Counted from the whole stretch's first letter, positions 1 through 60,937 are shown. The stretch is 60,937 nt of DNA, filler included, from Sphacelaria rigidula (GCA_964200075.2; 7 parts of 7 records of this genome joined end to end with filler, not necessarily neighbours in it), one strand, 5' to 3'. Program-made: numbers and translations. The notes: a model not told the origin generated them from the letters alone.

Positions 1-71
1 CGAAGATTTTAATCCTCCGGGTTCTCATCCTCAATCAATAGCACCATCCTCAATATAGATGATTGGCTGTT
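1..71. mobile_element. End of an element related to MITE family A
   Basis: CGAAGATTTTAATCCTCCGGGTTCTCATCC matches the family A arm, but the terminus is GATTGGCTGTT; the same terminus recurs at 38639-38668. Confidence 0.65.
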
Positions 72-880
72 ATAAGGAGTGTGTTATTGACCGTGAATGG
101 TACAAGAACCATAGTTTTCCGGCTTTGGCGCAGTGAAGAGGTGGAATTAAAAAAAAGTATTTCTTTGAGTCTTCATTTATATGATCGGGATCGAGTCGGT
201 CCACCGAAAATACCAGAAAGCTAGAACCTGGGGTTGCACTTTCGCGAGACCCCCGAAGATCGCTCAAGCCCGTAGGTCACTCAATATTAATCGCCGATAT
301 ATTTGTTTCAATATTTGTCGAGAGGATAGAAATATCTCGAGATGCCCATTTTTTGGCATGCAACAGTCACTGTGATGAGCGGTGGCAAGCGAAACAAAGT
401 TGTAGAATCTTTGAAAAACTAAGAAATTAAACATTCTACATACTTCTGACGCTGACTACTGTACATTTTTACGACAGCATCGCCGCTGAACTCCACTCTA
501 GCGTAAGGTACATACATGCTACAGTTGTCCGCCTACGCCCCACCGAATAAACTTAAAATTTGCGAACTCATGATCAATAACATGTTCTCGAGATTTGAGA
601 TTAGAGCGTTGGTTTCGAGTGTGTTTTATCACTCGCTCAACTTGACCGATTTTTCATTTGTGTTCGTGCTTTTCTTTTGCCCGTACTACTGGCGTGTGCT
701 CATAGCTACACGTCGATATCCTAATCAGGGGTATCGAGGGCCTCAGTGGCAAGCTACTGGAGAAAGAGTATAAGGCCTCGTGGGGTCATTTCGGAACCGA
801 AACGATCCAATCATTGATTGACCGCTTCTCATTTTAGTATTTCCTACTGCCAATCTCACAAGGACACTGCTGATCCTCAC

Positions 881-986
881 CTGCCAATGGCGGCGACGAG
901 ATCCCGTGTGACCTTCTTCATGGTTTCGCACCAATTCCAGACGGCAGAGACTGTATCGGCAACAGCCTTGAGTTGCCATTCCTTGC
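881..986 (-). CDS. Candidate exon KEWQLKAVADTVSAVWNWCETMKKVTRDLVAAIG, product unknown
   Basis: CACAG acceptor, GTGAG donor, open frame; no recognisable family. Confidence 0.4.
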
Positions 987-2285
987 CTGTGCACGTACAT
1001 GCGCGAGGGACGAGAGTTGAGGATGCTATCGTTGCATGGCGATTTCGATAATTGCGTCGGTGTTTTCTCCTCGGAGCGCGATCTGGTAAGGCCGGCCTAG
1101 CCTGAGTGATAATACTAGGATGGTTTCGTAGCGAATTATTTATTTTGCGCGAAGGGCGACTATGGCTGAGTGTTCAATTCAAGATGGTCACCCGGCAAAC
1201 AATGAGGATCCGTTTAAAATCAGGCGAAGAACTAGAGCATGGGACACGCCCTGTTTCGCTGTATTGAAGCATGAACACGCTTGCGTCCGCTCTCTAGTGC
1301 TGTAGCTACCTCTGTTCTGTGGTGTGTTTAGACGATACGAAAACGGTTTGGTCTCTGCTGAGGTTGCCTCGGCTGCTAAATTGTTGTATTCGTCTCTCTG
1401 TAAAGTATCCTTTCAGTCGTACGCAGTTTTGTCTACACACTTGGCCGCTGAAAACTTTATGTTGCCCACACTCTTCATTTTCTCAGCGATACCGAACATG
1501 GCTGGGTAAAGAGATCTCACCAGCCCCGGTATACACTGCTCGACCGGCTGGGCCAGACCACGGGCTCCGATGGAAGAAGCAACCCACGGCATAGTGCGGA
1601 TATACTGCACCGCCATGGTACTGCTTGCACCCGGCAGCATGGCGGGCGCTGCTGCTGGCATTGGCGTCAGCGCTGGCGGCCACGGAAAGACACCACCAGC
1701 CATACTATGATGGGGATGTACAGATACACGAGCATCGCAATGACCCCCTGCGGCGGTAATATACCACTCGCGTCTGCTTGTCTGCTTGCAGCTTCATTTG
1801 TATGCTGCTGCTCTATCCGTCTCAGCGCTACGTATACTACAGGTGTGACTCGAGTGTGCGAGCCCATCACCAGCACTTTCACTACATACTTCGCTGTTGA
1901 GGTCACATTTCATCGGCGGTAGATTGCGCCCGTTCCTCACTGAAGTGCCTCCGGTTGCTTGAATTTCATATTTCACCACATAAAACTACCCCCCGTGTAT
2001 GGGCGTTGTGTCTAATACTATCCTCCGCTGTACACAGAGCTCTATACTGTACTCGAGTAATATACGAGACCCTCCGCATATTTTGAATCCTCGTTGCGGT
2101 TCAATTTACGAGTCACTCTGAAGTCCCACGAGTGCAGCACGGTCACGTTCCAGGCAGAGTGTCCTACTATCAACAAGACCGTCTTCACATATGTGCGTAC
2201 TTCCTCAATATGTTGTCGTGCAGCACGCGGTTACAATCGGTACCAAACAACCAACATGCGTGTGGGCGCAAATCCATACCCTCAC

Positions 2286-2562
2286 CTGAGCTGAGCGTGG
2301 TATGGCGCAGTGCCTCCAGGTTGAGCCCGTACGACTTTTGAATGCCGTTGGTGTCGAGCCACTTGATGTAGCTCTCCGCCGCACAGTTCATATATGTATT
2401 TGTCGTCTGATCATTGCAATCGCCTGTACTCATCGTAGTTGCGCTGTTTTTCACAGCCAGCGCGCTATAGGTGATGGCGACCCCCTGGTTCACCTTGAGG
2501 ACGTTGGGGCTGATCGTGTTTCGGTGGTGCGCATGTACCCTGTCGTATGCCTGCTGAACCAC
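2286..2562 (-). CDS. Candidate exon or decayed ORF (VQQAYDRVHAHH...YIKWLDTNGIQKSYGLNLEALRHTTLSS), product unknown
   Basis: Protein-like open frame ending at a CAG|GTGAG donor; 5' boundary uncertain. Confidence 0.35.
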
Positions 2563-3689
2563 ACTCGAGTAGGGTAGGATGATTGCGGCCGCCGCGTCTT
2601 ATTTAGTAGTGGTGGTGCTTACTTGTGGACGAACTACTGGGGGCTGTGGTGTGCGTCGTGGCTTGAGTGTACGTGCGGCAGGTTGTAGTTAGTGGCTTGC
2701 TTCATCGTGCAGCGGATGAAAGGATTCAAATTTGAAACTCAGCTAAAATGCCTGTCCAAGACCTTGCAACTCTGTTTTTCTTCTTTGCTGTAAGAAGTGG
2801 TGAAACAAAAATTCTGTCACTTTTTTGTCTGGAGAAGAATTGGCAACAACTATCTATTTTGAGGGTGATTTTTGTTCATTATGAGGAGCGGCCGCAGGAC
2901 CTTCTACTGAAGAAGAGATGATATTTCCACGAGAAAGTCCTTACCTCTCCAAAAACTAAAATTGAATGCTCATATTTATTTTTTCTTCGGCATTCCTTTG
3001 CGATTCTCCATGATAAGTTTCACATCACCATTTCAAAAATTGAGCTGAAAAGCTGAGACGAGGTCCGACAGCATTGTCCATTTCCCCTAAAAAATGTTTT
3101 TTTCGTTCATCGTGCACTAGTGATGATTCTCCATACGATATTCCTCGGTACAATTCTCAAGAACTGAGACGCGATATCCAGATTAAGTGCATCTAGTGCC
3201 TCTGCTCGTGTATATTGAATTAGGCAAAGGTGAGGGTATCGATCGTTTCCCCGTTCGCCAGGGTATGTCCACACCAAAAATCTTGATCATCCGCTGTATA
3301 TTTCGTTCGGGGTTTCACACAGACTTTGGTATAGACGCTATCTCCGTACGGTATAGGGGTTGCCAGACATGGGGTTTGATCCACGGGAAAGAAGTGGCCC
3401 AGGCTTTTGAGAAGATTCGCATCTTCCTCTCGCTCAGACGATAAGTATGATATGCGGATCACGGCCCAACTCATCTATGTCGATGGGATTTTGCTTCGAG
3501 AGCTTAAATCCGCGCCTGGGCCGGCCCAGCTCGTACCAGATACGAGCGAATTCGATTTCACCGCACGTTTTCGGTACGATTTTTTTAATAAGGCACGGCC
3601 TTACGGCGTATCTTATCAAATGGTTTTTTGATCGAAAAGGTGCAGTAGGGAAAAAAAACTTCCGATCTGATCGGCCATCATTTCAAAAT

Positions 3690-3891
3690 AATTCAGGGCT
3701 CTTAACGTTACACGTCACAAAATTCGTTACACCCGTAGCCCTGTGTCAAGTCAAGTCAAATCAAATTAAACGTCGGGCCTAGCTAGTACTACGGTGGGGG
3801 AACACGTAGGCCGCCACCGTAGTACTAGCCTGGCTCAACTTATGACGTACAACGATCTTTGATGTGTAACGTAGAGAGCCCTGAAATAATT
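3690..3891. repeat. Diverged inverted repeat with a perfect 16-bp central hairpin
   Basis: GCTAGTACTACGGTGG (3782-3797) pairs with 3814-3829; outer TTCAGGGCTCT..ACGTTACAC pairs with GTGTAACGT..AGAGCCCTGAA. Confidence 0.7.
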
Positions 3892-4268
3892 GACGTGGAT
3901 ATGGATTACCTATCCTGACCGATCAAACCGCATTTATTCTTCTCCGCCGCGCTTGTACGAACGAGAAATAGTATGATTGAGACACACGGCCTCATCACAC
4001 GGCTGTGAAATATACTACCGATGAAATTCTGTGTAAAGAAATTGTGACAAAATTCATGGATTAACTCTCTGCTGAGTCACCCTCGTGGACATGAAAAACT
4101 ATCGTTTTTCTCCTTTTTCTGCACAGTCATCAGCACAAGAAACTGAAATTTGTTGCATGTTCTGGGAAGACGTGCTATACGTACCCTGTAGGTTTTCGCA
4201 GTCCTTTGTTCTTCTCAAAGAGGCGTTTTGCCCTGCGACGTACGTACGGATGCGTGCTTGGCTCGCAG

Positions 4269-4329
4269 GGAGAAGGTGTCGAAGGCGTTCGAAGCAAAGC
4301 AGAAGGAGGAGGCGGCGATAGGAGACGAG
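4269..4329 (+). CDS. Coiled-coil protein exon EKVSKAFEAKQKEEAAIGDE (possibly prefoldin beta-type C-terminus)
   Basis: CGCAG acceptor and GTGC donor; purine-rich coding composition; phase-0 end joins 4690. The family is a guess. Confidence 0.5.
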
Positions 4330-4508
4330 GTGCAGTCCAAACCATCGTTTTATCTTTTCTTTTCTTTTTACACGCGAACCTGCCGACTGACCGCACTGTT
4401 GAACAGCGTATTTTTTTGTGGCTCCTCCAAAAAGGATTCGCACTACACTGTGAGCTAGAGTGGATGTGCGTTTCTCTGCGGTAGTAGATCGATCGTGGTA
4501 TGCTGTAC

Positions 4509-4548
<40 letters not shown>

Positions 4549-4549
4549 G
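4509..4549. repeat. (GTT)n microsatellite
   Basis: Read directly; lies in the candidate intron 4330-4689. Confidence 0.95.
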
Positions 4550-4689
4550 CTTCTGCTGCTGCTTCCCCATTTCTATTCCTACTTTTTGCCGCCCTTGACG
4601 CTAAAGTGATGCCCCTGTTTGTATGGTGACGTGCCTGTTCGAATGCTGGCGTCCTATTTTCCCGAAACATCGTCACCGCCCGTCGCCAG

Positions 4690-4764
4690 ATCATGAGGAT
4701 TCAGGGAAGCATGAAGGAACGAGCAGCAGAAGAGGCACGAAAAGTCATGCAGGGCGTCGCGTAG
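4690..4764 (+). CDS. Terminal exon IMRIQGSMKERAAEEARKVMQGVA* of the same coiled-coil protein
   Basis: CCAG acceptor; in frame with 4269-4329; ends at TAG. Confidence 0.45.
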   Translation: MMRIQGSMKERAAEEARKVMQGVA

Positions 4765-5174
4765 CGCCGTTTCATCCATTCGAGAAAACATACGATGCTG
4801 CTGACTCTCACTCCGTCGAAAGAAGAGGGCGGGGGCTAGGGAATACCTTCACGAACCACCGTAGCCGTAGTAGACATCTTGGCTCGATAACACTCTTCTG
4901 GAGCGGAGTTTGAACATTTGGATTAGCGATGTCGTGATAGCCCCCCCGCCCCCCCCCCCCCCCCCCCCCCCCCACCCCACCCCCCCCCCCCCCCCCACAC
5001 CCCCCACCCCCCACCCAANNNNNNNNNNGAACGCTCATCGTTCCATGCGATCATGTCCGGGGCTGACGTTAGGCTTTTTCGAGGCGGCGGAGGCCACGCC
5101 CCCCCCCCCCCCCCCCTCCCCCCGCAAAAGCGGCTACTTAGCGGAAGCAAAATCTTTATGAGAAGCAAAATGAC

Positions 5175-5320
5175 AATAGCCGAGCACACCGGGCACCTGG
5201 CAACTCCCACTCTTGGGATCATTTTCGGCAATGTCGCCCGTACGAGGCACCTTCATCATGCGGTCTGAAACCAGCTATCATGCGCTGTATGGCCATTTTC
5301 TTCGTGACGGTCTTGGGGCT
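5175..5320 (+). repeat. Unclassified dispersed repeat, second copy at about 19460-19605
   Basis: Shared CCGAGCACAC..GGCAACTCCCAC..CAATGTCGCCC..ACCAGCTATCATGCGCT; both copies follow a C run. Confidence 0.7.
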
Positions 5321-6209
5321 CGTTTGGGGGGGGCGGGAGAGGCTATCGCGGCATCGCTGGCATCATGATCGTTCCCGGGAGGCAAAGCTTCGATAATCTC
5401 AACCCGTGTCTTTGGGGCAGGCGCGCGCGTTTGTGTGGAGGGTGCTTTTGTGAGAGCGGCTAGCGTGCCATGTATGCAGATGAGTGGGCGTAAACCTCTT
5501 CGAACCCCTTGGGCTCCAGACCCCTCGGATGAACCTTTCTCGAAGATGGACGACGGGTGATGTGTTGGAAGCAACTGCTTTAGTTTACAAACGTTGTATA
5601 ATAATACTGGGTCAAGGATTGGTGACCACGGAATGAACGGCATCTTGTCATCGAGGGTGCTGCTCGCAGAACACGAGGAAGCTAATGATGTACAGCGTCG
5701 GGATAACCGCCCCCGAGGTCGGGCCGGTGCTGGTCTTTCCGAAAGGAGGTCTGGTGCCCAAGGGTCATTAAGGCATCTGTAATTTATGTTACCTTGCAGC
5801 AGTTTTTCTACTGTACTGCGGCGTTCGTTTTCGATCGCGGACTACTTCTACTTATGCACATACCAGCGTATGTGCAGTACGTACAATGAGGGGAAGCTAT
5901 GGCCGATGGTGATGGAAGCATCGACGGGAATAGTGTGCGGGGGAACGGGAGGCTACAGATCGATTCACGATGAAGCTGGTTTTGCCATGCGGGTGCGTTT
6001 CGCCGGTAGATCCTAAAACGTAGGACGTGCTAGACGCCACGATCGGGTTGTGAATTTTGGAGAGGTCGATTGCGTGCAGCGTTCATCACATGCGGGTGTT
6101 TCAAGTGGGTAGAACTGGGCGCCGCATGTTGCTGAGCATGTCGCTGAAGCAGTCAGCAGTTAACAGATGGCGTGGACCTTGAGTGTGTGACTTTTCCCGT
6201 TGTAACACC

Positions 6210-6301
6210 TTGTTCAGGAAGCGAACAGTTTACCCATTGAACCAGTGAGCTCACTGGTTCGCTCACTGGTTCAATGGGTAAACTGTTCGCTTCCTGAACA
6301 A
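6210..6301. repeat. Perfect 41-bp-arm palindrome with a 10-bp spacer
   Basis: 6210-6250 is the exact reverse complement of 6261-6301. Confidence 0.95.
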
Positions 6302-8561
6302 AAGCCTTCGCCTCGAGGGGGGGGAAGCATTCTCGAAAGCGTCTGGTGAGAATTAGCTCTCAGAAAATAGTAGCATGTATTCCAATTCCAATTTTCAAAT
6401 TGGTTGTTGTCTCAGGCTATTCCAGATCCGGTATTGGATTTCTGTGACAGAAAAACGAGCAGAAATTTTCGAGAACTTCTCAAAAAACAGAACTTTTCAA
6501 GAACCGCTAGGAACATGACCCCATTCTCTGGAGTACAGGGTGGTATCCTAAGCACAAGACAACTCTGCAGTGGTATATGAAGTGCAGAGCGCTACACTGA
6601 ACAGCAGACAACATGGCAGTTCTGCAGTGATTTCTAGTTTTAGAACCTAAAGACGGACTGCATACAGCATAGCACCGCCACTACTGTACTCTCTGTGCTT
6701 GGGAGAGTACAACCTGTACTCGGACAGGGGAGGTGGCAACCGGACATGGGAGGTGGACAGCACGCAATCACTTGTGGATAGATACACTGCAGTAGCTGGG
6801 TATGCTTTGTTATTTTTTGGTGAAAACTTGCCCGTCTTCTCTCATGATGGGCATGAGCGACAGAACTGCGTGGTACGGTGGGCAACCGAGTTGCGTGCAT
6901 GCTCATGGATAGTACAGTCTGTACAAAGCTGCACGTTGCTGAAGTCCTCTTCACGTCGCATTGTAAGCAGGGAGGACTGATAATCTTGGGCTCTCTGCAC
7001 TGCATGTTGCCTGCTTCTCCTTCATATCCTCCTGAACGAAACACGCACACAGACACTCAAGACACCCTGCTTGCAAGCGGTGCAGACAGTACAGACTGTG
7101 TGTATTGTACACGAGTGACCACGTGCCGCGTCATGAATTTCAGGCACAGGACCCATACATGAAGATAATTTAATTCTCTCAGGGGCACCTGAGAGGTACC
7201 CGTGTGAAACTAATAAAATGGCGGTGGTGGTGGTGATGATCCCTGGTCATCCACGGGCCAAACCCTTGCACTTTTTCAAATCAAGTGTTCTTCACGCTGG
7301 AAACCACCTCATTGCACATCTATAGGTAGTATAAGGATCCGCACGAAGTTTCAGGTCATCATTTCGTCCCCCCTGGGTTGAGTTTCACCCATGGCTGCTA
7401 ATACGGCTGTGCCCGGCGCTGCACGCACGATGGGTCGGAGAGATGTAACACGCGCACAAAAACTTTACTTTGGAATAGTAGATCTCTGTCAATACGGAAG
7501 CAAAATAAACGTATGGCATATCGAATAAAGATCTCCTTCATCACAAATACATACACACGTGAGTTTTTGTCACCGTTTCCTGTGCGTTCAGAAATTGTGG
7601 CCTATCATCCCAGGGGTTACGCTACATGCACTTCGTATACTCGCTCGAACCTCTTTTTCAAAATTCCAGGAAACTTCCAAATCTGTAATTATCCGACAAA
7701 ATAAACGGTGTTGTGATACACACCGGTCTACCCCTTGCACTGGGCTCAACGCACACCCGCAGCCGTGCTGAGTATACCGCATATCGCACGAGTACTTTTC
7801 GTCCTTATTGCTGTCTCAACGATGGCGCAAAATTCAAATGGAAATAACCGCGAAATACCCCGATGACGCGGCACTCCGTTTGGCCGTGCTCGCCGGGGGC
7901 AGAGATCTTTCTTCGCCACCACTCCAGTTGCCTCCACTGGTGGACCAGAACTCATCGCCGTCGGGGTCCTCGTCGTCGTGACTCCCGGCACTCCGTGGGC
8001 GGTCGATCATCTACGTCTGCACCACTTACCCGAGAGAGTTTGCGTGCGGAGCGTATGTCTCTCATGGGTCGGCAGCAAGATTCTTTGCCCAGTACTGGTC
8101 AATGGTAGCAACAGCGCCAACAAGCCGCCAGGGATCGTAGAAACGCTAACCTGCGCACAAGGCGACAAGCGATGAGGTGTGTTGTCCGATTTTGAACGCA
8201 GATTCACGATACAGTACACAGCCGTACTACAGTCCACTGAGCAGTACATGCGGTAGGTATATAGATTTTCATACCACTCCGTACAAGGTTTTGACGGATA
8301 CTGCTGTTGTATCAGAGAGCTTCGATGAGGTGTGTTTTCCAATCACCCTGTGCTACACAGTCGTACTGCAGTACTGCAGTACAGCAGTACATACCAATAG
8401 TCTACAACTTTACATGCTGCAACGTTCATGCTCCGCTGTTCATCTGTTTCCCTCTGTCACAGCGATGCCGATCGCGACAGAAACAACAGTTCGCGCAGAG
8501 AGCAGAGAGCTTCGATGAGGTGTGTTCTTGCTTCAACTTTAAACGTAGACTCATGCTATAG

Positions 8562-8621
8562 ATGATAGTGGTCATCGTCGAGGTCTGTGCGGCATTCGGC
8601 CTCGTCGTGGCGGAAAAGAAG
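8562..8621 (+). mobile_element. 5'-truncated LINE (RTE-like) reverse transcriptase fragment MIVVIVEVCAAFGLVVAEKK
   Basis: Matches the post-YADD 'FGLTVS.KKT' segment of non-LTR RTs; cut by the contig end. Confidence 0.7.
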
Positions 8622-8721
8622 NNNNNNNNNNNNNNNNNNNNNNNNNNNNNNNNNNNNNNNNNNNNTTAATTAATTAANNNNNNNNNNNNNNNNNNNNNNN
8701 NNNNNNNNNNNNNNNNNNNNN
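8622..8721. other. Artificial contig linker (N44-TTAATTAATTAA-N44)
   Basis: 100-bp N run with a six-frame stop motif; separates contig 1 (1-8621) from contig 2. Confidence 0.97.
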
Positions 8722-8954
8722 TTGCGGGGGGGGGGGGGGGGGGGGAGGTGCTGATCTCATTGCTGGAGAACGGTATCTGTGTGAATTTGCTGCAGATGTC
8801 TCTGCTGTTTTGTTCATTCTTTTTTTTCAGTCTTGGCCTGTCCATTTTGTTTCGCGCCCATCAGCCTTCCGATGAGAAATCGAAGTCCAAAGACCTACCT
8901 GTAATGCCCTTGTGTCTTTGTCGTCGCCGTATGGCTTTTCATAGAGACCCCGCT

Positions 8955-9180
8955 AGGGCCGAAGCTCATGAGAGTAGGGTAGTGCGCGTACTGCGCCAAG
9001 TTGATGAGGGGTTTGAGCGGGTTCGATTGCCACGCCTGCCTTGAGCAAACCTTTCGATACACTGGTGGCGCCTACCCCACATGACTACCGCGAAGTGGTC
9101 TAGCCGAGCCTCTGGGTAAGTGTTGAGTGAGAGTAGTGCGATCGTACCCAACTCTACCTAGTATCTGGGTAGATTTTAGA
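8955..9180 (+). mobile_element. Possible second tRNA-derived SINE
   Basis: B-box-like GGTTCGATTGC with a weak upstream A-box-like segment; single copy here. Confidence 0.3.
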
Positions 9181-10260
9181 GATCAAACCATCGTAGTGCA
9201 AGATACGGTAGAGTAAATACCAGGGATATGTACGGATAAAACCGTGGTCCACGGATTGAAGACTGTAGCGCCAGAGCAAGAAAGAAACATGAATAAAAGA
9301 GGGAACACGAAGAAGTAACCGGCACAGGGACTCGATCCGCCACGTTCCGCTTCGAACCGATTCATATTACGGCTCCTGCTACGGGTATACAGCGTAATTC
9401 GTGGCGAAATCTTCACGGATTTCAAACCGCGGTTTTGTTTTTCAAATAGCTGCGGGGAGAGGAAGACGATGTATTTTGCAACGCGAAGACGCTGATTCGA
9501 TTCGTCGTCATCATCAGTTGTTTACTTTGCCCTTCTTTGCGTCAAACTTGTCTTACTGTTGATCTCAGAGTAATCCAAAAAACGCGATTTCCTCCGTACA
9601 CATCCCTGGTAAATACCCGGGCATTCGCCTTAACCAATACACGGAGTATTGCCGGGCAACTGCGTATACAAACGCCTCTCTTGCGGTGGGAGTCCAGCAC
9701 AGCAGTGGCGGAGTACAGGTGGTTTCCTCCTAGTCCAAGAAGAATATAATACCAGTATGAAAACTCGAATGGGAGAAAACCCGAGCAGGATCACGAGGGC
9801 GGAGCAATTATTTGCAAGCCGTCAAATATTCATTTTAGACATTTCGCAGAAGCAGTCGGAGACAGAAGGAAAAAGGATAAAGCAAAGCACTCGTTTTGAG
9901 AAGAGAGGAAGGAAATAAATGCGACAAAAAAGAAAGAAAACAATCAATACGAACACAATGAGGACGAAGAAGAGGAGGAGTTAATGGGGTCCTCATGTTT
10001 CGATGGGTGATCATTTCGCTCGCTGTCCGCTTCCTGGCTCGTGTCATTTCTCAGCGGATTCGTCCCCTGCCGCCCATGCCGTCATGAATTGTGTCGGTCT
10101 GCCGTCCACTTGCCTTTTATTTTGCTTCCACGCGGTGGAGGCAGCACTCCCACGTGGTCCAACACGGCGGTGTGTCTTGCTTCTGAATGCTCCCCAGCTA
10201 TTGCATGCAGTTTTGCCGCGTGTTAACATCACGATTTTCGTTTTCCGTTTTGAACAACAG

Positions 10261-10338
10261 GACCATGGAGAAAGACCTACCCGTCGCGGTAGAGGACATC
10301 GTAGACGACTTCTACCGCGGATTCGTGGTCAACAGCGG
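10261..10338 (+). CDS. GT8 (glycogenin-like) glycosyltransferase exon TMEKDLPVAVEDIVDDFYRGFVVNS(G)
   Basis: T-rich tract with CAG acceptor and GTGGG donor; phase-2 end joins 17095 to read NSGCCG. Confidence 0.75.
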
Positions 10339-11534
10339 GTGGGTGATACACACTAGTTAGTGTGTGCTTTTCTTTGCCGCAGCGTTTCCAGCTGGGAACC
10401 TTCTTTGATTTTCTGGACCGGGGACGGTCCCGTGCTGCGTGCTCAGGCTTTTCCCCAGAGGGTGTTTCCACCGGCGGCGTCGCTAGCGCCGTAGGGTTGG
10501 AGAAACGTTCGAGATGGCATGCATCGTCACCAAGTGGGGTTCGTTCCTCGTAGCGTTACACGTGTCACGTTTTTCTCCATGGGTTCGTCGTAGTATCCCA
10601 TGACGCACAGGATTTCTACACGTATCATTTCATATTTTTCACCACTTGTACCGAGTTTCCTCTGACGGCAAGACATTTCTTACCACGCTTTCTTTTGCAG
10701 CGTACTCGGAAGTCTCAGCGGTACATTACCGTTCAGGTTCGGGCGTCATCTGATACCTGTGGCGCGTGCTCTGGCCACCGAAAGTCGCTCATACTGACCT
10801 TTTTCGCGGGGTGCCGATCCCGAACCACAGAAGCCTCTCCAAGATAACAGAAAACTTGAAACAGGAACCCGAACCACAGGAGCGTGTGAAAGATCATACC
10901 AAACTTGAAACAGGATTTCTTTTGGTGGAGTATTTTTCCCCCGTGTTTCTCTTTGTCGCGTTCTCGTTCATTTTGGAGCACGAACACACCGGGTATGCCG
11001 CCAATGTCACAAGAACATGAGAGCAAACCAGTTTAGAACAATTGAACATTGCCTTCGCCTTAGTTAGTAGCAAACACAAGACCGTGTGATGGGCCGTTGG
11101 CGAATTGAACAAAGCACAGCAGCACGGCAGCACAGAAATGTGTTGCCGGAAAAAAACAGTCACCCTGTTTTAAAAAAAGGACCGGTGATGTGGAAGCCAC
11201 AGTGATCTGCAAAGAACATGCAAATAATGTTCCACGCATTCCAGTGTTTCGGAAAGCGCCTCTCGCTGCCATGTCCTTGCGGCACGAGAGCTACTTCGCA
11301 CTCTGGCACCTCGGCTATACCACACATGTCCTACGCCGGCGGTTCCGCCGTCGGCCTCCGCCCGAATTCTCATATTTCCGAACGACAACCGATAACACGT
11401 GCGATGTTTCGTACAGCCACGATCCCTACTGTACATTGAGATACAAAAGTAGCTTCTCTTGACCATATACTTTCGACTTGCGTCACCCCCGGGAGGCCCG
11501 TACCATCCTCTCGAAGGGGAACCTTGTACATATA

Positions 11535-12122
11535 CTTCCTCTGTTTCATAAGTCTGTGCAGTTACATTCGTACGAGCCCCTCACGATGTCCAATTTGATT
11601 TTCGTTTTTTTAATGCATTCGTTGGCGTTTTTTGAGCCAACAGCATCAGTCTTTCTATGCTTGACCCGCGCAGCCTCGCGGCCGAGAAAAGTAGGTCGGT
11701 CAAAACATGGCCATTTATCGCTCTTTTTCCCAGTCAAGCATGGGCGACCTGGAAACACGAAAAATCGTGGGAAAATGTGAAGAAAAAAAAATGAAAATTG
11801 AAAAACCACCATTGATTTCGGATATCTCCGTGACGTTAACCTAGGCACGCCCCATCTAACAAACGTTCAGCTCGCAATCGCTAGTGCTCGACGAAAAACT
11901 CCCAAAATCGGTCAACATAGGGGTATACGTGGACCGATAAAGGCCAAAATGTGGAATATTTTGACTTGCATTTAGTTTTGAACACTACCTTCGATTTTTT
12001 TTTTAGTGAGCTTGGTACGCGCGTTGTGATTCTAACGCACCCGGGTACGGGATAAACGTCAACGTGGGAGTACTCTAACGATAAAGCGCCCATAACTGCA
12101 CAGACTAATGAAACAGAGGAAG
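11535..12122. mobile_element. Tc1/mariner-type (Stowaway-like) MITE, 588 bp
   Basis: TIR of about 30 bp, CTTCCTCTGTTTCATAAGTCTGTGCAGTTA, flanked by TA on both sides; lies in the GT8 intron. Confidence 0.88.
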
Positions 12123-15100
12123 TATATATATATATATATATGTTATCAATTTCTATTTTATTTGTCGCACAAACTTTGAACCCTTTCCAATCCTCGGGAC
12201 GAGTCTGTCGTCTCGAGGGATTAACCCACCTTCCCCTGGTACATGCCTTGCAATTTGGTGTCTCTCGGGTTCGGGTCAGCGATTCCTCACCGCGTCAACT
12301 CTCGTCCAACAAACTCCGTCAACTACTTCTTATATCCTCACGTAGGAACGCTCCCGACGATGAAAAATCAGATACTTCGCAGGAAAAACCCAACACATCG
12401 GGCATCGATCCCTCGTTCTTTCCACCCTAACGGTGACAGTCGGACCCTTATATTTCAGACCGCCGGGACGCGGTCATACTCCAATATCCGTGGCCGTCGT
12501 GTGGGTCGTTGCCTTTGATGGATCATTCAGCTGATTTCTGGGTACCGAACGTCGGAGCGACCACTCGCGTTGTTCCAGGGCTTTGGCTTCTTCACGATGT
12601 TTCGCTTTAGGCCCCCCGATTCTAGGCCCGGCAGGAGGTGAAATCAACGCTTTTGGGCGGGGGCGAGAAGACACTCACAACACCTTTGGCTGAATTGCAG
12701 GACATATCGTGCCCCATGTAAGGGCTGTTAGACTTGGGTAGATCTATCTTGTGACCACCGCTCAATCCGTCGGGAATCAATGCATATGTGATAACCACTC
12801 ACTCACTAAGTTTACGCTCCGAGTCAGCCAACTGCTGTACGTTTTTTGCTTTCACGAGTGTTTGTGATCTGGGGATATTTTGTTCATCCACACACGGGCT
12901 CCCATGACGACGAACCCAGGGAAGACGTCTTCCGTACCTAGTAAAACGTACAGTGTAGTATCTTGCGTGTACGTATCTCCCCTGTTGTACACGTTAGCCC
13001 CACGAAGTCAAAGTGCGTTGTGGCGGGATGTGTGAAAGCTTTCAGGTCGCCACGCTCTATGAGAGTGATTTGATTTCAGTGTTGGTGTGCCTGCCTCTAG
13101 TTCACATGCTGGTTCAAGCACCCATTAACCGGCAACAGCAACTTGAGTTCTCGTTGGTGAAAATTATAGCACAAAAACGCCACGTTTCGTGGGAAAAGTT
13201 CCGACATCGCACAGCAGATAACCGCGACCCAAGCTGCAGCGTTGATACTATGCCGAAAAGTGCACTCTCACAAAGCATCTCGGTGGGCAGAGTGCTGGTA
13301 CTAGGTATCCTCATGTTCCACCGTACATGCATTCTTAGAACGCGGCCCAGTGTGATCGGTGTGAGGTCAGCTGATGTAGATACAGTCAGTGCGTCCTGTA
13401 TGCTTGGGTCGAGTTGCCCAGCCCATGTCTATTCTGTCCGCAACCCGCATTGGTCAGAGTGAAGCTCGATGCCCTGTATCTCATTAAATGAACCCGAACT
13501 GTCGTCCCTTCGCCGTGGATTTGTGATACAACCACTCTATGTAGCATAAAATGCGCGGGTAAGGGTTTGGCCTGCTATGCCAGTGTGCTTCCCATGAATT
13601 AGTTCGAATCTCGTCGGTGCATCAAATGTGATGAGCGTCCGCTAGACAGTGATTTTAACATATTCCGCCGCAAACAGATGAGATTTCGGGTACCTTCTGG
13701 AAGGGACGAGGCGTCGACCTTCACCCTGAATTATGTGAGTTGCGGGCAGCACTGACAGACGTGGGCAGGGCGACCCGACCAGACCCCACAGGACTTACTG
13801 ACTGCATTCGCGTCAGCTGGCTTCACACAGTCCTTTTAAGACACGTCCTACGTGAGCATGGCGCATGTCATGCGGGGCAACGAGGTGGTGGTACGTACGG
13901 TGGAACGTGGGAGTACCAGCCGTTGGCGAGAATGGCAACTCATGGCTCGGTGGTAGATTTGATGTGACGATGCTGGTCTTCCAGACATGGCGCGGCCCAA
14001 AAGCGACCAACGAAACTCCCGCATTTGTCGGTCGGGGACAAAAGTTACCGGCGCGTCCGACTATGTTCGATGGAAAATTGTACTCAAGTCAAAGGTGACC
14101 ATTCGCTTGAGAGCAATGCTACGGTTTGGGTTGCACGTTTTTAGCGGAAACGTTTCTCGGGGTTGCTCGGGGTGTTTGACGGATTATTTTGAGAATCAGC
14201 ATCATTTTTACATGAAAAAGGACTGAGAATGACGCCGATTCACGAAAACGCCCCTGCGTGCAAACACCATGTTTCTGGGAATGCGGTCTCCGGAGATTTG
14301 GGTTGCACAGTAAGCCCCATATATTTTGGCTCCTGCAGAAGAGCGACCCAGAAACAAAAAGTGCAACCCCTACCGTGACATTGCTCTTTGGTTTCATATT
14401 TCCCTTTGGAATCATATCCCAGTGAGTGATTCTGCCGTCATCGAGGCAAACGTTTATTACAACAATATAGCACACACAACAGTGTCCCAATGATGATCGA
14501 TATGAAGGAGCAGTGAGAGCAGTGGGGCATATTTTGTACACAGTTGAACGTAGTCAACGAGCGCCTCATTTCGAGCCCTCGGAGACGGCGCGAGAGGTCG
14601 TCTGGCGACTTTGTGTCCCCGACATGAACGACCGGAGGCGAGGCCAGTGTAGCAATCAATACAGAAGACGGGGTACGCTCGCGATGTTCATGCTGCGGTT
14701 GGTCGTCGCCGCCGCAACAACTCTCTTTGATGACGGTAGCGCCACACGGTTTTCTGTACCTTATATATTGCTCGGTTGATTGTTTTCCTTATCCGGCGTG
14801 CATCAGGGCAGGAGCTAGACTTGGAGCTACTGGGCATGATTGGGACCACCTGCGCGTGCCATTCGCCTGCGCGGGCACGGCGTGGTGCCAACGCAAATTC
14901 CCGTCTGTTTGGTCGGCACTCAACAGTCGACACCATTGTTTTACGTGCCAACTGCTCCCCCGTGAAAATACAATCTCCATTGCTGTGACCCAGAACTTGA
15001 TCCACGGTCCGTCTTATTACGCGTAATTTCCCACGGCAATGGCCGCCAGGGGCAAAACAGGGATGGACGTTCATAGCAACGTTGCCCTTCATCAGAATGT

Positions 15101-15878
15101 GGTCGAGGTTGAGTAGCTGTCGAGTTTTCACGGCCGGCAGACGTAGTCTGTTCTGCAGTATTGCACTGCTGTGTTTTCAAGCATACAACACTGCCGCTAG
15201 AGAGCATGAAAATGACCGCCTGCGGCCTCAGCGTGCATTTCTGTTTTTTTTTTCTTTTCTCAACGCGATGAGCTACAACGTACATGAACTGAAGGAATTC
15301 TCCAGGTTTGTATCGGAAATATATTATGAAGAGTGGTGCTCTTGCATGGAGAGGTTTTGGAACATGCCCTGGAGATGAGCTAGATGCTTTAAAGTCCTCG
15401 AAGAATAACGTTCGTATTGCGTTGTTATATCTAGCCTTTTGCTACTTTTTCGTAGCAAGTATTGGAGCGACTTCGCAACAGTATCTCCGACTTTGGTCCG
15501 CGGGAACTGCCGCGTATACACTGCATGCACAATGGTGTCGGGGAAAAAGCATGTAGTGGAAACACCTCCCTGAGGCGCATACACTTAGAAAGCTGAAGCT
15601 ATCCAATAAATGCCAGTTATGTCTTTGTCAGTGTGTGCATATCAAAACCTGCTTCCGATATTTCAGTGGTAGTTTTAACACGACGAAAATGAGGCGGGCT
15701 TGTGCTTTTGTGAAAATAGTCACGCCCAGTACCTTTGTACCGTCCTAGCATGATTGACGTCGCGGCTGAGGAATGATCGAGTGCTGCGCCGTGTCAACTA
15801 CGTTGGACCTTCCTGTACTGCATGGCACTGCACTGAACTGAACTATGATGTTTTTTTTACTATCTTCTTTCGTCATAT

Positions 15879-16321
15879 AACACGGCATCTTACAAATTGG
15901 GATGGATCATTGATTGGGGATGAGAGACCCGGAGAATTAAAATCTTCATATCAACACCAAATCTTCGAAACATGGTTCCATTTTTTCACCTACTGATAGC
16001 TGTTGACACCTGCCACACGCCATACAAATTTGGATTTCGATCACCGAAATGTTGGGGCCCTAGGTGAAAAAACGATTTTGGGGAATTTCGGCTGTCCGAC
16101 TGTACGCCAAAATGGTTCCGAAACTGGTTTTTCACGTAGGACCCCAAATTTCGGGTGACCGAAATCCAGATTCCTATGCCGTGTAGCAGTTGTCGATAGC
16201 TACCAGTAGGTGAAGAAATGGAAGCACATTTCGAAGTTTCGATGTTGATACGAAGATTTTAATCCTCCGGGTTTCTCATCCCCAATAAATGATCCATCTC
16301 CAATTTGTAAGATCCCGTGTT
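15879..16321. mobile_element. Foldback MITE family A, copy 1 (443 bp)
   Basis: Almost wholly palindromic; termini AACACGG...CCCGTGTT; flanks ATAT and TTAT. Confidence 0.9.
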
Positions 16322-17094
16322 TTATGTTGATTCCCCCCCCCCCCTTTACTAGATTATGAGTACACCCACCCCGTTCTTTGGACCGTTCTACAATAATAAG
16401 GGATCAACACGTCATCTCTCGTAGATCTTCCTTGCTACTCATATCCTCATATTTCAACCGACGGATCTTGGTTTCTCCATGGTGAAATATCCTCCGGATG
16501 GAAGCAGGCATATCTGTCGGGATTGAACCCGCAAAGCCCCCCTAAGCTGACGTTCGACCAGCGGGGCGTACTCCCGTGCAGGCGTTCCTTCTGCGAAGGG
16601 AAGCCGTTCTTCACCTGTGTGGGCGTACGCGGGGAATCGCCCAAATTGACGCGATAATACGCAAACGTGGCACGGTCAGGACGAGTCGTCACGACTACGA
16701 ATCACCAAACCCACGATTTCTTCGGCCTGATTGCCCAAAAGGGAGAGAAAAGTTGACGGCTGGTCCAATGGGGTATCCACGCACCTTTTGCACCATGCCA
16801 CGTGTCTGGGCTGCGTGTACCTGGGTTGCAACGCTGATAGCAAAGCCTAGGGGTTGATTCGTACGATTCTAATCAATTATACTAAAACCAAGTAATTTCC
16901 AGGCACATCATTATTTGTCCGACCCTTGAAACGTTGTGCTCATCGTTGGAGGACTTTGGTGCACGAATTGGCAGAATCACTGGCATACAGAACCGCGTGC
17001 TTTCGGTATATCCATTTCCCCGCCCTCAACTGCTTCTTGACCAGCGAATCGTATGTGGTGTAATGTCCCTGCACCGTGACCTGCCGTTTGCCAG

Positions 17095-17210
17095 GTGTTG
17101 TGGAGCTGACGAGTTCGTGAAATTACACGCGTACACTCTGACGGAGTACCACCGCGTCCTGCACCTGGACGTTGACACGCTCCTGCTCCATCCAATGGAT
17201 GAGCTGATGG
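17095..17210 (+). CDS. GT8 (glycogenin-like) glycosyltransferase exon CCGADEFVKLHAYTLTEYHRVLHLDVDTLLLHPMDELM
   Basis: KL...L..Y..V..LDxD.L.....D.L pattern of the GT8/glycogenin DxD region; CAG acceptor and GTAAG donor. Confidence 0.88.
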
Positions 17211-17341
17211 GTAAGGGTTATTCAACAGGTTGGGATCGCGGCGTTTTTTCAAGTTCAACCAGGAGGTGTACTACTCATGATCTTACATGCCATAGTCATA
17301 AGACCATTGACCTCGCATCCCTACAAAGCCGGGACAGAGCA

Positions 17342-17441
17342 NNNNNNNNNNNNNNNNNNNNNNNNNNNNNNNNNNNNNNNNNNNNTTAATTAATTAANNN
17401 NNNNNNNNNNNNNNNNNNNNNNNNNNNNNNNNNNNNNNNNN
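17342..17441. other. Artificial contig linker
   Basis: Same 100-bp linker; contig 2 is 8722-17341. Confidence 0.97.
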
Positions 17442-17589
17442 CTCCCGCTCAAAAGGGACGCGTGGTCAATGGTCAACTCCCTAAGGCAAACAACAAATGA
17501 GTCCGCCCCCCCCCCCCCCCCGGATGCTCCGTCTCGAAAGGGATGCGTGGTCAATGGTCAAACGACTAAGGTAAGCAACGGATGAGTAT
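17442..17589 (+). repeat. Two adjacent copies of the 65-75 nt structured element, subfamily A
   Basis: ATGCTCCGTCTCGAAAGGGATGCGTGGTCAATGGTCAAACGACTAAGG...GAGTA, separated by a C run. Other copies (reverse): 21929-21994, 33213-33266, 51464-51529, 52399-52464, 54808-54873. Confidence 0.85.
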
Positions 17590-18503
17590 GTCCCCCCTCC
17601 CCGACGCTTACAGGTGAGCAGCTCCTCTCTGCTTGCGAGTACCGTCCCCCAGTTTAGATCAACCGACCGTGCATTCATCATGTGGTCTCCAAACCCGTAC
17701 ACATGTGACTATTTTTGAGGTGTGCTTACCATGGTTGACACACTTCAAAATATAACGCTGACCGTAACCAAGAACCCAACCCAAGACATATCGACAACTC
17801 CCGGGCAAAGTGCGCATTGGCAGACCTCGCCGAATTTCACTAAACGCGTTTTGCGCACGCTATTAGGAGCACTCGGGACTGCCAGCCGCACTAAAATATA
17901 TATGTATATATAAAAAGGTGTCCACACGCTAAAACCGAGCAATATCAAGCATGAATACCTTGGAGGTGAGCTGGGGTGCAAATCTACTGCTTTTTTATCC
18001 CATCAAATCAGCCCTTCTCACGCATTTTCTAGTAGTCGATCTAGGGTGGTCTGACACCCAAGGGCTTGAAAGCGGTTAAGAGAGGTCGCGTAAGGTGAAA
18101 GAGACGGACAGGAGGCAACAGGGCAACGCGTTGAAGAGGACATGTGGCTTGGACGACGTACAGGTACTAGTGTACTACGCTTCTAAAGACGGAATGAGTG
18201 AGAAAGGGCGGGAATAGACTGCCGTGCAGTGCTATCGTGCGACCCAGCAGCATGAAGAGCGAACTTTCTTGCGGCGAAACCTGATTTTGTCCAGATCTAC
18301 TTTGTGTGCTGATCCTCCTGCCAAGCCTTCGCCTCACATCTCTAACCCAGAGCTCAACCCTAAACCCGAGGTGTCACGCCGAGAACGGCCTAGCTTCCCT
18401 GATTTCTTTTTGCTCTACTCTGTTATTTTGCGACGAAAATCTTCGACGCATGATCGCGAGGGCTGAATTCCCCGAGGTCGCAGGGTCTGGGGGGTGGAGA
18501 GGT

Positions 18504-18579
18504 GTGCTCATGATCTTGCATACTGTAGTCTTCAGACCATCCATTGACCTCGTATTCCTACAAAGCCGAGACGGGGCAC
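18504..18579 (-). repeat. 65-75 nt structured element, subfamily B
   Basis: Same architecture as subfamily A with different loops; other copies at 17268-17341 and 60884-60937. Confidence 0.8.
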
Positions 18580-19059
18580 GCCGGGTTTTCACCAGACCAG
18601 GCTCGCAATCAATCGCCAAGCGCGAAGAGCCATCATGTGTTCATCGAGTCGCATGAAGGGTGAGCTGCATCCTGGTAAGATTGTTCGGCCCGAGGCGGAC
18701 TGATTGCCTTGCATTTGGAGGGCAGCCTCCAATGAGTTGTTTCACTTTCTGGTATCGCCACTTTCAGAGACAACCACGGCTTCCACAGTGCCTCATGGGT
18801 ATCATGCGATGTAAACACTACATAGTATGATTGATCATTCCCCTTACGCGGAACTGAAATTTTCCCACTCCACACAACATGATCTAGCTCGACAACCACC
18901 ATGGTTATCGCAATGAAAAACGTAAGCGCGCAAAAACAAAAACGGTAAATTGGTTTTTGCCTAGCTAACGCAGTGAGTGACGTGTTTTACACATCGTTGC
19001 CAACCGACGCCAACCCCATGGGGGGGGGGGGGGCTACACGCGAACAACGAAGAGCGCAC

Positions 19060-19231
19060 CTCCTTCGGGCCTGAGCCGATCTGCGCCTCACTTCCTGGCA
19101 GCTTGATGGCGAGCTTCCGCATCTGCTGCACCCTCTTGGAGTTGACATCGTCGGTTATCTTGGTGGCCTTGAGTCGCTTCTTCTTCTCTCGCGCTGCCGC
19201 CATGGCTTTCTCCAACCCTTCCTGTTGACTC
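19060..19231 (-). CDS. LPA1: DUF3493/LPA1-like protein exon SQQEGLEKAMAAAREKKKRLKATKITDDVNSKRVQQMRKLAIKLPGSEAQIGSGPKE
   Basis: CAG acceptor and GTGCG donor; phase-2 start joins the previous exon in frame; charged helical segment. Confidence 0.72.
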
Positions 19232-20277
19232 CTGCATGAGCAACATGGACGGGAAAGAAGAACACAAAAAAAATGAAACGACTTCTCCACACATGACTTT
19301 CAACTTTGCAGAAAGCAACGGCAGCGAGTGGTAAGTGTGCGTACGGTACGAACACGTCGGTAGCTTTTTCGTGAGGGGCAACGCATAAGAGCTACTACTA
19401 GCTGTTCGTCATGCCGCAATGCCCCCCCCCCCAGAAAAATGGGTGGTTCAACGAGGCAAAAACCGAGCACACGGAGCAGCCGGCAACTCCCACGCTAGGA
19501 TCGTCTTTGCCAATGTCGCCCACATGAAGGACACCATGAAGTCTCAACACCAGCTATCATGCGCTATATGATGTGATCATTTTCTTCGCGGCGGTTTTGG
19601 GGCAATCGCGGCATCAGTCATATGTTACATGCGACAACGGTATGAATTTAGCAAGGTATCACGTTACAACTTCACCTGCTCCCATGACACACACCTCCGG
19701 GATCACCCATCATCAAAACGTTTGTGGGTTAGGATTCACGCTACGGGTCTGCAGTTTTGACCTGTCCTCAGGATATCATGCCGGCCGGGAGATGGGGCGA
19801 CTTGGATATTGGAGTTGCCTCATAGCTACGCCGTTACAGTTCTTCAGCTTGGTTCGTCTTTGGTGCATCGACTGTATCATAGATTTCCGTTCGCTGTGGT
19901 CGCCGGGGGAGACATATGTAGCCCCGCGACCCAAGAGGTTCATTTTTTCAACGCCATCTTTGTCGCCTGACAAGACACGTTTCCCGCTCGATCCAGCACA
20001 GTGCATTGCTGCTGTTTGCACGTAACTCCTTCCTGTCATGATCCAGTAAACACCAGCTGTCCCGCGTATACAAGACTTCGAACATCGATACATCGCACAT
20101 CTTGGTTTAAAAAAAAAGTCGCGAGACTTGAACAAAAAACCTCATGCCGGGAAAAACTTCGGATGTGGAAAGAATAGATTTTTCGATAATCTTGATCTTG
20201 ATTGATTTAGTCCCGATTGAACTAATCGATCTTCTTCGCGAAAGCAATAGGCAAAAGGCAATAGGCGACACACTCAC

Positions 20278-20374
20278 GTCTCGAAGTTGTAGCAGAACGC
20301 CGCAAACGCCATTACACCGAAGTCAATGGCCAAGTTGAGGAGCACTTGCTGTAGCTCCAGAGCTCCCTCCTTTT
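20278..20374 (-). CDS. LPA1: DUF3493/LPA1-like protein exon KEGALELQQVLLNLAIDFGVMAFAAFCYNFE(T)
   Basis: NLAID motif plus second hydrophobic helix of DUF3493; phases 1 and 2 are consistent with both neighbours. Confidence 0.78.
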
Positions 20375-22175
20375 CTGACAGAGCTGCGATGAAAGGTGGA
20401 AGGAGGGGGAGAAAAAGGGAGAAGAAGAAAAAAAACGAAATACGGCCGAAACGACGAGTCAACCGACAGATGGATAATGACACTAAACAAATGACCACGC
20501 CAACGAGTCAGCGGCGTTTCCACAGTATGTGTATGACTATGATCATGATTATGATCATGATTATGACAACGACTATGATAATTTCTGTACATTACCCCCA
20601 ACCGTGGTCACAGACGTAGGCTCGCCTTTCCCTTACCGTCACAAAAGCTCGTGACATAAGAGAGGAGTGCCTACAGTATTCAGCGGCTTGCGATGGCCTT
20701 CACATACTGATGTTCACCCTCTCTGTCCGCGAGGCAGTCTACTCGAGTCCAAATATGCCGAAGATGCGTGACCTCACGTTCATGACTAATTTTCCCGATT
20801 TCTCCTCCGGCGGTGAAGATTCCGCGGTCTTTCTAATCAAAGGATCAGGTTTCTCACCTCTCCCATGACCGGACGCTACGGCAATACGGCAAGAGATCAT
20901 ACTCACGGCACTTGAGGGGGTAAATCAGTGCGGAAAACAAACGATTGGAGGACTAGACTTCAAGTGAGAACACGGGGCGCCAATGAACCTACCGAACGAT
21001 AACATTGAACAGGCATTGACAGCAACAGCCAGAACAAGGATCACAGACTGGCCAATACCATAAATAACACACACATACACATACACACACCGCCGCCGAC
21101 GTAGCGGCCGACATGTCGGTGAGCGATGAACACCGGCAGTAAGCGACGGTCGAAACAAGGAGTCGACCGTCGGGAAGGAGTAGTAGAACGGAGGGTGTTG
21201 AGAACTCTTCATCGCGCCGTACGGTGCACTCAAAGTTGCGGCCATCAACATGGCGAACAAAAACAACACGTACACAAGAGTGCTTGCGCAGACATACACT
21301 TGTCACATTTTGTCCCCCCCATACATAGCTGTTACCGCAGTGAGCTCATTGGCTCGGACATAGCCATACACGAGAAATGCAAAAAAAAAAAACTAGTAAA
21401 CACATGCGCGCGCGAAATGTCTCAAGTGGAGATCAAGGGCAGAGATATTAAACCCAACCCCAGCTTTGGCAGAGACCTGAAATAACTCATGACGTGATTT
21501 TTTCTGGAGGGCTAATGCCACCACGCCCAGATGGTCTAAACGAAAAGGGTACAGCAGCAGCCAGTTCGGGGGAGAGATTTCGGGTTCGAATCTCAACAGG
21601 ACCAGTTCTTGTACAGCATAATCTGGTCTATGTCGTTGCAAGGGAGAGAAAGTGAATAGCAAAAGTAGTGTCTTCGACGAGAGGGTGCGAGAGTGCTGAC
21701 TATAGTCATGATCCAATCTATGATACCAAAAATATCAGGCCATATACCGAGGGGGAGGGGGATAGTCCCGTAAGGCTACGTACGGACTTGACTCTAGGAA
21801 GGGGTGGCGTTGAAAGTATGATGAATGAGACGCCAACGAGTCTCATGGATTTAACCCCCCCCCCCCTTGGTTTTATGGATCACGCACCCCCCGCAAGGTC
21901 ATCGCACCACAAGAGAGGGCCGAGGGGCGTTCTCATTTGTTGCTTGCCTTAGTCGTTTGACCACTGACCACGCATCCCTTTCGAGACGGAGCATGAGGGT
22001 GGGGGGAAGGGGGGATGCATGAACGCTATCAATAGTGCGATGGCCTGTATGGGTATCCATTTCGACTTGACTTTTTCTGACGTGCTTGTCTCTCCTTCGA
22101 AGGGCGGGGTAGGGTTGGATCGGCTTCCGCTGTATCATCACAGGCGGGGTCCTGCGAGTGATGATTGCAAAAAAA

Positions 22176-22316
22176 CATGCCCTGGATAATGACAATAGAT
22201 TACACTGTCAAAAGTGTAGTGCGTACAGTATCGGGTATTGCGTCTATTTTAATAGACAATAGATTCCATACTGCACGCAGCACTTTTTGACAAAATAGTT
22301 CGTTGTCCACGGTGTG
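22176..22316. mobile_element. Diverged copy of the 138-bp MITE
   Basis: CATGCCCTGGA...TTGTCCACGGTGTG with shared internal GCGTACAGTATCG; a partial, internally duplicated copy lies at 33267-33428. Confidence 0.7.
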
Positions 22317-22828
22317 AAGAAAAACTAATAGGGCATTCTTGAAGAGGAGAAGCGCAGCGGTCCCCAGGCGCTGTTTCACATACCGTGCTGGGCTATCCTG
22401 CTGGTAACCTCTCACGACGCCATAAGCTGTACGTGCAGTGCTGCTGGATCATCTTCCTGCTCACGGCGTCTGTGCTATATGGTTGCACCCCTGCCTGAAT
22501 TTGCCATGTCTTCTCCCGTGCTCGCGTTCGGTGCCTCATCACCCCCCCCTGCCCCGAAGAAGCTTCTTCACTATCGCACTCCCCCCCCCCGCGGTTATCG
22601 CACCGTGTCATCTCCCACGGTCGAGTTTTGATTTCGCTACGCAGTTTTGTGTGATGCGATACCCCCTGTTGCTACCGTACCGTACAGCGACGATAGAGGA
22701 GTTGAACACACACACGCACGTCCATCAGTTTATTTCTCACCATATTTCCGACAATTTTTCATCATGTTTTTTTTCTCTACTTTGCCCACTAGAGCGAAGG
22801 TAAGACACTGACCGTCGGCGCAACTCAC

Positions 22829-22907
22829 TTGCCACCAGCTGCGAGAGCGCCGTCAGACCCCCGATAAACGCCGAAAATCCGAAACCACCGTATATGAACA
22901 CGCGGAC
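22829..22907 (-). CDS. LPA1: DUF3493/LPA1-like protein exon VRVFIYGGFGFSAFIGGLTALSQLVA
   Basis: Resembles the first hydrophobic helix of DUF3493; CAG acceptor and GTGAG donor; phase-1 end fits the next exon. Confidence 0.75.
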
Positions 22908-23985
22908 CTGGAGTACGATACGCACACACGACACGACACGCACGCAAAAAATAAAAATAATAATATAAGACTTCGAAGTGGTGAATAAATGAATTCATTA
23001 ATCAATAAAATGAAGAAACAAATAGAAAAATGAATAAATTAATAAATTAAGAATGAAGAAACAAAAAATACAAAATACAAAATACGAAATAATGAATATG
23101 CATGAATAAACGAATACCGACGCAACACCAAGATAGGCACAAAGATGAACATAAAAATGCTAAATATTTCACCCGATTCAGACGCGGCGACTGCTACAAG
23201 CTTCTGCTGGCAGCAAGGGGCCTTCACAACCGACGGAGAGCTGTCAGCCTTCATGTGCTGAACATTACAGACGGTGTTCGCCATATTGTACTGTACGCTC
23301 ATGTACGTCACTTGCAACTTCACACCTTCGATTACACGATAACATGGCAGGGAAACGAGACATCATCTTGAAGTTGATTTTGATATATATATATATATAT
23401 ATATATTCCAAGGTTCTTCATTCATTGTCATGCATCCGCAGGCCCGCTTGGGAGAGACAGAACCATCTCGTTCCCCAAGGCGGTGGTTTTTCGCCCGGAG
23501 ACTGATTTCCAAGAATTTTCACGCGCAGGGAAAGCTCTCACATGATCATCGCTAAAGCAGGCACGAGTCTCACATGACTCTCACATGACCATCCTTGACC
23601 CCAAGAGCACAAAAAATGTAAATCTGACATGACAATCTTAGAACCACTTCAGAAACATGGGCACGCGTGAAAAACAGCCGATCACGCATAAAATTCATAT
23701 TCTTCTCATTTGGTTCTCGTGCCGTGAGCGTTGAACAGCGTACAAACTACGCAAGCTTTGGAAGTACGCCTTCAATCATCCGGTTGTCACGTGTACAAGT
23801 GCTCATCACCATCACCATCACCATCACCATCACCACGACAGAGCTCGTGCACCGCGTAAAAAACTCACGTTAGTCGCGTACTGCACGTGTTTGGCGTGTC
23901 TTGAACAGCGTGCGATGATTTCAAACATTTGAAACTGTACATGCAGGCGATGCTACTCAACATTTCGGCCACTGTACATGTTGTC

Positions 23986-24322
23986 GTGTGTGTTGTCGTC
24001 CCATCTATTCTGAACGCCAGTCTTCACCTTTCGGTATATATGTGGGCGCACCGGCCGGGGTCACACAGGAGGAAGGTCAACACAGGAGGTTTTTCATCTT
24101 TTGTTTGTTTTTAATACTCCACCTTCCTTGTGCGGTGCTTGCCTTTCTTTTTGTCGCGAAAGGGGTTCAGCACTCCCTCTCCCTCGTCGACCGTTAAGTC
24201 GCTTTTTGTGTACCCACGATATAGTCGCTCTCCACTGTTGGGTGTGGCGTGATAAAAAATCCCAGATCGCTCCGAGGATTGAACCCGCGACCCAACCGTC
24301 AAAAGGTTTCGAGGTTACCAAC
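23986..24322 (-). mobile_element. Same SINE family, truncated within the A box
   Basis: Colinear with 56530-56860; B box GGTTCAATCC; short CA tail. Confidence 0.8.
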
Positions 24323-26061
24323 AGCTTCTTGCTACCTTCCAAGCAATAGAAGATCTCGAATATTTACGTTGGACATCCAAGACAAATCACAACGTGAGAG
24401 TGGTGTACATCTACGACCGCCCCATTCTTGACTGACTCGTTGCTTTTTACAGGTGGCTCCTCTTGCCAGACGTGTTTCAGCTTTTGTGTCTGGAGCGGGA
24501 GGGTAACGCGGGCTGGGGTGGACACGGCCTCAAGTCATGAAAACACTCACGATGTGGCCTGCACACTTGTAATCACGACAACGCTCGTTGAGTAAGAAGC
24601 ACAGCAAGTGTGGATTGCGCCGCGTTCGAGCCATTCCAACGGGGTACCGTGACAAAATTCTATTCTTGAATACAAACTCAACCATTTGAGTGCTTGGACA
24701 GAACGAGTAACAAGCGTGCGGGTTTTAGAGTTGTGACCCGATAAGTGCAGCGTGTGCGCTACGAGAAGTGCATTTCTAGATCGTTGATACCCACAGCATG
24801 GGCACCTATTGAAAAAAATTCGGCTCGAGAATATTGATGCGGAACGAGGATGGTTGCTGTAGCACATGAGGATGTTCACAGAACAGACATTAAGCCGATA
24901 TATTCGACCTTTCAGAAATCGGAAACTTCCAACACTGCCGGTGCGGAAACACTCATGACTCACGATGCCTCCAAATACGCATGATCAGCTGTGCCGGAAA
25001 TAATATCACAAGACCATCTCTAAACAGGGCGCAGGTGTCACAAGACCATCTTTGAACCGGTTGAGAAATATGGAAACGGGAAAAAAGCCATGTGAAAACG
25101 CCTCGATAATTAATCCTTATCCAACAATGCCGCTGACGACGATCCTCTCCGATCATTTTCAACACATTTTTCCAGTAAAAATTTGACCCCAAAAGTACAT
25201 ACTTGTTACCAAAGCGCAAGATATGTAAAGTGGGTCGCAAAAAAAAGTGGGGGACAAGGCACAGTACACCCAGCCCTGTGTTAATTGATTGATTACTTGA
25301 TATATATATACTGGTTTTACATAGTGGTGTGTCGGCTGTCTCGTACCGTTCGACCGCTGCGAACTCCACTTCGGTGATTAGACAGATGCGCTAAAAAAAT
25401 CAGTGATATAGGGGTCACTCGCTCAATAAAACTCGTGAAAATGAGTGCTAAATGGACAAGGTAAAAGGACAGCACGAAGTTCATTAAAAATTAAGGAAAG
25501 ACGACAAAAGCTAGCTCAAGATGTGGTGGTAATATTTCGAGAAATATCCTGACATCCCCAGCCAGTGCTTGAGAGGAGGAGGCCGCACAGAAAGTGACGA
25601 CGTGGAAACGGGTCGCGAGTGAGCTAGCTACCTGAAGACCGTACCATTCAGACAACAAGTTTATCCCGCCACCTCTGCACGGGCGAGAGATGAAGCACTG
25701 ATGCATGAGGGTCGACGATAGAGGGAGGAGAAATAAATAAATAAATAATAGGGTGGAAAACAGTGCCGTAAGAGAAGAAACGAGAGAAACAAATAAATAC
25801 CAAAAAAAGTAACGGAAGCAAGAGAAACAACCCGAGACTAAAAGGCAAGGATACGAACAGAGAGCAGAGCTGAGGGTCATGCCTACAAAGTAAAATAAAC
25901 ATGGAGAAAAAAAATGCGCATCCCGTACGAGTGCACATTCGGGAAATCTTGCATTCCCATTGAGGTAGCCGCAGCTGCCTACTAACAACTAATCGAGCAT
26001 CATCGGAAAAAAAAAAAGGAATCAAAAGACGAGATCGTGGCATCTATTTAGAACCAGTAAC

Positions 26062-26161
26062 NNNNNNNNNNNNNNNNNNNNNNNNNNNNNNNNNNNNNNN
26101 NNNNNTTAATTAATTAANNNNNNNNNNNNNNNNNNNNNNNNNNNNNNNNNNNNNNNNNNNN
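26062..26161. other. Artificial contig linker
   Basis: Same 100-bp linker; contig 3 is 17442-26061. Confidence 0.97.
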
Positions 26162-26841
26162 ATCGGGTTGCCTCCCCCCCGTCGTTTAAGCAGGCAGAGC
26201 TCAAGAGTCTTCTTGCTAGGACGCGAAGAAGCATGATACCCCCCCCCCCCCCCCCCCCGCGCGCGCGCGTGTGCTCTCAAAACCATGTTGAGCATGGGTG
26301 CCCCCCAAGCGGTGTGGTATGACCAGCGAGTGCAATAACGCGTCTGGGGAGGGGTGCCTTGTGTTACCGGTTGGTCGTCGCAAGGATTGGTTGACAGTCA
26401 CACCTAACAAGCACACACACACACACTACATCCAGCAAAAAGAAGAGTAGGAAGTAGGGTCTAAGCAAATCATTCCCACCTGAGTATATGACGTGGAACG
26501 CTTTCCGGTTTCGGAGAAAAGTCCCTATTTCCGCTGCCGCCCTACAGCAGCAACATTATAGACAGTAGCACCGGAGTTTTGTTTCCCCTGTCAACGTGAA
26601 CTTCATTGACGATGAGTATCCAACCAATGCGGACCGCTTCTGATACCTTTTTTTCTATTCATTAAAACCTTGGGAACTTCGTCATCGCGCCGTGGAAACA
26701 AAAAATGGGGTTCCGAAACTGTCGAGTAACCCCATGAAGAAAGTACCAGGGAGGAGTTTTGGAGCTGACCCTGACTCTTGAAAACGCCTCCCTTACCTAT
26801 CTGCCCTCTTCCCCGATATACCGTACAATATTCGTCTCAAG

Positions 26842-26947
26842 AGAGCGTTGAGTAATGTGGGAACGCTGGAAGGCGTCATCCCAGAGCCGTCTGGAGGTTC
26901 GTATTTGGACGACGATGAGAAGCGCGCGGACAAGGCGCCATGTGACG
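26842..26947 (+). CDS. GCN2: eIF2-alpha kinase (GCN2-like), candidate upstream exon RALSNVGTLEGVIPEPSGGSYLDDDEKRADKAPCD
   Basis: Pyrimidine-rich tract then AAG acceptor; GTAAG donor; phase-1 end matches the next exon at 28599. Confidence 0.55.
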
Positions 26948-28598
26948 GTAAGCGTCGAAACATGCTAGTTTGAGTGATGGGTTGACTGGTTGGTTAGCTC
27001 GTTGGTTATGTTTTTGTTTTTTTTGCTCTTCATCCGTCGGATTCTCAACGCCTCCCCTTCCTTGGAACGAGCCCGCGGTGTCCGTGGATCAACCCTTGTA
27101 TTTCTCCCCCTTTGGTACTGCTATGCACGCCTTGCATTTTGATATCGCGGATTGGATCATGTCCAACACTCACGCACCGCACCGTGTCGACTTTCGTCAT
27201 TTTTTTTTTCTTCTTGTCATTCACGTCCTCCCGTTTTCAACGACGAAAATCAGACGCTTCTCGGAAAAAGATACATCGATTGCGTCTGCCGCGGAGCAAA
27301 CCGGCATTCTTGCGACCTGATTGGTGTCAGTTGTACCGGTAGTATTGTTCCACCGGGGAGCGTTAGATGTTCGGTTGGTTGGTTGTTCGGTTGATTGTTA
27401 CGTTGATTGATCAGCTAGTTGGTCGATTGGTCGTCTGGTTGGTGGGTCGATTGGTCGGTCGTTCGATCGGTTGTTTGGTTGATTTTTTGGTCGATCGGCC
27501 GCTCAGTTGGTTGATATATTGGCTGGTTGGTTGGTCGGTCGGTTGGTGATGTGTTGGTTGATCGATTGGTTGATGGGTGGATTAGTGGGCTTAAATAATC
27601 TGACCCACTGCGAATCCAGCCGTGGTTGCCCGTAATAGACGTACCCCAAGGCAAAACAAACGCAAAAAGTACGGGCTACAAGAAACTCGAGTAGAAAACA
27701 TGACGGAATCCAGAAGAAATAATGAGCAAAATAAAACACTTGGCATGGTAGATGCTGTAAGCGTTCGGTTTAGAAGCGTTTTTTTTTTGTGCGTGCGTGC
27801 GTGTGTTTTACCAAGTTAGCCCTTTTGAAACCCATTGACGATTTCGGCATCAGTTTTAGTCATTTTAAAGTCAAAATGATGCTCTTTCACAAAAACAAAA
27901 ATCGTCAACGGGTTCCCAAAGGGTCAAGACACCCAGTACCTCTCAAATCGCGACCCCAGGCGTCAATTTCGGCGCTTTAACTCTTTGACCGCGACGGATT
28001 CAGGATCTTTACTACAGGAGCCACCGTCAGACAAAACTGCTACAGAAAGTTGTTCTTTGGTATACATGCACCCAGATACTATACCCCTTCGACAGCAGGA
28101 GAAGGGGAGGAGCGAGAAGCTCGTACATGAATTTTCAAGCAACGTTTTTGAGTACAAATGTCGTTATGATCAGGAACCAAGATCCGACATCTGGATCATG
28201 ACTGATGGCCTGAAAATTTTGGTGATGTCGCGGGTTGGATCAATATCCCCTCACCGCATCGACTTTCGCCCAACGAAGTATGTTACACAGGATATGGTAA
28301 CTTCCATACGTTGAAAACCACCCCCTGAATACTACCTCTCGAGTGATGATTTTGTTTTTGGGCAACATACTGTCATCTATAGGTCTGTGTAGGAAACGCG
28401 TATTATAATACACCTCCTCCCCCAAATAGCCCCCGTGGGTGACGTTGAATACCACCCCCTTGAGTATTCTCCTTTGCAATAAGATGTTGGACTCCCCGAG
28501 AACATCACTCGCGGGCGTTGGTATTGTGCTGCGTTAGATGCTCCCACCCTTGATCTTATCCGAGTATGTGTCTCTCTTGGTCCGTCGGCCGTATCCAG

Positions 28599-28813
28599 CA
28601 GTCATTCCGAATAATGAAGACGAGGAAGACTCTAGCGAATCCGATGATGATGTTTGGATGCAACAGGCAGGAGAGAGGGAGGGTGTGCCACCGAGTTTTG
28701 CAGGTGGAACAGGCGTGTTCTCCCGCGGAGTACGAGAGCCCACGAGCTGGTACCGATCACAGTTCAAAGAACTGGAGAACCTCGGGAAAGGCGGTTTCGG
28801 AACAGTCGTCAAG
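28599..28813 (+). CDS. GCN2: eIF2-alpha kinase (GCN2-like) exon: acidic linker plus kinase subdomain I (SWYRSQFKELENLGKGGFGTVVK)
   Basis: CAG acceptor and AAG|GTAC donor; Gly-rich loop LGKGGFG preceded by the Y..F.EL pattern typical of eIF2-alpha kinases. Confidence 0.9.
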
Positions 28814-29045
28814 GTACGTTGTATCTACCATTGTCATGTGTCGTTACAGTATCCATTGTTCCGGTTTTTTTTTTGTCTTGTCTTGATGTTTTTTTCTTCT
28901 CTTCACCCATTTTTCTTCACCCAGTCAGTCCAGTTTTTTCCTTCATCTTCGTTTTCTCCCCTTTTCTCAAGTTTTCTTCTCACGAGTGTGGTTATTTTCC
29001 CTTTGGGGTACGGTGGGGGTCCCATCATGATGCGGTCCTCTAAAG

Positions 29046-29195
29046 TGTGGGGTCCCCCAACGGTGCGGGGTCCCACTCCAGGGCGGGGTTCCACTACAGT
29101 GCGGGGTCACACTACGTTGCGAGGTTCCACTACAGTGGGGGCTGGCTCACTACAGCGCGGGGTCCCACAACAGTGCGAGGTCCCACTACAGTGTG
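29046..29195. repeat. Minisatellite of about 18-bp units (GCGGGGTCCCACTACAGT)
   Basis: About eight degenerate units; accounts for the TTVRG repeats in the 28538-29200 ORF tail. Confidence 0.8.
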
Positions 29196-29624
29196 GTTGA
29201 AATCACGTGTCACAAGTCCAATCCTCTTATACTAATTTCAAGCACTCGCTCGCACGGTACCATTGTAGTGCGGGGTCCCGGTATAGTGCGGTCATGCAGG
29301 GCTGGCAACACACCGCACCATGCTAGGACCCCTACTATTGCTGTACCCTGTACAGTCTGGTTCAGGTGAATGCCCAAACTTTATTCCCCACAAGATACCG
29401 AACGCAAAACTGACTCGATATAAAGATACCTGGTATCATAGTGACCCCCACGAGTAAGCGAAGAGTGTGACATGGCCAGATTTTTTATCGCGTCCTTTGC
29501 TGAAGCGCTAGCAGTGAAAATATTTCTCGGTCAATCAGGGGCCTTCGGACTGTTCTGAACTTGAAAATGCAAACTCCGGACACAATTTGTACGCAATCTC
29601 GTGATGAATGACACCTTACAAGAG

Positions 29625-30790
29625 CAGGTTGAGTAGATTATGTACTTTTGAGTACCCGAGAAAAATACCCGAGTATTTACTCTACACAAATTTTGAGTAG
29701 ATCGTGTTCGACCTCCGATACTCTACTCAAATGTTGAGTAAGCACGCTCAGTAATACTTGAGTATATAGAGTATCACTTGGGTATGACTTCAATACTCTA
29801 CTCAAATGTTGAGTAGATTGTGAGTATGGTCTCAAATACTCCACTCAAAATTCAAGTAGATTGAGTACGGCCTAAAATGCTCTACTCAAAATTTGAGGAG
29901 ATCGAGTACAACCTCCAATACTCTGCTCAAATATAGAGTAAGCGCTCAAAGTAATACTCGAGTATGGAGTATCACTTGGGTACGATGAGTAACCGTGACC
30001 GTCGGCAACTTCTTGACTTCACTTCACAGATTAGGTTGAATACATGGGCGAACGATGGCCATCAATAAGATGGGGTGACGTCACGTCAAGGGCTACAACG
30101 AGTATGAGCGAATGATGACCATGAAAAAACAAAAAAAGCGTGAAGGTGAATGAAGCTATCTGCCCCAGCTCACCTCCCCCCACCGATGACAGTACATACT
30201 TGGTACTTAGGACGTGGAACGGTGGTGGCACGACATGAGGATGAGGGGCGAGACACTACTCAAATTTTGAGTAGATTGAGTACGATCTCCAATACTTTAC
30301 TCAATTTTTTACTAGGTTGAGTACGGCCTCAAATACTCTTCCCAAATTTTGGGCAGATTGAGTACGGCCTCAAACACTTCACTCAAATTTTGAGTAGATC
30401 GAGTACCACCTCAAATACTCGACTCAAATATTGAGTAAGCACTCCAAGTAATACCTGAGTAAAGAGTATCACTTTGGTATGACCTCAAAACTCTACTCAA
30501 TTTTTGGGTAGATTGCACACCCTGGACAAAAGAATACACCGTCAAAAAGTGTACTGCGTACAGTATCGACTCTTGCGCCTATTGCAATAGACAATAGATG
30601 CCGTGCTGTACGCAGTAACTTTTTTTACAATATAATCTATTGTCCAGGGTGTGGTAGATTGAGTATGACCTCAAATACCCCACTCAAATTTTGGGTAGAT
30701 GGAGTATGACCTCAAATACTCTATTCAAGATTCGAGTGTTAAATTATGACTTCGAAAATTCCGAGTTTTGAGTATACTCCATTCGACCTG
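29625..30790. repeat. Interrupted minisatellite of 41-bp hairpin units (TACTCTACTCAAATTTTGAGTAGATTGAGTACGGCCTCAAA)
   Basis: Repeated palindromic unit in a kinase intron; broken by non-repeat DNA at about 29995-30255 and by the MITE at 30516-30653. Confidence 0.85.
30516..30653. mobile_element. hAT-type MITE, 138 bp
   Basis: TIR CACACCCTGGACAA / TTGTCCAGGGTGTG; exact 8-bp TSD GTAGATTG. Confidence 0.88.
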
Positions 30791-30989
30791 CACTTGAAAC
30801 TTCAGTAATCGTCATCAGCTAGGGAGCTGGGGCATCTAATACGAAAACAAGATTTCAAACGGTTTGTATGGGATCGAGGTATATCCCAAACCGTGGTATT
30901 TGTGTGATCTAGCGTTCTGGCGTCGTCGGATTTCCACTGATTATATGAATCAAAGACCCGGTAAGCCTTGTGGCTGCTTTCCCTGTGTC

Positions 30990-31625
30990 CATCCGTACCA
31001 GGTAGTATCCCAGGTACTCTGGGGTACCCAGTCATTTCGGCAGTGGGTACCCCGGGTATCCGAGTATTTCAGTAGTTGTACTCAATTCATACCAGGAACT
31101 ACCCTAGGTTCTCTAGGGTGCTTAGTGCTTCGCAGTCTGTACCTCGGGCGCCCGAATATTTGAGTATTTGTACTCATTCCGTACCAGGTAGTACACCAGG
31201 TACTCTGGGGTACTCGCTCCCTTCAGTAGTCGGTACCACGGGTATTCGAGTATTTCAGTATTTGAAGTCAGCCCACACCAGGTAGTAGCCAAGATACTCT
31301 AGTTTGCTTGGAAGTTTCGGCAGTCTGCACCTTGTGTACCCGAGTTTTCAGTACTTGCACTCAGTCCGTACCAGGTAGTACCCCAGGTAGTCTGCGGTAC
31401 TCAATCCTTCGGCAGTGGGTACCACGCGTATCCGAGTATTTCAGTACTTGTTCTTAGTCCATATCAGGTAGTATCCCAGGTACTCTGGGATGCTTCGTGC
31501 TTTCGGCAGTCTGTACCTCGGGTACCCGAGTATTTGAGTACTTATACTCAGTCCACATCAGGTAGTACCCTGGTTGCTCTGGGGTTCTCAGTCCCCTCGG
31601 CAGTCGGTGCCCAGAACTTGCTCGG
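30990..31625. repeat. Tandem array of about seven 92-94 bp units
   Basis: A(C/T)CAGG anchors at 30997, 31091, 31183, 31277, 31370, 31463 and 31557. Confidence 0.85.
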
Positions 31626-31879
31626 TACATACCGTGTAATTGATATTTCCCGCAGTCAATACTCTACATACCGTGGAGTACTCACTGGGCACTCTGAATA
31701 CCCTCAAAATACAGGATATCCCACGCTACGTACCCTACCACCTGCACCGTTGGACTATTTCATGGTTCTGGCTATAAAAAATTCACAAATGAGGAGATGA
31801 CCCTCCATACCCCTCAGTGCGTGAAGCCGTTTCTGTTTTTGTATATGCCTATGTGCATGTTTCTATTCGTGTGCGCAAG

Positions 31880-32013
31880 GTTCGAAATCGCGTGGATCGA
31901 CGCCTGTACGCGGTCAAGAAGGTCGGTCTGGATCCGTTCGACCGAGAGACAAACCGCAAGATCAGAAGGGAGGTCACCACGATCTCCACCCTCATCCACA
32001 AGAACATCGTCAG
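31880..32013 (+). CDS. GCN2: eIF2-alpha kinase (GCN2-like) exon, subdomains II-IV (VRNRVDRRLYAVKKV...IRREVTTISTLIHKNIVR)
   Basis: YAVKK catalytic Lys, REV alphaC Glu and H.NIVR; splice phases 0 and 2 fit both neighbours. Confidence 0.92.
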
Positions 32014-33556
32014 GTATTTTGTGTTACGCTAGATGGGTAACAGAAAAAGACCTTCATGTTTTATCATGTGCACACCAACATCGCCGCGCCCCGGTGGTCT
32101 GAATGAAAATGACACACGCGAGACCGTTACGTTTGGATTTTTTTTCAGAGGATCTGATTTCCACAGTTGTAGGCGTGAGGACGTGAGTGGTAATGATGAT
32201 GTTTTTTGGCTGAGGTTGTATGACGAAAGTCGACGAAGTGCGGGAGTGTTCGGTCATGATCCAATGCGCGAGACTGAATGCAAGGCTTGTACTGTAATAG
32301 GAGAGAGGGATGGGCTGATCCCTTGAGGCCCCCGACTCGTCCCGACGAAGGGTAGGTGTTGAAGACGTGACTAGAACAAAGAAACAACTGTTCAAATGAA
32401 ATATACATGTTGCACACAAGAGGTTTCACCCCAGGCCGCTGGAGGGAAGAACTATGCAGGCAAAAGCTTGAAAACGTAAATCACCGGTCGATCAAATGAT
32501 ACTCGGAAGCTATCTGACAATGCTACACGAGCAAGGCATCAACTTTCCGCGGTATGTTTCAGAGTTTGTTATACCATGTATGAACGTTTATTTTCGAGCA
32601 GCATGGTATTAGCACTTCCGCAGTCTTTCCGCTTTTTATCGAGTTGTTACAGACACCTACGTATCGTTCCAGCGTGTTTTGGCACGACGGACACCGAAAA
32701 GAATGTAAAAAGGAAGGAAAAAACGTTTTTCTTTCGAGATTCGAATCCGCAATATCCACCCGAATTGGCGTTGATGTACAGGGTTGTCTGTCCCCGCTTG
32801 AAGGCGGTCCTTTTAAAACCGGGGTCCCACTTTGATGCGGCCCCTTATTGAGGCGAGCCCGACTTCCAGGGTGTCCGTTCTAAAGCAGAGCCACACAATG
32901 AGGCGATTTTTTTCAAGGGAGGGCCTCATTTTAACGCAGTCATTTCTAAGGGAGGGCGCCACGTTAAGGCTATTTCTTGTTGAAGGGAGCCCCACTTCAG
33001 GATAGAGCATCCCACTCGGCCCTCCTTGAAGGCGGTGGGAATCGGCGTACATCAATACTTTTCCCGTGGGTAGGTAGGTAGGTAGGTAGATGGATAAGTC
33101 GGGCTCGATTCACTTCAAGGCTGAGTCGCACCTGGGGAGGTTCACTTTTTGCCCACTCTGTACTGCCGTAAAGTAGGGACCCCACTGCACTAGTTTGACC
33201 ATCAGGAGGGGGCGTGCATTTGTTGCTTGCCTTCGTCGTTTGACCATTGACCACGCACCCCTTTCGTGTGTACTGCAAACAGTATCGAGTATTGCGTATA
33301 TTTGCCATAGGCGCAATATTCGATACTGTTTGCAGTCCACCTTTTTGCCAATGTGATACAATGGACGCAATATTCGATACTGCACGCATTACACTTTTTG
33401 CCAATGTCGTCTGTTTGTCCACGGTGTTTACAATTTGTGGAATCCAATAATCTCGCGTAGCTCTGCGATTATCTCCAGCGGCAGGACAGAGTTGACGTTA
33501 GTGAACGTTGTGTGTGTTTGCGGGCGACCTGTATTTTCGTGTTCGCGTGCCGACAG

Positions 33557-33651
33557 GTACTATCAAGCATGGCTGGAAGGAGGCGGGGGCGCGTATCCGG
33601 CGGCGGTGGAGGAGGAGCACAGCGATGAACTACCCGAGGAAGACAATGACG
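33557..33651 (+). CDS. GCN2: eIF2-alpha kinase (GCN2-like) exon (YYQAWLE plus start of acidic kinase insert)
   Basis: Completes IVRYYQAWLE, typical of eIF2-alpha kinases; CAG acceptor and GTGAG donor. The rest of the gene is beyond the contig end. Confidence 0.9.
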
Positions 33652-34233
33652 GTGAGGGTATTTGTTGGTAACTATGAGTCGCTAGTCAGGGCCATGCTCC
33701 TGGTTTCTGCCTGGGGCGTTAAAAGCTCTGTGCGTCGATCGTAGAATCACCATAGAAAATGCTTGTACTGCACTAGTAAAATTGATTGGTTGCAGCGCAA
33801 GAAGTGACTGGTCCGCTACGAATCATAATCCAGTCGTGGTGACGGTGACGAGATGGACGTACGTATCGACGCTTCATAAGACGGGAACGCTCGCTGCAGG
33901 AAACTCGAGAAAGGGGATACCATGAAGAGAAATCAGGGACAGGGGAATGTGAAGCAAGACATGAGAAAACAATGATAAGAATAAGAACAAGAACAAAGAA
34001 ATAGGAAAAGGCAAACAAGAAACTAGAATGAGAAGCGAAGAACAGAAACAAAAGCAAGGACAGAGCAAAAGAGAAAGATGAGAAAAAATCAACGAAAGTA
34101 GATGAAAGGGAAGGGAAGGGAAGAAAACGGGAGGAAAGAAGGAAATCAAACAAACAAGGACAACGCGAACATGGATGTAGTGCCGGCCTCGAAAAAGAGA
34201 ACGACTATCACGAAAGGCTTCGACAGTTGTGTA

Positions 34234-34780
34234 CTTCCTCTGTTTCATAAGTCTGGGCACTTATGGACGTTTCATCGTTCGCACATTCAAACCCTTCTGA
34301 TCATCCTATAGTTGGGTACGTTGGAAAGATGAAGCGCCGACGAAGCTGATGCAAGAAAAAAAGAAGAAAAAAAAGTTCGTGATCCATACCAAAATGACGT
34401 CAAAATATGCCAATTTTGGCCCATTTTTGGTCCACGTATACCCCAATATTGAACAATTTTGGACGTTTTTACGTCAAACACTTGCGATTAAATGTTGAAA
34501 ATAAGTTTGATGGGGCGTGCGTAGGTTAACGTCACGGAGATATCCAAAACCACTGGTTCTTTTGCGATTTTCACGTTTTTCATGTTTTTTCGCGATTTTT
34601 CGTGTTCCCGGATCCCCCATGCTTACTGGGGAAAAGAGCGAAAAGTTGCCGTTTTTTTGGCCGACCTACTTTTTCTCGACCGCGAGACTGCACGCGTCGA
34701 GCACCCACATTGTAGAAAGAGTGTTGTTTCTAGCTCAAAAAACGCCAACGAATACAATAAAAAAATTAAAAATCAAATCG
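34234..34780. mobile_element. Second copy of the Stowaway-like MITE, inverted and cut by the contig end
   Basis: TA|CTTCCTCTGTTTCATAAGTCTG terminus; internal homology to 11590-11860 in reverse orientation. Confidence 0.82.
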
Positions 34781-34880
34781 NNNNNNNNNNNNNNNNNNNN
34801 NNNNNNNNNNNNNNNNNNNNNNNNTTAATTAATTAANNNNNNNNNNNNNNNNNNNNNNNNNNNNNNNNNNNNNNNNNNNN
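34781..34880. other. Artificial contig linker
   Basis: Same 100-bp linker; contig 4 is 26162-34780. Confidence 0.97.
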
Positions 34881-35768
34881 GAGCGAGGACACACAAAGGA
34901 CACGGGCGAGGAGCTTCCTCTCTGTCGTCGCTCCTCTCTCTGGTGATATCGTCATCGAGACGCGTGTACACCGCATTCGTTGGGTGCACCTAGCCCGAAC
35001 TGCCCAACTCCTCCTGCGGAGCTTTGAGAGGAAAGACTTCCCTTCTGTGTTACTGTTTTGTATTTTCCCAAGGAAAACGATTTGCGGGTTGAACTTTATT
35101 TTATAGTTTAAGCCCAAAAATTACGACCCGCTGTTATTTGGCTGTTGCACTCCGTTGCGCAGGTGTTGAACGTACAAAAAGTGCATTTTGTATGTTGAGA
35201 AGTATCTCGTCTCGGATGACAGGGGCGATGAGTCACGAATGCTCTGGAATGTGACGTTCACCGACGTTTCCGGTTTCGTGCCGATGAAGAGTCAAGAGAC
35301 TTGTTTTGGGTGAAGATTTGAGAATTTGGCGCTAGCTATCGCTTTGTAACTCGAAGTGGTGTAAGTAGCGTGATTGCATGTTCATGATGGACGATATTTT
35401 CTTGGGATCTCTTGCGAGTTGTTCGGAAGTGGGGCAAGCTTTTATGGGGCTGTTGTTGAAAGCAGCGGAAGAGATTACTATTCTTTGCGGAAAACGACGG
35501 TTCTATCAGGTACCAATGACGTCTGACTTTGTCAAGCTCTGATGTAACTACTTGTTGGTAGTAGAGAGTTTTGGGTGTGCTGTAGACTCTAGCCACCATT
35601 GTTGCCTAAGGTAGGGGACATTGGGTAGGTGGAGTTGCGGGTCTGATTGCCGGACTCTGTGATGGGTGACCTCCATGACGAGAGAGCCCGGTTTTGCTAC
35701 TCTGGTGGAGAGAGGCTATGGTCCTGCTTTCATGTACTATGCTGAGGGTTAATACATGAATAACTAAA

Positions 35769-36211
35769 AACACGGGATCTTACAAATTGGGGATGGATCA
35801 TTTATTGGGGATGAGAAACCCGGAGGATTAAAATCTTTGTATCCACACGAAATCTTCGAAATACGGTTCCATTTCTTCACCTTCTGATAGCTATTGACAC
35901 CTGCTACACGTCAAACAAATTTGGATCTCGATCATCGAAATTTTGGGGTCCCAGGTGAAAAACAAATTCGGAACCATTTGGGCGTCCGTTCGGACACCCG
36001 AAATTCCCCAAAAGTGGTTCTTCACCTAGGACCCCAAAATTTCGATGATCGAAATCCAAATTTGTTTGGCGTGTAGCAGGTGTCAATAGCTATCAGTAGG
36101 TGAAGAAATGGAACCGTCTTTCGAAGATTTCGTGTGGATACGAAGATTTTAATTCTCCGGGTTTCTCATCCCCAATAGAAGATCCATCCCCAATTTGTAA
36201 GATCCCGTGTT
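35769..36211. mobile_element. Foldback MITE family A, copy 2 (443 bp)
   Basis: Arms of about 200 bp; TAAA duplicated on both sides. Confidence 0.92.
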
Positions 36212-36760
36212 TAAAGCTGCTGAAGTCCATGTGCCCGTGATGGGAGGAGTCCACATGGCGATCTGATCTTGAGTAACACAAGTCTATATGGTGGAGTCAC
36301 TTGGGGTGGTTGCTTCTTGAAAAAGCAGGTGATGATTTTCGTGTGTTGTGCTGATTGCCCTTGCTGATGATAATATTCTGTATCGCGTCTCCTGCCCTCG
36401 ATTCTCCTGGAATGTTTATTCGCCCCGCTCAATCGCCCCGCTTTTCACGTAGGCAGGTGAGGTAGCTAGTCCCTGCCGCAGTACTGATGCACCTCTTTTC
36501 TTGACTTCAAGCACTTTTCTGATGTACCCTTTCTCCTCTCGTGTCTTTGTAACTTCGATGTCGGAGCTGCCCGGGTGCGATATCTCGGGCTGCTGCTGCT
36601 GTTGCTGCTGCTGCTGTTGGTGGTGGTGCGACTGCTGCTCATGCTGGTGATGGTAGCGATGGGGCTGCGACTGCTGGTGATGCCGATGATGGCGACGATG
36701 GGGCTCCTGTTGATGCTGATGTTGGCTACCGTGGGGATGATGATGATCGCGGTTCTTCTG

Positions 36761-37772
36761 TCATGAAGTTGTCAGTCTTTTTGTCGTAGAAGATGGAAGA
36801 ACGTTTGTTCCTTTACCCCTGTCGTAAGTTCCGCGCCTGCTGCTGTCTGCGGTTGTAGAATTGACCCGCCTGTTCCTTTCACGGGTTTTCAAATTCAGTT
36901 TGTTATCCGTACTGATGCATGCAGTTGTAGGCTTGACCCATGAAGATCTAGATCTACTGTAGTCTCGACTCTTGCTCATTTTCCCGGCTGAACGGCTCAC
37001 AGTTTTGACTTTTCTGCCGACTGCTGTCGAAGGCGGTTCTGCGATCTTGACAGTTCCTGTAGGTTTGATGTTCGGCGGAGACAGTACGGCTGACAATGCA
37101 GTGCCCACCCTCATACATTCTCCGGACGATACCTCAGCTGTGAGTGTTGACTCGATGCTCTTGTTCAAGGTTTTCGGATTTTGAGCAACCTGTATGTTCA
37201 TGTAGTGTAACACTCCACCGCAGTTGCTAATCAGAGTTTTCAAATCTCCGAGGCCTACGTGGGAATCACCCGAAAAGACGGTTGACGCCCCTATTGTTAC
37301 TGCCTCTACTGGAGAGAACAGATATCTTCCCAGACCTGGAACAATCACGGTAGGAAGCTGACCAAAGCGCTGGATTCCTTCAGAATCAGTAATGATGGTG
37401 CTAATAATAATGCCTCTTCCCGTACCCTGTAGGAGATGATGTCCAGCAGTAAGAATGCTCATTGGTGGATCGAGCTTCACGTAATTGACCGTCTCACGTT
37501 CGATGTTCGGCAATAGCTGTTTATCCAAAAAATGCCTCCTGGAGCCACTGTCCACTGCCATCTTGAAGAAATTTTCGTCGGGTGTACAATGGTTGGCAGT
37601 GACATGCGAACCTGAAAAGAAGGAAAGTCCGATACGTTTTGATGGTGGGTAGGTATCGGTCGCAGGTGCAGCTGAAGATGTTGAAGTTTGTTGGTGATGG
37701 TTGTTCAATGGCACGGTTGTGAAAGCTGGATCGGCGATGGCAGTATTAGCTTGGCGGTGATGTCCATCGAAG

Positions 37773-37857
<85 letters not shown>

Positions 37858-38575
37858 CGTTGTCGTCGACATTGTCGCGGTTGTTGTTACGTTGGCTACG
37901 GCGTTCTGAATCGTCATGTTGATCGGTGCGATAAAGATCGCACCATTTTACAGGTATGTGCCCATTACTGCACTATCGTTTGAAGTGACACTCGCGCATA
38001 CGATGGCCTCGTTTTCCACAGGAGTAGCATTTTTCGCGAAATTTCGCGGGCTGATTTGAGGAGTTCGAGATTGCTGCCGCCAGCATTGAAGAATCACGGC
38101 CATGTGATCTGCTCGCAGTTACTTTCCTCGCCAATCTATTGGCATACATGTTGCATAGGGTACTTTCGATTTCCCCGATGCTGGAGTCTGGATCTCGTTC
38201 TGCGCTAAATTTTATTTGGTCATACTCGCTGGTGAGACCCTCGACTACGATATCAGCAAGTCTTTCGTCGGAGATGGGCTCGCCAATGTGCATGAGCTCG
38301 TCTCGGTGGTGGAATAGTTTTGCTAGAACAACGTCCGGGTCTTGTCCTGGTGACATGGTCATGGTGTCCAGCTGTCGCATCAGTAAGCGGCGTCATTGTT
38401 TAGATTAATTTTGGTACTTGGCTACCAGACCTTCCACCGCACTTTTGCCGTTCGGTTTCTCTGAAGCCTTCGGCTGAAAACGCAAGAAGTAACTTGACGC
38501 CGAACCAGTTGTCGATGAGTACAAAACGTTGAACAACTGTTCGTGATACCGATCCCAGTTTTGTATCACACGCAA
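36761..38575 (-). pseudogene. Decayed Ty1/Copia retrotransposon gag-protease
   Basis: One reading frame with three internal stops: gag-like segment (LAKLFHHRDELMHIGEPISDERL..IVVEGLTSEYDQI), CCHC zinc knuckle CYSCGKRGHRMREC, aspartic-protease motif AVDSGSRRHF and VPGLGRYLFS. No integrase, RT or LTR recognised. Confidence 0.85.
37772..37857. repeat. (GTT)n microsatellite inside the Copia gag-protease frame
   Basis: Read directly; encodes poly-Asn on the minus strand. Confidence 0.95.
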
Positions 38576-38975
38576 GTGTCCGATCGGATCGCCGAAATAC
38601 CCTGAAATTGGATTTTTGTTGAGGATGAGAACCAAAAACACCATCCTCAACATAGATGATTGGCTGTTTCAACCCCGCTACTGGTGACGCGGCAGCCTTG
38701 CCAGCTTAGATTAACCGCAAAGTTGCACACAAGATATTATCCTGTAGCTTACGTGGCCTACACTCTGCTAGAGTATCTTTCATTGATAAATCATGGCAAC
38801 ACGCCTACTCCAGCAATATGCTACTTGAAGCATCATTCAAACAGGTAAGCTATAAATTAACACAAAAGAGGTACTCTCCGTGAAAAGGATACTAATGAAA
38901 CGGTCTTACATGGTTCGTTGTTTCGTTGAACCGAAACACATTGTACCGCCACCTTTTGTTGCAACGGCTTCATTC

Positions 38976-39885
38976 AAGGCTTTTGCTTCTTATGCGCATT
39001 TTGTGTTTTTATGCGCGTTTTTTTTTCTCATGCTCAAAAGTGAACATTATGCGCCAGTGTATGCGTATTTTGGTAAAGTATGCGCGACTTATGCGCCTTT
39101 TGCGCGTCGTTCTTGAGATGGTTCCTGGCGGGTTCCTGGCGGCACCGCCCATGGAACGTACCTTCCAGCAAGAAAACAAGACTGCACGTTGAACATTTCG
39201 AGATTTCACGATTACTTGGAACGAAGGCTCGCTCGTTTTTTTCTGTGTTCATTGGTTTTGAAGGCCAAAACGAAAATAATAATAAAACAATAATAGGTGA
39301 AAAAAAAGTAAGAAAAATAATAAAAAATAATCAAGAAAAGTTCTGCGCTTTTTCCCTCGCCCTCCGGAGTCCGCACCTCGGTCACCTCGACCTCTTTCTG
39401 CTCTGACAGAGTAGTATAGTGCTCACTGCTGTACTGTCGGTGCACTGTGTTCTGTGCGCTGTAAACGGTACAGTTGTGGATTGGACTGTTTGACGTGTGA
39501 CGTCGTGGCGGGAGCCGCTGTTTGATGCGAAAAGTGGCACATTTGTTTCTCATCGTTTCACATGAAGATCGGGTAGGTCACATACAGAACCAAAACCGGT
39601 ATCAGACCCGCAACAAAGTTCAAGAAAAGAAATTACGAACATAAACGCCATGACTCCATGAACCACGCCACATGGAGCACCCGTCGGCAGGTACTAGCTG
39701 CTGAACATGGGATGGATAATCCCGTTGGAGTACTATATGCGCCAAGTTATGCGTAAGACTTAGCTTCTATGCCTCATTTATGCTGAAATCTCCAAAAACA
39801 TATGTTTTTCAAAAAAACGCATATGCTTATGCGCAAAACCCCGCTTGAAGCAAAATTATATGCGCGCATAACAAGCAAAAGCCTA
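38976..39885. mobile_element. Non-autonomous hAT-type element, 910 bp
   Basis: TIR (A/T)AGGCTTTTGCTT.TTATGCGC; exact 8-bp TSD CTTCATTC; many subterminal TATGCG motifs. Confidence 0.85.
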
Positions 39886-40422
39886 CTTCATTCAAAGACA
39901 ATGAATATAGACTGTATCGTCTAGATTTTTGCAACATGAACCCCCCCGATAAGGGGTGTCATTATGTCATCATGCAGTGCTTGTCTTGATACGCCTGGTA
40001 TGCTCGTACATATGGCTATCCCTCGAGAGGTCGCTAGATGGAACCTTACGATTCTTAGTTCTTTGGTGGATGGTCTTTGGGGCCTTGCGTTTCGCCCGTA
40101 GTCGGACCCTATGTTGATTTCTACTTGGCCTCGCGCGTCGAGTTGGAAAGCCGGGCGCCATCCCTTGCAGTCTGAATGGCCACCTGGGGCACCGGATCTT
40201 CTGAGGTTAGCCGTATGTATGTTCTTTCTTCGTTATTATGCATCTCTGTTCTGCTTGTATCGCATTTCGTGAGTTTTAATCTAGGCCTGTTTTGTTTTAT
40301 TGGTTTTGCTTGATTTCCTCATACCGTATTATAGGTGCCTAGCCTGTGACCACGGAAGGCGTCCGCATCGCATGCTCAGTATAAGTGTACCGTGCAGATA
40401 TCGGAACGGTTTAATAATGTGA

Positions 40423-40442
40423 AGACGACGACGACGACGACG

Positions 40443-40490
<48 letters not shown>
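40423..40490. repeat. (ACG)n(ACA)n compound microsatellite, probable retroelement tail
   Basis: Read directly; GTGACCACGG core lies upstream at 40346. Confidence 0.85.
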
Positions 40491-41464
40491 CACGTAGACA
40501 AACAGCACCCTGTGGGGCACGTCTACAGGGTTCAGGGAAACTGTGCAGTGTTTCTCGCGGGGATTTGACCGTAGGGTATTATTTTGTGCCCCACAGGGCG
40601 CGTCACAGGGTTTCGTCAGTCCGTGTAGTGTTCATTGCTGTCAATATGCTGTACAGCCTTTATACCGCGCATACAATATACTCTATACAGCATGGGCATG
40701 GTACTGGCAGAAAAAACGGTCGAGAAAGTGTAGTAGAAGGAACTAAACTCACGATTTCGTGTTCGGGAGCGCGACCGGTTGCACGTTGAACTACCTGATT
40801 TGTTGATGCAAAGGTCAATATTTTGTGCTTCTAATAACTATCGAGCAAAAATCTCTCTAAACAAGAGCATGATCGAAGGTCTGTGTCAACATTGAAATCC
40901 CGCGGATTGTTTTTACAGGCACAAGTACAATGGAAATCTGGAATTTGGACAGCCTCTGCTGTTCGAAATAAATCCTGATTCCGAATTTGGAAGAGCAGAA
41001 GCTGTACAAATTCCATGTACACTATAGGAGATGTAATTTGTACACCGGAAGCTGTTCGAAATAAATCCCCATCTTGCCCGCCAATACCCTAAATTGGGTA
41101 AAGGTAGAACTTGTTTGCGAACAGCTTCTGCTGTTCAAGCCCCACATACTGCACGCAAGCTTTAGTTGCAGCTGACGTGATGTTGACAATCCGGACTATA
41201 TCTCGCTTATGAGGGGCCTACAGTCGACGCCAGTGTAATAAGGGTACGTATGGATAGACTCCACACACCTTCCTTGTATGATCAATGTGCTGCAAGCTAT
41301 GCACAAGGTACAATGATGTGTCCTAGAGATATGTGTTTCCACTCACAGGTTCACGTGACTGATGGTCAACAGTAGCAAACAAACAAAAGGACCTCGAAGG
41401 CTTGATATCTTGTAATTCTCGCTTATTATTCTTTTGCTCGCCTAGCGTACTGTTCTCACCAAAG

Positions 41465-41652
41465 GTAAGCAGTAGAGACAGATGGTCCAGCTCGGAGGGC
41501 AGCTCAAAGAGTGACCGAGGATGCATGCGACGCAATCTATCTAACCGAGGCCCGAGCAGGCGTTCCTTCTCCTCGGGGCTAGGATACACAAGTCTGTACG
41601 CCCACCTTCCCCAGAAAGATGGGAGTATTCCCATGGACAGATCGGATGATCT
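41465..41652 (+). CDS. Candidate Ser/Arg-rich exon (SSRDRWSSSEGSSKSDRG...PMDRSDD), product unknown
   Basis: Pyrimidine tract upstream and GTAAG donor at 41653; acceptor ambiguous. Confidence 0.3.
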
Positions 41653-42148
41653 GTAAGCCAACCTGCCCTGAAACTGTCTGAACGGGACAAATAACGCCTC
41701 TCTACCTTCCTTCCTCATGACAATATGCCTGATGAAAAACCCGTAGTCCCGTGTCTACCAAACCAAAACAATACACAAAATAATTTTTAGATTGATGAAC
41801 ACGCGAAACATCTCATCGCAGTTGATACTGTGCTTTGATGGGGATATATATTCACAACAATGAACTGTACTGGACTGTACAATACCATGTGGGACAGTGC
41901 GCTATACCGTGCTCAAACGTGCGGTGCCATGTACTGCAAAATTAGCGCGGCATATGTGCGACGTATGGCTGGCTATACAATGTAGATGCCTGCGGCTTAT
42001 TTCGATATATGGGGGTGTTATATACCGTCAGAAATTCCAGTTACACGCGCGTCCTTACAGCATGCGCACAGCTGCTGCAGCACAGTGAGTAGGGCGTGAA
42101 AGGGAAGGGGGAAAGTACAGTACAGACAGCGCAGGACAATGTATATAT

Positions 42149-42592
42149 AACACGGGATCTTACAAATTGGGGATGGATCATTTATTGGGGATGAGAAACC
42201 CGGAGAATTAGAATCTTCGTATCCCCACCAAATCTTCGGAATACGGTACCATTTCTTCACCTACTGATAGCTATTGACAACCGCTACACGCCATACAAAT
42301 TTGGATTTTAAACACCGAAATGTTGAGGTCCTAGGTGAAAAAACAATTTCGGGACCATTTTGGCGTCCGTTCGGACACCCGGAATTCCCCAAAAGTGGTT
42401 TTTCACCTAGGACCCCAATATTTCGATGATCGAGATCCAAATTTGTTTGGCGTGTAGCGGTTGTCAATAGCTATCAGTAGGTGGAGAAATGAAACCGTAT
42501 TTAGAAGACTTGTTGCGGATACGAAGATTTCAATTCTCCGGGTTTCTCATCCCCAATAAAAGATCCATCCCCAATTTGTATGATCCCGTGTT
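42149..42592. mobile_element. Foldback MITE family A, copy 3 (444 bp)
   Basis: Same sequence family; ATAT duplicated on both sides. Confidence 0.92.
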
Positions 42593-43499
42593 ATATATTT
42601 TCTCTACCTACAGTGCGACGTGAAAAGGACTTGAACAACGTGCAGCATTGTACGGCCCGCACTGTTGCTGTCCATGGTGAGTGTGTATGCAATAGGCGGC
42701 CGGTTGTTCCCCATGCACCCTACATCCCAGGCGTGTCGTCGCCGCGCGATGTCGCGACCATGAAAGAAGATGCTCAAGTTTCCACCAACAAGAAATACAT
42801 CATACCCACCCCAGGCAGTGTGTATCTGTATCCCTGTGCCCAACTCGTGATCTTTGCTGCAGGGTTGTGGTGGTAGCTGGGGGAATAATAACTGTTGTGA
42901 GGTTCTTTGCATTGTTCGATCTGTGAACAGCCGGTTTTGTATAGATCTTCGGGTGATGATCTATATACCATATAAAACTGCTGGGGTCCCAAAGGTGCGA
43001 TTGATTAAGTGACTTTTTCTAAACATGGTTTGTTGGTAGACACTGGACCACGGGTTTTTTATGAACTATGTGCATTCATATGCGAGGTGTACACCGTGTT
43101 ACTAGCATCTTTATCATGCCTGGTTTGCTTGGAGCACAGGCTTTTGGACATACACACGTAACCAGTGTATGGGATCTCTATTTAGCAAAAGCTGTTGAGA
43201 GTTATTCATCCATTAGTCCATCTATACATGGGCTGGGGGGCGAAAGGATGAACTTCGTTCAGCAATTTTTTCTGCGTGTCGGATCCCATACGTTGATGAC
43301 GGTGCAGTATGCGGGATATGCCCAGCTGACGCTGTTCGCAATACATCCCTTTTTACCCAATTTCCGGGTGAATTGGACGGCAAAGTGAAGATTTATTTCG
43401 ATTCCACATCTGACACTTTCTACGATACCCCCCCCCCCCCCCCCAAAACCACTTAAAAAATAAAAAAAAAAAATGGCATACAAAGTTTTTAATTTTGGT

Positions 43500-43599
43500 N
43501 NNNNNNNNNNNNNNNNNNNNNNNNNNNNNNNNNNNNNNNNNNNTTAATTAATTAANNNNNNNNNNNNNNNNNNNNNNNNNNNNNNNNNNNNNNNNNNNN
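43500..43599. other. Artificial contig linker
   Basis: Same 100-bp linker; contig 5 is 34881-43499. Confidence 0.97.
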
Positions 43600-43670
43600 C
43601 TCCGGGAATTGAACCCACTACCTAGCCGTCAGAAGGTTTCGAGGTTACCAACTGAGCCACCGGGGCGACC
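43600..43670 (-). mobile_element. tRNA-like head of the same SINE family, cut by the contig start
   Basis: GGTCGCCCCGGTGGCTCAGTTGGTAACCTCGAAACC...GGTTCAATTCCCGGA. Confidence 0.75.
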
Positions 43671-44589
43671 GTGGAAAATATAACGATATTGTCTCATGGA
43701 TAGCGGCCTGGGATGAGTTTCTTCATTTTCTGGTGTCGCCTCTTCCAGGTGCGACTACGGATTACACTGCTCCGACGCTGTCGACCTACAGTACCGGGGC
43801 CTTAAAAGGGTGCGGTGGTGTGTGTCAAGGTTGGTGATGTGCTGCGTATCGGAAGTTTCGGTGCGCCCCGAGGAAAATATAAATACGTGTAGGGGAAGTA
43901 CGTTATAGAGCTGTACCTTATGTACGACCAGGTGCTGTTCCACGGGAAATCCCCAAGAGATAACAGTTGGCTACCCAGTGAAAAATGCAGGTAGGACATG
44001 TGCGCGTGTGCGCAGTTCGAAATCACACCGTCGAAACCCCGCTGCTACAGGTAGCAATATACACCTGGAGAGGGTCCCCAGTAGCTGAAACGTCCCGGTC
44101 GTTTGGGACATTTAGTACAAGAGTGTCAGACACTTCCGTAGTGATCCATAGAGCAGGTCAGCTCGTTTTGCCGTCTGTACGGCACGATAGCTGGGCCCGT
44201 TACATGCGGATTAAACGTGCGCGCAGATCATCAGTCCACAATACGACAACGTGCGATTCATACTGCATGACAAGCTTAGTGTCCGAGAAGTACGTGGTAT
44301 TATTTTTCGCCCGAAGTATGGATGTATACTTTTCTTTCGCTTTAATTTTTTTCTCCTGTTTGAACATAGAAGTCGACCACAACAACTGACGGACTCGCAA
44401 TTGGCGGTTGGGACTCATGAGCGAGCAGGGGAAAACCAAGGCCGAATTCTGCATCATGCAAAATTCCCTTCACGCCATTTGTTTCTAGGCTGTGTTTTGT
44501 GTTTCGCCCACCATGCTCTCATTGATGTGGGTCCATATCAGCGCAGACGCATTGCTAACAGCACCACGACTCAGGATATTTGGATCAGC

Positions 44590-45300
44590 CTTGGGTATCG
44601 GGGAAACCCTCGAGGAAAATATGATGCCCGGCATCTGTTGTACGCAACTCACTGCATCGATACCATGAACGGGATATCGTATCGCGAGAGATTGCACGAT
44701 ATCGGATACGATATCGGGATATTTTTGGCCGAACGTCCTGGTATTCACACATAAAAAGTACTCATGTCGTATCTTGTACCCCGCGATTAATCGTGCAATG
44801 CGTGATACATCCGGCGATATATTATGCGTATCCCGCGATACATAGATCTTGCAAAATCACGCATTGCACGATTGATCGTGGGATACACACGATACGCCTC
44901 GGGATGCGAGATACGAATAGTCATGAGAAACCGCGCAATTTTAGGCGTTACAGATACGATATGCCCCGGATACATCATGGTAGATATATCAATATTAGGG
45001 GTACGATACCCATCACTACTTTGGATCGACAGCTTACTCTTCCGGCACAACCATGTTTCTTTCTCGTTGTAAGCATTTCGTCCACTAGGATATCCTGTAG
45101 GAGTGTGTCCCACGAATACGGAGGGCGCCGACATAGTGCCGGAATTCCGAGTCACACCATGGAAGTCTAGCACATAGACATTCTCGGAACAGTAAACCCT
45201 TCTTTTCCAAGCGTGATTTTGCTCGAGTGCATCGTCGGAAGCCGGCGTTTGGGTTCCCGGCGTTACGAGATCGTTCACTAGGTATCGCGGGAGAACCATC
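44590..45300. repeat. GATAC/GTATC/GATATC-rich degenerate repeat region, probably transposon subterminal DNA
   Basis: Dense short palindromic motifs; no termini identified. Confidence 0.4.
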
Positions 45301-46384
45301 AATTCGCCGAAGCCGCCCCCATTTTCCCGGGTTTCGGACATCGGGTAGGGGAGTTGGTTACCCTTTGCAGTGGGAAAAGCAAACGCGCACTGTCGGCCAC
45401 GACACGGTCACGCTGATGGTACCCCCGTTCGGCTCATAGGTCTGGAAAATAACGTGATACTCTTGCGATCATGACGATTACGAGGCCTGGAGCAGCCTCA
45501 CAGTCGGGTATTGCGCCCGAAATACTGATGGGAGGGGTTTGTATATGTTGGTGCTCAACCAACCGCATCGGCAGAAGGTGGGCCGGGCCAAGCAGAGGAC
45601 GAGGAAACCCTAGCAGGTCGTTTTAAACAAGCGTGCCCAGACAGCGGGTGTCGCTGCGTTAGCTACCTACGGAGGGTCATGGGCGCTTCAGGTCTTCAGC
45701 GGGAAACTGTCTTGATTTGAGACTGGGAACAAATGCAAAAAAAAAACTCCCACAGACTACATATAACAGTGCTGAACTCAAATGCGAAAATCCCTGGCGT
45801 TCTCCGTCCCCAGTTTTGGGCACAGCCCCGCTAATCGACACAACGCTCTCGCGAAGAAATCGCCAACAAGCAACGAGACTGAAGGTCATGCGGGTCGCCA
45901 GCACATCACGATTGGCTTGATGCTCTCACGGACCCTACCCAGCCGTTTTTGGCAGCGTAGGCGAGGACGGCTATCTACTATTATCAGCTGATGTACACAA
46001 GTCGCCGTCAACCATAGTGCGGTCAGTGCCGAACACGTGATGCTCGCAACACAGACTCGGCCGGTACATATCGCGCAGATAGGTTCACGGTTGGTTCAGG
46101 GTTGCGTTTGATGGACAGTAACCCCTCCGCGAGACGCGATGCTGATGCCCCGATATCGTGGTGGTGAGGCCGGGGGGACGCCTGTTGGTGGCGACTTCAC
46201 ATACAGAGATACGTCGATGGGACGCCTACTGTTTTGTTTAGTGTGCTGTATGTCTGGCCTTTGTTGTTTGTTTGTTTGTTTGTTTGTTTGTTTGTTTCTC
46301 ATTCTTTCTTTTCTCTCCCCGTTGAACTCGGAGGAGGTTCTTCTCACCGGGTTTCGTGGCGTCTCTCTCCTTATTTTTACTTTT

Positions 46385-46563
46385 GGTGATATGTTTTGTA
46401 AGGAATGACAGGGACCGTATTGGAAAGGCGAGTTTACGTCTGTGACCACGGGTTCGCGAGATCGGACTATTGTGCGGAAATAATAACAATAACAATAATA
46501 ACAACAATATTAATAAGAATAAGAATAAGAATAAGAATAAGAATAAGGATAAGAATAATAATA
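46385..46563 (+). mobile_element. Non-LTR retroelement 3' end with AAT/AAGAAT tail
   Basis: GGAAAGGCGAG..TACGTCTGTGACCACGG followed by a microsatellite; homologous reverse copy at about 20530-20635. Confidence 0.6.
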
Positions 46564-46659
46564 GTGCCCTCGAAATGATGCACCACTGACTGCACGCTAC
46601 CGTTTGAGTGCGCAGTTTACTTTTGACGGGGCACTTCCTTCATCGTCGGCAGTACGTCT

Positions 46660-46742
46660 ATAGTGTGGCCACGGCTGGATCCCATGTGTGGATCAGTTAG
46701 TATGCGACAATCAACCAACCAACCAACCAATCAATCGATCAA
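46660..46742 (+). mobile_element. Non-LTR retroelement 3' end with CAAC/CAAT tail
   Basis: CCACGGCTGGAT...TCAG core followed by a tail; reverse copies at about 27372-27632 and 56013-56082. Confidence 0.6.
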
Positions 46743-48031
46743 ACGTCACTCACCACCATCAGCTAGTCAGAGAACGCCAGTCATAGCCACCTGTGGGCTC
46801 ACGGCTCTCGGAAGGGTTTAGCAAAAAATGACGTAAGAGCTGGGACAACCTACAGACGGATTTATACTCTTACAGGCGCATCCCATTCGACACAGACATA
46901 TTGGGCCATGATCCACATTATCTCACTAATCGTCTCATCAAGGGGAACACGGCCATCTGCTCAAAAGTCTGGGCCAGTTTGTTTTCGTTGATTAAGCGCG
47001 ATGTCGAGTAATTCTTATACCGTACGGAGATAGAGTCCGTACTAAGAGGTCTATTTGAAACTCCGAACGATGTTGACACCAGATGATGGCGAGTTTTGGT
47101 GTAAATATTCCCTGGAGTACGGGGAAACGATCGATACCCACACCTTCACTTAATTCGTTATCTATTTAGAGGTACGGCGCACGTAGTATTTTGTCACAAA
47201 CTCAATATATTACAAGCAGGGGCACTAAATGCACCAAATCTGGATTTCGAGTCTCAGTTTTTGAGAGTTGCGCTTTGAAATTTGGTACGGAGAATCGCTA
47301 GGACATGATGAAAAAATCCCCGTTAATTTCTTGATATTCTCTCTTCATTTTTTGTTTTGTTATCAAGGGCGTTCTAAGTAAAAATGAATATTGTCTTTGG
47401 CCCTAGTCTCAGTTTCTTAACCCAATTTGTAGGATTGTGAGTTGAAATTGAGTTTGGAGTATCGCGAGGGCATACTGAAAATAAACAAATGGTGGGCGTT
47501 TCTTGTGAGTCAAGGGCGTTCTCGTGAAAAAAAATCTGTCCTATTTGTTTTGGTTCGTTTTGCTCTAGCGACTTCCCACACAAAATTTCAAAGTACAAGT
47601 ACCAAAGCTGGGCCGGTATGTGGTCTGCAAAATACTGTTCAGACTTTCGACCGACCCGGGTTCTATATCGCCCGTTTTCACCTCAATTTTGAGAGTTGGA
47701 CATTCAATTTGGTTTGGAGAACAAATAGTGGGGCATAATAACAACCATCACGCCGGGACAAGAAAAAATGTTGTTTGTATGAGTTGAAGGCAATAATCAA
47801 CATCGATTTTTCAGTATGTATGTCCCGGCGGTGCTTTCCCTTTTTATTGCGCCCTAACCATTCTCCATATTTGTAAGTCCAACTCTCCAAATGGAGGTGA
47901 GAATGGGCCTGCAACCTGCAGATTGATGCGCTTCTAGGCTGGCCCAGCCTATACAACCGGCGGTAACAACACGCAGAGAGCGCTAACAAAGAAAACAACG
48001 TGACGAGTGCGATTTAACTGGACAATGGCAG

Positions 48032-48169
48032 GTCATACGCGAGCAAAGGGAACATGGGCGGCGCCTTCTACAGGAGGATATTTTGCGCCAGGCTGAGGCG
48101 GACGCGGCTACGCGCCTTCAAGCGGCGTGGAGAGGATGGGCATGGCGCCGTCGATTGGCCGAACGCAAG
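48032..48169 (+). CDS. IQ-motif (calmodulin-binding) protein exon VIREQREHGRRLLQEDILRQAEADAATRLQAAWRGWAWRRRLAERK
   Basis: AATRLQAAWRGWAWRR fits the IQ consensus [FILV]QxxxRGxxxR; CAG acceptor and GTAAGT donor; 138 bp, phase 0/0. Absent from the ORF track. Confidence 0.8.
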
Positions 48170-48426
48170 GTAAGTATCGTTAAGGCCCGACCCTGTATCT
48201 ACGTGGGCTTAGATTAGAGACTGTAGTAAGTCACGACTGAAAAACAGTACGACACTAGACACGAGGCTTGGACTCAACATGCGAGTCAACATTAAGATTC
48301 GGGGGAAATCCGTGGATGGGGAATGTGGTGGATCATGACGAATACAGCGCGGAAGACGAGGAGCTTGGACAGGGAAATCGAAACTATAATTCAAGCGCAC
48401 TGTGTCGTGAGAAGACCAATATACGC

Positions 48427-48798
48427 GGCCATTCGGCTACCCCCCCAAATACTCTGTTCCGGTCGACTTTTCGGGCCTTCAGAGGAATTAAACGCCTCCA
48501 GAGGGTGCGCGGCCCTCCAGAGGGGTGGGATCAAACGCCTCCAGAGGCTTGTTTTGCCCCTGGAGGGCCGCGCATCCCTCCGGAGGAATTTGGAGGATGC
48601 GCGGCCCTCCAGTGCGCCATCTTTTCTGTTACTCTGGAGGGATTCAGACCTCATAAGTTACTGGAGCATCAGATAGATGCCCTCCGGAGGATCTGTTTAT
48701 GACCGCACCTGGGGATGAAATACCCTCTAGAGGATATTTTCCCCTCGAGAGGATGAAAATCGCGATAGAGGATTTTTTAACGGGGTAGCCGAATGGCC
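48427..48798. mobile_element. MITE with 17-bp TIR and internal CCTCCAGAGG repeats
   Basis: GGCCATTCGGCTACCCC ... GGGGTAGCCGAATGGCC; no clear TSD; lies in the IQ-gene intron. Confidence 0.7.
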
Positions 48799-50405
48799 CC
48801 GTGTGCGCATTTTGGTACCCTTGCGATTGAATCAGCACTCCCGCACCGCTTCGGCCCTCGTGAAACAACTGTTTTTTTTTGCTACCTACCTCCTCATTTT
48901 CTGAGCGGCGGGAACCAGATACTTTTGACGGAAAAAAGGAAGGAGAAATGTGTGAAGATTGCAGTGGATCACTACTGATACAACCCTCAGTACGAGGGCT
49001 TGAAAAATAATAGAAAAATGGAGAAGAAACATAAAAAAAACGCCGATACTTCGATTGTGTAATACGTGAAAATCGTGTAGAAGCCGGATGAACAGTGAAG
49101 AGATTCAGAGAATGTTTTTCGCCTTCCAGATCAGAATGGGAGAACTTATTCAGAGTGGAAGTCTCCGAAAGTCCAGAGTGGACGCTAAACCATTCATAGC
49201 GGAAGCTGATGTGACGTGGCTTGACGTGGATGTTCCTTGTCGCAGTGATTGGCCGTTGGTTGCCCGGCCAAATGTGCGATCGACCAGCGTCCACTTCGAA
49301 AATGCACAGGTCAGCACAGCGCTGACCGTACCACAGTAGCGAGCCTGTGTTTGCGGCACAGTACCTTGCTGTAAACCACGTCTCACTGCACTCGCACTAC
49401 TTCACTGTACTACGGTGCACTACAGGGCACGTACAGGCAGTGCGGTGCAGGTAGTGCGATGCAGAATCCTACAGCACATTGTGGTACGATGAAGTACACA
49501 GATACTAGACTAGACTGTACACACAGTACGACGGCACTTCCAAAGAACAGACAAAGCCGCATTGTAATGAATTTCCAACGCACCACATATAGCGGTGGTG
49601 CAAGACGTCATGATCTCTAGCGGAATGGCAATGCAGCCAGGTACAGCACTGCTTGTGTGCTGTGGACTACGAATCGTTCACACCGTCTTCATTCAGCTGA
49701 CGTTGGGAAGGGTGAGGAGCTGTACTCAAGGCAACGCCTTGTACCCGTCGCGCATTTGAATTCCCAAGCAATACAAGCAAGCGAATGCTGATACCATGGC
49801 AGTGGCAGGGAGGGCCCTCTGATTGCGATGCCAAGCGTCACTGCTTCGTGACTGATTCTTGTGACAAGTATGACATTTGTGACCGATGTCCAACTTTGCT
49901 TGTTAAGGTACTGTGTGTGTATGGAATGTGACCGTGGTGGTGGGGGTGGGAGTGGTTCGTTTTCGTTCCACTGTGAAGTTCGGAGACGCACATCGGTTTT
50001 CAGAGTGGAGTGCTCCAAACCGGACTCTGACCCCCAAAAGGTGACTCTGAATTTTGTTTTATACTGTAGAGAAGCGTGTACCGTTACCGGATTTTCCTCC
50101 TTCCACTTTGACTCTGAAACGCAACAAACACATTTCTCGAGACTCTCTAATGACCATAGTTCCAGTAGTTTGGCGTTGCAGAGATCGCTTGTGCACCAAA
50201 TGGTGCTCCGAAAAGGTGGCGCGTACGTAACTGTTTCGTCTTGGAAAAAATAGGTGTGCGTTTACTTGTTTGGTACCCCTGTACAACGGTAGTACAAGCC
50301 ATACACTCGAGACATTGAAAACCCAACCCTAACCCTAACTCAACCCTTCCACATCCCTTAACGAAATACACCTGCCCTGACCCTGGTTTTCTCTCATACC
50401 CGTAG

Positions 50406-50498
50406 GCGGCAGGGATCAAGGTGACGCGCTTTTATCGGCGGCTTCACAATACGCGACTGGCGATGAAGGAGGAAAAGGCCAAATTGAATGGACCCGAG
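50406..50498 (+). CDS. IQ-motif protein, next exon AAGIKVTRFYRRLHNTRLAMKEEKAKLNGPE
   Basis: Pyrimidine tract with TAG acceptor and GTGTG donor; 93 bp, phase 0/0; degenerate IQ-like repeat. Confidence 0.6.
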
Positions 50499-52218
50499 GT
50501 GTGGAGCTGGACTGTCTGTGGGATACGTTGTGGTATTCGCAATAAGAATATGGATCTTGTAAGATACAGCGATGTCAAAGCTCGTTTACGGGTCTGGACG
50601 CTCACACAAATGCACAATGACGGTGTGAGATTTGGGCTTTGGGTTTGGACAAAGATGCAGGAGTTCAGGGGGAATCGTGAATCCCAAGGATGAGTACCAG
50701 TGTTCTGTAGGAGTGTCTACGGATGGAACGACAAGAGCCACGAAAAGGCGTTGAGTCTTATTTCGTGGTATATGACTATCGTAGTTTCTGTTTTGATCCC
50801 CTATTTTGAGTCATGACACGGGAGGGGTTACACATATGGATTCAGATGTTTCTCATTGAGAGGTTTTTAATTCAGGAGCTTGACAGGAATATGGGCCAGG
50901 ACATTCCCGTTTAAAGATTATTTCGGCATATTCCAGGGGTTTCTATAGTTAGGAGCTTCACAACAATATGGATCAGGGCATGCCCGCCTAAAGATTCATT
51001 CGTCATATTCCGAGCTCTCACATATTTCCGAAGTAGTCTTTGAATGAGATGCATGGCTCATAACATTTTGAATCTGATGAATATCTTGTGCTCATTCTAC
51101 AGTGGTCTCACTCTCTTGTTGGTTGACATATATATGTTGAAAGGGAAGGAACTTACGGGATCATAACACCTGAAATGCGCTACTATTTCAGCAGGGGGAT
51201 GGTTGAATACGGACCAATTTTTTGCACGCCAAACTTTATATAACGTTCCGTACAACCTTTTATTCATGGGATGGCACAAATATTTGTCGAGAACACGCGA
51301 AGTGTTCCCCCTTCCAACCACGGCAATAATACCGTCACTCTATTGCGTCACTTTTCAAAATGAAAAGCACCGCTATTGCGGTACGTGCAGCATCGTGGAG
51401 CCGACGTCGGGATGAAAACGTATTTTTTCGGACTTCGAGATATGCTACGATAGGGGGGGCGATGTACTCATTTGTCGCTTGCCTTAGTGGTTTAACCATC
51501 GATCACGCATTCCTTGCGAGACGGAGCACAGTTCCCACTCCCGGTGGAGACACCTCCAACACTTTGGCGCTCAATACATTTCTTCCATACATTGCACAGA
51601 AAGCTTTGCATGTCTTATCTTCTTCCCGACTCGCCGTCTGTGGCCATCATCTGTGTCCTGGTGTAGCGATTGCTCTCTCGCTACTGCCTAATGTACCAAA
51701 CGATTTCCTCCTACCTTTGTTTACTTCCCGCATTTCCCTCTTCAATACGCCCCGTTCCTCCTTTCATAGTTCACATTCTGCCGCTATATGAGTTTTACTC
51801 TCTATTGCTTTGCCACAGGGGTAGTTATGTGCATCTACTCCCTCCCCCATTCGACCACTGGCAAGTCTCTCCCTTCTTTCTGCCAGGTCCAGGTCTCCCA
51901 CCTGAAATCGCAATAGGTGTTTGTGTGCATGATGGGGGTGTTATTCAGCGAAATGAAGCGCTCATAGGTGTGCTAGACGCCCCCAACACACTCGCGATGC
52001 GCTTGTACTTGGCTTAAAACGATGCCGAGTAGTATTTTTGAGTAGTATTTCTCACTATCGAGCGTGTTTGAACAACCGGTGTTGCCTTCAACTTCTTGAA
52101 GTGGAATTTCGTAGAAGAAATGGTTCAAAATGTCGCCCCCTATCTCAGTGCGCTTTGGGCCGAACTATCTTAGCAGGATGCAGCTCACCCTTCATGCGAC
52201 TCGCTGAAAACACCACGG

Positions 52219-52318
52219 NNNNNNNNNNNNNNNNNNNNNNNNNNNNNNNNNNNNNNNNNNNNTTAATTAATTAANNNNNNNNNNNNNNNNNNNNNNNNNN
52301 NNNNNNNNNNNNNNNNNN
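52219..52318. other. Artificial contig linker
   Basis: Same 100-bp linker; contig 6 is 43600-52218 and contig 7 is 52319-60937. Confidence 0.97.
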
Positions 52319-52750
52319 GGGTTGAGGGGGGATAGAGTTGGGGGGGAGAAAATGGTTGTGGGTGTGGGGGGGGGGGGGGGGGGGGGGGGGGGTGAGGGGT
52401 ACTCATTTTTTGCTTGCCCTAGTCATTTGGCCCTAGACAAGGCGTCCCTTTCGAGACGGAGCACCGATCCTACTCCTCACAGAGAAACCTCCAACATGTG
52501 GGCGCTCACCACGTTTCTTCCATACGTCACGCAAAATACACGAAAACCTCTCTCGGGGAGGGGAGGCGGGGGGGGATGCTCCGCAGTTAGAACGAGGGGG
52601 TTTATCGAAGTTTGGACCTAAAATCCGACCGTGCAGCACACGTTCTTGTCAAATCGTGACGATATTATAACATCAAACGCAACTCAGGGCAGACCAAAGA
52701 CCCTCGGGTAAGGGGAGTACAAGAAAGGTCGGCAAACTGTGCTTAGTTTA

Positions 52751-53100
52751 GGCAACGAATCCCGATTTGTACAAACATGAGGATTTCAGCCCGTCTATCG
52801 GCGATTTTCTCCCGTGGATTGATTTTTCGAACCCCAGTCCGATGGGCCATGTTTTTCGGCTAGCTGTGAGCAAACCAGATCATTACTTGAAAAATTCGGG
52901 GGAGATGCAGGAGTCTCCCGATTTGGGCAAAAAAATGGTGAACCAGAAGTCAACGTCCAGAAAATCGGAGAATTGATCTGGTTTGCTCACAGCTAGCCGA
53001 AAAACATTGCCCAACGGACTGGGGTCCGAAAAATCAATCCACGGGAGAAAATCGCCCGTAGACGAGCTGAAATCTTCATATTAAATCGAGATTCGTTGCC
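52751..53100. mobile_element. Foldback MITE, 350 bp, arms of about 130 bp
   Basis: GGCAACGAATC...GATTCGTTGCC termini with long near-identical inverted arms; flanks TTA and ATA. Confidence 0.85.
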
Positions 53101-54499
53101 ATAAAAGTGGGTGTCCCACCCCTGAGTTACCAACAAAACGCAATTCAAATAACCGGTATTTTCCACCCGACAGTCCCATTCGGAGCAAAGCTGCCGGCCA
53201 TCGGCAAGGCGACGATAGAACGTCGCGGTCGTAGCATCATTTCGCCGCTACCGCCGTACAACGGCATCGCGTTCTCCCGATGGGAGCATCGCGGGCCCAC
53301 AACGACCCGTACCGGTGTGGACCATACCAAATGACGGTCGACTGGTGGAGTGATACATCATGCTGCGACAAGGCCATGAGTCCTCGATGGGTCCTTCTTG
53401 TAATTGACCCTCTCTATGAGATAGTGTCCTTATTGCACCCACCTCCCTTTGACGAGCCTTTCCGCGCGTTGCTCTGACCAGAAGAAATTTGTGGAGATAG
53501 TCCTCCATACTGGCTAGCGGTGAGGATATCGTTCGCATCTCTACCTACCTCCACATATATCTTGCGTATTCTGGGTGCTCGAGCCACCAACAAGCGTTGC
53601 ACAATACTCGTTGGTGAGTTTTGTGGATTCTGCTGGTCCCCCACCATTTCTTCGACCTCTTTGGCTCAGCGTTTTTCGGGGGACTTGCATTTACCGCGGT
53701 GCTCGGGGCCGGGATTTAAACCTGAGACCTTCTGTTCAACAAGAACAGGGGGGTTGATGTCTCCAATGCTAAAGGTACTGGCCGCATCGATGGTGGAAAC
53801 GAAGAGGGTATAGCGATGGCCAGACTACAGTAGCGGCCAGAATCGGGAAATGGTAATCAGAACAAGGGCGCGCCGACGAAAAATGCGCAGCGGCATACAC
53901 TGGCGACAACATCATGCGCACGCCGCAGTGCAAGGGGATGCCGTGGTGCGAAGAGGATGTCGCAGTGCACGACCGTGCATTTCTTCCGCGGGACAGCAAT
54001 AGGCCTATACTTTACGCAGTGCATTATTTTTGTCTATTGCAACCATCGACCATATATATATATATATATATATATACATTTTCAGGGTGTGGAGCATTCG
54101 CAGTCGAAAAATCAATTGTTGACAACGCTTGAAATGCGCTTGAAATGGCGTCTATGAACTGGCCGAAATGGACCACTGTACTTCGCACTCGACGTCAAGG
54201 CACGTGCACATCATTGACATCGCCCAAAATTGACACTGATATCGTGCACAGTACTGTTGGGGCATGCGAACCACTCAGAAAACATGTAGGAGAAAAAAAC
54301 GCAAACGTTTCCCCGCTTCTATTGATGAAAACATCGAGCTCGTCAATCAGAAACAAGGGATCCGTCCTGTCGGTTCGAGTAGAACGTCATTACGCCTCCT
54401 GCGCATGACACACACAATGCCCCGGGGTACATTGCTTGCGGCCGTACTGTTTGCACATCCTTACTTATGTTTCAAGCGTAAAAATTGCCAAAGCAAGAG

Positions 54500-55500
54500 G
54501 TGACCCACGCGGAGGGTGACTGTACAGATAGACAAAGCCGAAGCTAGACAAAACCCGAACTAAAATGTGCACTACGAGTGGAGTACAATTCAGTACAGCA
54601 CAGTGCAGTACAGGGTAGTGTTGTCTTCTCCCTTCCCCCCTCTCTGTTCCTTCCCTTTTTCTACGGGCATTACCAAGGATCAGATTACACGAAACCTTTG
54701 GAGAGTGTGTCCTCTTCGTGCCGCCAGCTCAAAACTGGAACCCGTTGACGCCAGGACGGGTCATCTGGGTCTCGCATTCATTCTTTGGCTCACCCTGAGG
54801 GAGGGGGATGCTCATTTGTTGGTTGCCTTAGTCGTTTGACCATTGATCGCGCATGCCTTTCGAGACGGAGGCAGTGACCCACCCTGGGGATGAATGACTA
54901 AAGATAGACGAAGCCGGAATGAAACGCACAGTACAGCAACGGAATAGTAAAACGCAGTACAATGCAGTAGAGTACAGCGCAGTGATGTTTACTCCCTACC
55001 CCTCGCTGTATTCCTTCCCCTTGTCTATGGGTATCAACAATGATCAGATTACCCGAAGCCTGGGGATCGCGGCCTCGTCGTGCCGCCAGCTCTATAACGG
55101 AACCCTTTTACCGCCGAAAGGTTCATCTTGGACTCATTTTTCAAGCGAATATTATGCCGAAAAAGAGATGACTCACCCTGCGGGTGATTGTATATAGATA
55201 GACGAAGCCAAACTAAAAATCAGAGTACAATAATACAGTGCAGTACAGTGCTGTGCAGTAAAACCCTGTACAGTACAGTTTAGTTCTCCTCTCTTCCCCC
55301 GACTGCGTTCCTTCCTTTCGTCCGTGGTATCACCGAGGATCAGACTACACGAAACCGTTGGAGAGCATGAACTCTTCTTGCCGCCAGCTTTAAAGTGGAA
55401 CCCTTTGACCGCCAGGGTGGGCAATTTGAGTCTTGCAGTCATTTTGCAAGCGAAATTTATCTCAATGCAACATACGACCAACCCCGAGGGTGATACTTGC
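54500..55500. repeat. Three diverged tandem units of about 300-370 bp
   Basis: AGATAGAC(A/G)AAGCC, GATCAGA(T/C)TAC and TGCCGCCAGCT each recur three times in the same order. Confidence 0.75.
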
Positions 55501-56510
55501 CCCATGTCTTTCCGAGAAACAAATTCGAAGCTTTGTCGCAGCTCACGGATGCTATACAAATGGTAGGGCGCTCATGGCGGTCCCGATAGACTCAACACAA
55601 GAAACAAAGAGAACCCCATAATACCGTCACCATGATGTTGTCTGTTCCAGCACACAACACGCTCCCTCCCTTGGGTGCACTGTGCGGCTGGGTGCGGCTG
55701 GGTGCACAAGCGGCAGCTTTTAATTCTTGAATTTGTCGGGGTGCATTATACTGGAGACACACACGTGCCGAAACAAAGTTACTCCGACTCAGACGTCTCC
55801 ACCGACGTTTCCCCCGCAGTCCCATCAGTCTGTGGTTTTTCATTTTCTTTCGTTAAGGACGTCCGGTTGATCGGTAAGCTCCTTCCAGGGACCGACCCCA
55901 GCACCCCAGTTCTCGGCGACGTGTGCGCTTCGAGAGTTGTTTCTATGCGTGTTGTGCTTCAAATCCGAATGCAGAAGGCTATCGTCTCCGCTTCACGGAA
56001 GGTCCCGCGCATTTTGATTTGATTGATTGATTGATTGATTGACGCACTTTAACTGACCCCCCAGGGATCCAGCCGTGGTCGCATGATATCGCATGGCACA
56101 ATATACCGGAAAATGGCTGCATTTTGCAGGTTGTGAGGGTTCGCTTTGAAGGCACTTTCAAAAAAGAAAGACCGGCTCACTCTGTGTCAGCCGTGTGGAG
56201 ACGTAGCGTCTGAATCGGGAGGGCGTCGCCTAAACGCACGATTTCCGAATGAGAAGAACGCAGTATAAATGTAGTGCATTAGTGCGCATCCATACGGAAA
56301 AAAGAAGACGAAGATGAGCTGCCCATGATCGGAAAAATGTCGTCGAACAGCCCGGACACTTTTGCTAACACTCCCCGATCCACATCTCTCACTCTCGTAC
56401 TTGTAGGTAACATGAAGAGGTTTGGGAACGTCAACTCGATGGATGTTCGCCCAACTCCCAACAAGAGAGCGTGGAATTCCATACAGCAATTCCAGAAGGC
56501 CCAAGAGGTC

Positions 56511-56861
56511 GGTCGCCGCGGTGGCTCAGTTGGTAACCTCGAAATATTTTCACGCTTGGGTCGTGAGTTCAAATCTTGGTGCAGTCACACGATCTGGATT
56601 TTTTCTCACACAATGCTCAACAGTGGAGAACGACCATGCCGTGGGTACACGAAATTCGTCTTCACGGGCGACGATGGAAAGGGACCGCTCAACCCCTCTC
56701 GCGATAAAAAATACGGCAAGTACCGCGGAAGAAAGGCGACGTACTAAAACAAAAAAAAAATCCTATGTTAGCTTTGCTCCTGCGTGACCGCGGCTGATGC
56801 GCCCACATATACCGAAAGGTGTAAACTGGCGTCCAGAATAGATGGGATGACAACACACACA

Positions 56862-56959
<98 letters not shown>

Positions 56960-56960
56960 C
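56511..56960 (+). mobile_element. tRNA-derived SINE with (CA)n tail
   Basis: A box TGGCTCAGTTGG, B box AGTTCAAATC, body of about 280 bp and a long CA microsatellite tail; homologous copies elsewhere in the window. Confidence 0.8.
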
Positions 56961-57854
56961 GAGCGCGCGCGCGCACGATTCGAGCGACGCAACGTATACG
57001 CAATGCCGAAGCCCCCAGATGCAGATACAGCACATTTTTCGAGGCTGAAGTCGTATTTTCCCAGCGACACGGTACCAAGCAAATAGTGCAAATCTCGCAT
57101 CTTACAGTTACAGTAGTAGCAGCAGCCGGTGTTGGCGTGGTGTTTGGATATATACACGAACTGCCTAGAATCCAAGAAAAACGGTTCGCCTGTGGCAGAT
57201 CGACGGATACTTGCAGTAAAAACAGGACGGCGGACGGGTTCACCACAAGCAAAGCGAGCCGTCGCTCATGGTTAGCCTTGGAGATAATCTTCGATCACGC
57301 AAGTTACCCCAAAATTATGGGCGCGCGCCATGGCAACTGTAGCACTTCCTCTCGTCGAAGCGTTTTCGGTTTCAGGTACGGTGCCCGACCAGCTGGAGCA
57401 GTAACGTGCTGTCTGTGCTGTACTATACAATGTCTCAACAGAACCACTAGCCGATCCAGAACACCTGCATCATGATACCTCCAACAGGAACACAGCCATC
57501 ACCCGCTTCCGAATACACAAGGCTCACCGTTTCAGATTCTCCAGCGTTATTATCAGCAGGCATGGCCATGGGGTCGAGTGCTACCCCGTCGCAGCCGCCA
57601 CTGCTGCGTTAGAGATGGACAGCACACAGGTGGCTTAAGCAGTGAAGAACCGCGAAGGAACACCGCAATTCTGGAACTAGTTCTTAACTAGTTATGGAAA
57701 AAAAAAACTACTTTGGGTTATTTTCAAATCTAAAAGAATAAAAAATGAGTTCTCAATTAGACCTGGTTCTTACCGGAGAACCAGCTTCCCCTTGTGTTGG
57801 AAAACGCTACATGTGCTGTTCGCTTGGGTACTCTCGGCTGTGCGCTGCTGCTTC

Positions 57855-57860
<6 letters not shown>

Positions 57861-57900
<40 letters not shown>
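57861..57900. repeat. (CTG)n microsatellite
   Basis: Read directly; another at 59823-59854. Confidence 0.9.
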
Positions 57901-57901
<1 letters not shown>

Positions 57902-57918
57902 CAATTTCCGCTTTTTAG

Positions 57919-57999
57919 TTGGAAATGAGTGGTTCTGCAAGGCCACGTGCTGATGGTCCCAACATTCTTCAAACGTTAGACGTGGAGCACTTCGCCCAG
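57919..57999 (+). CDS. Candidate exon LEMSGSARPRADGPNILQTLDVEHFAQ, product unknown
   Basis: TTTTTAG acceptor and CAG|GTGAG donor; 81 bp, phase 0/0. Confidence 0.45.
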
Positions 58000-59234
58000 G
58001 TGAGATGTTTGGAAGCCCTCCCCAGGCAGGGAGTGAGCATGCGGCACAACTTTCAAACGTGCTGATGGCTGGGCATGTTTGGGATGTGCCACCTGTAATT
58101 GGGGTGCGGCATCATGTTTGCCGGTGATGGTGCGCGACGGAAATGGATATCATAACCGCCACCTCGCTGTCCCCCACAAGTGATACACAGGTTGATGGCA
58201 GATGAGACTACATCATTATTGTTCAGCCGTATCCTGTCAACATCGTGACTATGATTATGATTTCCATTATAAGCCAATCAGAACGCGTTAGTTTGTCGCA
58301 TAGATGTATGGGTGGTGATTAGGGTTTAGGAGTTAGAAGTTGGGCACGAGTACAACGTACGGAGCGGTTTTCGTCGGCGCTCGGTACGCCTTCCGAATAA
58401 TCATGCCTGCAATGGGGTTGGCGTTTGTAGGACGCGGGTGGTGTTGGATGAGAGTGGAGGGCACGACTTGGAGGATTAAACACGGGGTTTCACACATTGC
58501 TGATGGATTCCTGTTTCGAGGATGAACCTTGAAAACCGTCCTAAGACCACTTCTTATGTAAAATAGGCATTGCAAAATAGCCGTTTTTCTGACAACAGAC
58601 CGAGAAACCACTCCTGTACAGGCCACTTCTCATACATTAAAAAAACAGTTGTAAACAATGACGTTTTTCAACCGTACGTTTTTCGAGATATTTTTTTCAA
58701 GTAACCCTCGTTACGTGATGGACGCTGTCAAAATTGGAACAGCGGTGATCATCGTTTTTTACAACACGTGTGGGCATAATTTCAAATACTGGGGCGTGCG
58801 AGAAAGACACGGCACTCTGCTGTCGTGTCGTGGTGGACGGTCCGTACTGTCTGTCTGTACTACTGTGATATTTTGACTGAGTAATACTTGGTGGGCTGCA
58901 TGACGCAAGACGATCAAAGAGAATTTCGCCTTGCTGTACTCACTGACGGTAGAACTGACGGCTGTGCCTTTTCGCTGCACGGTAGTACTTGACTGTACCG
59001 ACAGCACGGACAATAGCATAGATAGTGCTATATTGTATGCATTTGCTGTAGTACTACAGTAGTAGCACTGCTTGTAGTCTCGTGCGCACAGTCAGTACGG
59101 TCCTATCTCTACACGGCTGGGTGCGTGGGCAGTCTGTACAGCATTGCGACTGCTGTTCGTAACACGCTGCATGCACAGACCTCAAAAGCGCCACAACACT
59201 GTCGGACGACATACAGACTGTGTGTACAGCACTC

Positions 59235-59818
59235 GTCATCGACCCTGCCCTGTGCTGCTCTCATGGGGTGAAGGGCCAAGACATTACTGGTGGGCGAAGG
59301 ACAATGGAGCAAAACGTTGACTGCCCGCGACCACCAGCACCAGCAGTAGTGATGACAGCCAAGCCATCATGGGTGCTGTCGTGGGCTGTAGGGTGTGTTG
59401 GCGTACGGTGTGATTTCAAATGTTTTTTCAAAAACATTATTCGATGGCCCAAGGTTATCAGGAAATCTCGATTTTCTGATAATTTTGGACAAACGAAAAA
59501 TGTTATTAGAAGATATTTTACAAAAAAAAAACGCGTTTTCTGATCCCATAAAAAGCTTTTTTTGGCCTGTCATCAGAAAGCAGCTTTTTCGGAACTGTTT
59601 TTTTTATACATAGGAAGTAGCCTTATGTGACCAGAAAATGCATTTTATTATTACAAAAATCTCATGACTTTTTTCGATAGCCCGAAGTCATGAAAAAATG
59701 GAGATTATCTGATAACTTTGGGCTTTCGAAAAATGTCATTGAAAGGGCGTTTGAAATCCCGCCGCCCTCCAACACACCCTACAGCCCACGACAGCACCAT
59801 GTCGGCTTGAATGACATC

Positions 59819-59855
<37 letters not shown>

Positions 59856-59950
59856 GCGCTCAGTGAGCGTGTTGCATCCTCATCTTCGCCCCCCAGTAGC
59901 GTGGTGGCCCTCGACCCCGTGGCAAAAGCAGGGGGTGGGTTCGATGATCT
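59235..59950. repeat. Large imperfect inverted repeat (foldback element)
   Basis: Arms of about 250 bp with a perfect 30-bp block (59372-59401 against 59769-59798) and an AT-rich centre. Confidence 0.75.
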
Positions 59951-60937
59951 CTTGCCAGAAGCTGTGCTGGCTTTGGCGTCGGCGTCGGCGTCGGCGTTGG
60001 CGTTGGTTGTTCAATTTTCAGCGAGACGATACGTCGTCAGACGCTGAGCCGGATGAGCCCGCGCCTGCTTTTTGGGTATGAACCCTCTCATCCGTGGACG
60101 GACAACGCGCAAAAAAATAGTGCAGCCGTGAGTGTTTGTACCGTGTACATGGGCGAAACACGACTGCAAAAACATGACTAAAATAGAAACGGTGAAGCGT
60201 ATACTGTACACATGGGAAGAAAACCAAGCGGGCGGGAGGGGGCAGGGGGGGCACAAGCGGGCGCAGCAGCGAGAGCAGTAGCGTGTGGCACTCTCGAGGC
60301 TACTCCTGTCCATACCTCGTGCTCCAAACACAATTATCGAATGAATCAATATAACCCGTGGTACGTGCACCGTGCTAAAAGGAAACAAGCCGAGGGTGGG
60401 GATGGGGAGTAGCACATGTCTACACCGCGGCAGCAGCAGTAGCGGCACGCGTCAGCAGCTGCTGTGCCATGCTAAAGATACAAAATGAAGGGCAAAAAGA
60501 AAAGGATCGCAAAACTCAGGCGCGCGCACCTTGTAGAAAGTTATGAACCAAACGGGTGGGTTGGGGCGTGAGGCATGGCGACTGTACCGCACAGCAGCAG
60601 CAGTAGCTGGCAGCGCATGCCAGGCTACTGTCGAGCCATGGTAGGAATACAGCAGTAAACAATACGAAGCGAATTCAAAACTATGGTGCCAACAACTCAC
60701 AGAGAAAAAAAAGGAGGGGGTGGGGGCGGGCGGGGGGAAGCGTTGGCAGTATCAGAAGCAGCAGTTCGTTGCGCATGTCAATTTACTGCTGTGCAAGCCA
60801 CGAAGCACACATCGTATGCAGCGGCAAATACTCGATTTCTTCTGGTGCGTGCACTGTACAACGAAATTGAGGGAGGGGCGGGTGTACTCATGATTATGCA
60901 TGCCATAGTCATCAGACCATTGACCTCGCATCCCTAC

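Follow-up and report, generated by a model that had tools for sequence, protein, structure and literature searches.

Background

LINEs of the L1 type encode an AP endonuclease, a reverse transcriptase (RT) and a C-terminal Cys-rich motif and end in a poly(A) tail, on which a T-rich nick site primes; their target duplications start with A. RTE-type LINEs have very short 3' UTRs and are not known to carry a C-terminal Cys/His knuckle. LINEs with microsatellite tails or microsatellite targets were reportedly described by Kojima and Fujiwara in 2004. In one account (PMC3747384), 'stringent-type' LINEs, such as eel UnaL2 (L2 clade, TGTAA tail), are described as having an RT that recognizes a conserved stem-loop at the 3' terminus together with a short tail of repeats, and the 3' recognition of mammalian L1 is described as 'relaxed'. 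Here these systems are compared with a short repeat of Sphacelaria rigidula (GCA_964200075.2), which a sequence-only reading had proposed as a candidate structured-RNA mobile element of no known family.

Results

The window, that is, the whole stretch of 60,937 nt analyzed, filler included, consists of seven stretches of about 8,620 nt each with N/TTAATTAATTAA spacers between them, and a 10-N gap lies inside the first stretch. A search of the window with an nhmmer profile derived from the alignment of the copies recovered exactly ten copies of the element (E ≤ 5.9e-14), the same ten that had been claimed, in five pieces of the window as reported; the remaining four matches (E 2.3-9.7) were noise. 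Repeat pairs and the alignment confirmed that subfamilies A and B are both real, and the variants were as quoted: GCAA at 51464, GGGACG at 52399, and the subfamily B loops UUAU, UGAA and UGAU. The C-rich run described 3' of the element was also present; C-rich tails of variable length (about 5-30 nt) followed 14 of 14 compared copies. C/G runs of at least 8 nt numbered 17 in the window against 0.85 in shuffles. The copies measured 464 nt, 142 nt and, for the other eight, about 55-80 nt, three of these eight being cut by the end of a piece or of the window.

The element very probably forms the 3' extremity of a LINE, a non-LTR retrotransposon, and the window copies would be 5'-truncated products of target-primed reverse transcription. 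In three marine-metagenome contigs and in a 5,259-nt contig, L072, a long element finishes at its 3' end with the same 70 nt or so. A 20-mer of the element matched 71 metagenome loci, three of which aligned over at least 90-99 nt and the other 68 over at most 41 nt. In those three loci the element terminates a block no shorter than 460 nt. Conservation of this block is 87-93% between the three loci, its identity to the window copy at 51464 is 73-78% over about 400 nt, and an open frame crosses the block and the element up to the TGA in AAATGAGTAC. L072 has a single ORF (1068-5147, 1,359 codons) and no separate ORF1. Pfam domains Exo_endo_phos (E 7.9e-11, aa 170-392), Exo_endo_phos_2 (E 1.4e-7) and RVT_1 (E 6.7e-32, aa 740-989) were found in it, the last upstream of the element and on the same strand, and the LINE protein carries a C-terminal Cys/His knuckle, CPCG...H....C. 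The stop of the L072 ORF is a TGA inside the closing stem proposed earlier, followed by GTACG and C13. Since no more than 5 nt separate the ORF from the 3' end of the LINE, the element corresponds to its last 21 codons (...GAPSRKGCVVNGQ[M/T]TKASNK), TGA and GTAC(G), beyond which the variable C-rich tail begins.

Two database proteins, P0003 (1,360 aa) and P0011 (1,328 aa), share the architecture of the L072 ORF product, RVT_1 included, and the C-terminus ...KASNK. In LINE proteins of greater distance (about 40% identity) the C-terminus is still ...GCVVNG..AMA... Against the PDB the LINE RT resembled L1 ORF2p (E 6.6e-21) and R2; the PDB and Atlas matches carried generic endonuclease-RT labels only. 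The only eukaryotes named among the homologues were S. rigidula and Ectocarpus sp., both brown algae, and one DNA run containing the stretch bears the label 'algae metagenome'. These results uphold several parts of the sequence-only reading: the repeat is the end of a mobile element, namely the 3' terminus of an endonuclease- and RT-encoding LINE; its movement goes through RNA, on the strand that had been chosen; and it is linked to C/G tracts. An independent structured RNA is not what was found, as the unit consists of LINE codons, a stop, 5 nt and a C tail, and the 3' end of L072 supplies the match to a transposon terminus that had been named as evidence against such an RNA.

Nine of the ten copies were placed by blastn, with their 3' sides at L072 5150-5165 and their 5' starts at 4702, 5026 and 5084-5101. 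When 138 retrieved proteins were compared with the window by tblastn, six regions were matched, all at element copies. Against the LINE reading, neither a full-length LINE nor LINE coding sequence beyond the last 155 or so codons was found in the window by this search; the link rests on sequences from other samples, 76-96% identical, and it is in these relatives that the RT domain was seen.

The longest window copy (about 464-485 nt) lies at 51453..51937 on the minus strand (nhmmer 51461-51531) and aligned by blastn with L072 4702-5162 (76% over 464 nt); with P0003, tblastn matched residues 1204-1341 (E 1.4e-26) and 1315-1360 (E 1.3e-9). It holds decayed coding sequence for the C-terminal 155 or so LINE residues, spanning the CCHC knuckle region through the stop; frameshifts and an in-frame stop interrupt it, and a short C7 tail follows. 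The copy at 52360..52552 (minus strand; nhmmer 52396-52466) is about 142 nt long and corresponds to L072 5026-5165 (blastn, 85% over 142 nt; tblastn with P0003, residues 1315-1360, E 1.3e-10). Its long tail is the G27 run on the plus strand at 52366-52392, and C-rich sequence also occurs at its 5' junction. The 5' extension of about 75 nt that these two copies were said to share describes the 52399 copy, 142 nt in all, but that at 51464 continues for about 400 nt further.

Five of the short copies belong to subfamily A. The copy at 17442..17521 (plus strand; nhmmer 17442-17507, E 1.2e-17; L072 5091-5165, 89%) has a C16 tail (17506-17521) and is cut on its 5' side by the start of a contig piece. 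In this C tail lies the copy at 17524..17605 (plus strand; nhmmer 17524-17592, E 5.5e-22; L072 5084-5164, 90%), which is about 66 nt long, begins with TGCTCC and has a short C-rich tail; its candidate target duplication is CCCCCCCCCCCG / CCCCCCTCCCCG (shuffle p about 0.1). The copy at 21915..21995 (minus strand; nhmmer 21926-21995, E 6.4e-23; L072 5087-5156, 95.7%) is also about 66 nt long, begins with TGCTCC and is flanked by C-rich sequence on both sides. That at 54797..54892 (minus strand; nhmmer 54805-54870, E 2.3e-19; L072 5089-5161, 88%) is about 65 nt long, begins with TGCCTCC and has the tail CCCCCT. It has the best candidate for a target-site duplication, TCCC-CAGGGTG / TCCCTCAGGGTG, about 16 nt by eye and with 12 of 12 matched bases and one gap (shuffle p about 0.05). 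The copy at 33205..33268 (minus strand; nhmmer 33209-33268, E 2.5e-15; L072 5097-5160, 89%) is further truncated, beginning with CGAAAGG at L072 5097.

The three subfamily B copies are all on the minus strand. At 17266..17341 (nhmmer 17266-17338, E 3e-17; blastn to L072 5101-5150) the 5' side is the end of a contig piece, and at 60871..60937 (nhmmer 60880-60936, E 2.2e-15; L072 5101-5164, 81.5%) it is cut by the end of the window. The third, at 18501..18578 (nhmmer 18501-18574, E 5.9e-14), is the tenth copy, tied to the LINE by nhmmer and the A1 alignment; its 5' end, at GTGCCCC, is the same point as in the short A copies. The ten copies represent two lineages (A and B) of a brown-alga-type LINE group, and all of them are dead retrocopies severely truncated at the 5' end.

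A short repeat with a fixed end beside a homopolymer, and with tandem copies at 17442 and 17524, might also mark the end of a Helitron or other DNA transposon, or be satellite DNA, and not be borne by RNA at all. We give this hardly any credence: the fixed end is where an RT/endonuclease ORF of like orientation has its 3' end, the 3' end is common to the copies while the 5' end differs, no inverted-repeat partner of the element was present among the longest 25 of 216 repeat pairs, and the flanks of different copies are unrelated to one another. A SINE was considered and rejected, as ARAGORN found no tRNA-like sequence in the window, no Rfam match was obtained and the short copies start directly with LINE sequence.

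Of the five short copies whose 5' end is visible, four (17524, 21929, 54808 and 18504B) have their first base no more than about 1 nt from L072 5087, the base of the proposed closing stem, and that of the fifth is at 5097. Four shared starts out of five are not predicted by random 5' truncation, and this counts against simple truncation of the LINE. These starts, together with the length of eight of the ten copies (about 80 nt or shorter), favor another explanation, in which the unit of about 65 nt, TGCTCC...GAGTAC with its C tail, is a separate, non-autonomous retroposon of a 'tail-only' kind, or a processed 3' fragment of LINE RNA, that folds as a three-way junction and is copied by the LINE RT; RNA cleavage or an internal start would define the 5' end of the processed fragment. 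Such a unit would be a part of the LINE explanation, not a substitute for it. We regard it as unlikely, given that 5' ends were observable in five copies only, that microhomology at CUCCGUCUC gives the same 5' ends without RNA structure, that ARAGORN found no tRNA-like head in the window, and given part of the folding results below.

All three stems that had been proposed could be drawn, with standard pairs in 88.3% of 205 pair cells; the shuffle mean, however, was 88.4%, and the stems therefore persist only through sequence conservation. None of the 16 proposed pairs showed a compensatory change among 14 sequences, a set too small and too conserved to exclude a fold, and the U-A to A-U swap reported between the subfamilies was absent, with no pair changed on both sides. 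The covariation score (0.055) lay below the shuffle mean (0.073) and was reached by 500 of 500 shuffles, and RNAalifold kept only the 5-bp hairpin UGGUC/GACUA (-4.98 kcal/mol). The covariation and RNAalifold results both speak against a tail-only unit.

The minimum-energy fold of the intact 68-nt terminus, from copies elsewhere, was a three-way junction with z = -2.06 (8 of 200 shuffles folded as well), against +0.41 for its antisense, which favors a tail-only unit. On the other hand, the 146-nt context gave z = -0.02 and the window copies, with z about 0, folded no better than shuffles. The claim that the element folds on one strand only is accordingly weak: z ranged from -1.84 to +0.55 for sense and from -0.48 to +1.65 for antisense window copies, and only the intact copies from elsewhere reached the values given above. 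Also on the side of a tail-only unit, minority bases were rarer in stems (33/387) than in loops (26/111; p = 8e-5), a contrast that is partly circular as the stems had been picked by the earlier reader from the same sequences. The most variable loop bases are at codon positions 1 and 2, and neighboring third positions in stems differ in at most 2 of 14 copies, a pattern that likewise favors such a unit. The three-stem fold is unproven.

HDV-like and hammerhead ribozymes occur in other retroelements. The retrotransposon might carry a self-cleaving ribozyme (HDV-like, hammerhead or twister type) whose 5'-edge cleavage defines the short copies; the start of copies precisely at the fold's 5' edge would suit this, and a ribozyme-like module had been suggested. 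No Rfam family matched the element, either in a search of the entire window at the gathering threshold or at E ≤ 10 over 17442-22100 and 51200-55000 (seven copies together), and the HDV-like, hammerhead, twister, pistol and hatchet models gave no match in these same searches. Junction strands of 0, 9 and 15 nt do not suit the hammerhead core, an HDV-like P1 starting from the 5' end could not be drawn by inspection, and covariation was lacking. A ribozyme is very improbable.

The last 63 nt were more conserved than the upstream 380 nt or so in five of five comparisons with L072, two of them at p < 0.05: identity was 98.4% vs 88.5% for L018 (p = 0.012), 95.2% vs 85.0% for L052 (p = 0.028) and 85.7% vs 73.9% for the 51464 copy (p = 0.056). 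Pooled third codon positions were identical at 60/63 in the terminus and 306/380 upstream (p = 0.0035), all these p-values overstating independence because L072 was always the reference and the sequences are related. The minority-base fraction at codon positions 1, 2 and 3 was 0.113, 0.169 and 0.111 (14 copies), which is not coding-like, so that coding alone does not explain the conservation. The better conservation of the last 63 nt, the contrast between loops and stems and the common start of four short copies are some signs of a constraint beyond coding, and a 3'-end recognition signal for reverse transcription in the terminus is plausible.

Discussion

Candidates for target duplications were found around the 54808, 17524 and 52399 copies; at 21929, 33213, 51464 and 18504 no convincing one was found, and only two to three of the seven analyzable copies have a convincing duplication. 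The copies were probably made by target-primed reverse transcription. The endonuclease, with a presumed preference for G/C tracts, would nick a homopolymeric G/C tract; the G-run on the strand so nicked would anneal to the RNA's C tail, and cDNA would be made from the 3' end onward, synthesis usually aborting early. The terminal 63 nt or so are probably also a cis signal by which the RT recognizes its own RNA ('stringent' 3'-end recognition), which would explain their conservation beyond coding needs. The common 5' end of the short copies may reflect microhomology joining between a C-rich target and the C/U-rich patch CUCCGUCUC.

Brown-alga-type LINEs with poly(C) tails, targeting of G/C homopolymers, a self-sufficient RNA recognition signal in the last 21 codons of the RT gene and a discrete tail-only RNA of about 65 nt are a doubtful proposition. 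If they did exist, one sequence would be under both protein and RNA constraint, a poly(C) and G/C-tract system would replace the usual poly(A) and T-rich one, and a 'tail-only' RNA with a defined 5' end would be the form most often copied, seeding C/G runs throughout the genome.

The repeat is of an ordinary kind with a few unusual details. Like the stringent-type LINEs, it has a conserved 3' terminus of about 60-80 nt that is common to truncated copies and more conserved than the sequence upstream, a simple-repeat tail instead of poly(A), and a small hairpin with a variable loop, UGGUC-N4-GACUA, near the end of the element. Unlike them, its conserved terminus is coding (the last 21 codons) and not 3' UTR, the UTR being 5 nt long; its tail is a C homopolymer, none of its 16 pairs is compensatory in 14 sequences, and no partner SINE was seen here.

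With L1 it shares the domain order, human L1 ORF2p being the nearest solved RT structure (E 6.6e-21), a likeness at the level of domains and structure match. Truncation of copies at the 5' end, candidate target duplications that start with the tail base (here C) and the proposed pairing of tail and target homopolymers are also L1-like. It differs from L1 in its (C)n instead of (A)n tail and in the one ORF of L072 without a separate ORF1, and from mammalian L1 in its conserved 3' terminal sequence. As in microsatellite-targeting LINEs, the element ends in the simple sequence into which it is found inserted, the 17524 copy lying inside the C tail of another copy and the 21929 and 52399 copies having C-rich sequence at both junctions; here, however, the simple sequence is a mononucleotide C/G run, and the 33213 and 18504 copies have no C-run at the 5' junction. 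The single ORF almost reaching the 3' end recalls RTE, from which the LINE would be set apart by its Cys/His knuckle, CPCG...H....C.

The element is the 3' terminus of a LINE

The ten copies of the 65-75 nt element picked out by the sequence-only reading are real, as a profile made from their alignment recovered exactly these ten sites (E <= 5.9e-14), and only four further matches were found in the window, each with E >= 2.3. Pairwise identity between copies was about 75-96%. The alignment of the copies bore out both the division into subfamilies A and B and the loop variants that had been quoted, and the C-rich flank 3' of the copies was also confirmed. The 5' extension, put at about 75 nt, was wrong for copy 51464, where it reaches about 400 nt past the core.

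Metagenome contigs were scanned with a 20-mer from the element, giving 71 loci. The alignment to the element spanned 90-99 nt in three of these (L011, L018 and L052, all labelled marine); in the remaining 68 it covered at most 41 nt, and these were set aside as chance 20-mer matches. In L011, L018 and L052 the element forms the 3' end of a conserved block of at least 460 nt, which showed 87-93% identity among the three contigs and 73-78% identity to window copy 51464 over about 400 nt. An open frame (...CPCGKAIESRIHIVVECERYKEER...GAPSRKGCVVNGQMTKASNK*) runs through the entire block and the element along the strand that had been read as the RNA strand; that strand had been chosen correctly. The stop of this frame is the TGA within AAATGAGTAC, that is, in the supposed closing stem.

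A protein search with the 147-residue tail returned 19 relatives, including proteins of 1,360 and 1,328 aa that carry Exo_endo_phos and RVT_1 and have the C-terminus ...KASNK. The named homologues belong to two brown-algal genera, Sphacelaria and Ectocarpus, and a DNA sequencing run that contains the stretch carries the label 'algae metagenome'. The host is thus probably a brown alga or related to one. A scan of genome contigs revealed a complete element in L072, a contig of 5,259 nt binned with a 'bacterial' MAG. Its single ORF (1068-5147) encodes an endonuclease (aa 170-414) and a reverse transcriptase (RT; aa 740-989), and the stop codon is followed by GTACG and then by C13. Nine window copies matched the 3' terminus of L072 by blastn; their 3' sides all fall within 5150-5165, and at the 5' side they begin at 4702 (51464), 5026 (52399) or 5084-5101 (the rest of the nine). 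The tenth, subfamily B copy 18504, was linked by nhmmer and by the alignment of the copies. When 138 proteins were compared with the window by tblastn, matches were found at the LINE copies only.

The open frame through the element, the full-length L072 and the blastn placement of the copies thus identify the element as the end of an AP-endonuclease-type LINE, comprising its last 21 codons, stop codon, 5 nt and C tail. The window copies are all dead and 5'-truncated. What had been proposed as a structured-RNA mobile element is therefore an object of an ordinary class, truncated LINE 3' ends.

No Rfam family matched the element, a tRNA-like head was absent, and the protein Atlas search returned generic endonuclease/RT clusters only. 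Contig L074 was considered as a relative and judged spurious, just 23 residues being matched at 48% identity. Of three DNA patterns run against viral contigs, two found no locus and the third found one (L077), which matched by chance; a protein scan of viral contigs revealed no relative. A literature search on brown-algal LINE families or C-tailed LINEs found nothing specific, and one preprint (10.64898/2025.12.07.692804) sorts repeats only into DNA, LTR or LINE. Repbase and Dfam were outside the search, and we do not claim that the family is undescribed.

Tests of the proposed RNA fold

The three-stem fold was analyzed in 14 sequences, the ten window copies together with L011, L018, L052 and L072. 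Compensatory changes were found in 0 of the 16 proposed pairs in this set, the pairing cells amounted to 88.3% vs 88.4% in shuffles, and the covariation score was 0.055, below the shuffle mean of 0.073. The swap from U-A to A-U claimed between the subfamilies did not hold, as no pair showed a two-sided change. RNAalifold retained only the 5-bp hairpin UGGUC-N4-GACUA (-4.98 kcal/mol). The window copies folded no better than dinucleotide shuffles (z from -1.84 to +0.55 for the sense strand and from -0.48 to +1.65 for the antisense strand). L072 and L018, whose 68-nt termini are intact, both gave z = -2.06, a sign of some constraint besides coding; in L072 the three-way junction was the minimum-energy fold (antisense z = +0.41), and L018 reached the same value via a different closing helix. 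The three-stem model itself is unproven.

Signs of constraint beyond coding in the last 63 nt

The terminal 63 nt were nearer to L072 than the upstream stretch of about 380 nt in all five comparisons: identity was 100% vs 96.3% for L011, 98.4% vs 88.5% for L018, 95.2% vs 85.0% for L052, 85.7% vs 73.9% for window copy 51464 and 87.3% vs 80.0% for window copy 52399. Pooled third codon positions gave 60/63 in the terminus vs 306/380 upstream (p = 0.0035), a value to be read with the fact that this and every other conservation comparison uses L072 as the one reference and that the compared sequences are mutually related. The differences among copies were not concentrated at the third codon position: the minority-base fraction was 0.113 for first, 0.169 for second and 0.111 for third positions. 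Variation among the copies was lower in the proposed stems (0.085) than in the junctions (0.147) and the loops (0.234), a ranking that is partly circular since the stems were chosen from the same sequences.

In more distant LINE proteins, whose endonuclease-RT part shows about 40% identity, an unconserved stretch gives way to a conserved C-terminal ...GCVVNG..AMA.. motif. This conserved island would be compatible with a functional C-terminal peptide and equally with a nucleic-acid signal that overlaps the coding sequence. It is plausible that the LINE terminus carries a 'stringent' signal for 3'-end recognition, as described in PMC3747384. Since the ORF extends to within 5 nt of the element end, any 3' recognition signal would overlap coding sequence.

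Window composition and assembly breaks

The window consists of seven stretches, each about 8,620 nt long, separated by spacers of the form N44-TTAATTAATTAA-N44, with a 10-N gap inside the first stretch. The DNA looks like repeat-rich eukaryotic sequence; its GC content is 43-53%, microsatellites and tandem repeats are abundant, and a Pfam match was obtained for 1 of 127 stop-to-stop ORFs (>=100 aa, whole window), a copia-type gag with zinc knuckle at 37976-38392 on the minus strand. A probable copia-type LTR retrotransposon occupies 35768-42598, its flanking repeats of about 440 nt (35768-36212 and 42143-42598) each being an inverted pair of arms of about 200 nt; a third copy of this repeat lies at 15878-16332. 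Long microsatellites with trinucleotide units, (TTG)n/(CAA)n and (CTG)n, were found at 4491-4579, 36572-36736, 37756-37901, 40436-40494, 57837-57919 and 59800-59870; some of them fall within the ORF at 36761-37972 (minus strand), which is the longest in the window and had no Pfam match. Three tandem arrays, their periods being about 18, 41 and 93 nt, adjoin one another at 29038-29196, 29655-30737 and 30946-31605, and a piece related to them was seen at 22191-22316 and 33268-33427, alongside two LINE copies. A 68-nt repeat is present in inverted orientation at 52145-52212 and 18636-18703 (89.7% identity), the former about 230 nt past the 5' end of LINE copy 51464 and the latter about 60 nt from LINE copy 18504.

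Runs of C or G of at least 8 nt numbered 17 in the window, compared to 0.85 expected from shuffles. The longest of these homopolymers reach 27 nt, and long ones were located at 4933-5135, 8726-8745, 16333-16344, 19020-19033, 19422-19432, 21855-21866, 26239-26258 and 43428-43444. About three of the 17 adjoin a LINE copy and the majority do not. Four have ...GATA(GC) just before them; a second repeat family of the form '...GATAGCC + C-run' (4949, 5326, 26239 and 43428) was considered and dropped, the pairwise local alignments falling below the reporting score. Several long runs sit at the start of a contig piece or at the 10-N gap, so that they probably break the assembly.

The end of one contig piece, at 17341, coincides exactly with the 5' boundary (TGCTC) of a subfamily B copy; the following piece opens at 17442, 2-3 nt within a subfamily A copy. 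This is the pattern that would be expected where assembly stops at the edge of a high-copy repeat, and the coincidence hints that the genomic copy number of the LINE 3' end is high. Since contig pieces of the window begin or end in the element or its C/G runs, the LINE 3' end appears to disrupt short-read assemblies.

Records labelled as bacterial

Whole or fragmentary copies of the LINE were present in assemblies labelled as bacterial: L072 (an 'uncultured bacterium' MAG), L073 (a Hyphomonas oceanitis contig of 330 nt with a LINE fragment) and P0005 (a protein of a Parasphingorhabdus MAG, a fragment of the same LINE). The assemblies behind L072 and L073 were searched, and no contigs with the element were found beyond these two. 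Contamination with algal DNA is the most likely explanation, and the three records should be flagged for it.

An inverted fragment resembling the LINE 3' end was also seen at about 440-520 of L072 (minus strand). It has GGTGCTCCGTCTC, GTGGTC, AATGG, AAGGCA and ATGAG in common with the element, lacks the UGGUC/GACUA hairpin and has about 35 extra nt before the C-rich run; tblastn of the database protein P0003 gave no match there. This fragment may be a third subfamily.

5' ends, C tails and integration

Four of the five short copies with a visible 5' junction (17524, 21929, 54808 and 18504 of subfamily B) start with TGC(C/T)(C)CC, at about position 5087 of L072, and the remaining one starts at 5097. 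This common start is not predicted by random abortive reverse transcription. The common start may be set by microhomology, with C-rich target DNA being joined to the C/U-rich patch CUCCGUCUC, which reads as the most C-rich patch near the LINE 3' end, or it may be set by a discrete 65-nt RNA species.

The 54808 copy lies between the direct repeats TCCC-CAGGGTG / TCCCTCAGGGTG, which start with C's (shuffle p ~0.05). Copy 17442 has a C16 tail, inside which copy 17524 lies with CCCCCCCCCCCG and CCCCCCTCCCCG at its sides, and both junctions of the 52399 copy are C-rich. The other four analysable copies showed no convincing flanking duplication.

Genome annotation should mask the repeat as LINE 3' ends and not report it as a novel non-coding RNA. 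It is less ordinary in its C tail, in an ORF that extends to the terminus, in the additional conservation over the last 63 nt and in the recurrent 65-nt form. Of interest for work on algal transposons are the C-homopolymer tail with its possible targeting of G/C tracts, the ORF extending to within 5 nt of the end and the recurrent 65-nt copy form.

Among solved structures, the RT of this LINE is nearest to those of L1 ORF2p and R2. In L1, the nick exposes a T-run that primes on the poly(A); by analogy, a G-run at the nick would prime on the C tail of the present element.
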